A stretch of 64,000 bases of DNA from Octopus vulgaris. Taxonomy: Eukaryota. A model generated the notes under the pieces. The model saw nothing but the letters and a program-made list of their open reading frames with translations. It was not told the origin of the DNA and did not search any database. A program made the position numbers and the translations under genes. Every line of letters starts with the position of its first letter. The stretch's first letter is position 1. Below, one piece after another: positions 1 to 64,000 of the stretch. The stretch spans positions 53,630,001 to 53,694,000 of the forward strand of contig OX597817.1 in NCBI GenBank assembly GCA_951406725.2. The letters run 5' to 3'.

Positions 1-439
1 TATAATTGACCATTTCCGCCACTAAACTCTTGGCATTTTGTTTATGTTTAAGATACTTAGAGGACCAGAAGAAAAAAAAAAAACCTTGCAGTACCTCTTC
101 CAGGCTTTTGTATGTTGCATGTTCAAATCCCACTGAGGTCTACTTTGCTTTCCATTCCTCCAGGGGCAACAGAATAATGTACTGGTCAAATACTGGGGTT
201 GATTTACTCAACTAACACCTCCCCTCTCAATTTCAGTCCTTTTATGCCTATATTAGAAATAACTGTGCAAAGGACTGACAGAGCTGAAAAGAAACAAACA
301 CACACACACAACACGACTGTCACACGAGTCTAATACATAAATGTTGACCAATCAATTTGTACATTAATGGATAGCCTTCTGAGCTACATTCCTACTTTAA
401 AAACAAACTATTTTTATTACAAGTTAGAATAGACATAAT

Positions 440-921
440 CATCATCATTGTTCGACCGTGGTCGAGACAATGGAATTTATCATGCTACGCCAGACCTCAC
501 GGTCCATCTTAGCATTACAGAGGTCCTGTTGCTGGATGCCTGTATCCCTGGAGATTACATCAGGGTAGGAGAGTGTGCGTCCTCTGGTATCGCGAGTAAA
601 TGGCTTCCAGAGGAGAAGAGTAGAAATTGCCTCGTTTTCAGCTCTACAACAATGTCCAGCAAACTGGACTCTTCTACCTGTCACAAGAGACGATACAGGT
701 GGTAGTTTCCCATATATTTGTACTTTGGTTGGATGATGCCATCACGAGAGATTTTGAGCTCTCATAAGGAGGCAAGTGTAAGTTCCGTCCAACCGCCTCA
801 AGCTTCTTTGATAACATCCAGGTTTTTGAGCTATATAGTAGAATTGGTTCGACTGTGGCTTTGAAGATTTTGAGTTTGAAATCTCTACTTAGATTTGATG
901 ACCAGATCTTATGCATATCAT
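440..921 (-). mobile_element. 5'-truncated non-LTR retrotransposon (RTE/RTE-X-like) 3' end with (TGA)n tail and 12-bp TSD
   Basis: Frameshifted ORF pieces KLKIFKATVEPILLY.S.TW and RRVQFAGHC...GR...Y.D.I.RDTG...DR.VWR* are post-RT C-terminal motifs. AATAGACATAAT is duplicated at 428-439 and 922-933. Confidence 0.88.
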
Positions 922-1321
922 AATAGACATAATTCGCGAAACAGCTCCATACACTCTACACTTTCAAAAGTCTAATATGAAACCTGTCAAGTGCATTCCT
1001 ATGTTTTAAAATATAATTAAATTCTATTTAATCCTGATATATTCTCTGAGCATTTTCGACTTTCATTTCTTTTGTCTGTCTGTGTGTCTGTGCACATACA
1101 TGCATATACATGTTTTGTTTTGTATATTTACCATCTAAAATTTTTACTGATACCTTAATAGCGGGACTGTTCCCTGTTAAATTAATTATTTGATTTTGTT
1201 CTTTATTCTCGATTCTTTAATGTCGTTTGATTTCCTCTCTCCAACTCTGTTGCACCAAGTGCAGCACCAGTTGCATGACACTGCAGATAAGCATTAATAT
1301 TTAACTTGCTTCTGTTTACAG

Positions 1322-1443
1322 TATTGTCAGCGAATGCGCTGAAATTACTTGAGGACTTGAAAGACAGTGACCCAAACTTTACAATTCGAAGGCACCATGA
1401 TCAGGCTCGAGGAGAAATTCAACAAGTTGAAAGTTTACGGAAT
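1322..1443 (+). CDS. LRCH: LRCH internal coding exon (coiled-coil region before the CH domain): xLSANALKLLEDLKDSDPNFTIRRHHDQARGEIQQVESLRN
   Basis: Acceptor ctgtttacAG (1320-1321) and donor GTAAGT at 1444, phase 1 to 0. The FTIRR...QVESLR motif matches the LRCH pre-CH segment as I recall it and joins exon 3049 in frame. An in-frame alternative AG lies at 1329-1330. Confidence 0.85.
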
Positions 1444-2315
1444 GTAAGTTGTGAAACTAATTATAAAATGGTCCTTCCCCTACTTGAGTAGTGGTCCTTG
1501 CCAGACTCATTTGTAAACCATTATTGTTTGGTTATGATTTCCTTCCATAAGAAATTCTATTGCCAGGTTTTCCAGACATTTGGCTGAAGACTTTTGTCTT
1601 GTTCTCATCTGAAAATCCATTTATTATTAAGATTATTTCATTGTGGTCTGTGAAGCTCATCCTCAAAACCTGTCGCGACCAGTAAAAGAATGACCAGTTC
1701 CTGAATATCTACATACTTCCTGACTAGATTTAAACTAAATATATGCAATGAATTATTGATATTAAGAGCACCATACGAGGGTGATCGTTGACAGAGCAGC
1801 TAACCGGCTTCCGTGCCAGTGGCACATAAAAGGGCACCATGATGATGATTTCAGTTCTCTGATCACCATGTGGCTGTCTTATTCTTGGTGATAAGAAGGT
1901 TAGACAGCCAAAAATGGAACCTAGCTGGTTACCCATCCAAGGGGGCAATGACTAATGCAGAACAGAAGGGACATTTTAGTCCACCTTCTCTAGGGCATTA
2001 TAATTGGTTGGTTTCCTTTGTTGCTAGGTAACAGAAACCATAACAACCAGTCCAACACATGCTATGCCAGCTGAGGAAAAGCCCAAATGTATGTAAAATT
2101 GATGGTGATGGCCATGGAGCTTCCACAGTTATCATCATACTTACAGGACTGGATGGAATTAGGCCTGGAACCAAAGATTCCATCTCCAATCACTGCCTTT
2201 TCTTTGATACAGACATGCTTCCTGACTGGATTTGAATGAAATGCCTGAAATGAGTTGCCATAGAGATTTCCAAACTCATTAATAGTCTATATTTGCAATA
2301 TTATGTCCTCATTAC

Positions 2316-2833
2316 AAGGTAGCGAGCTGCCTGAATCGTTAACACACTGGGCAAGATGCTTAGCAACAGTTTGTCCATCTTTACATTCTGAGTTCAAATT
2401 CTGTTGAGGCTGACATTGCCTTTCATCCTCTCGGGGTCAGTAAAAGAAATACCAGTTGAACACTGGGGATGATGCAATCAACTTACCTTCTCCTCTGAAA
2501 TTGCTGGCCTTGTGCCAAAGTTTGAAACCAATATTATAACTTTCCACTATTAACCTCATTGTTGGTGTGAATGTGTGTGTATATATATATACACTCACGA
2601 TATGTCTGTGACACAAAAGGTGGCAAGCTGGCAGAAACATTAGCACGCCAGACGAAATGCTTAACGGTATTTCATCTGTCTTTATATTTTGAGTTCAAAT
2701 TCTGCCAAGGTTGACTTTGCCTTTCATCCTTTCAGGGTCAATAAATTAAGCACCAGTTGCATACTGGGGTTGATCTAATCGACTGCCACCCTTCCCCCAA
2801 AATTCCAGGCCTTGTGTCTAGAGTAGAAAAGAA
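2316..2833 (+). mobile_element. Two CpG-decayed copies of tRNA-derived SINE family A (2316-2530 and 2617-2833)
   Basis: Head aaggtggcaagctggcagaa..ttagcac, B-box-like gagttcaaattc, and core ttgcctttcatcctttc.gggtc.ataa...taccagtt..actgggg (resembles the Nin/Deu domain, from memory). Confidence 0.85.
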
Positions 2834-3048
2834 TATGTCATGCATTTCAATCAGTTTGATCTCCAATTGTCTTCTAGGTGTGTTACTCTCAGGCCCTTGT
2901 TTGACCTTGGGACTAGGGCTAAACAGCTTCAACAACCTACATATACTATTATATTAACATTTCCTGAGACACACAAGTCTATTTCTCAAAAGTATTCAAT
3001 GATTATATTTTTTTCATTTTCTTTTCTTCTGTTCTGTCATTTTTGTAG

Positions 3049-3186
3049 ACTATCCAAGCCCGATTAAAGGTGACGTTACCAGACAATTTACCTGAGGCAT
3101 TAAGGGATGGAGTTGTACTTTGTCACTTAGTCAATCAGATTCGTCCGAGAGCTGTAGCCACCATTCATGTACCTTCCCCAGCAGTA
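3049..3186 (+). CDS. LRCH: LRCH exon, CH domain N-terminal half: TIQARLKVTLPDNLPEALRDGVVLCHLVNQIRPRAVATIHVPSPAV
   Basis: Long polypyrimidine tract plus ttttgtAG (3047-3048), donor GTAAGT at 3187, 46 codons, phase 0-0. DGVVLCHLVN.IRPR.V..IHVPSPAV is the LRCH CH-domain signature. Confidence 0.97.
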
Positions 3187-3739
3187 GTAAGTATTCAACT
3201 GCGGAGTTTATGCTGTTACATCAGAGTTCATATCTGTGTCACTGTGTTTATATCAGTGTGCTTGGGTTTTCTTTCCTTTTCTACAGAGATGCTTGCACCC
3301 ATCCTTAGCCTTCTGTATACAGGTACCATCTTCATGCTGCCTTTACCCTGCATATCAAACTGACATTCATGACCAAACCCCTCATATACATTCTGTACTG
3401 AGAACATGATACCCAAGGCTACATAACAAACGTACAATCGCACATCATAATCAAAAGATATCATCTTTATCTTCTGCATCATCTATCACTGATAAATTAC
3501 AATTCAAACTTTGTTAGACCAAACATTAGTTGCTACTCACAGTCTCCAATCATCTCTCCTGGCACTTTCTCCCCAAAACTAATATTTCACCTGTAAGGAC
3601 CAGAAAATATTTCACCTGTAATTTGGTGCTGCTATTCTTTACAATGAGTGTGCGCTTCTTCCATATCTGAGATGTTCTGCTTATAAACACACCTTGACAG
3701 TTGATAGTCAAAGAATTGCTTATCGACACAACTGCTGGT

Positions 3740-3837
3740 CCACACTGCAGCCACGGGCCCACACTGCAGCCACGGGTCCATACTGCAGCCACGAACCCAC
3801 ATTGCAGCCATGGGCCTAACTGCAACCACGGGCCCAC
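3740..3837. repeat. 19-bp minisatellite, five copies (CACACTGCAGCCACGGGCC)
   Basis: Units start at 3741, 3760, 3779, 3798 and 3816. Confidence 0.9.
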
Positions 3838-5415
3838 TCCAAGAATTACCCTTAGTAAAACATATTAGTAGTTATTAGTTCCATTTTCCAAAGAGAAAGT
3901 AAGGTAGATTATGCTGCTTGTTACTAAGGAAACCGGCACATGCTTTCTCGCAGACAAGAGAGTTATCATGGTCTGCTTGTTACTATAGAACCAGGCATAA
4001 ATGTGTCTATGACTTAGGATTGGTTAAAATTAGCTCAAATTTTCAAACTTTCATTGCAAATAATTCTTTATTTATTGATTTATAGTGGAAATGATTTTCA
4101 TGTCCTTCATTAGCTTATAAAAGTGTGTTATTACGTTGAATATGAAATCAATTCAAACAGAATTGACGCTGGCAGCCACACCGAAAAGATCCTCTCTTTC
4201 TAATATATATATTTACCTGCTCAAGGATGAATCACTTACAGCCAGCTTTGCTAGGCAGATACAACACCATCTTTGTTGTAGTTCAAGCCAGCGATTTAAT
4301 TGTAAACAATCCCAAGTGCTTATAGTACATACCTTTCATTATGTGATTAGATGAAATGTTTTTTTAATAGTCACAAACTACTGATGTTTTTCTCTTTTTT
4401 TCTTTTATCTAAGATCTCTGTTAAATTCTAATTGTTAGTTTAAAATACTAAAAGGTGAAAATATTTTACTGAATCTTCCTAAATTGTCAATTATTTTGAA
4501 ACACCTGTCCATTAACAATGATCCATGCATAGTAATGTGAATATTTTCTTCCCCTGTCGCTACCACATTAAACCAAACACTTTTCAGTAGCTAGGGTTCA
4601 TCAGGTTATCTCCCTCTATGCAAGAAAAGGTCAACTTGGTTTTCGTTTCTAACGTGATCAATAAAATAATCAACGATGTATTGAAGTCGAGATAATCAAT
4701 TAAAAACTCTTGAAATAGTGCTGCAGCATTTGTTGCACTCCTTTGACTGAAATCAATAAAATGAATTACGATACCGATTCTGGACTAAGTTTTTGCTATA
4801 ACCTACTGCTGTGGGTGCCTCTGAGCCTTCTTCAGTCAATGATACAACATCTGGGAGCCTTGAACAAACCATTTTAATGCTTTAAGGGTGGATAAGGGTG
4901 TTAACCATAAGAGCCAGAGAATACCTGTAAATATACATACATACGTACATACATATTTATCTCATCATCATTTAATGTCCACTTTCCATGCTAGCATGGG
5001 TTGGACAATTTGACTGAGGACTGGCGAACCAGATGGCTATGGTACAGAACATGGTACAGAATTACGAATACAAACAACAAGAAATAACAACAGGTGTCTT
5101 TCGACTAAGAACAAATGAAATTGAGCTGGTGTGTATGAAGTGAAAGCCTAAAGGCAGGAACATAGCAGATGGACACAAGAGGTGTTTGCTCAATTCACAC
5201 ATGCTCACAAGTTTATATGATTATACGCAACCACATTTTCCTAATCCCTTCTCTCTCACATGCATTCATATATTAATCCCTTCTCGATCACACACATACA
5301 TGTTAATCCCTTCTCTCTCAGACACATACATATGTCCACTTACTGTTTTTGTTTATGTTGCTTAAAGAACTTCTCTCTCTTTGTCTTCAACACTAAATCT
5401 TGTTTTTTTCTGCAG

Positions 5416-5493
5416 CCTCAACTCACGATGGCAAAGTGTCGCAGGAATGTGGAGCATTTCTTAGAAGCTTGCCGGAAAATCGGTGTTGACCAG
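5416..5493 (+). CDS. LRCH: LRCH exon, CH domain: PQLTMAKCRRNVEHFLEACRKIGVDQ
   Basis: Acceptor tttttttctgcAG (5414-5415), donor GTAGGA at 5494, 26 codons, phase 0-0. The MAKCRRNVE.FLEACRK.GV motif is characteristic of LRCH. Confidence 0.97.
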
Positions 5494-5906
5494 GTAGGAG
5501 CATTTTGTCTTTTGTTCTGCCTCACTTGTCTGATAAATCCACACCAGTATTTAGAACATAGTTAAGTTTTACATGTGAGTGTTGCATGTCGTGGCTGTGA
5601 TCCCCCTATCCCCATATGTGCAGAGTTAAGTGAGATTTGGGTAAAAACCTTGTAGAATGCTGAGCAAAGCTCATCCGCAGTTATTGGCTACCTGATGTCA
5701 TCATACAGTAGAAGTGCACAGGCTGCTGGATATAAATCAGGGATTCCATAGTATCCATTGAGGAACGTAATATAATGACTGTACAACATTTCACACATGA
5801 ACTTCAGGTGCAAAAATTCTCCAGAACAATTGTAGTGATTTTAAGTAAAGAATGTCATTAATTCCATTTTCGGTTGCATGTGTGTCTGTGGGTGCATATA
5901 TACATA

Positions 5907-5942
<36 letters not shown>

Positions 5943-6388
5943 TAAATTGAAACTGCTCTTCTTTCACATGGTATATAGAAGCCATGAGTAGATTTAAGTT
6001 CCTTCAGGATTTTTCTTATTTCCTTGTTGGTTTGTTGTGGTGATTAGTTTGGTCCAGTGGCATTCCTAAATCCATTAACAATTTGAAAGCTAACAGTTAG
6101 ACTCATCGTCAGAATACAGGAATGCTAATAATGATATAGTTTGTGCTGTTCTTTGAGATTGCCATAGCTCTGTTGTTGTTGGTAATTTGGTCAGTTGTAA
6201 AAGTCTTTCCATGATCCTTTGTTAACCCTCTGCAAACTATTTGAGTATAAAGTCCCAGAAATATTAATGGTCCAATGTATTTACAAATGTTTTTGATGTA
6301 AAGTCAGAAAATAAGGAAACGAGGGAAAAAATCTTTAATAAAAAGACCGGACTTAAACATAGTCCTGTTTGATATATATATATACATA

Positions 6389-6424
<36 letters not shown>

Positions 6425-6655
6425 TGTATGTATGTATGTATGTGTGTGTGTGTGTGTGTAAAACAGCTAAAGAGCTAGGGACAGCTGCCTTAGAATTTGA
6501 TATGGGAAGCACGGGGCAGATATGGTGTTTATACACCTTTTACAATAAGAGAATTTTTTCTTCATAGTAACTGCCATGAATTTGCTGTTAGAAGTTAAAG
6601 TATGTCACCCAACATATTTTAGGTAATCTAATGTTTACACACACACACACATATA

Positions 6656-6896
6656 CAATGAAAAGAAGAAGACAAGGAAAATTCTTTAACACACCTTTAA
6701 CATAAGTTACAATTGTTTCCATACCATCTCTATTTGCAATGCCAAGGTAAAAACACACTTTCGATACATGTCTGATGAAGTGTCTCTCTAAGAATTTTTG
6801 TGTAAACTGACGTTGCAAATAGAGATGATACGGAAACAATTACAACTTCTATTGAAGATGTGTCAAAGCATTTTCCTTGTCTTCTTCTTTTCATTG
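6656..6896. mobile_element. Foldback element with ~88-bp imperfect arms and a ~65-nt spacer
   Basis: caatgaaaagaagaagacaaggaaaa...ctatttgcaatg pairs with cgttgcaaatag...ttttccttgtcttcttcttttcattg. Confidence 0.75.
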
Positions 6897-7067
6897 GATT
6901 ATTTATTCTTTGCCAAGCCCATTTGACAGTATAATCGTCATGAAACTTGAATTTTCTACACCTGTAGAATTCCAACTTTGGCCTGGAACCCAACTGTGTT
7001 GATAGCCCAGTATTCAGGTTGAGTGCTTCTCTGGAAATGCCCCAACTTCACACCCCGCCTGACCTTA

Positions 7068-7159
<92 letters not shown>

Positions 7160-8795
7160 ATTGTGCATGTATGTATGTATGTACATGTCTATGTATGTTT
7201 ATAAAAAATCAGTACTGCTTGAAATAAAAAAAAGTATGCAAAAACCTCCCTGCAAATCATGATTGATGCCTCTCTGGAACTACTTAGGGTTGGTTGGACA
7301 AATCCTACACTAGTTGAGTTATATGATAAAGCGAGATGATTGGAAAGAGAGAGAGAGAGAGAGAGAGATCTAATATGTTATAAACTATTCTTTTGCCAAA
7401 TAACAGTTGTAGTTTTAATTTTAAGCCAGTCACAAAAGCATCTCTATGATAGAATGGTTCATAATTTAATCTGGTTTAAACTCGATCAGAGGTTATCAGG
7501 CTATTTTCTGTCAGTTTGTATTTGTTTCCTTATTAAACCTTTCATTACTGTATTTATTTTGAGATGCTCTGTGTTTCTTTCACTTACTTTAAATATAACA
7601 AAGAATTTAGTAAAATAACTTAGTTATCATTCAGCTAGTGTTAGGAACATAAATTGTGACTAAGGTTTGGTGGAAAATTTTGATTCAAAACTCATGAAAA
7701 CAAAACATTTGTACTACAGAGCCAGATTCAGCCGAGTTGGTAACGAAAGGATTAATATATCCAAATGCACACTCACAAACATATGCTAAAGTGCAATTGC
7801 AATTATAACATAGGCATAAAGATGCATATGTTATTTAGAATTGGTCAGAAAATAAGAACTTTGAGATATGGGTATTTTCATAGGAATTTATTGCTCCCTC
7901 GTAATAGCATCATCCTTGGACAGCTTCATTATTTCATGTCCCATATTGCATAAATTCCTTTTCACTTTTCACCATTCCTGTTGGATGAGTTTGGAATTGG
8001 AATAATATTGTTCAGTTTGTGTGGCTCCAGTCTGGCTATGACAAATAAATATTTTGAGAGCATCAGATGAGATACCTGGTGGTATTTCTTTTTACATTCT
8101 GTATTCATATCAGAATTCTGGTGCAGGCTTCTGCCTGGCCAGCTCCTTTCAAACCGTCCTGCTCATGCCAGCATGGAAGGCAGATGTTAAACGATGATGA
8201 TGATGGGGATTATATACCCTGTTCAGGTCAGTTTGCCATTTATCCTTAGGAATTAATAAAATACAGGTCAAGCACTGTGTGTGTGGGGAGTTGGGTTCAT
8301 ATAATTGGTTAAACCCCTATCCAATTCACTAGCTTTGCGTGCTTGTTATAATTATTAAAAAGAAATATTTTCATATATCTTAGTAATTATTGTTTATATA
8401 TATATATATATGTAAAAGCTTGCATGTGATCCAATGGAATTTTGAAATAAATATATTGATCATAGGAGGTAACTTATAAGAATCTCTTGTTATCTCACTT
8501 AGCCCTGGATTTTTGCAAGAAATTGCATTCGCCATAGATTAATTCCTTAATTATCATCTAAAATGGAAACGAATGCCAACACTTCATTATGGCATGCTTC
8601 AACAATTGTGAAGATCTGTTCACACAAAACTATTGGTTACCTTTTTAAATTGCTAAATAAAGAATATCCATCAGTGTGGTGTTGAGCACTCATTCTAACA
8701 GTTCGATATTAGTGTGTGTGTATGTATATATATATATGGTTAATAAAAAAAAAAAACATATCAGAAAAAGCACACTAAAAACTAGAGAAGTAATT

Positions 8796-8935
8796 ATTAC
8801 AACAATATTTTATATAGAGTTTACCCAAGGTTTTGCATTCACAAAGCCAAAACCTTGTGGATATAGAGCTGCCCCCAAGGCTTAGCCTCTGTGGGCGTGA
8901 AACCTTGGGTAACTCTATATAAAATTTTCTTGTGA
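8796..8935. mobile_element. Short degenerate foldback element
   Basis: attttatatagagtttacccaaggttt... pairs with ...aaaccttgggtaactctatataaaat. Confidence 0.65.
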
Positions 8936-9805
8936 TATATATATATGTGCTTTGCTGGACTGTGTCCTTGCATGGTAGTGTAAATGCCAAGTTTATTTGT
9001 AAAAGGTTTTGAGGACAAAAGTATTTTATTTTATTAAAGGCAAACAAAGGTTAAACTAAGATGAGTCCAGCATAAGTTGTATTCATTTCCTTGGTTGATG
9101 GAGATTAGATTAGCTTCCTTTTATTGCTAGTTTTAAGGAAATGAGATCGATATTGGGATTTAGACTGGATGCTTTGGTTATGATTGGTCAGCCTGTGTCA
9201 TCTGGTACTTAGTTTCTGATTGTGAGTTCAGCTGAAATGAATAGCAATAAGGGGCCTGCCCACACATTCATTATAAAATTCCATTGACATAGTTAACGTC
9301 ATATAAATGCAAAAGCATATTTTGTGTGTGTGTGTGTGGATGGAGGGGGAGGTCATTCAGTGATGGGTATGTTTTCACATTTTACCACCAAAAAGGAACA
9401 GTTTCAAATTCTCTGATTTAGCAATTGATTCCGTAAACAAACAGCATTTTTTTTCTTTTTTTTTTTGTGGATGAAAATTTTATTTGCAATATTTTTGTTT
9501 TGCTTTATCTGCTGTGTATAGCGTGAAATTACGTGTGTATGTTTGTGTGTGTATTTAAAAAAAGAATAAAAATGGTTTTTCTGATAATTTTTCCACTTTA
9601 ATAAGCAGTTATTTATAATCATTAGGTGTTTTACAAATCGTCTTAATCTGTCAGGATGGCCAATTTATAAACACCTAATAATTTATAACCCATATGATTA
9701 TTAAAGTGGAAAAATTGTCAAAAATAACTATTTCTATTCATTTTTTCAAATATATAATATTGTACGAAGGACTTTCAGTTTCTTATTCTACTACATATAT
9801 ATATA

Positions 9806-10108
9806 TATTAAAAATGGGGAAGGCTGGTTTATGGGATTGCCTTAGGTTTCCCATCCATAAAGGGTTTAGCTTTATGGCATATCATCAGATCTCAAAAGCC
9901 TGTTGGCCCACGACCTCTTAAAAATATGGAGGGTATATTCTTAGTGGAGTAGCCGAAACATAGAGAGAAAGAGATTTCCCCCTCCATATTTTTAAAAGGT
10001 CATGGGCCTACAGGTTTTGGGATGTGACGATACACTATAAAGCTAAACCCCCTTTGTGGGCGGGAAACCTAAGGTAACCCCATAAACTGGCCTTCCCCAT
10101 TTTTAATA
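9806..10108. mobile_element. TA-flanked foldback MITE (Tc1/mariner-type), about 303 bp
   Basis: TA|TATTAAAAATGGGGAAGGCTGGTTTATGGG... pairs with ...CCCATAAACTGGCCTTCCCCATTTTTAATA|TA, with imperfect arms of about 125 bp. Confidence 0.85.
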
Positions 10109-10838
10109 TATGCTGCTCTACATCTTAGAGTGTGCTTCTTCTTTTGGATTTATGTGTTTTACAAACGATATATATATATATATATATATATATAAAGATG
10201 ATGCTTTACGTTGATATAATCTTTATTACATTTCAGTAAAACTGTGTAAATGCAGTGTTTAAAGTCCACATTATTATCTCCTCAGCTGCTGCATCTTGTT
10301 TCTAAGTTTTTCTGTTATCTCTGCTGTTCTGAGCCTCTCTGTAATCATGGCTAACATTATCTTTTCTCTCGGTATATTTCTTCCTTCATAAATATTCCGA
10401 TGGAAGCTTTTATTGTTTGTTTCTTTTACTTTCAGTTATTTGCGTATTTTTTTGTTTTTTTTTGTTATCTTTTGCTTGTCTCGTTCAATTACAATTTATT
10501 TTTTATTGCCTTTCTTGTGATGTCACTGTTAAGTTATATTTTTCGTTTAATTTTCTTCATTATTTTCACTAACAACCTATTGCTGTCTAAAACTAATCAA
10601 GATTTTTAGCTATACTCAAAAGCTGGTTTTCCCTCCACTTGTGAGGTGTTGCTCCAGCTGACCTGTTGGGCTAACTTCTACTAAAACTACACATTTCATG
10701 CTCTTGGTCCCTCTTTGTTAAGGTTACTGTATGTCTGCTGCTGTTGTGGGATGAATACAAACAAGTAATTTCTTGGGCCTGATTACTCTACTGCTTGATT
10801 TCACAAATCTCCTCTAGTTAACAGGATTGAATCTGTAC

Positions 10839-11255
10839 ATCATCATCATCATCGTTTAACGTCCGTTTTCCATGCTAGCATGGGTTGGACGGTTCGACCA
10901 GGGTCTGGGAAACCAGGAGGCTGCACCAGGCTCCAGTCTGATCTGACAGTGTTTCTACAGCTGGATGCCCTTCCTAATGCCAACCACTCTATGAGTGTAG
11001 TGGGTGCTTTTTACATGACACCGGCACAGGGGCCAGAGGAGGCTGACAAACGGCCACGATTGGTTGGTGCTTTTATGTGTCACCAACACGGACGCCAGTC
11101 AGGCGACGCTGGCATCTGCCACGTTCGGACGGTGCTTTTAACGGCTACGATCGGTTGATGCTTTTACGTGTCACCAACACAGACGCCAGTCAGGTGGCGC
11201 TGGCATCTGCCACGTTCGAACGGTGCTTTTAACGTGTCACCGGTACGAGTATCTT
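10839..11255 (-). mobile_element. RTE-related 3' UTR/SINE fragment with (GAT)n tail; relatives near 4965, 8150, 15565, 16690, 31690 and 41708
   Basis: Shared catcatcatcgtttaacgtcc..ttccatgctagcatgggttggac...ctggatgcccttcctaatgccaaccact block. This copy has an internal ~68-bp tandem duplication (11081-11150 and 11150-11235). Confidence 0.75.
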
Positions 11256-11502
11256 AACTACAATATAATTATATTGGTGTGTGTCTGTCTGTATGTGAGA
11301 GAGAGAAAAAAGAAACAAAAAAAGAAATAGAGCATTAGTTTTGTTATACTGACATCACTGTTTAGACTGTTTCTCTTTTCTCAAAGAATATCTTCATCCA
11401 TTCCTTGGGCTTTCTAGTCCGTTTTGTTTATCAACGCATCTGTCTTTCTTAATTCTTTCTGTGGGTTAAAACAAGTACTTTTAATATTACAGTTTGTTTT
11501 CC

Positions 11503-11545
<43 letters not shown>

Positions 11546-11769
11546 ACATGTGTATATGACTAAGAGAGATAATTTTGCCAACTTCTCTCATTATTCATTG
11601 AGAAATTTCCTCAAGTCAGTTCTATTATTGGAATCAATCAATGAACAATCTCGTAGGTTTACTGTGTAATTCTTTGATCACTGTTGTGGTTACTATGGTG
11701 ATTGCCATGACTCACAGAAAAATTCAGAAGAAAATAGAAATACGTATAATTATGTCTTCTGTACATGAT

Positions 11770-12490
11770 CATGATGATAATCATCAACATTTAACGTCTT
11801 TTTTCCATGCTGGCATGGGTTGGACAGGACTGCACTTGGCTCCATAGTCTGTTTACACTTGGTTCCTATGGCTGGATGCCCTTCCTAATGCCAACCACTT
11901 CTGACAGTGTACTAGGTGCTTTTTACATGGCACCAGAACCAAACAATTACTTTTTACATGACACTTTGGGTTTAGGACATTAATACTGTTGTGGTGGTCG
12001 GGTCTTCTCGAGTACAGCAATGTGCCACATATCTCGGTCCTCTGTCATTTCCATTTTAAGGTTCAATGTTTTGAGATCAGCCTTCAGTACTTCGACCCGT
12101 GTCTTCCTGGGGCTCCCTCTCCCATGACCCACCTCCACTTTTAAGTGATCGCCACTTTATGTAACCATCTCATTCATCTGCATCACATGACCAAATCAGC
12201 GCAGTCTCCTCTTGTACACTGCATCTGTTTCCTCTTATGCTCAGCTCCTCTCTCAATACACAATGCTCTGTTGCACATGCACACTGACATTACACATCCA
12301 GTGGAACATACTAGCTTCATTTCTTGCAAGCCTACACATGTCCTTCGCATTCAGAGCTCATGTCTCACTACCATGCAGCATTGCACTTCATACACATGCA
12401 TCATAGAATCTTCCCTTCACTTGGAGAGAGGGACCTTTAGTTGTCAACAGAGGTAAAAGCTCTCTGAACTTCCTCCATCCTACTCTTATT
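11770..12490 (-). mobile_element. Decayed RTE-type LINE 3' fragment with 3' UTR and (GAT)n tail
   Basis: The - strand translates, with stops, to ...SIRG.RCSVQERRLR*FGHVMQM...GRGSPRKT..EVLKADLK...DRDMW. Its 3' UTR ends gcatggaaaaaagacgttaaatgttgatgat. Confidence 0.75.
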
Positions 12491-12521
12491 CAGGAAACAA
12501 TTTTATATATATATATGTATG

Positions 12522-12577
<56 letters not shown>

Positions 12578-14651
12578 GAGGGAATCTTATTCCAAACTTA
12601 CAGGGAAAAATTCAATTTAGAAATACTAAATAAAATTTCACAAAATATAAAATATAATATATATAAAAATTAGAAAAAAACACCTTTTATCAATTCAATA
12701 ATGAAAAATTAAATTGCATCAAAAATTTAATTTTTCATTATTGAATTGATAAAAGGTGTTTTTTTCTAATTTATATATATATATTGTGTGTGTGTGTATT
12801 AGGCATTAATTGAAATAATTTTCTTCCTTGCATTTATTTTTTGATAACTTTATTATAACATTATAACATTCTCTTCTGGAGATAGATTTGCCCTACCTTA
12901 GCAATTATGGCTTCCTTGTGAATATGAAATATTGTAACCCCTGGTTGTTTGGTTTTAAAATATTTCCCAACATCTTCTAATAACTCTGAATCTTAATTAG
13001 TCTCAAGCAATTAAATATTTTTGAAGTTTTGCTATATTTGTTCCGTACTTGCTTCAGTTTTATCCAATTGTTTTTCTTTTTGCCCCTCCACACCAAGAAA
13101 AGCTTTGCTTCATCCATTTGAATTTCTTTAGAATTTTCCCTGTCCATCTCGTTCAGTTCTTGTCACCATTATCACACAACAAGAACCAAATGAGGTAGAC
13201 ATTCATTCAGTGACCAGGCATAGCTGACTTGTACAGTTATGATAAACATTTACTCTTGTATACGAGCCAGATCCAGCTCTTAGCTAAATCCATTATGATG
13301 ATTGTTCTGCCATGCTTCTTTAACCAGGCTAGGAAGGCAGTTTTTTTCTGTCTCAAAGCTATAAGATAAAGGGATTGTGTGATGGAAGTGATTCAATGGT
13401 CTGTGGCCAGACCATTCTCATTAGTTGAGCTCTCATCACTACTTTTTCACGTTTCACCTGAAAATAAGGTGAGGGTGGTGCTATTTTCAAGTGAATCTGT
13501 TGAAAACTGGGAGTAAGCAATGAAAATGGCATGGGTGGGTAGGGACACTCTAAGTGTGGACATGTAAGATCAGGGAATGAGTTGTAGAGGTTACTTTAGT
13601 TTTCAGTGTGATGTTGTATCTGTGCCGTTCTTTGGGTCCTGGTTGGAGATCCTCCTGTATCTGGAGGACTGTATCCCCATCATCAGTTATTACCTTGTAT
13701 GCATAGATTTCATTTTTTAAAAATATTTTTCTCTGTAACCCATCCTTCTCACAATTAATGTCTGTCTTTGTAATTGTCCCCCATCCAAATAGAAGAAATC
13801 GATTTTATTAAGAAACGGTTAATGTTTTATGTTTACCGCTAGAATTTTCTGATTCACTCCAAACTGGGCAACTTGCCCAGACCAATAATTCAGCTTTTGT
13901 GAGCTAAGAAATCTAAAAGGTAATCTACTATATATTTGTAAAAAAAGCAGACATTGTCCCACAAGCAGTTGTGAAGGCAAGAGTTTTGTAAATGTGGTTG
14001 GATTGACCTGAAAATGTGCACACCTATGTTAAAAGTGCTGGAGAGTTTGCATGGCAACTTTGAGTTTGCTCAATTGAAAGACATGGCCTCTAGGGCAAAA
14101 TTCCCCATCTTTAAAATGTGGTCGAGTAGACCCAAATGAAATCAGGTTATACTATTAGTTTCTAAATAAATCTCAAAAGGAAATCTTCGCAACATCTTTC
14201 TAGAAAGAAGACACTTACAAGTAATAATAATAATAGTAGTAATTATTATTATTATTATTAGAGTTCAGATTCAGCCAGGGTCGACTTTCATTCCTTTTGG
14301 GATCAGTAAAATAAGTACCAGTTGAGCACTGGGGTCAAAGTACCCCCTCCCCTGAAACTGCTGGCCTTGTGCCAAAATTTGACACCCATCATCATCATCA
14401 TCATCATCATTATTATTATCACCACCATCATCATCATCATCATCATTATTATTATCATTACCACCAGCATCATTGTTGTCATCATCATCATCTTCCTTGT
14501 GTTGTGGGCATTGGTTAGTTACCCTTACTTTTGGATTCAGCTCTTGCTGGGTTTTCATTTGGGGTTCATAAAATATGTACCAGGAGTCAACTCGGGATGA
14601 TGTAATCAGTGATACTTTTGTTACCAGAATTACCAAAGTTGTTATTATTCA

Positions 14652-14684
<33 letters not shown>

Positions 14685-14934
14685 CTTTATTAACCACAAG
14701 GGTTTACATTGAATAAAGATTTGGGAGTTGTTGCTTTGAGCCAGGTTTTGATTCAGTAATCCTATGATGTAAAATATGTTAGCCATGAACATCATGTCAT
14801 GTTTTTAGTCACAGTCTAACAAGGACTACATTGTCCAATGTGTTCTCTCCTCAAGATAGCAGAGTGTGAGTTGAGAGAAACTTGGCTGCTATCTTTAGCA
14901 GATTCAGTATCCTTGTAGTGGCTTCCTTGTTGGT

Positions 14935-15160
14935 TTGCTGTTGTTGTTGTTAAGCAACAAGATGGGTAAGGGTGATAAGGTGATGGTGTAGGGCTTAGGG
15001 GTGGGAGACCCCAGATCTTGGGGAAAAAAAAGACTTTCGGTTGTCTTGTTGTAGTCGAGGGCTCTTCGTTGTCGCCCAACACCACTGGGAGGTGGCCCTC
15101 GAAGTCGCTGGAAATGGAGATCTCCAGGTCCAAATTCTTGGATGGCTGCTGCTGTTGAAC
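14935..15160. repeat. Dispersed ~230-bp repeat; inverted copy at 50450-50660
   Basis: ttaagcaacaagatgggtaagggtgat...ggagatctccaggtccaaattcttggatggctgctgc matches the reverse complement of 50450-50660. Confidence 0.8.
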
Positions 15161-18100
15161 CAAGTGTTAAAGCCTGTTTTTATTTTCAGACTTTAGAATT
15201 ACTTGCCTCACTAATTACCAATAATGACCAAGATGAACACCCCAAATTCCCGTCTGTCTGTTCCTCTCCTGCATTCAAACTTCAGATATTTGTAAGAAGT
15301 TTTTCTCCTCAATCAGTTTGAACAAAGACCGCTAGTAAATCCACTCCAGGAATTTTACCATTGTCAGAGTCTTTATTTGATTGTAGCCTCTTCTCTTCTC
15401 CACTTAATTCAAGAATTAAGAATGGCACCAATTATATTCAAGACTTTCTTTTATTTACTTTCAACAATTAATATTGTTTTTTGTTGTTGTTTTAACAAAT
15501 ACATTCTTTAATATTGGATTTATAGATCTATAAACTTTATTTAGGACTTCCCTCAACATCATCATCATCATTTAACATCCGTTTTCTATGCTGGCATGGG
15601 TTGGATGGTTTGGCAGGAATTGGTCAGCCAGGGAGTCTGTCCAGACTCCAATTGCTCCAGACTCCAGTAGTTCCCAAAGCGGGCAGTATTGCTCCCCTTG
15701 GAGATGGGGGGTGGAAAGTTCCAAGCGGAGCATTGAAGAAAAGTGGGTTGATAATGGTGGGGGTGGGGGCGATTCATGTAAAACGTGGGACGATAATGGG
15801 TGGGGAGCGATTCATGTAAAAACAACAAAATAATGGGTTCATTAGGTTAAGTTTTATTTGTGAAATACATTTGCTTTGAATTTGCTTCGGAAAGAGGTCT
15901 ATGTTTCTGATTTTTAGTTGGGGTGAGGGTGCTAGGAATGTGGCCTGGGTGGCAGGTGGGTGGCAGTCTGAATAAGTTTGGGAACCACTGGATTAAATGA
16001 ACAATAAAATATGTGATGATGTTATAAAGATTAATAACCATTTTTAATTTTGGCACAAGGCCAGCAATTTTGAAGGGAAGGAGAAGTCGATTACAGCAAC
16101 CCCAGTGCTCAGCTGGTATTTATCTTATCAACCATGTAAGGTTGAAAGGCAAAGTAAATCTTGGTGGCATTGGAATTCAAAACACGAAATCCAAAGAACT
16201 GCCACTGAGCATTTTTGTCCAGCGCAGTAACAGTTCTGCTAGCTCAACACCTGGTCCCCTTCGGTCATGAATGATCATGCGATTTCACCTAGAAAGTTAC
16301 CCTCCGGGGCACAAGTCCAGGCAAGGTTGTTTGTGGAAGACCAGCAGTCGCCCATGCATAACTAGCCTCCTCTCTCCACGCCACCAGTGTTATTTAAGGG
16401 AAAGGCAAGGGCTTGGCACCAGTGATGTCACAACTCATTTCTACAGCTGAGTGAAATGGAGCAATGTAATGTGGAATAAAGTGTCTTGCTCAACAATACA
16501 ACAAACGTTCCAGTCTGGGAATCGAACTCACTACCTTATGATTGTGAGCTCAACACTTTAACCACTGAGCCATGCACCTTCACCTTATTAGCCACCTTAT
16601 AGAGGTTAATAATAATAATAGTGATGCTGCTGCTGATGATGATGATACTATTGATAACTAAGTTTAGTGAATTGTCATATGCTTTCAGTCATCATCATCA
16701 TCATCGTTTAACGTCTGCCTTCCATGCTGGCATGGGTGGGATGGTTTCACAAGAACTGGCCCGGCAGAAGCCTGCACCAGACTTCTGTGACTGTTTTGGC
16801 AGGACTTTTACAGCTGGATGCCCCTCTGAATACCAACCACCCAGCAGAGTGGACTTAGTGCTTTTTACATGGCACAAGCAATGGTGAGGTCAGTTTTGGC
16901 AAGGATTTTACAGCTGGGCACCCTTCTGAACACCTACCACTTACTCTATTTATATTATTGTGATTATTTCAAGGGGTTATTATCAGTATATTTGGAAGCA
17001 AATAAGAGTGTCAAAGACATGAGTGGCGATGGGGGATAGTCTTCTGTTTGTCGTTGTTTAGCCCTGAGTGTGTCCTGGTTGAGCAGATTGATGATCAAAG
17101 CTATTGCTACTCTGACCCCCATTTCATATACCTGTGCTTACCCTGGCCAATTTCCCCTTTCTCTCTCAAGATGAAATAGAGGGTTTCATGTCAATTTACT
17201 GTTTTGCTGCTATGTCTAGCAGGTTAACTGACCACATAGTTACCTTAATTGTCTCCTGACTTGAAGTTGTAACCGTTGTTGTTGTTGTCTTTCCATAAAC
17301 AACAACAAACCACTTCTATTTCTTTCTCTCCTTCACATCTCATCTATTAATTCTTCTTTCCTCTGTTGCCGATTTCTGTGTCCCTGGAAGTCTTCTTATT
17401 GTCTGCTGCTGCTGCTGCTGTTGTTGTTGTTGTTGTTGCTGCTGTTGTTATTATTGCTGCTGTCCATGTCTCCCCTCTCTTCCCTGTCTCTACTACTACT
17501 ACTACTAACCATTGACTACGGTGCCTCTGTTACCATGCACCAATTTTGCTCTTTTACGGAAACACGGGAACTAACCTGATTATGTTTCACTTACCGAACT
17601 AGATAATGGCTCTCAATTCCAAACACAACTGAGAGCTCACATGCTCACACACACACACACACATGGACACACATACACAGATGAATGTAAGTGTATGTAT
17701 TTTAATATATTTTGGGTGGTGAGCTGGTAGAATCGTTAGCACACCTGGCAAATTGCTGAGCAGTATTTCATCCATTTTGACAGTCTGAGTTCAAATTCCA
17801 CCCGAGTTTGACTTTGCTTTCATCCTTTCAGAGTTGATAAAATAAATATTAATTGAACAATGGGGTTGATGTAATCAACTCACCCTGCCCTCATTTCCTG
17901 AAATTGCTAGTTTTGTGCCAAAATTTAAAGCTAATATTTCGCTGAGGCTTAGTGATGATAGTGGCCAGGTATTAGCACTCAGTATGCATATGCTATAAGT
18001 CCATTACATAATTTCTTGTTCCCTTCTCAGATACAGAATTCCTTAGTTGATTGAATGTCAACTCCAGTACCTATTTTTATTAAAACTTAGTAGTCATTCT

Positions 18101-18183
18101 ATTGTTGAACTGCTAAGTTATAGGGATGTAAACACACTAACATAGGCGGTAAAGCAGTGGTGGGACACACACACACACACAAA

Positions 18184-18232
<49 letters not shown>

Positions 18233-18472
18233 TGTTGTGCCTGGGAGAGTCATTTTCTTTTTGTGCCTTATAATGTAACTCACTCACCAGTAAAATTTCC
18301 ACTTATTTCTTATTTTCATTTTCCTAAAATTTTCGTTGCATCTTGCAGCCTTTTCACGGTGAATGTGTTACATTATAAGGCACAAAAAGAAAATAACTCT
18401 CCCCAGACACAACAGAATATGCTTCAACACACGAACTCATATAAAGAATCTTGCAAACCAAATCCAAAAACG

Positions 18473-18509
<37 letters not shown>

Positions 18510-20290
18510 ACACACACACACACACATACAATTTGTGACAGAAAGGTTACCCCTATTTCAAATTATTAACTTTTGAAATCAGGGGCAACCTTTCTGCTGC
18601 ACCATGTTTATGATGGGCCTCTTCCAGTTTCTGTCTACCAGATCCGCTCACAAGGCTTTGGTCGGTCCTAGGTACCATGTAGTGGGACTGAACCTGGACC
18701 ATGTGTTTCGGAAGCAAACTTCTTGCTACTTTTACACCTAGTTATCAATACAATGACAAATAGGAGGTGGGGGGAGGATGAAGTAAGGTGAGCTCTTATA
18801 TAGATCCATGATGCTATTGTCATTAAGATACTGAGAGTTGTTTGACTGTTCTAACTGATAATGATAATGGTGATGTTGATTTCTATCAGTTAAAGACCAG
18901 GCAGTTTATTTAATGTTTTGTTGTTGCTGTTTTTGTTCTTTTGTTCATCTTAAGTAAACTAATCTCATACCTGTTCTCTAATATATTCAATAAGCCAGCT
19001 TTAATTATATTCTTTTAGCTGAGTTGTTTTACTAATTAACAAACATTAACAACGTCCAGTGCTTGATTAAAATAATTGGGACATCACTTGAAGGTGTCGT
19101 CCTCACTAAGTGACACCCTCAACTGAGTTTCCTTTTGTTTGTCTAGTGTTGACAGCAAGTTAAGATATACTACCCTATCACCTGCCCCAATTAAACATTG
19201 CTCATGGTACACATTTATGAAATTAATGGACACAACACAACTCTGGTAATGAAACATCAACCGTTTAACCCTTTATCCATATACCTGATATTTTACCAAC
19301 TCATCCAACCCTGCTTTCCTGTAGTAGAAAATATTTAGTGCTGGCCACCTCTGCAGGAATTGTTGTCTTGCTTGCCTTTGCTGTTCTATGTATACTGCCA
19401 CCACATAACAATGGAAACAATTTTGATCATTTGATTATGCTGATATCGCACCAGCTTTGGTTATTCTGTAGACTGCTACCATTTGAACATCTTATCACCC
19501 TCACCCCTGTTAATGCTTCTGTGATTTCCTCCTCCTTGCACACTGACTCAGTAGTCATCCACTGTAGATGTTGCATTGCTAGTATTCTCGGTGAAGGGGC
19601 TCCTGGTTTAACTCTACCTAACCCGAAAGCCGAGTAACCCTGCCACCAACACAAAAACATTTTTACTGAATTCTGTTGCAAAAATTGTGACATATTGCAT
19701 TTTGCTGAGTTTGTTGTTGTTGCTTAGCCCCTGGTCAGTCCTTGTTAACCAAGCCTTATGGCCAGTGCCATTCCGGCCATAAAAATTTAGGGACAGTAAT
19801 CCAAGGGTTACATTATCCAGTGTGCCCTTATTTTATAACTGTATGGTTTGATTTGAGGGAAATTTTGTTGTGGTTTCTAGCAAGTTGAGTGTCCATGTAG
19901 CAGTTCCCTCATTAGTACAGACACTGTTTAATGTGTCATTGTACTAAATACTAATGTATGCTATATATAAGGAGACTTAGGTGCCTACAAATGTATACTA
20001 GTGGTGAATGGTCACCACTATAGAAACTGATTTGGTGTTTAGTGAGTTATTAAGGCATAGTAGTTGCGATCTGTCAGTTACACACACTGATGTGGTGTAT
20101 AGTAAATACACTGATGTGGTGCATAGTAAATTATATCGCAGTATTAAAGCTATTGATCTGAGGGTATGATCAATGGGTAAGACGATTCTTTATTATTCCA
20201 ACAATTTCTGTAACTCTAACTGTGCCAACTTATAGATCCGTTTTCTATCAGAATTGGAAATAAAATAATAAATGGCAACATCTGAAGAAT

Positions 20291-20392
20291 ACATTGTTTA
20301 CATTATTTACATTTGACGGATATTTGTCCTCATCTTGTTTGTTGTTAATGTAAATAATGTACATAACTCCTCATCTTAAATATAGAACTTTA
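20291..20392. mobile_element. Internally deleted relative of the 32599-33294 foldback element
   Basis: tttacatttgacggatatttgtcctcatcttgtttgttgttaa is joined directly to tgtaaataatgtacataactcctcatcttaaatatagaac, so only the two arm ends remain. Confidence 0.65.
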
Positions 20393-21453
20393 TTATCTGA
20401 AGAATAATTGGGTATCTTGACATACTGCTTCCCACTTCATGTTCCTTAGTTCTGTTGTTAAGGGGTATTTTAGAAGGGGTTCTTCAGTGGAGGTTTACTG
20501 CTAGACACACACAGGGCCCAGCCATGGGAGTAAAACTTCAAGACATTGGTTTATTTATTGGCAGTTCCATTAATTTACTTCTGACTGCCACTTGGCCCTT
20601 ATTTAAAAGGGCCAAGTCATTGTTAGTAGAAAGTGATAGGGTTTCCCTTTTTTTTTTTTGTCCCTTTCTTTAGTCTTGGAAGTCCCCCATTGATTCCATA
20701 TTAATATCAGTTACCCCCCTACTCCCATCCACCACCATATCTTACCTATGGCTGCTTTACACTTGATGCTTCAAGACAATTTTACACTAGCTTTTCTTTC
20801 TTATTTTTGTATTTTTAAATATATTTTTTTCAGTTGGCTTTACTTTATTTCAATGAAGAACTGTCCCTAAAGTAAAGATGATTCCACTATTAGACAAATA
20901 GATTTCTCTCACTAGACACCTCTCCCCACTCTTCCCATCTCCTTAAATTCCTTTGAATTCCTTGTAATCCCTACTTCTGTGACTCTTCAAACATGACTCC
21001 CCTCCTCTCACCAATATAGTTAGAAGTGTTGCTTTTCTGGACAGTTCTTCATATTGCCATTCTGTTCAGCGAAATGGCTTGGCAATGCTACCAGTTCTTT
21101 CTCAAACACACACACACAGTCTTTCACACCGATTCTTATTCTTACCTAACTGCATTTTGTTCCCTTTCCATCTTCCTTTCTCGCCACCTTTATTTCTTTT
21201 TCCTCCTTCTTCTTTATCCCCCACCCAAAAAAACCTTTAGTTTGCTTTCCATTTATTTCCTTATTGATTTGACTTAATAACAATAATAATAATAATAAAT
21301 AATAATAATAATAATAATCTAATTTGCTGCAAGACTTTGACCGTGTCTCTGCTGTCTCAGTCTGTATGGCATTCCCAGTGATTGCCATCCCCGTGAATGC
21401 CATCCTTTAAAGGTCACAGTCACCCAACTTGGAACTTTTGACTTTCATTTCAG

Positions 21454-21633
21454 GCTCACCTTTGTGCATGCGATGACATAGTGGAGATGTTACGACCTGC
21501 ACGAGTCGCTTTCACTGTTGAGCAGTTGATGTGCTTTCCTCGACTAACAGCTAAAGACTATCTCGTTACCTACTTCTGTGCAATCATTTTACTTTCCAAC
21601 CTCCTGCTTCTCTGGATATTTCCACCATCATGA
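21454..21633 (+). CDS. LRCH: LRCH proximal alternative last exon with a C-terminal hydrophobic (tail-anchor-like) segment: AHLCACDDIVEMLRPARVAFTVEQLMCFPRLTAKDYLVTYFCAIILLSNLLLLWIFPPS*
   Basis: Acceptor ttttgactttcatttcAG (21452-21453), phase 0, 59 codons plus TGA (21631-21633). It supplies the last CH helix (LC..DI.E......VA.TV..L) and a 21-residue hydrophobic stretch. AATAAA at 21711 and about 2.7 kb of UTR-like sequence follow. Confidence 0.85.
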   Translation, partial: AHLCACDDIVEMLRPARVAFTVEQLMCFPRLTAKDYLVTYFCAIILLSNLLLLWIFPPS

Positions 21634-24370
21634 AAAGGAATGCTTTGCATGGTGGACGCTACTACTTACTAACCATTGCTATTCCTTCCCCTCCTAAACA
21701 AGAAAAAAAAAATAAAACAAGCGTAAGAAGAAGAAACAACAAAAAAACAAAAACAAAGGATATTTTATCCTAACCATAATAATATACTTTCATTATTAAA
21801 TTGCAATTGATGATGATGATGATGATGATGATTATAATGATGGTTCAAAGAATAACATTCAGACCAATGAAAAAGTTTAAAAAGAAAAAGAAAACAAAAA
21901 CAGAAGAAAACTCTCCAGAAAATGACAATTTTTCTTTTTCCAAACTTTGAAAAAAAAAAAAAAAAAAAAGAAAAGAAAAAAAGAAACAAAAAAAGAAGAG
22001 AAAATGGTAAAAATTGTCAAGACCCTAAAATGGTGGAAACAAGTTATGTGAAGAATGAAGCCATCGTTTCCGTTACGTGGTCAGTGATTGTCCATTTTTC
22101 TGTTGTGGTTTACCTTGTGACTTTGTGGACGTGACTTCAACACCAATGATGGACGCTCATTGAGAATGGTTACCCATGACTGAATTCAGTTTTGGTGACC
22201 ACATTGCGACATAACCCTACATTGCACCGACAGTGGACCAAAAAGATTGGTAGCAGAACAGACATTCTTCCTTGAGGCAGTTTTTCATGGAACCAGTGCC
22301 TCTTCTAACCTGACAAAAATCTACACTTCTCTTTCTGTTGCTGCTGCTGCTACTACTACTACTACCACCAATACTACTACCAATATTACTACCACTACTA
22401 CTATCATCATCAATGCAAAAACTAAACAAATATTCACCCACCATGATGAGGATGATAATAATGATTATATTAATTCTTGGATGTTGCCGAGTCAGTCATT
22501 CGCTCCTATTATTCAACTAACTTTTCCACTGTTGTGTTGCCATGGGGCCAACACTGTGCCATGCCACCACAAGAACATGCGACACCTCCCATGACCCCTA
22601 ACCCAAGCCCAAACAATCCTTGTTTTGTCCAGCTTTTTTTTATTTTTTTTTTTGTTTGTTTGGTTGGTGAAAAAAAGAAAAGAAAAAAAATGAAAAGAAA
22701 TAAACAGATGAAAACATAAACAGTGATGACTAATTCAGAAGCTGGAAGACGAAACCCCCCACCCCCGCTTTTTTTTTTTATCTCCCTTCTAACCCTAACC
22801 ACCCCTAATATTGAACATTAACTACAAAAGAAAACAACTCCCTGCTCTCCACAATTAACTTGCTTCATCCTTTTGTTTGTTTCTCCATTAAAAAAAAAAA
22901 ACAACCAACCAACCACACACACACACACACAAATGTGTATTCATGTTTCAATAGACTGCCAACAAAGGGAGAGAACCAGGCTTTTAAAATTTTTTTCCTT
23001 TTGGCTGTGATTTTTGGTTTGCCAGCATCAAATGATAATTTTTTTTTTTTGTATCCTCCCTATCTATTTTCTGTCCATCAGTCTTATACTTTCTCTCCTT
23101 CTGTCTCTCTCTTTCTCCCTATTTAAGCTTAAGCATCTGCTCTTGCCTGTTGTCTTTTTCTTTCTTTTTCTCCTCTACACAACACCAACCACACACACAC
23201 ACACACATGTTGTTACATAAATAAGGTTAACAGAATTGGATGTAATTTAAGCCAAGATTTTGTTGAGCCAAACATCAGGTCGGCTACATATCAGGGGAAC
23301 AATGTGTTGATTGAAACCTTGGTTTCGATATGTAATCCCGTTAACTTTCCACAGAAGAAACACACATCACACTCCACATTCCCATCTGAAGAACTGATTG
23401 AATCCTTTTATGTTGTTACATCTCAAAATAGACAAAAAATATCACACACACACACGTACAAAATACTTATCTCTACTAAAACTATGGAATGGCATGTATC
23501 TTGACCAAATTGAATGCAAAATGTCCTGCTCTGTCCAATCTTCTTTTCAACTAACCTCACTGCTCAACCGGTTCCCAACAATGGATAATAATGCAATTGA
23601 GACTGAACTTGTCAATATTTTCAAATTACAAATTTTAAAGGAAAAAAAAGAAAAATTTCAGAAACAGATGGAAACCTCATTAGAGGGGAATTATTTTGTT
23701 TTTCAGAAAAGTTTCCTTTATCTCCCTCAGGAATTCATGTAAATGGAAGCAACTAAATTGGTGCAATAACTTATATCCACCCATCTTTCAGAGAAAAAAG
23801 CACAAAGAACTTTTACATACTCTCTCGCTTTCTCTCTCTCTCTCACACACACACAAACACATACACACACACTCACTCACACAGATATATAGAACACAGC
23901 ATGTTTTAGCAATGCAGTTAGAAATTCAATCATCAATAATAGCAGGAGCGAAGATATTGTAATGTTGCCTAAGCAATATTTAATCCTAATATTTCGGGTA
24001 AAATGCCCATCTTCACAAAGCTGTTAACATCTTAAGGAACTGAGAGCAGGAAGTTGTGCATCCTTTATGTCGGCATGCTGATTCACGATGAATCATGAAG
24101 GATGCAAAACCTTTACCCCACTCATGTTCCCTTAACACCTTCACAAAGGAGCATTTTACCTAAAATATTATACTTAAATATTTCTAAAGCAATATTTCAT
24201 TATCTTTGTTATCAGTATTTAATGCTTGAACTGTATTGTTGTTGCTACAGCCTTTTTGAAATACACACTTTCCTACATATGCTGCAATACTTCAAGGACA
24301 CTACAACACTCTTCTATATATATATATTTAAAATTAAATTTGGGTAGAAATTGATAATAATCAATTAAAA
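21634..24370 (+). other. Probable 3' UTR of the proximal (TM) LRCH isoform; 3' end uncertain
   Basis: About 2.7 kb without recognisable SINEs or MITEs in an otherwise SINE-rich intron. It is rich in A/U tracts, with AATAAA at 21711 and ATTAAA near 24333 and 24363. Confidence 0.45.
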
Positions 24371-24421
24371 CCAGTGGCCTAGCATATTTTTAAAAAAATC
24401 TGAAGATTAAAAATTTTTTTA

Positions 24422-24669
24422 CATACAAAATTTAGAGGACTGGCCACTAAAAGTGGACAGCCTATACGCTAGATATAGACGCTAAAATCGCCATTTTCCA
24501 TGAAGAATTTGTTCTCGAAGAAAAAACTCAGCAAAAAACCAAAATGTAAAAATAAGCAGGTTTTTGCTGAGTTTTTTCTTGAGAGCAAATTCTTCGTGGA
24601 AAATGGCGATTTTTACATCTATATCTGGCGTATAGGCTGTCTACTTTTAATGATCAGTCCTCTAAATTT

Positions 24670-24675
<6 letters not shown>
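24422..24675. mobile_element. Foldback MITE, about 255 bp, TA-flanked
   Basis: tacaaaatttagaggactg...ctcagcaaaaa pairs with tttttgctgag...cagtcctctaaattttgtgta, with a short central spacer. Confidence 0.8.
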
Positions 24676-24711
<36 letters not shown>

Positions 24712-25537
24712 GGCAGTGGATTGGTAGATTCATTTGTGGTGAGCAAGGGCAAGATAACTTGCCGTATTTAAGTATGGCCCTTTTTGTTCTGAGTTCCAAT
24801 CTCACTGAAGTTGAATTTGCCTTTCATTTTTCTGGGCTCGATGTCATTGACTCTCTTTATCCGCACTGGTATCTAAGATACACAGTAAAAAGACAATACG
24901 TGTGCATGTATATAATTCTCTGTGTGTCTATTATGTATATGTGTATATATGTCAATGCGTGTGTGTGTGTGTAAATTTTACATTGGAAACTTGGAACATT
25001 CCAACCAGAATGAAATAATCCATTTTCTTTTTTGTTTTTCTTTGTATTCTTAGATTTTACTCTTGGCCCTTTTTTAGGACCACATTCTAGCTATTTATTC
25101 CTAAACAAAGTAGGTTCCCCCAGTCTTTCTCCTCTTGCCTTCCTCCGGTGATAAACCTTCCTCACACAAACTTATAAATTTAATCAGAGAGCTTAGTTTT
25201 TGTCTGTTAAACTATCAAATAGCCCCAGACATTAGGAAAATTCTGGAATTTACTGTGTTGTGTTTGAATGGAAATCTTGTATCATTCCAGCAGAGAGGAG
25301 TTGCAAACTAATTCAATACTCTACTCCCCTACATGTGCGTGCATCGCACACACACACACTCACACACAAATATAAATAAAAGCATAAATTTCATGTATAG
25401 TTCATGCTTTTTCTCATCAGCTGTTAAGAGAAACACTGAGTTTAATGGTCTGTAATTAACAGAACTCTTAATTACTGTGGACTTATTTCTTTGTGTTTAT
25501 ACACAATCCTCTCTCACTGTTTGAGTGTGTGTATATG

Positions 25538-25588
<51 letters not shown>

Positions 25589-26356
25589 ATATATGTGTGT
25601 GTGTGTATACATACATTAAGAGGAGTAATTTACTTGAACTCTCTGTCTTTGTTTCTTCTAATGGAAGAAAACAAAAAAAGTTGGTGGAAAATTTCAGATT
25701 TACCATTATTATTATTTGGGGAATCTGTGGAGCAACTGTCAAAACAACCAAAGAATTTGCCATTAAGTCCTTTTGTGTCTGCCTGTGGATCAATAGACTA
25801 AGTACCTGCTTAATACTGGGGTCCGTATGTTAGGTTGTACTTCTTCCCAAGGTTTGTGTTGCTGTTTTCTATTGGAAACAATTTGAGCAAGGTTGTGGTG
25901 AGAAGAAAATGTTGAGTGTCTGACTGAATACCTGGTGGTTGTTAGTTCCCATCCATTACATTTTGAGTTCACTCCCTATCTAGAACTATGTTTTGTCTTT
26001 CACTATACTGGGGTACATTAAATAAGTACCAGTTATCTACTGGGACCAGTATCCTTGACTTTAAGCCCCCTGAAGTTTGTGGCATTGTGCCGGATCACAT
26101 TTTCATCGTTGTTATACTAGTAATGTTTTTGTTTTTTGTTTTTGGCTAAGAAAAAAAAAAAAAAGAGGCAATCAATGAAGCTCCCTAAACTATTTCCTTA
26201 CCATTTTCACTGGTCGAATATTCCCCAGACCAATGCAACAACAATTCTTCCTTCTTTGGTCATTCATGTCTTTTTCAAAAACTCTGAATGTTAATATACA
26301 TACTTGTGTTTGATTGTGTATGCATGTATTAATACAATATAATGGGCCTATTTGTG

Positions 26357-26393
<37 letters not shown>

Positions 26394-27185
26394 GTGTATA
26401 TAATGTTTAATGTAACCTGTGCCTCTCCTCACCCGGCTCAACCAAACATTTTTCTGATTCACCTCATCATTCAATACATGTTACTGAAGTTATCCTGTAT
26501 TTGAACCGCAAACCTCTCGATTCAGAACTTCACTATTTTCTACAGACTTCCAAGGAAACCTGTTAGCCCTTTTAAATTGTGTGTATGTCTGTATGCATAG
26601 ATGTATGTATGTATGTATGTGTGTGTGTTTGTTTGTATTCTTTTTTGCCTTAAGTTATTGTTTTTCCTTTTCTTATTTTTTTTCTTAATTAACTATGAGT
26701 TCATTAGTGGTTGTCAGTATACTTCTGTTTACTGTTATCCGTACTAATTACATTTAGTGCCTTAGACCATGTCTATAGTAACTCTTCAACATAGCCGGCT
26801 TTGAGTAGTGCCTGCTTCTTCTATCCTTTTGATCACTGACACCATTATAATACCACCACCCCTTATATATACAATGTGGTGTGGAGGATGAATACATGGC
26901 TATGTAAGGTACACACACCACACACTGTATGTTGTGTTTGTGTGTGTGTATGCATTTAATTAGGTTTCTGGACTAAGTCTCTCTTCTCTGTTCTTCTGGT
27001 TTGAGTCTTCATTTGTGATCTTTGTTGGTTTGGGGACAGCAGACTGCAGTGGAACAAAAAAAAAAACAGTTACATCATTTTATGTTGACTTGTCCCTTCA
27101 GCATTGCTTGTCCTTCTCAAAACTCATCATCATTATTATTATCATTGTTGTTATTATTATTATGCTTATTATTATTATTATTATT

Positions 27186-27400
27186 AAGGTGAAGGTGGTG
27201 AGACTGCTGAATTGGTAGAGCGTTGGTGACACACTTTGCAGTATTTGCTCCAGCTCTTCATATTCTGAGTTCAAATCCTGCTGAGGTTAACTTTCATTCT
27301 TTCAGGGTTAGTCAGCCAAAACTAATGGGGTTGTCAGAATTGACTTACACTCTGGCCTTGTGCCTAAATTAGAAACATTGTTGTTGTTATTATTATTATC

Positions 27401-27438
<38 letters not shown>

Positions 27439-28060
27439 CATTATTATTATTAAGGTGGCCAGCTGGCAGAATCGTTAGCACACTGGACAAAATGCTTAGC
27501 GGTATTTTGTCAGTCTCTACAATTTGAGATCAAATTCCACCAGATTCGACTTTGCCTTTCATCCTTTCGGAGTCGATAAATTAAGTACCAGTCAAGAACT
27601 GGGGTTGATCTAATCGACTGGTCCCCTCCCCACAAATTTGAGGCCTTGTGTCTCCAGTAGAAAAGGTTATTGTTATTACTAAGTTGGCGAGCTGGGAGGA
27701 TTGTAAGCATGCTGGACAAAATACTTAGCTGTATTTCATTCGTCACAACATTCTGAGATCAAATCTGCTGAGTTCAACTTTGCTTTTCATCCTTTCAGGG
27801 TCGATGTAATTGACTAGTCCCCTCCCCCAAAATTTCAGCCCTTGTGCCTATGGTAGAAAGGATTATCAATGAGGTGGCGAGCTGGCAGTATTATCAGCAA
27901 ACTGGACAAGAGGTGTAGTGGCATTTTGTCCATGTTTACGTTCTGAGTTCAAATTCTGCCGAAGTCAACTTTGCCTTCCATCCTTTAGAGGTCAGTGAAA
28001 TAAAAACCATTCGAGTGCTGGGGGTTAAAGTAATCAACCCACCCACCCCGGCCCCCAAAT
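27186..28060 (+). mobile_element. Head-to-tail cluster of four family-A SINEs separated by (TTA)n tracts; similar cluster at 44914-45740
   Basis: aaggtgg..agctggcag heads at about 27186, 27452, 27680 and 27871, each followed by the core block. Confidence 0.85.
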
Positions 28061-28876
28061 TGATCTTTACTTCTGTATTAGAAGGTTAAGGGTAGATGTA
28101 AGTTGTATAAACAATATACTAGGGTTTCATATTTGGATTTTCAGCAAAGGAATACAAAACTAAAGAAAAGGGAGAGGTTTGAGACGGGAATCAATAGTTT
28201 TTGACAGTGTTGTTGTCTTTGGTAAAATATAACCATTGTTGTGGTGGAGATGGGAGTCCAAGAGTTGTGAGTTCAAACCCAGTTAGTGATACTGAAGTGA
28301 GTTGTCAGTTAATGGCTGAAACTTGTCCTATTACTTTCTTAAGTGGTCATTAAACAAGTTAAGAACATAAAAGGGAAATTAAGGAGTGGTTTGAGAAAGG
28401 GAGAGATTATCTGCTGAATATCTTACCTGGCTGTAAGAGAGAACAGGTAAGAATATGAAAAAAATATGAAACATATAGGAGCTCTGCTGGTTCCAATCCT
28501 AGGTTTTCGGTTGTTTGGTCAACTGAAGCAACAGACTCATTGAATTTGCATATGAGTGGCTGAATGTTCCACAGATACATTAATGTAACTGTCAAGGTGA
28601 CACTGTGTATGACAAGGCTGGACTGTTTCAGCCGTGAATCTTATTACCTGGCTGTGAAAGAACAGGTAAGAATAGAAATAGATGGGCAAAGAATTCTACC
28701 TTGTCTAATCTTGGACATAGGCACCAGTAAAACCTTCTTTCTGATGCTGTTGCTCCATGTAGATCTGCCTGGCATCAGACAGTTGAACAGGAACAGAGAA
28801 TGGAAAACAGTGGCTTTTAAAGCAAGACTTTGCACATTTGGTGCAGAGTCACAAGTTGGATTCAACAGAGAAGGTA

Positions 28877-28917
<41 letters not shown>

Positions 28918-31878
28918 TGGTTGGATGTGGGTGTCTTTTAGTATGTAGTGGCAACATTGAAGAGTTTTCTTGAAACTTTTCCAACTTGCCACTATTAACG
29001 GCCTTTATAATAATAACAATCCTTTCTATTATAGGCTCAAAGCCTGAAATGTTGTGGGTAGGGAACAGTTGATTACATCGACCCCAGTATTCAACTGGTA
29101 CTTATTTTATCGACCCTAAAATGATGAAAGGCAAAGTCGACCTCAGCAGAATTTGAATGCAGAATGTAAGGATGGACAAAATGCTGCTAAGCATTTTGCC
29201 TACATGTCAATGATTCTGCCAGTTCTTCACCTTATTAATAATAATAATAATAATAATTATTATTATTATTATTATTATTATTATTGGGAGATAGCTAATC
29301 TGATTTCCACCACCTGTCCCCTCCCTCTTCACAGTTTTGTGACCCATATTGTTGATAACAGCTTGTAGTTAAAAACTGTATTGGCTCTAGATTGAAGAAT
29401 ATTCTGGTTATGTTGAATATTAATTGGGAAGCAGGCAGCTGGGATTGAACCTGTGACCAGGAGCTGTGTCATGCATAGGCTATTGCATGAAACAATCCAT
29501 TAGAATGGTTTATAGCTTAATATCTGGGCAGAAGGCAGTAATATATTCTAAGAGTTACAGGTAATGACATAATCTTGTCAAGCGGTGTGTGACATGATCT
29601 GGGGATCAGAATGAGTAACGTGATTGAACAGCATGACAGGTGACAGAGTGGTGGTGCTGGTGGAGGGTAGTCTTTTGTCATTGTGACACAGCAGTATGAA
29701 GTGTGACAAAACCTAGTGACGAGACACAAGAAAAGCCAATGACGAGGTGTGACAAAACCTTGTAGTATGGGGTGTGACATGGACTGTGGCAAGGCCCAGT
29801 GATGTGACATTGTGATACAATAAAACCCAGTGACAGACAAAGTGAAACAAAAGCCGGTGGTGTGTGACAAGAGAAAACTTATTGATGTGGAAAGCAGTAA
29901 GAAGGTTATTGGTAGGCAAGACAGGTGGCAGTTGGGGTGGGATAAAGTCTATGTGGGTGTCATGGATTTGCCATGTTGCTGGTGAGGAGGAAACATCTTG
30001 TGGTGGTATATTTATTGGCTCTTTTCAAATCTTTGGTTTTCATCCTACCAGTGTCACTAAAATGAAATACCAGTCACGTACTGAGATTGAGAAATAAGCT
30101 AACCCTCATCCCCATCAAAATTTCAGGCCTTGTGCCTTAATTCAAAATATTTACACACAGGTTCTGGGGCCTGCTTTTGAGATAATATATATGATATGGC
30201 AAAAAAAAAAAAAAAGGCTGCGAGCTGGCAGAGACGTTAGCACACCGGGCCAAGTGCTTCGCGGTATTTCGTCTGCCGTTACATTCTGAGTTCAAATTCC
30301 GCCGAGGTCAACTTTGCCTTTCATCCTTTCAGGGTCAATAAATAAAGTACCAGTTACGCACTGGGATCAATGTAATCGACTTAATCCTTTTGTCTGTCCT
30401 TGTTTGTCCCCTCTATGAATAGCCCCTTGTGAGCAATAAAGAAATATATATGAAAAGACTATGTGGGGTTACGGGTAGAGGAAATGGTATTTTGACAATT
30501 GTTGGGTTAAAATGGCATGGAATAGGTGAAGTGGAAGTTGGATTGTTAGGATAAGTTTATTGAAATTTAGTATTAAATGGTATGGTTCAGTGTTGTTGAT
30601 GTCTATAGTACCCTGCTTTGATTAAACACCCATGTGATGAAATGTCGTGTATCTGCGTGTGTGTCTATGTACATTCAATTCCATATTGGTTACCTTCCCT
30701 TACCTTTGGCGTATGCTGAAACCTTTGAATGTTGTGCTCCAGCTTGGTCACATTCCATTAAGTAAAACAAGTAAGCGATATATAAACTCTATCATGTGTA
30801 TTGAGTACTCTTTCTCATTTGTACATTAGATGAGTGTGTGTTTAATACATATATATATCCAAATGTTGGGCATGTGGATATCAGGTGTAGGGGAGCAATA
30901 TTTTCTATATTTAAGATATCATCCAGTAACTCCCATGGACACACACACACGCACACACACATCCATACACACATACATTCAGTGATGTTATTTTGTAATT
31001 CCAGTGAGTCTGAAGTTGATGAATAAATCCACCAAGAAGAGAGCTGTCAGATAGAAAGCCTTGTGGTATTGGTTCCAAACCTCTGGTCTCTGCGTTCAAA
31101 TCCAGCCGATGTCAACTTTCTCTTTCATTCTTCTGGTGGTGGAGGGGTTCATAGAGAAAAAAGAAAGTATCTCTGGATTGTTGGAAGAGTAAGAACATCA
31201 AACTGGATGTCTTTCAAGGATTGATTCTAGCCATTTGTGTTCTGGGTTCAAATATCAGCTTAGCCTACTTGGGTAAAAGTCTCTGTTTGGCACCACCACT
31301 CAATCGCTCGGTTTGGCACCACTACTCGGCAACACTGTCGCTCAGTTTGGAACCACCACTGTCTGGTCTGTGGGTACCTTTAGTGGGGTCTACTTGCAAG
31401 TACTTGGACCTGGTATCCAGCTTGATAATACCGTTTTCCCTACCTCTACCACTCCCACTTATAACAAAAGTTATTATTATTATTTCTAATTTGGGGGGGG
31501 GGGGTCTCTGTAAAGTTTGATAATTTTTTGATAGTAGTTTCAATATGCGAATTCTTTGGTAGTTGTCTCGGCACCAAGTACCACCAAATCTCAGACAATT
31601 CACCATCTCAAATGAAATGGTAGTTTGGTTTTTTTGTTTTGTTCTACTTTGGTTTTACACCCTTACCTGTGTCCAGTTTGAGCCAATCAGTTATCATCAT
31701 CATTTCTCTGCTTTTCCATGCTAGTATGGATTGCATGAGTCCCTTATTGTCCTTTCTATCCCTTTTATGAATTTCCAACATTTTGAGATGAATCTTCACT
31801 GCTTGAACCCATGTCTTCCTTAGTTTCTCTTTCACTCTTTCTTTCTACAAAGACCTGCCACTGTTTACACCACCTATC

Positions 31879-31879
<1 letters not shown>

Positions 31880-31930
<51 letters not shown>

Positions 31931-31932
31931 CC

Positions 31933-31971
<39 letters not shown>

Positions 31972-32125
31972 ATCTATCTATCTATCTAACTATCTGTCTG
32001 TCTGTCTATCTCTATCTATCTATCTAACTATCTGTCTATCTCTATCTATCTATCTATATCTATCTGTCTATCTATATCTATCTGTCTATCTATATCTATC
32101 TATCTATATATATATATACATACAT
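31880..32125. repeat. (TATC)n/(TGTC)n compound microsatellite; other long SSRs at 6370-6460, 7070-7157, 12500-12572, 14390-14495, 33885-34165, 36530-36692 and 63865-64000
   Basis: Direct reading. Confidence 0.95.
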
Positions 32126-32598
32126 ACACACCATACACATGAATGCAGTCAGATAAACTGCACCTTCCACCTGTCAACACATAATTGGTTCACTGTCTAC
32201 TTGAAAAGACATCATTGTCAGGCCAGCAGTGTAACATGAAACTGAAAATGTTTCATTTTCCTAAGTTGTTAGTGTGGATTTGAAACATATCAGACTCCAT
32301 TGAGTCATCTCATCTTGGTGTCAAATAATATGTATACCAGTGATATACTGGTGTCATGGGTTTCATCCCAATTCATCATTTAGTTTAACACTATCTCCTG
32401 GCTCTTGAGTGTCTTTGTTGGAGTCCACTCTGTTGCCATCTCCATCTACCAAATATTCTGGTTATGTTGAATATTGATTGGGAAGCAGGCAGCTGGGATT
32501 GAACCTGTGACCAGGAGCTGTGTCATGCATAGGCTATTGCATGAAACAATCCACTCGCAAACTTTTGGTTGGCTCAAGGCTTCTTGCCCAAAATGGCA

Positions 32599-33294
32599 TA
32601 CAGTTCTATATTTAAGAGATGAGAAATTATGTACATAATTTACATTTGACGGATATTTGACCTCATCTTGTTTGTTGTTAACAGAACATTTCGACTGATA
32701 TACCCTCCAGCCTTCATCAAGTGTCTTGATGAAATTTCGAACCTGGGTTCACATTCTTAAGGTATTTTTCGATGTTGTTATTATTACTATTATTATTATT
32801 ATTATTCAGGTCACTGCCTGGAATCGAACTCAGAATCTTGGGGTTAGTAGCCTGTGCTCTTAACCACTACACCCTATACCCATGGGCATATGGTGTAGTG
32901 GTTAAATTTCAAAATTTCCCAAGTCACCTGATGAAGGCTGGGGGGTATATCAGCCAAAGCATTGTGTTAACAACAAACAAGATGAGGACAAATATGATTA
33001 TTATTTATTCAAGTCACTGACGGGGATTGAACCTGGAATCTTGGGATTAGTAGCCTGTGCTCTTAACCACTACACTATATGCTCATGGGCAGTTATGGAG
33101 CAAATTTTAGGGCTTATAAACCTATTATTTTTGTAATAAAGGGTTGGGTTTGAAATTCCACCAGAACACCTGATTAAGGCTGGAGAGTACATCAGCCGAA
33201 ACGTTGTGGTAAAAACAAACAAGGTGGGGGACACCTATCTGTCCGTTGTAAATATTGTACTTAATTCCTCATCTCTAAAATATAGAACAGTGTA
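32599..33294. mobile_element. Foldback (Penelope-like/retrozyme-like) element with long inverted arms, three hammerhead-like cores and two antisense tRNA-like segments
   Basis: The left arm (32599-32760) is the reverse complement of the right arm (33140-33294). CTGATGA-A-GGCTG-loop-CAGCC-GAAAC variants lie at 32724-32681 (-), 32924-32967 (+) and 33166-33209 (+). Confidence 0.7.
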
Positions 33295-33965
33295 GTTGGA
33301 CATGTTTTGTGAGGGCAAAATTGAAATATATATAATGAAATTTATCTGGGTTTACAAGTTATGGTTGGGTAAATCTGAAATATATTTGGGATAATCCAAT
33401 AGGTTTTGTTTGGATAAAACTGAAGTATATCTGGGATAAAGTCATATTTAATGTGAGGGTTAAATCGAAAGGTTTAATGGGCAGTGTGTCTGTAAAAAGC
33501 AGTTGCTATTTCCCATGTCATTTCAAACTATTTTTGTTTAGTCAAAAGCAGAGAGTGGGTTGGTGGGTGAAGTGGAGGTAACGGGGGAGAATTGTTTCAT
33601 CTATTTTTCATTTTCTTTTCATTGCTCAAGAAACCAGTTTTGGGTTTTGTCTGGGTGGGGGGAATTAAAAAAAGAAAACCATGTAACTTTTTGTAGGTTG
33701 ATTTCTTGGTGAAGCTGAGAATCATAGGTCTGTGGGTAGGAGAAATAGTAGTTTGGTGGCTTATATCCCTTGCTGAATTTCATTACGGGGCAGAGGGGTC
33801 TTGAAATATCAAAATAAAGGACACAATAATCGTGGCTTTAACACATTTTGATAATGTATTTGTTGAACTTGGGTTGAATAACATATCTACATGTCTGTCT
33901 GTCTATATATCTAGATCTGTCTATCTATTTATCTGTATATATCTATCTATCTGTCTGTCTGTCTC

Positions 33966-34037
<72 letters not shown>

Positions 34038-34086
34038 CCTATCTACCTATCTATCTACCTACCTACCTACCTATCTATCTACCTAC

Positions 34087-34143
<57 letters not shown>

Positions 34144-34990
34144 TCTTTGCTTGTCTGTGTGTGTGTATGTGTTAGTGTTTACATCTGCGCTCACTTTTAT
34201 AAAAGTCCCCAGCATTCAAACACTGTTGTTGGTACTTCTCTGTCTTATAATAAAACATCTGGTTGCTTTGTGCCTTTGAAGTTATGTGAACTAAGAGATC
34301 CCTTACTTGGAAAACAAGTAAGGGGGAACATTTGGAAGGGCATCCAGCTGTAAAACAAATGGTTCAACCTTTTCACCTTGGAGCATGCTATTTTGTATAA
34401 GTTAGGCAATCTAACCAGCAGAGTTATGTACCTTACCTAGGGGCCCTAAATTTGTGGCTCTCGAACAGAGGTTCTCAACATGGACAGTACCACCCTGAAG
34501 GGGGTGCTGGACCTCTTGAAGGGACGATCAGGCTCTAAGGGGCCCTGAGATGACATAATTACTATACTTAATTGTACCTCTTGTAGTAATTATATTATAC
34601 ATGATAAACCTAGTAATGATTATTAAAATAAAATGAGAAGGAAATGGTGCGGCCATTTCTAGCGGGTGTAGAATCTACACAATAGCTCGACTTGATATAG
34701 AAAATTTGGCAAGATCTCATCGGACACAGGGAAGTCATTCACTTCCAATGTTTAAAGTAAATTTACAGCTTTTCTGGTTCTGTAGTACAAATGCCTTGTT
34801 TTCGTAAGTTTAGAATTAAAATCTTCCACCAAACCTTAGTCACAATTTATGTTCCTAACACTAGCTTAATAATAACTAAGTTATTTTACTAAATTCTGTG
34901 TTTTATTCAAAATTAATTGAAAGAAACACAGCGCATCTCAAAATAAATACAGTAATGAAAGGGTTAAAATATATAATAGAGAAACAATTC

Positions 34991-35219
34991 TTAACCCTTT
35001 CGATACCAACCTAGCTGAAACTACCTCTGGCTCTGTAGTACAAATGTCTTATTTTCATAAGTTTTGAATTAAAATCTTCCACCAAACCTTAGTTGCAATT
35101 TATGCTTCTAACACTAGCTTAATAATAACCAAGTTATTTTACTAAATTCTTTGTTATATTTGAAGTAATTGAAAAAAACACAGAACATCTCAAAATAGAT
35201 ATAGTAATGAAAGGGTTAA
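34991..35219. mobile_element. TTAA-flanked piggyBac-type MITE (~225 bp); other copies at 7531-7757 (opposite orientation), 34770-34967 (partial), 42946-43166 and 43254-43483
   Basis: TTAA|CCCTTTCG...TGAAAGGG|TTAA termini and a shared internal sequence (ctgtagtacaaatg..ttttgaattaaaatcttccaccaaaccttagtcacaatttatg). Confidence 0.85.
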
Positions 35220-35659
35220 AGTATATAATAGAGGAACAATTCTTAAGAGCCATGATTCTAGAAGTAAGGATTGATTTTTGTCAGTGTGCGTGTGGTCAGT
35301 TTGTGCAGTACCTTTAAAACTACAGTCATTCTAAGAAATATCTGTCCAGCCTGGCATCTACCAAACAGCTCTATCACATTGAATGTGTTTGAGATATTTT
35401 TTATATATCTATATTTTTTATTTATCTCTTAGAGGAAGAAATCCAGAACCCATTACCCCATTCTGAGTCTTGAGGGGCCATATGGGTGACATTATAATGG
35501 GCCGTGGTTTATGGTTACCTCCTCCCAAAGACAATAACAATCCTTCTGAGAGGATTCTGCACAGTTTTCTTCTATGATACAGGTTTGGTTGTTTGACTCA
35601 TTAACTCTGATCATTGGAGACTTAATTGAGTTTGTTCTGTTACAAGTATTCAGTCATCT

Positions 35660-36120
35660 GGTGTCCTGTCTGCCTTTCGCAAGACACACAGTGTCCTTTT
35701 CTTCCCCTTCTCATGACAGTGTTTCCCTCTTCCTCTCAGGACACAGTGTCCCTTTCTTTCTCCCAGGACACAATGTCTCCTGTCTTCCTCTCAGGACATA
35801 ATGTCTCTCTCCTTCTCCCAGGACACAATGTCTCCTACCTTCCTCCCAGGACACAATGTCTCCTATCTCCCTCTCAGGTCACAATGTATCTTTCCTTCTC
35901 CCAGGATACAATGTTTCTTTCCTTCTCCTAGGTCACATGTCTCTTTCCTTCTCCCAGGTCACATGTCTCTTTCCTTCTCCCAGGACACAATGTCTCCTAT
36001 CTTCCTCTCAGGACATAGTGTCTCCTATTTTTCATCTAGGACACAATGTCTCCTATCTTCCCCCCAGGACACAATGTCTCCTATCTCCCTCCCAGGACAC
36101 GATGCCTCTCTTTCCTTCTC
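35660..36120. repeat. Pyrimidine-rich minisatellite, ~25-28-bp unit (AGGACACAATGTCTCCTATCTTCCTCTC-like), roughly 16 copies
   Basis: aggacacaatgtct / aggtcacatgtct cores recur at a regular spacing. Confidence 0.88.
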
Positions 36121-36609
36121 ACAGCTCTTTCAGTCTTCCCCACATTCTTCTTCTTCCTCTGAGATGCAAGTTCACTTCCTCTCAAACGTTTGGCTGATAT
36201 TTCTAACAGGAACTTCCTGAAGACTTTTGTCTAAACAAAATTCACAAATCTCCCTTTCCATTTCTGAACTTCAAATGGCAATGAAGAGGGATTGAACCCT
36301 AGACTACATATTCAAGCATTTCCATTCTCTCCTTCTTATTTGTGCCGTATATATATCAAAGACATTGATTTATGTATCTTAAATATACTTTTGTTCATAT
36401 CAAACATGTTTAAATGAAGAGAGAGCTGAGGATTCTCTCCAGTTTCTATTCTAAGTTTCTTGTTTATTGTTCAGAGTAGCAACAAAGCCATGTCAAGGCT
36501 TCAAATAAACTGCACTACACATCTCTCTTGCTTTCTCTCTATCTGTCTGTCTCTCTCTCTCTCTTGCTCTCTCACCCTCTCTCGCTCTCTCACCCTCTCT
36601 CGGTCTCTT

Positions 36610-36694
<85 letters not shown>

Positions 36695-39633
36695 GTTACT
36701 AAATTTAAACATTTGCTTTTTTTACGGGTGGCTCAGCTGGAGCATTTTAATAATTTGTTGCCAAATTTAATTTGATTTAGTTTTATAAATTTCATTTTGC
36801 TGTGATGTGTACAACTTTGTGTGTGTTTGTGCCTGTGAATGTGTGTGAGTACACGTGTGTGCATCTGTGTGTATGTACACTTTTCTGTTCTTCTGATAAA
36901 CATGCTTTAGTAATTTTTACGTCATTTCTTCCTTTCTCTTCACAAATGTCTAGAGATACGTGTGTGTGTGTGTTTGTGTGTGTGTTTTGCAGGCCAGGCT
37001 GACTGGTTAACAAGTTTACTTTTGCAAATATGGGGTTTTCAGTTTTGAATCTCGTGGTTTCGTATTTTGAGAAAGTATCTTCTATATCATAGCTCCAGCT
37101 CAGCCCAAAGTTTGTGAATGAAATGGGATTGGGGGGGGGGATACTGTTCTGAATCTCTTCAACTGGGCTGTTCATGTTCTTTAGTGGCAGACTCAATATC
37201 CGTGTCACAGTCTAACCCTTCCATTACCACCTCATAATCGGGTGTTCCCTAGTGTGGCAGTAACCCCTGTGTTATAGTTTCATAATGCCTTTCCCTCTAC
37301 TGTCTCGGGGTTTCTATGAAAAAATCAGGGGTCACTTAATAATCCCAATAATGGGAAACCCAAGTTTGTAGAACAAGAATCCAGTTTAGAAAAATTGAAT
37401 TTACTTTTTATTGAATGGTCCCTCTTTCATTGGAAAACTAACATTTGTATGTGTGTGTGTGTGTCTAACACACACACACACACATGCAAACATACAAAGA
37501 TTTTCTGCATTATAGAACCTCCTCCTTGGGTTGATAGAATAAAGTACCAGTGAAATGCTGGGGTTGCCTAAAATCTTTTCCTGTTGCTTTCAGTAACATA
37601 GGGTATGCTCCCTGTCCCCTTCTTCTGGCGTGTACCCACAAGAGAGGACGTAACTGACAGTTTATCCCTACAAACTATATCACAACACAGTATTTTGCTC
37701 TCTCTCAGTGTTAGGCAAGGGAGGAACCCACTTTATCATCCCTGTGATTATTGCTATTTAACTCTGGGTCAGCCCCTACAAACAAAGGCTTTTTATAGTG
37801 ATGACCGTTCCAAATTTTGGTGCTGTCTAGGACTGCATTATCTTATGTATTCTTCGCCTTTTTTAGGCATTTAGGTGTGATTTGAGAGTGAGTTGGCTGC
37901 TATATCTTGCAGGCTGAGTAACTATGTAGAGGCTACTTTGTTTATCCGTGTAGTTTTTGGTGTTGGATGGCAAGCAGGGTATTATTCGGGTACCATTGTG
38001 TATAGTGCATAGCGACATTACATCATGGTACCGTAATAGCAGTAGAGGCATGTGGTTGAGTGGTAAGGGTGTCGGACTCATGGTTGTATGATTGTGGTTT
38101 CAATTCCTGGACCGGATGATGTTATGTTCTTGAGCAAAACACTTCATTTCATGTTTGCTCCCTTCCACTCTGCTGGTAAGAAAGAGTAATCCTGCAACAG
38201 ACTGGCATCCCATCTGGAAAGAAATATATATGTGTATGTATATATATATATATAAGTTCAGCAAAATTTAGATTCAGATGAATATAGTATTTTAGTTAAA
38301 AGCACCAGAATTTTGTATGGTATTATCCATATAAATCAAATCAGGTGATTATAATCAAAATAAGCAACAAGGATATCTAAGGTAGTGTAGTACAATCGTT
38401 TCATGCTACTTCATTTTATTAAACACTGTGAAATAAGTATAAAAATGTGCATTGTTCGTTTAATTAAAAAATTCTATATGTGGCTGAAGATTGCTCGAGA
38501 TTTTAAAACTGATGTAATACTTACAGTGTTTAATAAAATGAAATAGCGTGAAATGATTGTACTACACTACCTTAGATATCCTTGTTGCTTATTTTGATAT
38601 ATATATGTATGTATGTATATATATGCCTGGAAACTGGTCCTCTGCTCCTTACAGAGTAATGTGGGCTAACCATGGTGTAATGGTTGTTGCAGGGTGTAAT
38701 TCCATCACTAGTTACTTCAGCCGGCTGTGTGTGAGAAGAGAGAATGCTAATAGATACTACTCCAAATAGTGATATTTAACTGCGGGTCAGCCCTGATCCA
38801 GCTGACCTATGATCAAAGACATTCCAACCGTGACCATCCTGTCTTTCATTTAGACATAGTTTACCTAGGACTACATTATTGTAATGTGTCCGTCCTCCTT
38901 TTTTCAAAGACTGTAATGCGTGACTTGAGAGAAATTTAGTTGCTATTTTTAGCAGATTGAATTACCTTCCCCCTACACCCTCCACCAATACTGGCAATGG
39001 TGGTGGTGGTGGGGTCTAATATTTGTACAAAACTAAAAGATACCAAAAAAAGGTCCATGTTTTCCACTCTTGGTTGTCTGTCTGTAATAATGTCACCCAC
39101 AGTCCCGTGTCTCTGTCCTCAGAATCTTGTGTAAATTAAAACTTTTTTGATAAAAACTAATCCACAACTTTACCTTTCTCTCTTTGTCTTTTTCTTTTCT
39201 TTTTTTTTTGTTGTTATTACATGTTTGTTTTATTTTTGCTTTAATTATGAAATTTCTGCATCAAAGAGGATCGGGATGAGTTGTTAACCTGCAGGACTAA
39301 ATGCTGTGTAGTATTTAATTCAGTTCTTTACTGCATAGGGAGGGAGGGGTGAAGCCCCTCCCTCCATCACATGTATGGCTGGTTGCATTGAATTTTGAGT
39401 TCACCAGTGGGAGATAATTGCATGCTACCTCTGCCAGTAAAACCAGATCCTGTGATTTTCGCCTTCCTTGGCCTTATCAATGATAGACATTCATGGTTAG
39501 ACATAGCAATGATTTCTCCTTCACAATACACATATTGAATCCCACTGTCTATTCAGACACTAGTACTGTGATTAGCTAGTGGACTCATTAAAAACTAATT
39601 AATAACAACAGAAACAGTGTTAATGCCAAAAGG

Positions 39634-39771
39634 TAATATTTATCCCCTCTTAAAAGTGGATCTTGTGTTAGAACACAATATACTGCATTAGTATCCCGAG
39701 GGAACATCATGGTAACTGTTTGAGTGTTTTGTGTTCTGAGACGTCCACTTTTAAGTGGGAATTAATATTAC
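39634..39771. mobile_element. Degenerate foldback MITE
   Basis: taatatttatcccctcttaaaagtgga..agaacacaa pairs with ttgtgttct..tccacttttaagtgggaattaatatta. Confidence 0.6.
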
Positions 39772-42700
39772 GTGTATGTGCATGTGTGTGTACATGCGTG
39801 TGTGTACATGTGTGTGTCCTTGTCTTGACATCACACTGGTTGTAAGCATCACCATCATATAAGTGGTGTCTCATTTCCTCTTATTCCATAAAGATGAACA
39901 AAAGGTGAAAATCTTGTTTTGGACATGGGTGAGGCATTGGGTGGGGGTGGGAGGCAAAAGATGTTTAATTATGGCTATCCTGGTGGCAAGTTGACCTACT
40001 GCGCCATCGCTAAACAACAGGCCTCCCCAGTATTTCCACTGTGGTTGCCTCCATCATTACCTCCAGACTTAGTAGCAATAATGATGAGGAGGAACGCAGT
40101 TGCAAGGGTTGACTGGTTCTGCAAATGTAGAAAGAGACTCAGCATGACTGGAAATGAAAAGGTGACAAAAATAAGAGGAGAAACCAGAAGAGTCTCGTTT
40201 GAATGGAGGTCGGGTAAGCTGGTGTAGAGGCAATGGGGCATAGCAACCAAGATGGGAATGGTTTATTTTGGGGAATAGTAAGGTTTGTTGTATGCCAAAT
40301 TGGTGACTTAACTGGAAACAAACTTGTAACGAACCTTCATCACTTGCATCATGTGACTAACACAGGACAATGGAGATTAGATTACTTGTTGAAGGCAAGC
40401 TGAGGTTTCATCTCTATTTTGTTGTATTTAGGATGACAGACATAGGTGATGGTCGGTAGATGTGCTAATAGAAATAAGGTCCTGGTGCATAAGGGTCATA
40501 GCTGTTTTAGTGCTGGGGCTTGAGGGATAATTCTGGGAGTTCATAAATTACTCTGGTTGGGGATAGGTTTGGAATTCTTTTCTAAATGTCAGGAAAAGCA
40601 TGAAAGCATCTTCCTGATTGAACTACCAAGTGGCCCCTTAACCTGTTGTTTGTTGCATGAACATCTAGTTTCACATGTGGCAGTAGTATGAGGACGTGCT
40701 GCAACAGTGTGACGCTGCATCCAGCATTTGTCGGTGAGTCCCTGCTCCTGGTGGATGGTGCCTTTGCACTACTCGAGCAACAAACCCTTCAAGCCATGTG
40801 TCTGTTTGGGTTGTTGTTGGTGAGGGTTTTACGTGGTCAGAGTGCAGATCCTACTTCAACATTTTTTAGTCGTCTTTTACAACATAACAGAGACATTTTG
40901 TGGTGATACTGTCCACTTAAAGGCTTGAAGATCAATTTTGCTGTCAACCACACCAACACCACCATCAATAACAACTGTAGCAGTATAAATGACCCCCTTC
41001 CTCCCCCACCAATCTCAAAGCAACAACAGAAATCAAAATTACACCTGAAAACAAAAAGAAAAGTGAGGAATTATTCCAGCAGCGTTGATAGAAGTCCTCA
41101 CTCTGCAAGCTGTGACTTGACCATTGTGAAATCTTGTCATTATTATTCTTGGGGTAAAGAAGAGAAGAGAGAAGCAAAAAAGAGGCTGAAAGTTTGAAGA
41201 TTTGGTAGAACAGCCGAGTACCTGTTAGCTATTTACATAACCCCACCACTTCTAACAGTTAAACTTACAACATCAACAACAGGTAAACATATAAATACTG
41301 CAGCCACTTCGGCAAAAACATCAAAGGAAATAACAAAAACAACAGCACACAAGAAATATCATCTTTATTGTTGTAAATATAAAATAACAGTGAGCTTGAT
41401 GTAACTGGACAAAACAAAATGTAAAGAGAATACTCAGAGGAGCTCTTGTTAATAAAACACCTCCAACTGATCATCTGCTATTGATTACGATTTTTATGTG
41501 ATTTGGGAATTTTTGAAAAGTTGACTAAAACCTTCTGGAAGGGCTTTTGAAGCCTCCAACTCTCTGAGAAGCTCAGATTAGTGTCCCCTGTGTCTAAGGT
41601 AAGTGGTCTCTCTAATTCCTTTCTTTCAACCAACATGGCCATATTCAGAGTGCATTGTATAATTGCAGAATGGCCTGGCATTGGTTTGGAAGCAGAGTAA
41701 CCGGCCTCATCATCATCATCATCATTTAACGTCTGCTTTCCATGCTAGCATGGGTTGGACGATTTGACTGAGGTCTGGCGAACCTAACGCCAACCACTCC
41801 GAGAGTGGAGTGGGTACTTTTATGTGCCACCGGCATGAGAGCCAGTTTGGTGGTACTGGCAATGGTCATGCCCAAATGGTGCTTTATATGTGCCACCTGC
41901 ACAGGAGCCAGTCCAGCGGCACTGGCAACGACCTCGCTTGAATGTTTCACGTGTCACTAGCACAAGTGCTAGTAAGGCGACGCGGTAACGATCACGCTCA
42001 ACCTGGTCACAATCAGTGAAACCAGGATGTTCAGGATGCATACACTTATGTAGTTTTGGTGATTATAAGATGTCCACATCTTTTTGTTACTGAATTTGAG
42101 CAGCAAGCTGGGAATATTGTTTGAGAAAGGTTTAGAACTTAAATTAAGTGGACCTTGTTTGGCTCAGATGGTAAGTCAGTGATGCTAAGCATAAACAAGG
42201 GAGAAGGGAATGCCTTCAAACTAGTAGCAGTTATGCCAGATATTTTAAGGTGTGTTGAAAATCATCATTTGGGGTCTTGTGGTTTGTGCAAGCACAGTTG
42301 TTTGGTTAAGAAGCTTGCCTCTCAACCAAATGATCTCAGGTTCAGTTCCACTGTGTGGTATCTTGGGTCTGTGTCTTCTATTAAAGCCTCTGGTGGCCCA
42401 AAGTTTTGTGAATGAATTTAGTAGTTGGAAACTGAAAGAAGCCCATTGTGTGTGTGTATGTATGTATTATATATGTATACTGCATGGTGATTGTAGTCAC
42501 AAAAGCTGTGTCATGTTTGTAGTCTTCAATAGAAAGATATCTGGGTTGAGGGAGGGAAAATGTTGCCCTGCTTGGAAACTACTGAGGGTTGGCAACAGGT
42601 AGAGCATCCAACTTGTAAAAAAAATCTCCTTCAACAAATTTCATCTGATATTCCAGCATGGAAAAATGTATGTCACAACAACAATAGCAATAATGAAGCT

Positions 42701-43881
42701 GGCTGCATAAATATATTTGAACCACAAACTAAATAGTTATTTTTATTTAGTTTTGACCCCTCTTTGTTGTGAATTCTGTGAATTGTGATTTAACCCCAGG
42801 TCAGCACTGAATCAACAGATTTATGAGCAAAATTGTTCCATCGGTGACCATTCTGTTTTATATTGTTTTGTTTCATACTTCTTGTATCCAGTGTACTTTT
42901 CTGTGTAATTTTAGGCCCCTCTTTTTTTTTTTAAGACTCCCTCACTTAACCCTTTCGTTACCAACCCGGCTGAAACTGGCTCTGGCTCTGAATACAAATG
43001 TCTCATTTTCATAAGTTTTGAATTAAAATCTTCCACTAAACCTTAGTCACAATTTATGTTCCTAAAATTAGCTGAATGATAACCAAGTTAATTTACTAAA
43101 TTCTTTGTTATATTTAAAATTAGTTGAGAGAGACACAGAGCACCTCAAAATAAATGAAAGGGTTAAATAATGTTAACACATTCATAAACAAATACATATA
43201 GATCTACTTTTAAACTACTTCTCTGTATATCGAATATATATCGTCATCTTGTTTCAACCCTTTCATTACCAACCTGGCTGAAAACGCCTCTAGCACTGTA
43301 GTACAAATGTGTTGTTTTCAAAAGTTTTGAATTAAAATCTTCCACCAAACCTTAGTCACAATTTATGATCCTAACACTAGCTTAATAATAACTAAGTTAT
43401 TTTACTAAATTCTTTGTTATATTTAAAATGAATTGAAAGAAGCACAGAGCATCTCAACAGAAATACAGTAATGAAAGGGTTAAGCTGTTCGTTAATGGTC
43501 CCAGAGGTGCCATCATGTGTAGAGCTGACCAGGTCCACCAGTGCCCCCACCCATCGCTGGCTGTCCCATGCTGTCAAAACAATCCGGTTTATTCTTTTAT
43601 TGGTTTCAGTTATTTGGCTGTGGCCATGCTGGGGCACCACCTTTCCTGCGTATTCCTCACCTTTAGATTTCATTTGTTTCCCTATTAGCTTATCATATCT
43701 GTCACAAACACATTATTTTCTTTGCATTTAAACAAAGATGCATGGGTCATTTTTCTTTGATTTAAAAAAAAAAAAATAATAGTAACCACAATAATTTAGG
43801 TGGTGTTTTTTGGAAACATCATTGCTGTTCTGTTTTCTTAAATAGCTCTAACCATATTCTCATTTTTCTCTCTTTTTGCAG

Positions 43882-43995
43882 GGGCGTATGTGTTCGGCCC
43901 ATGACATCTTGGAGGAGAAAGGACTTGCCAAAGTCGCTCTGACCGTCTCATCTTTGGTAGCGTCCACCGGCAGTACAAAGCAGGCTGTAGTATGA
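43882..43995 (+). CDS. LRCH: LRCH distal alternative last exon (soluble C-terminus): GRMCSAHDILEEKGLAKVALTVSSLVASTGSTKQAVV*
   Basis: Acceptor catttttctctctttttgcAG (43880-43881), phase 0, 37 codons plus TGA (43993-43995). The ILEEKGL.KV..TV..L motif matches non-TM C-termini of vertebrate LRCH isoforms as I recall them. Confidence 0.9.
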   Translation, partial: GRMCSAHDILEEKGLAKVALTVSSLVASTGSTKQAVV

Positions 43996-44245
43996 CAAGT
44001 TGACCAGTTGTTAGGAGAAATTTTCTCTTTCTTACTTATTATGCTACTGTTATTTACGGCCTCCGAAAATATGGGATTACCTGTTTACCCTGACTGGCAT
44101 TAGGGGTCACCGCCATATATACATATATGTATGTACATATATAGTTACATTATATATATTATAGGTAATATATATGTACCTGTATATATTATGTAAAATA
44201 TTTGAACATATATATACTTTATATATGTATGTATATGTGTTTGTA

Positions 44246-44277
<32 letters not shown>

Positions 44278-44860
44278 CATACACACGTGTGTGCATACAT
44301 GCATACAAGCATACACATATTCTCTACAAGTGACACATTGCACCCTTAATTATGGTCCCTCTACCTGTTCTATAAAGGTAAGGGATACTTGCCCTTGATT
44401 CTCATGGATCTAACCCCTGTCCCCTAATCTAACAGGAAGTCTCGTTTGTGTTGCCTTTTATAACAATAGGACTCCTCTCTCTCTCTTTCTCTCTCTATTC
44501 ATCTGTTTGTCCGTAACACCCGTCAGTTGCGGTGGTCATGGTGGATACTCGATGCCACCCACCATCCAAATTGTCACCCATCAGTTTTACATATTTTTCA
44601 TTATTTTAAAATTTTTTTTTACATTTCATTTATTTTTATTTCATTTTTATTTCTATTTTAAAAGAATTTTTGTTTTAATTTAAATGTTTCTATCAAATCG
44701 ATAGAAAGTCACTTTATATTATAATTATAATTATTATTATTATTGTCAGTTGATCAGTCTGTAAACAATCCTTAATAGAGTTAAACTGCTTTTTGTGCCA
44801 AACACACAGAGACTGTAGATCAGTTTGTATTCGACGTTCTTCTGTTGCTACTGCTGATTG

Positions 44861-44913
<53 letters not shown>

Positions 44914-46684
44914 GAGGTGGCAAGCTGGCAGAATCGTTAGCACACCCGGCAAAATGCTTAGCGGTATTTCGTCTGCCTCTACGTTCTGAGTTCAAATCCC
45001 TTTCATCAAATTGCTTTGCCTTTCATCTTTTGGGGGTTGATAAATTAAGTACCAGTTGCGTACTGGAGTCGATGCAGTCGACTATCCCCGTCCCCAAATA
45101 TCCGGCCTTGTGCCTATAGTAGAAAGGATTATTATTATTATTATTCCAAGATGGTGGAATGGTTAAAATTGTGTAGTGTGTTGGATAAAAACATGTTGCA
45201 GTATTTCGTGACATTTCTTTACATTCTGAGTTCAAATCCAAGCTGGATTGGTTGAGGTTTCTTTTCATTGTTCTGGGGTCAGCAGAATGAGCAGGAGTGA
45301 TCCCACAGTAGAGATAAGTTGCCTTGGTCAACTGGTATGGTGGTGGAGTGGCAGAATTTCGCTCTGTTTAGTTGTAACTCTTTATGTCTCAAGTTCAAAA
45401 GTTGCTGAAGTCAACATCATCGCCTTTCACCAATAATGATATAAAGGATGCTGGAATCGATGTATTGATTAACCTCCACCCCCAACAAATTTCAAGATGT
45501 GCCTATATTAGAAATAATTAACAAAAGGTGATGAACACAAAGAATCAGTGGAGCATCAGGTAAAATGCCATGTGGTTTTTCTGCATGTTCTGAGTTCAAA
45601 TCCTGTTGTGGTCAACTTTACCATTCATCTCTTTGAGGGTCAATAAAATAAAGTCCTAGTGAAGTATGGGGGTCAGTGTTACTGACAGTACCCCTCCCTC
45701 TAAAACTGCTGGTCTTGTACCAAAAATTAAGAATTATTAACAATTAGAAATTATTACTTAGAAAAAAATATTTAATTAAGGGCCTTTTAATTATGACATT
45801 TACTTTTAAATTTGTTTTTTTTTATTTGTTTGTTTTGTTCCCTTTGAGTTTTTCTTTCTTTTTTTCTGTTTTTCTTTTTTATTTTGTTTTGTTCTTCTCA
45901 TCATGGCGCTACCATTATCATGATTTTCTTTGTCAGCTAGAAAACAAACAACAACAAAAGTAACTCATCAGACCCTCAGGACTGATGCCATTGTACTGCT
46001 TGTTAATGTTTTCTGGTTCCATACCATTATGGAAATAGAGAGAAAGAAAGAAATAAGGAAAGAAAAGAAAAAAATAAACACTGAACCACTTGGAGGATTG
46101 AAACCTCGATGCTGGGATTCACAGTTAGTGTCAGCATTGGAGATGAAACCTTAGTGTGTTTAAGTTATTCTTCTATCAACTGGGAACAAAAATAAAGATA
46201 AAAGAAAAAGAAAAACGAAACGGTAAATGTCAAAGAAAAAAGAAAAAGAAGAACGCTGCTCAAAGCAAGAATTTTGGCGATCTTCTTCGATAATTGATAT
46301 TCTGAGGAGATCAATACTTGATATGTGATTTGGATATGTATATATATATAGGTAAAGAGAGAAACATGTTATGTTTGGTGCAAATGGGATGAAATCCTTG
46401 ATGAAAGGTGTCCCCTGCCAAAACATGTCACATTTTCTCCTCCGACCCACACACTTCCATATTCTTTCACATATTCCTTATTTATACACATTTGTTTCTT
46501 TCAGAAATTAAATGCATGTCTTAATATATATGTGTATGTATATATATATATGTATGTATGTATATATGTGTATATATGTATATACATATACACATAATCT
46601 TGATAACATATTCTGCTAATATATTGTCTAGTGGAAGCCTACACTTCTACCCCAATTATAATTTTGCTATTGTTGCTGGTCAAC

Positions 46685-46687
<3 letters not shown>

Positions 46688-46739
<52 letters not shown>

Positions 46740-46776
46740 GTATGTATATATGTATATATATATGTATGTATATATG

Positions 46777-46831
<55 letters not shown>

Positions 46832-47345
46832 GTATGTATATGTATATATATATGTATGTATGTATATGTATATACATATATGTATGTATGTATATGTATA
46901 TACATATATGTATGTATGTATATGTATGTATGTATGTATATGTATATATGTATGTATGTATGTATATGTATATACATATATGTATGTATGTATATGTATG
47001 TATGTATGTATATGTATATATGTATGTATGTATGTATATGTATATACATATATGTGCATATATATGTATATGTATATACATATATGTGCATATATATGTA
47101 TATGTATATACATATATGTGCATATATATGTATATGTATATACATATATGTGCATATATATATGTATGTATATACATATGCATATATAGATGCGTATATA
47201 TATATGTATGTATATACATATATGTGCATATATATGCATATATATGCATGTATATGTGCATATATATGCATGTATATGTGCATATATATGCATATCTATG
47301 CATATGTATATGTATGCATATATATATGTATGTATATATATATAT
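46688..47345. repeat. ~650-bp compound (TA)n/(TATG)n/(TGCA) microsatellite with higher-order repeats
   Basis: Direct reading. It generates the spurious ORFs at 46558-47391. Confidence 0.95.
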
Positions 47346-47922
47346 AAACTACATGTATTTTTTTATTAGCCAAGAAGCTACAGTGACTTAAAGTCCAGGA
47401 GAGTTTCCCAACAATATGCAATTACCAAACTTGGTAATTGCTCATTGGCGTGAGACCCTGGTTTACTTGACTTGCTCTAGTTTCCTTTGCCTAGTAAAAT
47501 TGTAAATACTCTGCTTTATGTATAGAATTCTGTTTCCACTGTCTGTAAAGCCAAACATGTATGTGTGTGTGTATATATATATTTGTGTGTGTGTGGTCTT
47601 GATGGGATATTTTGTTCTGTCAGACTTTAAAAAGTACTTTATGCTTAACTCTGTACGTGCAAAGATATTAAGCACATTCTCTGTGAACAACATGATGTAT
47701 CTGTGACAAAGTGATTGCTTAGTAGGCAGATAATAGACATTTGTGCAGTGAATTCTATTGTAAGAACAGTAATGTCTTGGCAGCCTGTCAGTCGGTACCC
47801 TTTCCCAGTCAATGGCATGCACAGATTGATTCTCTTCCAGAATTCTCTTGTAAATACTGTTTACAGTTGTGGACTAATTAATATTTAATACAGAACACAC
47901 ACATACAGAAAACACTCTCTGG

Positions 47923-47953
<31 letters not shown>

Positions 47954-47971
47954 ATGTATGTGTGTGTGTGT

Positions 47972-48290
47972 GAAGGCGCATGGCTCAGTGTTTAGAGCGT
48001 TGGGCTCACACTCATGAGGCTGCGTGTTGTGTTCTTGAGCAAGACACTTTATTTCACGTTGCTCCAGTTCACTCAGCTGTAGAAATGAGTTGTGACATCA
48101 CTGGTGCCAAGCTGTATTGGCTCCTTTGCCTTTCCCTTGGATATCATCAGTGACACGGAGAGAGGAGGCTGGTATGCCTGGGCGACTGCTGGTCTTCCAT
48201 AAACAACCTTGCCTGGACTTGTGCCTCGGAGGGTAACTTTCTAGGTGCAATCCCATGGACATTCATGATCGAAAGGGATATTTACCCTTT
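47972..48290 (+). mobile_element. tRNA-derived SINE family B; other copies at 16256-16582 (-), 38040-38210 (+) and 56580-56808 (-)
   Basis: Head gaaggcgcatggctcagtg.ttagagcg, then ttcttgagcaagacactttatttcacgttgctccagttcactcagctg. Tail gtgcaatcccatgg.cattcatga.cgaaggg. Confidence 0.85.
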
Positions 48291-48301
48291 ATATATACAT
48301 A

Positions 48302-48343
<42 letters not shown>

Positions 48344-49287
48344 TACACTACAAGAACACGAAAATAATCAGACAGTCAGCTTTTGGGAATAAAACTTATC
48401 AGGTTCTTAAATTTCAAATTTTGACATCATTCATATCTTTCCAAACTAAGATATTTGTTGGTCTTCTGCTTTGGGTGAAAATAATGAAAAAAAATAAAAT
48501 AAAAGTAAAAACGAATTTTAAAAAAATGCCTTTGAATCAAATAATGATTAAGGTGATGATGATAATAATAATAATAATGATAATGATATTAATAATAATG
48601 ATTATGATCATGGTAAAAATAAATTAAATGCTGTAATTAACATACTTGAACATTGAATGTTTTCGGAGTGCAATATATATTTTTCTATAGTTGTCTCGTT
48701 TCTTTTTGGAAATATGAAAAAAACAAAAAATCTGTTAATATTTGTATGTATGCATGTATATAATGCTTGTTTGTGCATATATGTATGTGTGGGTGTGTGT
48801 GTATGTATGTGTGTGTATGTGTGTATAAGTATAGATATACACAGACACACTCACACATACATACATACACACATTCATTCTTTAATATTATTCATTAAAT
48901 GATTCCGCTGAGGTTGACTTTGCCTTTCATCCTTTCGGGGTAGGTAAATTAAGTACCAGTTGCATACTGGGGTCGATCCAATCGACTGGTCCCTGCCCCC
49001 CCCCCAAAAAAAAATTTCGGGCCTTGTGCCTAGAGCAGAAAAGAATAATATTCATTAAATTCGTTAGTTGGGAGATGTTTGTGGGTATTGAAACCTTGAT
49101 CACTGTATCCAAGTATTGAAGGCATTTGAGGAAAGGTTTGTGGTTCTTTTATTGATCTGCTAATAGAGCAGGTTTGAAGAATCTTTGTTTCGCTCTAAAG
49201 GTCTCTGTGAATTCTTTGAGATTGTTAACTTCCCCAAATGACAACCGCAGATACCTGGGCTAAGCAAAGGGCTCTAGTATGGCACAT

Positions 49288-49385
49288 TCACAGAACTGGT
49301 GTTTGGATAACTAATTGAGGAAAGTTGGATGTCAGTTCTGTATTCTTTGATTGTAGCATTTTCTTCTTCTGTTCTGACCGAATGT
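49288..49385 (-). CDS. Candidate terminal exon (H)IRSEQKKKMLQSKNTELTSNFPQLVIQTPVL* of the minus-strand gene
   Basis: Moderate acceptor cttgttatgaaactacAG, phase 1, TGA at 49290-49288, and AATAAA on the - strand at 49153-49148. Confidence 0.28.
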
Positions 49386-52170
49386 CTGTAGTTTCATAAC
49401 AAGGGGGTCTTTGTGGGGGGGTAGTTCCATCTCTTCTGACCATAGATATTCCAATGTATGAATGCCTGTATATAAGTATGTATGTGTGTGTATATATATA
49501 TATATATATGAATGTGTGCCTGTGTATGTGTGTGTGTGTAGATACTCTGACTGAAAGACAAATGGATAGGAATTCTTATGAATCTACAAACTTCAACTGC
49601 ATCAATCTTGGCAGTCTTCAAGAGCCTCCAGAGGTCCCAGGAACTGACCATCCTTCTTAAAGCCCCCCCTCCTCCTTCCCATTAAATGGAATCAAAAACA
49701 ATGCATAAATTTCCTTCAATGATTTGTTTTAAATACCATTCCACAGACATGACATATTTATGAAGAAATGACATCTCGAAGTAAGTGGTCAAAGGGGTGA
49801 GAGAAGGGTCAGTTAATGTGTTCAATGGCTAATGAAAGGAGGAATGAAATATATTTAGGGAGAAGAAATGGTTTGAAATGAAAGATGTGGGATTTTAGAA
49901 TTTCTACGTTTCACGATCTTAGATTCTGTTTCCGAAAGAGAGAAAGAGAAACAAACCTTAATTATTCAACCCCTTGCCCTGCCAAAACGTTGCTAATTCT
50001 TTTAAGGTTTTTTTGGAGTTTGAATGTCAGAAAGAAAATGGTGAGTGGCACAGAAAGTGCCAGGGTAACTCCCCCTCCTGTCCTTTTTTAATGTGATAAA
50101 GTTTCGAGTCCAGTGCCTTTGTGATATTTTAGTTGATGGTTGCACTGCTTGTTGTTTCGTCGTTTTAACCCTTGGTCTTTTGTGATCGAACAGACCTATG
50201 AAACTATCCAGCTGTGGTCATCCCGTCTTTCACCCCCCCCTCCCTCCACATCCATATAGTATATCTAGGACTACAGTGTTCAGTGTGTTTTTCTGTTTTT
50301 AAGACAACAGGATGTAATTTGAGGCAGCTTTTGTCTGCGGCTACTATTTCTTGCATGGTGAGTATCTGTGTGGGGCTGTGCAATGCGAAAAACTCTTCGT
50401 ATAGTTCTTTTATTTCCTGTAACAACAACAACAGCAGTAGTAGCAGCAGCAGCAGCCGTCCAAGAATTTGGACCTGGAGATCACCATTTTCAGTGACTTC
50501 AAGGGCCACCTCCCAGTGGTGTCAGGCGTCAACGGAAAACCCTCGACTATAATAAAACGACCAAAGTTTTTTTTTTCCCCAAGGTCTGGGGTCTCCCACC
50601 CCTAAGCCCTAGACCATCACCTAATCACCCTTACCCGTCTTGTTGCTTAACAACAACAGCAGCAGCAGCAGCAGCAATAACAACAATTGTTACAACAACA
50701 TAACGTAGAATAGCTATGAATGTAGTTTCAGTTTATCTGGCTAAAACCACAAAAAAAAAAAAAGAAAAGCAGCCAACCCATTTGTTACTTCTGAGGTACC
50801 ACATGTTACTGCACCTAAGACCTTGTGCTCCATGGTACCGTGACCACATGTACCCAACCAAAGCCATTCTGCTTCATGGTTTGACAATCACATGTTCTTA
50901 GGTTTTTATACAAGATAGTTGCTGAACCACATGTTTCTAGATTTAAACTTGGCTGAATGCAAGAACCACATGTTTCCAAATCTTATACTACATGGTACTA
51001 GGACCATGTATTCTTGAATATAAACTGTTATATAACTGCTATATAACCAGGATATGTTCCTAGAGCAAACACTTTGTACAGCATGATCACGTGTTATTAG
51101 CAAGTCTACATGTTTTAAGGTACCAGAACCATGTGGTCTCAGATCTGAGACTTGTACTACAGGATTCCAATACCACATTTCAAGATCTAACACATTAAAG
51201 AAAGACATGTAGGGCAACAGGTTCCTTGACCTCAACTGTCATATAATAGGAATACATACATGTTCTTGGACATAATTAGGTACCATGACCACATGGTACC
51301 TAGTTCTTCGACTTTGGCCTCCATGCAGCTGAATGCCAGGACCACATGTTCCTGGATGTAACTCTGCAGAGAATAGAAAGTTAGGATTTCATTATTCCAT
51401 ACCCTTCACTCTCGGACATCCAGTCTGCTTACCTACCTGTCTACGTACCTACCTACCCTTCCTAATTACATACCCACCACCTTACCTACATATGTGCCTA
51501 CCATCCATCCCATTTACCTACCACTCTACTTACCTGTCTACCACTCTACCTATGTGCCTGTCACTCTATGGACCTTTCCTTTTCTCTCTACCTACTACGT
51601 GCCTACCTACCTACCTACACACCCATCTATCTACTTACCTACCAACCTGTCTACTTATCTACCTACCTACCTACCACATCTTGACAAATGTCTTTTACCA
51701 TAGCTTCAAGTTGGCCAAAGTTTCAGTGAAATTGGGGTAGATAGGAAACTGTGAGGAAGCCTATTGAACAGACAGTGCCTGTAATTTAAAAGTAAAGCCT
51801 TGTTACACACTGTCATAGTGATTCCATCTGAGAATTATACTTATTAAGGGTACATGTGCATCTGTGGTATATTCAGCCACTTTCAAACTAACCCAATGAA
51901 CAAGAAATTCAGTCGATTAAACAATTGGAATACATGCCATGAAAACCATCAGAGAACCATTCTTTGTCTTATCTAAAACTTTTCAACAACCACAAAACAC
52001 ACAGAACTAACCTAAGATTTGATCTCAGTTACTTCTGTTTAATGATGTCGACTTGTTGGATTACTATGTGTCAGCCCCCGTGTAGGCCTGTGTCCACCCT
52101 TGGTGGTGCTGTTAAAGCTTTACCATTGTTAAAATCCCTTGAGGCCCCAGTAATAGCTCCCTCAATTCTA

Positions 52171-52297
52171 CAGGGTGTCCACAAAGTCTGGGTACATGGG
52201 GATTAACACATACTTCAAGAAATTATTATTTTTTATATTTAATTCTTTATGTTATGATTTTATTTACCCCCTGTACCCAGACTTTGTGGACACCCTG
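52171..52297. mobile_element. 127-bp Tc1/mariner-type MITE with 26-bp perfect TIRs and TA TSD
   Basis: TA|CAGGGTGTCCACAAAGTCTGGGTACA ... TGTACCCAGACTTTGTGGACACCCTG|TA. Confidence 0.92.
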
Positions 52298-54331
52298 TAT
52301 GTATATATATATTGTATATGTGTAGAATTGATGGAAATGAGCCGGTTGGGTCTGAGCTTTACTGCTTTCAGTATTGTTGTGGTATTTAGTTTGGTTCCTC
52401 TGTACCATGAGTTCAATTCCTACTTCTGAGGACTTTGGTATCAGTTTTACTCATCCTTTGTGGGATGGAAAAATAAACAGTCATGTCTTGATATCAATTC
52501 CCGCAAGTACAGTCCTCCTCAGCAATTTTAGGGCTTTACACCAACAGAAAGCATTATGGCTGTTGTGGCCTTTGTTGTTGTTTGTTTGTTTGTTGAGCGA
52601 AGCCGTCTTCGTCCCAGAGCTCGCAAGATCGCGCCTCAGGATAGTCTGTAGAAGTCCGAAACGTGGTCCTTTGCTATTCGTAAGACCCGCAGAAGAGACA
52701 GCAGGTCAACCCCCGACACCGAGAGCATCGATGGATGGATGAATGTGCATCCAGGCTCAACGGTTGCGTAGAAAGTTGGGGACAAGAAACAGGAAGACAG
52801 AGTGAGAGAAAGTTGGAGCGAAAGAGTACAACGGGGGTCACCACCACTCCCTGCCGGAGCCTCGTGGGGCTTTAGGTGTTTTTGCTCAATAAACACACGC
52901 AACGCTCGGTCTAGGAATCAAAACTGCTAGTCTGCTACCCTAACCACTGGGCCATTGTGCCCCCACTGTTGTTGGTGTTACAGGTAGTCCTACTCATTCT
53001 TGTAGGAAGAGGTGCCATTATTATTCTTAAAAAAGGCAGCGAACTGGCAGAATCGTTAGCATGCCAGACAAAATGCTATTAAGCACTTTGTCAATCTTTA
53101 TGCTCTGAGTTCAAATTCTGCTAAGGTCAGCTTTGCCTTTATCTTTTCAGGGTCAAAAAAATATGTACCGATTGAGCACTGGGATCGATATAATCGCTTA
53201 GCACCCACCCATAAAATTTCAGGCCATGCACCAATAATAATAGTAATAATTATTATTATTATTTTGCCATGAGAGGGCTGGTAACAGCATTTATTGAATC
53301 TACCTTTCTGTAAAAGAAATTGGTTCTTGTTTTATTGACCAGAGGAATTAGTAGAATTATAGGCTCATCTTAATCTAACTTGAATTTCAAATCCTACCTG
53401 TTAGCATTGAACTCAGTTGAGCAGCATTTATCAGTGTGTGTGTGTGTAAGTGTGTGCTCTGTTATTGTGCCAAATCAGCTCTGCACCATCAATAGACTTA
53501 TAGGTTCCCTCAACCTACCGTACACACCTTTCCCAGCTTAAGACTCACCTTGAGGGGATCATTGTTTTTTACTACTACTACTACTACTGCTGCTGCTGCT
53601 GTTACAAAATAAGTGAATAGACATTACCCATAAGGTTTCTCTCCAATCCTTCCTCTCTGGAAATGGACTCCCCCCTGACAATCCTTTCTTGGTCACACTC
53701 TACCTACTGACATCAAACTCTAAATATATGAACCACATTAATCTCACCTGTCTTGTGAGGCCCTACCTTACCTGTATTATGTGGTTTTACTTCAGTTCAA
53801 CATCTAATGCCAGTGCTGGTCACTGGAGCTTGACTTTGAAGTTAAATTGTAATGTCCCCAGGAAGGTGGAGTTATCTGTACAAGAGTACTTAGCTTTGAT
53901 CTTTATTCACTCGTTTGGTTTGGACAGGTATTTAAATTGATATTCAGTTTTATATTAAACTGATATCAGGCTGATCCCTACTGCCATACTTAAAATGATT
54001 CCATACCATATTCTAGAATCTTCTATAACTTAACACTGGCAGATATGATAAGATTCTTTTAGTAAAGGGTCCCACAACTGATTGCTATCAAATAACTTCC
54101 ACACTCCAACCTCTGGCTGGCCCACGGGCCACATACTGTCTCCTTTCTCTCTTGTGTATTCTATTTCTTGGAGTAGGTTGGTCTTCTCCCTCTTCCTCCT
54201 CCTGTTACCCTTCTCTCCATTTCTCCTCACCTTTGTATTTGTCCCCTACCCTACCCTCACGTCTCACATGAACTACAATGATTTTCGAAATTTACCATTC
54301 TGCTCATTCTTGAGAATTAATTCTTACTCAC

Positions 54332-54490
54332 GGTCCCAGACCGCATCATTCAGGCAGTGGAATTGGTTGATTGATATCCAACTTTTCAAATTAGGAGCAA
54401 TATTGTTCCACTTGTTCACAAATTTTTGGTTCAGTTTCCTAAGTAGCATCTTGTGGTGGTGTGAGCCCCAAACATCCTCTGCTTTTCTCC
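54332..54490 (-). CDS. Candidate internal exon of an unidentified minus-strand gene: (G)RKAEDVWGSHHHKMLLRKLNQKFVNKWNNIAPNLKSWISINQFHCLNDAVWD
   Basis: On the - strand: pyrimidine tract ttttcttcctttatcactctctttctcaAG, a 159-nt exon with only the phase-1 frame open, and donor GTGAGT at 54331. No family recognised. Confidence 0.4.
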
Positions 54491-54789
54491 CTTGAGAAAG
54501 AGAGTGATAAAGGAAGAAAATCTCGATTGAGGGATGGAATGAGGGAGTAGCAATATTGAAAGCTGTTGAAGCTGTTATTTGGGACCAGATGTGGAGGAAG
54601 ATGTTGAAGTTTCACAGCTGTGTTCTTCAACTTCATTCACTGCCCCAACAGATTCCTGTTCTCAGGAATCCCCATTTAACAACTTCTTGTACTCCTGGTC
54701 CCCATTCACTGCTTCAACAGTCTGGCTATGTATTTAGGGTCAACAGACATTACTGTGTGAATATCATCAACCTTAATAAACAAGATATC

Positions 54790-55127
54790 TCGTTTTTGGA
54801 TTTGGTTTGCAAGATTCTTTCTATGAGTTTGTGTGTTAAAGCATATTCTATTGTGTCTGGGGAGAGTCATTTCTTTTTGTTCTTTATTATGTAACACACA
54901 CACAATGGTAAAATTTCCACTTTTTTATTATTCTAAAATTTTCGTTGCGTCTTGCAATCTTTTCAATAGTTTTGACTCTAATAGCTTTGAGTCAAAACTA
55001 TTGAAAAGGTTGCAAGACGCAACGAAAATTTTAGGAAAATAAAAATAAGTAAAAAGTGGAAATTTTACTGGTGAGTGTGTTACATAATAAGGCACAAAAA
55101 GAAAATGACTCTCCCCAGACACTATAG
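54790..55127. mobile_element. Insertion with an internal ~280-bp inverted duplication and 12-bp TSD; second family member at 18229-18480
   Basis: AAACAAGATATC lies at 54778-54789 and 55128-55139. Segment 54848-55127 is a near-perfect hairpin, and 54790-54847 is the reverse complement of the 3' end of the 18229 copy. Confidence 0.8.
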
Positions 55128-55565
55128 AAACAAGATATCCTTATCTGAAATGTCTCCTTATTTCATAATAGAGACAATGACTTGTCGAAATCAATTCTGT
55201 CATAGCTTAGGGTCCCTTTCACAGTCGATAAAGCTGTAAGCCCTGTTATATAGCCTAAACCTATTAAATACTTTTAAACTGCACTAAATATCAGTCCAGT
55301 ACTTCTGTTATGGATGGACCAACTCTCTCTGTTAAGTACCTCAAACTGTATCCAGAATGGATCATCTTCAATACCTCAAACTTTTTTAGATTCCAACAGG
55401 TTTTAAAGATCAGTAATCTTGACATGATGTAAGTTTGCATCAGTTCATTTCTCTCACATTTTCTAGAGTCTTTTGCTAACCCAGGATCCCCACCCCTCAC
55501 ACACACACTGTTTCTGATTCATTATTACCATTCTGTTCCATAAACACATCTCTGACCCTACTCAC

Positions 55566-55593
55566 CTCTTCGACCGAAGATAAATTGTAGCAT
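55566..55593 (-). CDS. Candidate first coding segment (MLQFIFGRR-G) of the same minus-strand gene
   Basis: ATG at 55593-55591 with A at -3, and donor GAG|GTGAGT at 55565. Phase 1 is compatible with exon 54490. An upstream out-of-frame ATG (MDNKCYNLSSVEE) also exists. Confidence 0.3.
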
Positions 55594-56299
55594 TTATTAT
55601 CCATTCGCTTTGATCTAACTTGGGTGGCTGGTTTAAGACTGCACCCAGTCAAATAACCAGGACTTGGTCCTTGCTTTCTGTGTCAGAATTCATTCTGTTG
55701 CACACATTTGGACCAGGTCACTGGTTCCCTTCCTGCCTACATTTTTGTTTAAGCTGGACATCAACCACATCAATCTGATCTTGACCTGTCTGGGAAAAAG
55801 AATGCCTTTCAGGGGCACAGGCTTCATACCTTCTGCTCTTTCCTGACTAACTTGTAAAATATAAAACAAAAACACATTATTTCAGTGTCTTCTACAAGAT
55901 CCAGCTTTGTGCTTTGGTGACCTTTTTGTTTTTTTGTTTTTTTTGTTGTTGTTGTTAGTCTTTTCAATATGTCTTCATTATAAGACCTTAAAAAGGGTCA
56001 CTGATAAACTTCATATTGAGAGGACTTACAGAATAGGAGAGATATTTACAAAGTGTCCTCTTTTCCATTGGGGGTAAACTGTAGCCCTACACCTGTTCAG
56101 TAGGGGTCACCCATTTAAAATGTTAAGGATGGGGAACGGATATTGGAAAATCTCTTGCTGAGCCCTTCAAACAGTGACAGACTGAGGAACTGATCAATTC
56201 GTTAAGAAAATGGGTTTGGGGGATAGGGGTTGGGGTATTATTTCCCCCCCCCCCAATATAAATTATAATTATAAAGCGAAAACAAACAATAAATAAAAG

Positions 56300-56580
56300 A
56301 AACTCTTAACGACTTCACCATTTTCTGCTCCCTAATTATATCTTGACAATTAAAACTGTAATTAAAATAATTAAATAAATGAATATAAAAATTCCTGCTT
56401 TCTGTTTTTCTTTAAAATATTTTTTGAGGTTTTCAGATGTATTTATTGTCTTTCAAACGTAAGTCAGTCCTGTTCCAGTTGAATCACGATCAAAGACCTT
56501 CTAACTACGACCATCCGGTATTATTCAAACTGTATTTACGAAATACACTACTCGTGATATTAACGTGCAATTGGCTGCGT
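56300..56580 (-). promoter_or_regulatory. Possible unmethylated promoter/first-exon region of the candidate minus-strand gene
   Basis: Non-repeat segment with about 8 CpGs in 56455-56580, at the point where CpG depletion ends. A CCAAT lies on the - strand near 56570, next to a SINE tail. Inferred from position only. Confidence 0.25.
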
Positions 56581-56829
56581 CCTCCACAGACACATGTGCC
56601 CTTAACGCAATTCCCAGGGAGATTCAGCATGACACAGTGTGTGACAAGGCTGGCCTTTTGAATTACAAGTACAATTCATTTTTGCCAGCTGAGTAGAGCA
56701 ATGTAAAATAAAGTGTCTTGTTCCAGGACACGACTCGCAGCCCAGAATCGAACTCACGACCTTATTATCGCCAGCCGAATACCCTAACCACTAAGCCACG
56801 CGCCTCCACCATTGTCAGATATAATAACC

Positions 56830-57745
56830 CTTTCTACTAAAGGCACAAGGCCCGAAATTTGGTGAAGAGGGGACTAATCAGTTACACCGACACCAGTACT
56901 CTCCAATCCCTGCAAAAATGGAAGAACACAATGTTGTATACATCTGAGGAAGATGGAGGTGCACCATCAGCTGGTGGAAAAGAAACTCGCATGGAAGAAT
57001 CGAAGAAAAACTTTTCAAAACAATAAGGTTTCAAACTTTGGTAGAAGGCCAGTAGTTTCAGGGTGAACGAGGTCATCGATTATATCGACCCGATTGATTG
57101 ACTTGCACTTTATGTCATCAACCCCGAGGGATGAAAAGCAAAGGTGGCCACTGCAGGATTCGATCTTAGAGCGTAAAAGACCGGAAAAATACCTATTTCT
57201 TTACTACCCACAAGGGGACAAATAAGGACAGACAAACGAATTAAGTCAATTATATCGACCCTAGTGCGCAAGTGGTACTTATTTAATCGACCCCGAAAGG
57301 ATGAAAGGCTAAGTCGACCTCGGCGGAATTTGAACTCAGAACGTAAAGACAAACGAAATACCTATTTCTTTACTACCCACAAGGGGCCAAACACAGAGAG
57401 GACAAATAAGGACAGACAAACGGATTGTCGATTATATCGTCCCCAGTGCGTAACTGGTACTTATTTAATCGACTCCGAAAGGATGAAAGGCAAAATCGAC
57501 TTCAGCGGAATTTGATCTCAGAACATAGCGGTAGACGAAATACCTATTTCTTTACTACCCACAAGGAGACAAACGGATTAAGTCGATTACATCGAACCCA
57601 GTGCGTAACTGGTACTTATTTAATCGACCCCGAAAGGATGAATGGCAAAGTCGACCTCGGTGGAATTTGAACTCAGAACGTAACGGCAGACGAAATACGG
57701 CTACGCATTTCGCCCGGCGTGCTAACGTTTCTGCCAGCTCGCTGC
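56830..57745 (-). mobile_element. Multimeric, CpG-intact family-A SINE: head, three body+tail1 units, then body+tail2
   Basis: Three ~170-180-bp units start with aaatacctatttctttactacccacaagg at 57187, 57357 and 57537. Confidence 0.8.
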
Positions 57746-59409
57746 CTTCAAAGACCAGAAAAATACCGCAAAGCATTTTTTCTGACTCTAACAATTCTGT
57801 CACACGGAAAAACAGGTGTTTACCTGCTTATTGTTATCATAGTAACTGCCATGAAGAAATTTGCCAAGACCTAACCAACTATTATCCTCTCTATTATAAC
57901 CAACTATTATACATACATTGAATATACGACGATTATCTATGATGTTATAAATCTTACGAAAGGAGAATGGCAGAGAGATAATCTATCTGTGTGTCTGTTT
58001 GTTTTAGTTCGAAATCAGTTATGATTTTTCTACGAACGTCAAGTGTTTTATATGTAAATGTCTACAACAGTAGAAACATCAAAAATAGTCCACAACTATT
58101 TTTGTTGACACTAGAAATATGTACGATGCTGAGAAACGGCTATTTTGTATTAACTATTTTATATTTTCGGCTAAAACAAGCGATGGTGTTTTGCTAAATA
58201 AAATAACCACTTTAACAATTCGAACGTGGGAAATCACGCACTGGGGTCGATATAATCGACTTAATCCGTCTGTCTGTCGTTGTTTGTCCCCTCTGTGTTT
58301 AGCCCCTTGTGGGTAGTAAAGAAATAGGTATTTCGTCTGCCGCTACGTTCTGAGTTCAAGTTTCGCCGGGGTCGATTTGCCTTTCATCCTCTCGGGATCG
58401 ATTAAGTAAGTACTAGTTTCGCACCGGGATCGATGTAATCGACTTGATCTCTTCCCCCAAATTTGAGGCCTTGTGCCCCCAGTAGAAAGGATTATCGACA
58501 CACATTTATGTAAGCATTACATACCATATATACATTGTTTATGTATACATTACATATAAATTTACGCATTATATACACACATATACGCACACACTGATGC
58601 ACATACACACACACGTGTACTTGACTGTGTAGCCAGCAGTGAGTCCTTCCATCAAAATAATATCCCTAACAATAAATATACACGTAAATACATACTCGTG
58701 TTCACACACGTGCGCGCGTGCTTACATACACACGCATACACAGACACATATACACAAACACATACACGCACGCACGATTTTTTTTTTTTTTTTGTAAATG
58801 GAAGATAAAAGTACAGAATATTCAGTGTAGAGTTTACATCAATTGTTGCTGCTGAGTTCATCGCACACACAGGCGTGCATTTGCGCTCGTTCAACAATAT
58901 TTAATGAATGGATCCAATGCATTCGCTAGGCTGGTACTCATCGATCAAATGCGATCAGGTGATTTAATACGTGGTAACCCTGGGGAAAAGGTTGTAGCTG
59001 TGTAGAGAACAGTAGTGCAAGGGAGAGAACTCAATCTAGATTTGTGATCATCAAAGGGAAGCTACTCTCCGGTCTGTATTACATCGATGTTAATAGGTCA
59101 TGGGTTTTGACGTGTAAGAAAGCTATGCAGAAGGGATTGTCTCTGATGGTGATAGCTAGATAGTATCTCCGGTCTCTGACTGAGAGATATCACTTATCAG
59201 TAATAAAATGCAACTTATAAATTAATATCACCGAAAGTTACGGATTCCATTGCAAAGCGGAATAGTTTTGTCGAAGATGCATCATGCTATGAAATGCGTT
59301 TCGAACTGGTGTCTCTTAGGTTCCAAACAAATTAAATCAAGAGAGTAGACTTTTTTGTGTCCTTTAGCTTGAATGAGTGCAGATATATTATCGATTTTTG
59401 AATATATTT

Positions 59410-59645
59410 TTTATTTCTTTACTGCCCACAAGGGGCTAAACACAGAGGGGACAAACAAGGACAGACAAACAGATTAAACCGATTACATCGAACCCAGTGC
59501 GTAACTGGTACTTAATTTATCGACCCCCGAAAGGATGAAAGGCAAAGTCGACCTCGGCGGAATTTGAACTCAGAACGTAACGGCAGACGAAATAACGCTA
59601 GACATTTCGCCCGGCGTGCTAACGTTTCTGCCAGCTCGCCGCCTT
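59410..59645 (-). mobile_element. Full-length CpG-intact family-A SINE; other copies at 16040-16240 (-), 17714-17935 (+), 29015-29232 (-), 30213-30448 (+), 48900-49045 (+), 53033-53230 (+), 58232-58495 (+) and 63655-63775 (+)
   Basis: Reverse complement reads aaggcggcgagctggcagaaacgttagcacgccgggcgaaatg...gagttcaaattccgccgaggtcgactttgcctttcatcctttcgggggtcgataaattaagtaccagttacgcactggg. Confidence 0.9.
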
Positions 59646-60577
59646 ATTTTTGAATATATTAGCGGTGAGTCCTATATAGGTCCTTTCGATACTGTCAGAT
59701 GTCACAAATGCTCATTTGAGTCAAGATTCTTCAAGCAGCCAGATTGAGGGATTTCTGCCATTATTTGCAGGCTGTTGGGTTGGGCCGTTTAAATATGCTT
59801 CTGTGCAATGTGATCTCGGAAGTAATATCATCAAGGCAGAAGTGGCTGACAATAATCTTATTAGTGATGAATATTTTTCAGTTGTCTATGGGTAGGAAGT
59901 ATTGTTTCAATGGAGCCAAAATTTACATTCAGCCTGGCCTGTGATCTGTCAATACTCCACTTCATTCACCAAATATTGTCTGAATCAACATATGCATACA
60001 ATTAAACTCTGAATAAAACGCTTAGTTGCAAATTTGTGAATTTAATCAATTTATTTCTAATGCATGCATGCATACATACATACATACATACATACATACA
60101 TACATACATACATACATACATACATACATACATACATACATACGTACGTACGTACGTACATACATACGTACGTACGTACATAAATACGTACATACGTATG
60201 TACGTACATACGTACGTACATACATGCGTACGTACGTACATACATACATATGTATATATATTTATATATGTTTTATATATTTTTATATGCCTATATTTTT
60301 ATATACCTATATATTTTTATATATTACTTATATTATATTTTACTTTCTACGTCCTTATAAATGTATTCTCTTTGAATCGCTAGAATATTAATTCTAAGTT
60401 TTAACAAGAATTTTTCTTGCACCATACCATATTAATATTATATTATTATTATTACGTGCTGTACATATGAATTTTGTTCCATATTGCGGATTATATGTTT
60501 ATTCTATAATTAAATGTTCGAATTATGAAATGACATGCGGTTGACTTTGTATTTGCTTGTTCAATGATTTTAGTTTG

Positions 60578-62105
60578 ATACATACATACATACATACATA
60601 CATACATACATACATACATACATACATACATACATACGTACGTACGTACGTACGTACATACATACATGCATACATACATGCATACATACATACGTACGTA
60701 CATACATACGTACGTACATACATACATACATACGTACGTACATACATGCGTACATACATACATACATACATACATACATACATACATACATACATACATA
60801 CATACATACATAATGTCTACCCCCTCGTTATCGAGTATGGCCATTGCACGAAGCTTAACTGTTACTGGTGTGTGATCGAATGTGACTTTTTAGCCCAGCT
60901 AAAGATCTACAATGTCTTGTACAAAATTGGCAACTAAGACCTTTACTGGTAATAGCCAACAGTAGTTGTAACTGGGCTTCATGTACCTTTGCATGTCGTT
61001 TAAGTCCTCCTGCCGAATTACACTCTCTTCCACATGCTCGACAGATATGATTAGTATGGTGTGTTACACCCCCACCAGTGGCCAGGTTGTCACTCATCTG
61101 TCTCGTTTTATGACTACGAAGATGACTCATGAGTCCAGCTTTACTGAGGCAGGGTCTTGCACAGACATTGCATGTCAGAATCAAAGGAAGACCCTTCCCT
61201 TCTGGAAGTGTAACAGCGATGCCCTTCCTGACATCCCACCTTACTTTCTCATGTGCAACTCGAGATTTCTCAAACGTGGCTTTCCCCTCATGCACAATCC
61301 TTCTCCACCTGCTACGATCAATAGCTATGCCTTCCCATGTGTCAGGAGAGATGCAAGCATCTCTTAAGGAAGCCTTCAGCAAGTCCTTATACCTCTTTTT
61401 TGGTGTATGTGGAGGTCGTTCTCCTTTAGCTAACTCTCCATAAAAGAGTTGTTTTGGCATCCTTGAATCCTTCATTCTGACCAGATGACCACTCCATCTG
61501 AGCCTTTGCTTTAACACAAGAGCTTCTATACTTACACACCGAGAGCCTTCGAGTATTTCAAGATCACTGATGCGGTCCTTCCACTTAATGCTATAGATCC
61601 GTCTGAGGCACATCTGATGGAAACGTTCCAGATGTTTAAGGTGGTATCGATATGTGACCCACGTCTCGCAGGCATAGAGAAGAGAAGGGAGCACACATGC
61701 CTTGTACACCTTTATCTTTGTCTTTCTGCATATGTCTCGCCGACTCCAGAGGTGCTTTTCTAGCCTACCGAAAGCAACACTTGCTTTCCTAATTCTATAT
61801 GGAACTTCATCATCCACATTGCCATATCTATTAATAGTGCTTCCCAGGTAGACAAACTTATCGACTACATCAAGTCATTTACCATTCACATAGATATTTG
61901 GTACACTATACTGCTTACCAGGGGCAGGTTGATGCATGACAACAGTTTTCTTGAGATTGACTGTCAATCCGAAGGCAGTGCAAGCATCAGAGAATGCATT
62001 CAAAATGTGTTGCATATCAATTTCTGTGTGTGCTACTAGCTCACAATCATCAGCATACAAAAGGTCTCTTATGACAGAGGTAAATATTTTTGTTTTTGCA
62101 GCAAA
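60578..62105 (-). mobile_element. Young 5'-truncated RTE-clade LINE: RT domains 5-7, C-terminal region, three C2H2 fingers, short 3' UTR and (ATGT)n tail
   Basis: Frame FAAKTKI..IRDLLYADDCEL...GLTVNLKKT...FVYLGSTI...KTKIKVYKACVLPSLLYACETW...RLRWSGHL.RM runs from 62105 to 60855 with one in-frame TGA (61877-61875). The 3' UTR ...GGCCATACTCGATAACGAGGGGTAGAC is followed by a tetranucleotide tail. Confidence 0.93.
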
Positions 62106-62573
62106 CATGCATACGTACGTACATACATACATACATGCATACATACGTACGTACATACATACATACGTACATACGTACGTATGTACATACATACGTACGT
62201 ACGTACGTATGTACATACATACGTACGTACGTACATACATACATACATACATACATACATACATACATACATACATACATACATACATACATACATACAT
62301 ACATACATACATACATACATACATACATACGTACACACATACATACGTACGTACACACATACATACGTACGTACACACCCACACATACATACATACATAC
62401 ATACATACATACATACATACATACATACATACATACATAAATACATACATACACACATACATAAATACATAATACACACATACACACACACATACATACA
62501 TACATACATACATACATACATACATACATACATACATACATACATACATACATACATACATACATACATACAT
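62106..62573. repeat. (TACA)n/(TACG)n microsatellite abutting the 5' end of the RTE; sister arrays at 60061-60250 and 60578-60811
   Basis: Direct reading. Confidence 0.95.
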
Positions 62574-62693
62574 AATATGAGGGTAAATAATTTTAAAATC
62601 AACAATTATTTCCGGGTAGATTTCGGTATGGAAACATAACCTTTATCGGTAGGAACTTTTTAAATAAGTTATATATATATATATATATATATA

Positions 62694-62801
62694 TAAAGGG
62701 CAGGCAACAGATTGTATATGTGGAAAATAGCAATAAGCGATCTTTGACTGTTATTTCTAATCTTTCGGTATGTGGCTAAGCAACCTGTTGCTTGCCCTTT
62801 A
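62694..62801. mobile_element. Short TA-flanked MITE
   Basis: taaagggcaggcaacagattg pairs with caacctgttgcttgcccttta. Confidence 0.6.
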
Positions 62802-62914
62802 TATTTATATACATACATATATACATACATACATACAGACAGACATGCGTATATGCATACAAGCATACACATACATACAAACATACATGTGAATATGTGT
62901 GTGTGTGTTCTTTT

Positions 62915-63238
62915 ATTCTTTTTCTTGTTTCAGTTATTTGATTACTACGGCCATGCTGGAGCTCCGTCTTTAGTCGAACAAATCGACCCCGGGACTTATT
63001 CTTTGTAAGCCTAGTACATATTTTATCGGCCCCTTTTGCTAACATCGGGGGACAAACAGACAAACACACACACACACACACACGACAGGCTTCTTTCAGT
63101 TTCCATCTACCAAATCCACTTACAAGGCTTTGATCGGTCCAAGCTGTAGTAGAAGACACTTGCCGAGGGTGCTACGCAGTGGGACTGAACTCGGAACCAT
63201 GTGGTTGAGAAGCAAGCTTCTTACCACACAGCCACGCC
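62915..63238 (-). mobile_element. tRNA-derived SINE family C; related pieces at 18050-18230 and 18610-18740 (split by a nested insertion) and 42285-42420 (+)
   Basis: Reverse complement reads gcgtggctgtgtggtaagaagcttgcttctcaaccacatggttccgagttcagtcccactgcgtagcaccctcggcaagtgtcttctactacagc...gtagatggaaactgaaagaagcctgtcg. Confidence 0.8.
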
Positions 63239-63861
63239 TGTATATGTATGTATGTTGTATACGTACTGTATATGTATTTATGTATCTCTCTCTCTTTCTC
63301 TCTCTGTGAATTATAAATAAAAGGGTGGCTTGTTATCAATTTTTCAGTCGAAGGGCAAAAATATATACGTCATTAAAGCGACTAAGGGTGCTATTCAGCC
63401 AGTATGATTTCTACGGTGATCTTATAAGCTGAGAAGGTGAGTTGAGTTTAACCCAAGGCGCCGGTGAAAACCATTGATGACCATTAATGCAAATGCGAAA
63501 TCGCTGATGACCTGGCAATGCCCGGTGCATAGGGAGCTTGCCTTCCTTTTCAGTAGATAAGACGGTGCGTTATTGTGGCTATGGGTTGTTCTTTGACTTT
63601 TATTTCTAGCAATACTGGTGCTGAATAACGCCCGGAGTCGCTTTAGTGACGTATCCTTTCGGGGTCGATAAATTAAGTACCAGTTACGCACTGGGGTCGA
63701 TGTTATCGACTTAATCCCTTTGTCTGTCCTTGTTTGTCCCCTCTATGTTTAGCCCCTTGTGGGTAGTAAAGAAATGTATATATATATGTTTGTGTGTGTA
63801 TAGTACACACATAGATATAGCTTTTGCGTTTTGCTTTAATAGAATCTTCTTTTAGAGAAGG

Positions 63862-64000
<139 letters not shown>

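Follow-up and report, generated by a model that had tools for sequence, protein, structure and literature searches.

Two alternative last exons of an octopus LRCH gene encode a predicted membrane-anchored end and a soluble end

The window analysed here, a 64-kb stretch of the Octopus vulgaris genome, carries the 3′ end of the single-copy octopus LRCH gene, which codes for leucine-rich repeats (LRR) followed by a C-terminal calponin-homology (CH) domain. Two terminal exons lie behind the last constitutive coding exon, and they are alternative 3′ ends of this one gene. The proximal exon (TM type) closes with a predicted membrane-spanning helix, and the distal exon (soluble type) closes with a short free tail. 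The two exons are homologous duplicates that begin in the same phase and encode the same structural element. We consider it very likely that the locus as a whole is best described in these terms: an LRCH 3′ end with duplicated alternative last exons that switch the product between a membrane-anchored and a soluble form. The exon pair is already annotated in public gene models, and mammalian LRCH genes are known to switch in the same way. Mechanistically, the octopus locus brings nothing new in kind; its modest additions are the tail-anchor topology and how deeply the exon pair is conserved.

Two 3′ ends of one LRCH gene

The features of the window are collected in Table 1. The exons for the leucine-rich repeats lie upstream of the window, and octopus proteins that are 98–100% identical over the window's exons contain the LRR domains PF13855, PF23598 and PF00560. 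The C-terminal CH domain and the N-terminal leucine-rich repeats that characterize the LRCH family therefore occur in the same protein. A genome search found the two terminal exons once in 2.8 Gb, and no third exon related to them turned up in the window with profile HMMs of either type. The window was also scanned for Rfam families and tRNAs, with no hits.

Table 1. Features of the LRCH 3′ end in the 64-kb window
Feature	Position	Strand	Basis
LRCH coding exon, upstream of and entering the CH domain (..LSANALKLLEDLKDSDPNFTIRRHHDQARGEIQQVESLRN)	1322..1443	+	tblastn with Octopus LRCH proteins P0036, P0103 and P0007; splice sites read
CH-domain exon (TIQARLKVTLPDNLPEALRDGVVLCHLVNQIRPRAVATIHVPSPAV)	3049..3186	+	ORF list; tblastn; AG and GTAAGT borders; Pfam CH
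CH-domain exon (PQLTMAKCRRNVEHFLEACRKIGVDQ), last constitutive coding exon and branch point	5416..5493	+	direct reading; tblastn
Proximal alternative last exon (TM type): last CH helices, FPRLTAKD linker, 21-residue hydrophobic helix, PPS, TGA	21454..21633	+	direct reading
Predicted membrane-spanning segment YLVTYFCAIILLSNLLLLWIF, then three residues	21559..21621	+	Kyte-Doolittle; AlphaFold helix; homologous segments in other protostomes
AATAAA, candidate poly(A) signal of the proximal last exon	21711..21716	+	pattern scan; 78 nt past the proximal stop
Distal alternative last exon (soluble type): last CH helices (..DILEEKGLAKVALTVSSLV), short free tail ..STKQAVV, TGA	43882..43995	+	direct reading

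The first of the three upstream coding exons begins behind a split codon and has a phase-0 end. The last of them, the branch-point exon, spans 78 nt in phase 0 between ..TTTTTTTCTGCAG and GTAGGA. The initial annotation had proposed that two in-frame terminal exons follow this exon, and direct reading of the sequence confirmed the borders and stops. The proximal exon is preceded by ..CTTTCATTTCAG, has the sequence AHLCACDDIVEMLRPARVAFTVEQLMCFPRLTAKDYLVTYFCAIILLSNLLLLWIFPPS and stops with TGA at 21631–21633. The distal exon is preceded by ..CTCTCTTTTTGCAG, has the sequence GRMCSAHDILEEKGLAKVALTVSSLVASTGSTKQAVV and stops with TGA at 43993–43995. Both exons are in frame with the branch-point exon, start in phase 0 behind a pyrimidine-rich AG acceptor and carry a stop codon of their own. 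The phase-0 GT sites within the proximal exon (GTGGAG, GTCGCT, GTTGAG and GTTACC) are all weak, and no usable in-frame donor precedes its stop. By pattern match only, the first AATAAA past the distal stop lies 1.6 kb downstream.

RefSeq and UniProt proteins of Octopus sinensis, O. bimaculoides and O. vulgaris contain the exact junctions GVDQ/AHLCAC and GVDQ/GRMCSA. Each of these isoforms ends in one terminal exon or the other and never includes both. In this sense the exons are mutually exclusive, as first described, although alternative last exons is a better name for them than one that suggests a pair of cassette exons. The proximal exon is identical to O. sinensis isoforms at 58 of 59 residues and to O. 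bimaculoides isoforms at 57 of 59, and tblastn matched the distal exon with 100% identity to O. vulgaris isoform X5 (P0103). Taken together with Argonauta, the LRCH isoform models of these species, named "DISP complex protein LRCH3-like" or "LRCH2-like", show the same exons and junctions at 98–100% identity. These records are predicted and come without functional comment, and as far as their names show they do not state the relation between the exons or their age. The use of both ends in O. vulgaris is thus predicted from XP_ models of the same and sister species. For genome annotation, the exon pair explains a recurrent artefact, namely gene models that fuse both exons or stop before the distal one.

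Tandemly duplicated alternative exons are homologous, share the same phase, encode the same structural element and are used one per transcript. The octopus LRCH exons resemble such pairs in being homologous, in phase and used singly. They differ from duplicated cassettes in that both are terminal with their own stops and that one copy has gained a membrane anchor. Since both exons are terminal, the choice between them couples splicing to 3′-end formation and does not follow a cassette mechanism. We propose that an old tandem duplication of the terminal exon gave rise to two alternative last exons behind the constitutive branch-point exon. On the proximal route, splicing to position 21454 would be followed by cleavage, probably at the AATAAA 78 nt past the stop. 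In the product, a linker of six residues would join the CH domain to a single hydrophobic helix right at the C-terminus. This helix would be inserted post-translationally, so that the LRR and CH domains stay cytosolic and the chain protrudes beyond the membrane by only about three residues. On the distal route, the proximal exon would be skipped and splicing to position 43882 would yield a soluble LRCH, in which the last CH helices would keep the same buried residues but present a different exposed face, followed by a short disordered tail. The choice may be regulated through competition of the proximal splice and poly(A) sites with the distal acceptor.

Homology of the two exons and the CH fold

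Over their first 26 residues the two exons give a gap-free alignment that has 10 identities and scores 46 with BLOSUM62. Either value was reached in none of 200,000 shuffles, which bears out the similarity that the initial annotation had pointed to. At the DNA level the match between the exons is the coding match alone (56% over 78 nt, third positions showing no excess), and a DNA-level repeat search between and around them returned only microsatellites, one minisatellite and SINE-like copies.

Either exon completes the CH fold with the same helices, as judged by profile and structure prediction. Pfam CH (PF00307, cut-off 26) scores 45.5 and 48.2 bits with the two exons, and position 104 of 109 in the profile is reached with either. 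AlphaFold models of the two CH forms have pLDDT values of 88.8 and 85.7. The model of the TM form contains helices 118–122, 127–138 and 145–167; that of the soluble form contains helices 118–122 and 127–144, and its final 7 residues fall below a pLDDT of 50. The helices at 118–122 and from 127 onward are therefore common to both models, and the extra helix 145–167 occurs in the TM form only. The best Foldseek matches are the CH domains of calponin, GAS2, IQGAP1, transgelin and Vav, and a profile search of PDB sequences returned calponin (1h67 and 1wyp), Vav and transgelin. The nearest solved folds are thus single CH domains and not the tandem CH1/CH2 of actin-binding domains, which assigns the octopus domain to type 3 (calponin-like, single). 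Buried residues are the same in the two forms and the exposed face differs, in agreement with the earlier suggestion that the switch also alters the CH surface. Since the alternative exon replaces the last CH helices, this surface changes together with the anchor.

Age and origin of the TM exon

The order CH exon, TM exon, soluble exon was found in Lingula (brachiopod), Lineus (nemertean), Penaeus (shrimp), a teleost and Cebus LRCH4. A TM-type HMM built without molluscs or vertebrates scores the octopus proximal exon at 41.0 bits versus 20.7 for the distal exon. Conversely, a soluble-type HMM built without molluscs gives the distal exon 49.3 bits and the proximal exon 9.0. An HMM of the TM part built from lophotrochozoans plus a priapulid recognizes the TM tails of a beetle, a millipede and a shrimp with 16–23 bits, which 0 of 300 shuffles reached; for a wasp tail it gives 8.1 bits (2 of 300 shuffles). 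As far as sequences can tell, these comparisons show clear homology of the TM exon across protostomes and a duplication that predates the mollusc–arthropod split. Cnidarian LRCH tails were of the soluble type in all 22 proteins seen, and a search of cnidarian genomic DNA for a TM exon at one locus (Rhopilema) was negative. We regard the soluble type as the older form because it is the sole type found in cnidarians. At the single locus examined in the crinoid Anneissia, no TM exon was found either.

The initial annotation had placed the duplication before the mollusc–vertebrate split. Sequence carries this claim as far as the mollusc–arthropod split; for vertebrates it is gene layout (position, order and phase) that supports one origin. 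Such an origin is likely, but not proven. Clustering by exon type in a tree of exon peptides had been named as support for an ancient duplication. Such a tree requires 5 changes of type versus about 38 with shuffled labels; in it, vertebrate TM exons sit among the soluble-type exons.

The chordate TM exons may instead have arisen independently from those of protostomes, by separate duplications of the ancestral soluble-type terminal exon, each followed by the gain of a hydrophobic end. In that case the switch would be convergent and younger than the mollusc–vertebrate split. We consider this unlikely, although less so than the other alternatives. HMM and tree comparisons detected no sequence similarity of chordate TM exons that is specific to protostome TM exons. 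An HMM built from the helices of vertebrate TM-type exons gives the octopus TM exon 2.0 bits and the octopus soluble exon 11.1, chordate TM tails reach −2 to 4 bits with the protostome TM-part HMM (for the most part no better than shuffles), and the helix of the amphioxus TM exon resembles the soluble type. The vertebrate TM exons, which have a longer linker and no similarity specific to the octopus TM exon, form a clade of their own within the tree. On the other hand, short and fast-evolving exons shed signal quickly, and the proximal position, phase and order of the TM exon are the same in the teleost, primate LRCH4 and all protostomes examined. The AU test did not reject a single TM origin: forcing the TM exons into one group costs the tree only 1.24 lnL units (p-AU 0.458). 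A duplication specific to octopods was formally not rejected either; the lnL difference of 21.4 (p-AU 0.095) that a helix-only tree of 30 columns assigns to it is only suggestive at this low power. Because the helix-only tree is underpowered, we relied on the whole-exon HMMs and on gene layout.

We retain the reading in which the TM type was present before molluscs and arthropods diverged and probably, though not demonstrably, goes back to the same origin as the TM exons of chordates. Across protostomes, and in chordates as judged by gene layout, the switch is encoded by a conserved pair of homologous last exons that keep one fixed order. Vertebrates have four LRCH paralogues and the octopus has one gene; in a teleost and in primate LRCH4, as in the octopus, the TM exon lies upstream of the soluble-type exon.

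Topology and use of the TM end

The best 19-residue Kyte-Doolittle (KD) window of the proximal exon (LVTYFCAIILLSNLLLLWI) has a mean of 2.33 and 4 residues beyond it, and the hydrophobic run Y36–F56 is followed by PPS alone. AlphaFold predicts one helix over residues 33–55 of this exon with pLDDT 86–97. The distal exon has no hydrophobic segment (KD maximum 1.06), and only the proximal exon adds a C-terminal helix in the models, consistent with the tail-anchor pattern originally noticed. The N-terminal signal check consisted of a hydropathy scan of the full-length orthologues P0036 and P0007, and what follows is a statement of hydropathy alone. Over its first 60 residues the O. bimaculoides orthologue does not exceed a KD of 0.13 and thus lacks a hydrophobic segment at the N-terminus, and its sole strongly hydrophobic stretch is C-terminal (19-residue KD mean 2.27). 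The next-highest value is that of one 19-residue window at residue 118 with a KD of about 1.7; no other window outside the C-terminal stretch reaches 1.6. By hydropathy, the protein thus contains no signal sequence or other membrane segment. All TM tails listed have 1–10 residues beyond the helix.

One hydrophobic helix lying no more than about 30 residues from the C-terminus, a very short tail and the absence of a signal peptide together give the proximal isoform the build of a tail-anchored protein. This architecture predicts a cytosolic body. Membrane insertion and its topology are predictions, and the isoforms may differ in function. Cytochrome b5 exists as tail-anchored and soluble splice variants, in which a 3′ exon decides whether an otherwise identical cytosolic protein is membrane-bound or free. 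In octopus LRCH, too, the 3′ exon determines whether the C-terminal hydrophobic segment is encoded; unlike in cytochrome b5, the alternative exon also swaps the last helices of a folded domain. We lean, by a small measure, towards the wider view that TM LRCH is an ancient tail-anchored protein that dates at least from the protostome ancestor, perhaps from the bilaterian one, arose by duplication of the last CH exon of an ancestrally soluble protein and exposes its LRR and CH domains to the cytosol in all animals that have a TM isoform.

The mammalian literature offers a close parallel and a conflict. Mammalian LRCH1, LRCH3 and LRCH4 belong to the same family with the same domain order and the same choice between a hydrophobic helix and an ..ILEEKGL.. 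end (PMC7536344; Aloor et al. 2019 as cited there). The sequences and this review thus agree with the initial annotation, which had stated that vertebrates have both types of isoform. According to the same review, isoforms with and without TM have been described in mammals, mouse LRCH4 supported LPS signalling in its TM form only, and the difference between TM and non-TM isoforms is listed as an open question (PMC7536344). In reviews, LRCH4 is described as a protein of the plasma membrane that takes part in LPS capture and whose ectodomain comprises the LRR and CH domains (PMC7240100 citing Aloor 2019; PMC7536344). This ectodomain-bearing form, as these reviews describe it, contradicts the tail-anchor topology that we read for the octopus form. 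That the octopus helix is a conventional single-pass anchor with extracellular LRR and CH domains, as in the account given for LRCH4, appears improbable in view of the missing N-terminal hydrophobic signal in the octopus orthologue and the 1–10 residues past the helix in every TM tail listed. CH domains are cytosolic, as are DOCK and myosin VI, the partners to which the name "DISP complex protein LRCH3" alludes. LRCH proteins connect DOCK-family exchange factors, myosin VI, septins and actin. If TM LRCH is an ancient tail-anchored protein of the kind suggested above, the published account of LRCH4, which makes it a receptor-like protein whose ectodomain contains the LRR, would have to be revised, and a CH surface that changes along with the anchor would point to isoform-specific partners.

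It is highly improbable that the proximal exon is a conserved-looking relic left unspliced in O. vulgaris, with the distal end alone in use: the sole O. vulgaris protein among the named matches is the distal-end isoform P0103 and a search restricted to short proteins, such as ORFs of assembled RNA-seq contigs would give, returned no transcript-derived octopus fragment and hence none with the TM end (best match 73% identical), but the exon retains an open frame, a canonical AG acceptor and a nearby downstream AATAAA, differs at 1 of 59 residues from O. sinensis and at 2 of 59 from O. bimaculoides, both of which have many annotated TM isoforms, and represents an exon type retained across protostome phyla.

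The distal end KQAVV had been considered as a possible PDZ-type ligand. We reject a class I PDZ ligand for the octopus protein, since QAVV has no S/T at position −2. In other animals, however, 26 of 58 distinct soluble-type tails do fit the class I C-terminus (S/T at −2 and a hydrophobic last residue), with many orthologues ending in S/T-x-V, for example QSAV, QSTV and LSAV.

Terminal exons of octopus LRCH

Tblastn with public Octopus LRCH proteins as queries identified five LRCH coding exons in the window, two of which are terminal (see the table). Direct reading of the sequence confirmed the positions, frames and stop codons that the initial annotation had described for the branch-point exon and its two alternative partners. 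The first 26 residues of the proximal (TM-type) and distal (soluble-type) peptides align without gaps. The 10 identities reported earlier were reproduced, with a BLOSUM62 score of 46; when one peptide was shuffled 200,000 times, neither value was reached. The shared residues are mostly apolar (I, V, A, V, L), complemented by C and D, and the apolar identities occupy positions expected to pack in the helix bundle. A six-frame search of the 2.8 Gb assembly (227 contigs) returned each of the five exons once, always within the window; LRCH is a single-copy gene for this region. Profile HMMs of both exon types detected no additional exon of this kind elsewhere in the window.

Exons and open frames at LRCH loci of octopus (window positions) and other animals (locus coordinates)
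Locus	Feature	Position	Description
Octopus vulgaris	further LRCH coding exons	1322-1443; 3049-3186	
Octopus vulgaris	CH exon, branch point	5416-5493	78 nt, phase 0, between a pyrimidine-rich AG and GTAGGA; encodes PQLTMAKCRRNVEHFLEACRKIGVDQ
Octopus vulgaris	proximal last exon	from 21454, TGA 21631-21633	59-residue open frame preceded by CTTTCATTTCAG
Octopus vulgaris	distal last exon	from 43882, TGA 43993-43995	37-residue open frame preceded by CTCTCTTTTTGCAG
Lingula	TM exon; soluble exon	24.9 kb; 27.1 kb	
Lineus	TM exon; soluble exon	32.9 kb; 36.8 kb	soluble exon outside annotated gene
Penaeus chinensis	TM exon; soluble exon	16.4 kb; 21.6 kb	
Champsocephalus (teleost)	TM exon; soluble exon	16.0 kb; 20.5 kb	
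Cebus LRCH4	TM exon; soluble-like exon	5.86 kb; 6.85 kb	soluble-like exon past annotated end

A protein collection was searched with the CH part joined to the proximal tail. The proximal peptide is the exact end of O. sinensis isoforms X7-X16 and of numerous RefSeq and UniProt entries from O. bimaculoides, and the distal peptide is the exact end of O. bimaculoides, O. vulgaris and Argonauta entries. The proximal exon differs from O. sinensis by one residue and from O. bimaculoides by two; the distal exon matches O. vulgaris isoform X5 at every residue. Both junctions, GVDQ/AHLCAC and GVDQ/GRMCSA, are thus already public as predicted models. None of the octopus models retrieved contains both terminal exons in one protein. 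Among short proteins, where ORFs of assembled transcript contigs would show up, a search found no octopus fragment.

Both exons are terminal, phase-0 GT sites within the proximal exon are poor donors only, and an AATAAA follows the proximal stop by 78 nt. From these features we infer that the choice between the two 3' ends is an alternative-last-exon decision. On the proximal route, the proximal acceptor and poly(A) site would be used, while on the distal route the polymerase would continue for 22 kb before the distal acceptor is used. The pyrimidine tract of the distal acceptor is slightly richer (16/18) than that of the proximal one (14/18).

Predicted products

With either exon, the Pfam CH match extends to profile position 104 of 109 and scores 45.5 and 48.2 bits (cut-off 26 bits). 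AlphaFold models covering the C-terminal 171 or 149 residues, based on alignments with 19 and 22 homologues, were confident, with mean pLDDT values of 88.8 and 85.7. Their secondary structure is the same across the shared part and on into the alternative exon, where a short helix spans 118-122 and the final CH helix starts at 127. In the TM form, a six-residue linker leads to one helix (145-167); in the soluble form, the final seven residues have pLDDT values below 50. Foldseek and a sequence-profile search of the PDB identified single CH domains as the closest solved folds (calponin, transgelin, Vav, IQGAP1 and GAS2); the PDB set searched contained no structure of an LRCH CH domain.

The hydrophobic segment of the proximal exon, YLVTYFCAIILLSNLLLLWIF, has a 19-residue Kyte-Doolittle (KD) mean of 2.33 and is followed by only PPS. 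In full-length O. bimaculoides and O. sinensis LRCH, this C-terminal stretch (KD 2.27) is the only strongly hydrophobic one; next comes a single 19-residue window at residue 118 (KD about 1.7). A hydropathy scan of these two proteins found no hydrophobic N-terminal segment (KD maximum 0.13 in the first 60 residues). Judged by sequence, the TM form has the defining features of a tail-anchored protein, with insertion and topology predicted. The two products differ doubly: only one has the C-terminal anchor, and the exposed face of their last CH helices diverges at about 16 positions. Of the 26 aligned residues, 16 are unlike.

The soluble tail, which is disordered in the octopus model, had been proposed to end in a PDZ-type ligand. 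This idea is reasonable for the family, as 26 of 58 distinct soluble-type tails from cnidarians to mammals end in S/T-x-hydrophobic, far above the expectation from composition. Examples are QSAV in gastropods, QSTV in Lingula, LSAV in human LRCH3, TSTV in Hydra, and also TSAV. The tails of LRCH orthologues may therefore represent a conserved C-terminal peptide ligand, but the octopod end, QAVV, lacks the S/T that the canonical rule requires at position -2.

Distribution and age of the exon pair

Among annotated proteins, TM-type ends occur in Lophotrochozoa (gastropods, bivalves, nemerteans and one brachiopod), in a likely priapulid, in arthropods (shrimp, millipede, beetle and wasps) and in chordates (amphioxus, teleosts and mammals, including primate LRCH4 and a hyena LRCH3-like protein). 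In Trichogramma, one gene gives both kinds of isoform. The order CH exon, TM exon, soluble exon is the same in the genomic loci of five species. Several ab initio models fuse the TM exon into the soluble exon (P0049 from Nucella, P0106 from Pinctada, P0181 from Gambusia, as well as P0121 and P0234). Such fusions, which give chimeric C-termini, appear to be an annotation artefact that the exon pair provokes repeatedly; with the TM exon first, they nevertheless confirm the layout.

These loci hold some further peculiarities. In Lineus longissimus, an apparently unannotated soluble-type terminal exon with an AG acceptor (HQTCSAMDILEEKGTLRVAITVHALLNICNPNLSTV followed by a stop, about 36763-36870) lies 3.7 kb beyond the annotated LRCH end. 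In Cebus imitator, the annotated LRCH4 end is followed 0.8 kb downstream by a soluble-type exon that carries an insertion (ESLCQPHHILEEEGASGRGLPYIAAVVHALLD). The Cebus LRCH4 3' end (CH, TM and soluble-like exons) and SAP25 occur twice, 5.5 kb apart (5425-6947 and 10917-12439), through either segmental duplication or an assembly artefact. The Lingula locus carries the same CH exon at 9022-9156 and 17993-18127, probably an assembly duplication, and its LRCH is split into LRR and CH gene models. In four fly-like LRCH proteins (P0179, P0188, P0189 and P0193) with TM-type ends, the short helix is separated from the last CH helix by about 50-100 extra residues, and several hundred residues precede the terminal hydrophobic segment.

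The soluble exon is the older form, because the soluble type ends every one of the 22 LRCH proteins retrieved from cnidarians (scyphozoan, hydrozoan and anthozoan). In the jellyfish Rhopilema, an intron of about 360 nt separates the CH and soluble exons, and the 10 kb downstream yielded no TM-type exon at the one locus searched; none was found at one locus of the crinoid Anneissia.

A soluble-type HMM built without molluscs scored the octopus distal exon at 49.3 bits and the proximal exon at 9.0, and a TM-type HMM built from helices of non-molluscs and non-vertebrates scored the proximal exon at 41.0 bits and the distal exon at 20.7. An HMM of the linker and membrane helix, trained on sequences from lophotrochozoans and one priapulid, gave the tails of beetle, millipede and shrimp 16-23 bits, which none of 300 composition-matched shuffles attained; a wasp tail scored 8.1 bits (2 of 300 shuffles as high). 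In a maximum-likelihood tree built from 125 helix peptides, 5 changes account for exon type, versus about 38 with shuffled labels, and the octopus TM exon belongs to a supported group of 26 protostome rows, all of the TM type. Taken together, these scores and groupings show that the duplication predates the divergence of molluscs and arthropods. On the 30-column helix alignment, an octopod-specific duplication is 21.4 log-likelihood units worse (p-AU 0.095), and so is formally not rejected. Clustering by exon type rather than by species, which the initial annotation had named as support for an ancient duplication, holds for protostomes and is weaker for chordates.

An origin before the split of molluscs and vertebrates had also been proposed. 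Instead, the chordate TM exon could have arisen independently, which we consider unlikely but a serious alternative. On the same tree, the chordate TM exons group together in a separate, supported clade, whose placement among soluble exons has no support. A vertebrate-only TM HMM gives the octopus TM exon 2.0 bits versus 11.1 for the soluble exon, and 8 of 10 chordate tails score no better than shuffles with the protostome linker-and-helix HMM. However, holding all TM exons together costs only 1.24 log-likelihood units (p-AU 0.458), so a single origin is not rejected. Agreement of chordates and protostomes in position, order and phase makes a single origin, before protostomes and deuterostomes diverged, the more economical explanation, even though the chordate TM exons share no sequence similarity specific to the octopus TM exon.

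The octopus exon pair parallels the known TM/non-TM switch of mammalian LRCH isoforms. According to a 2020 review, a putative C-terminal TM domain is present in two of the three isoforms of human LRCH1 and in the longest isoforms of LRCH4, and one is predicted for LRCH3; the review reports that in mouse LRCH4 only the TM form supported LPS signalling, and it lists the difference between TM and non-TM isoforms as an open question (PMC7536344). Neither TM domains nor isoforms come up in the family's founding paper (PMC2923620). The pair is thus ordinary in kind, and the initial annotation was correct in its observation and essentially right in its interpretation. Modest additions are that the homologous pair keeps a fixed order across phyla, that the soluble form came first, and that the architecture predicts a tail-anchor topology, in conflict with the published LRCH4 model, in which the LRR and CH domains belong to the ectodomain (PMC7240100). 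Our literature search found no paper joining LRCH with "tail-anchored"; the sole match was spurious.

Repeats in the window

The interval between the terminal exons contains microsatellites, SINE-like copies and a minisatellite (35718-36120; 27-28 nt period, two blocks); a repeat search there found nothing else related to the exons. The SINE-like copies (27440-27619, 27669-27764, 27859-28038, 30202-30381 and 44902-44997) are 73-88% alike, follow an (ATT)n run in every case, and have no tRNA or Rfam match. One of them lies 0.9 kb past the distal exon. On the minus strand, a non-LTR retrotransposon remnant (60855-62060) comprises a reverse transcriptase fragment (Pfam RVT_1, 61875-62060) and then a 339-aa ORF with C2H2 zinc-finger-like motifs; it is broken and flanked by (TATG/CATA)n microsatellite expansions.
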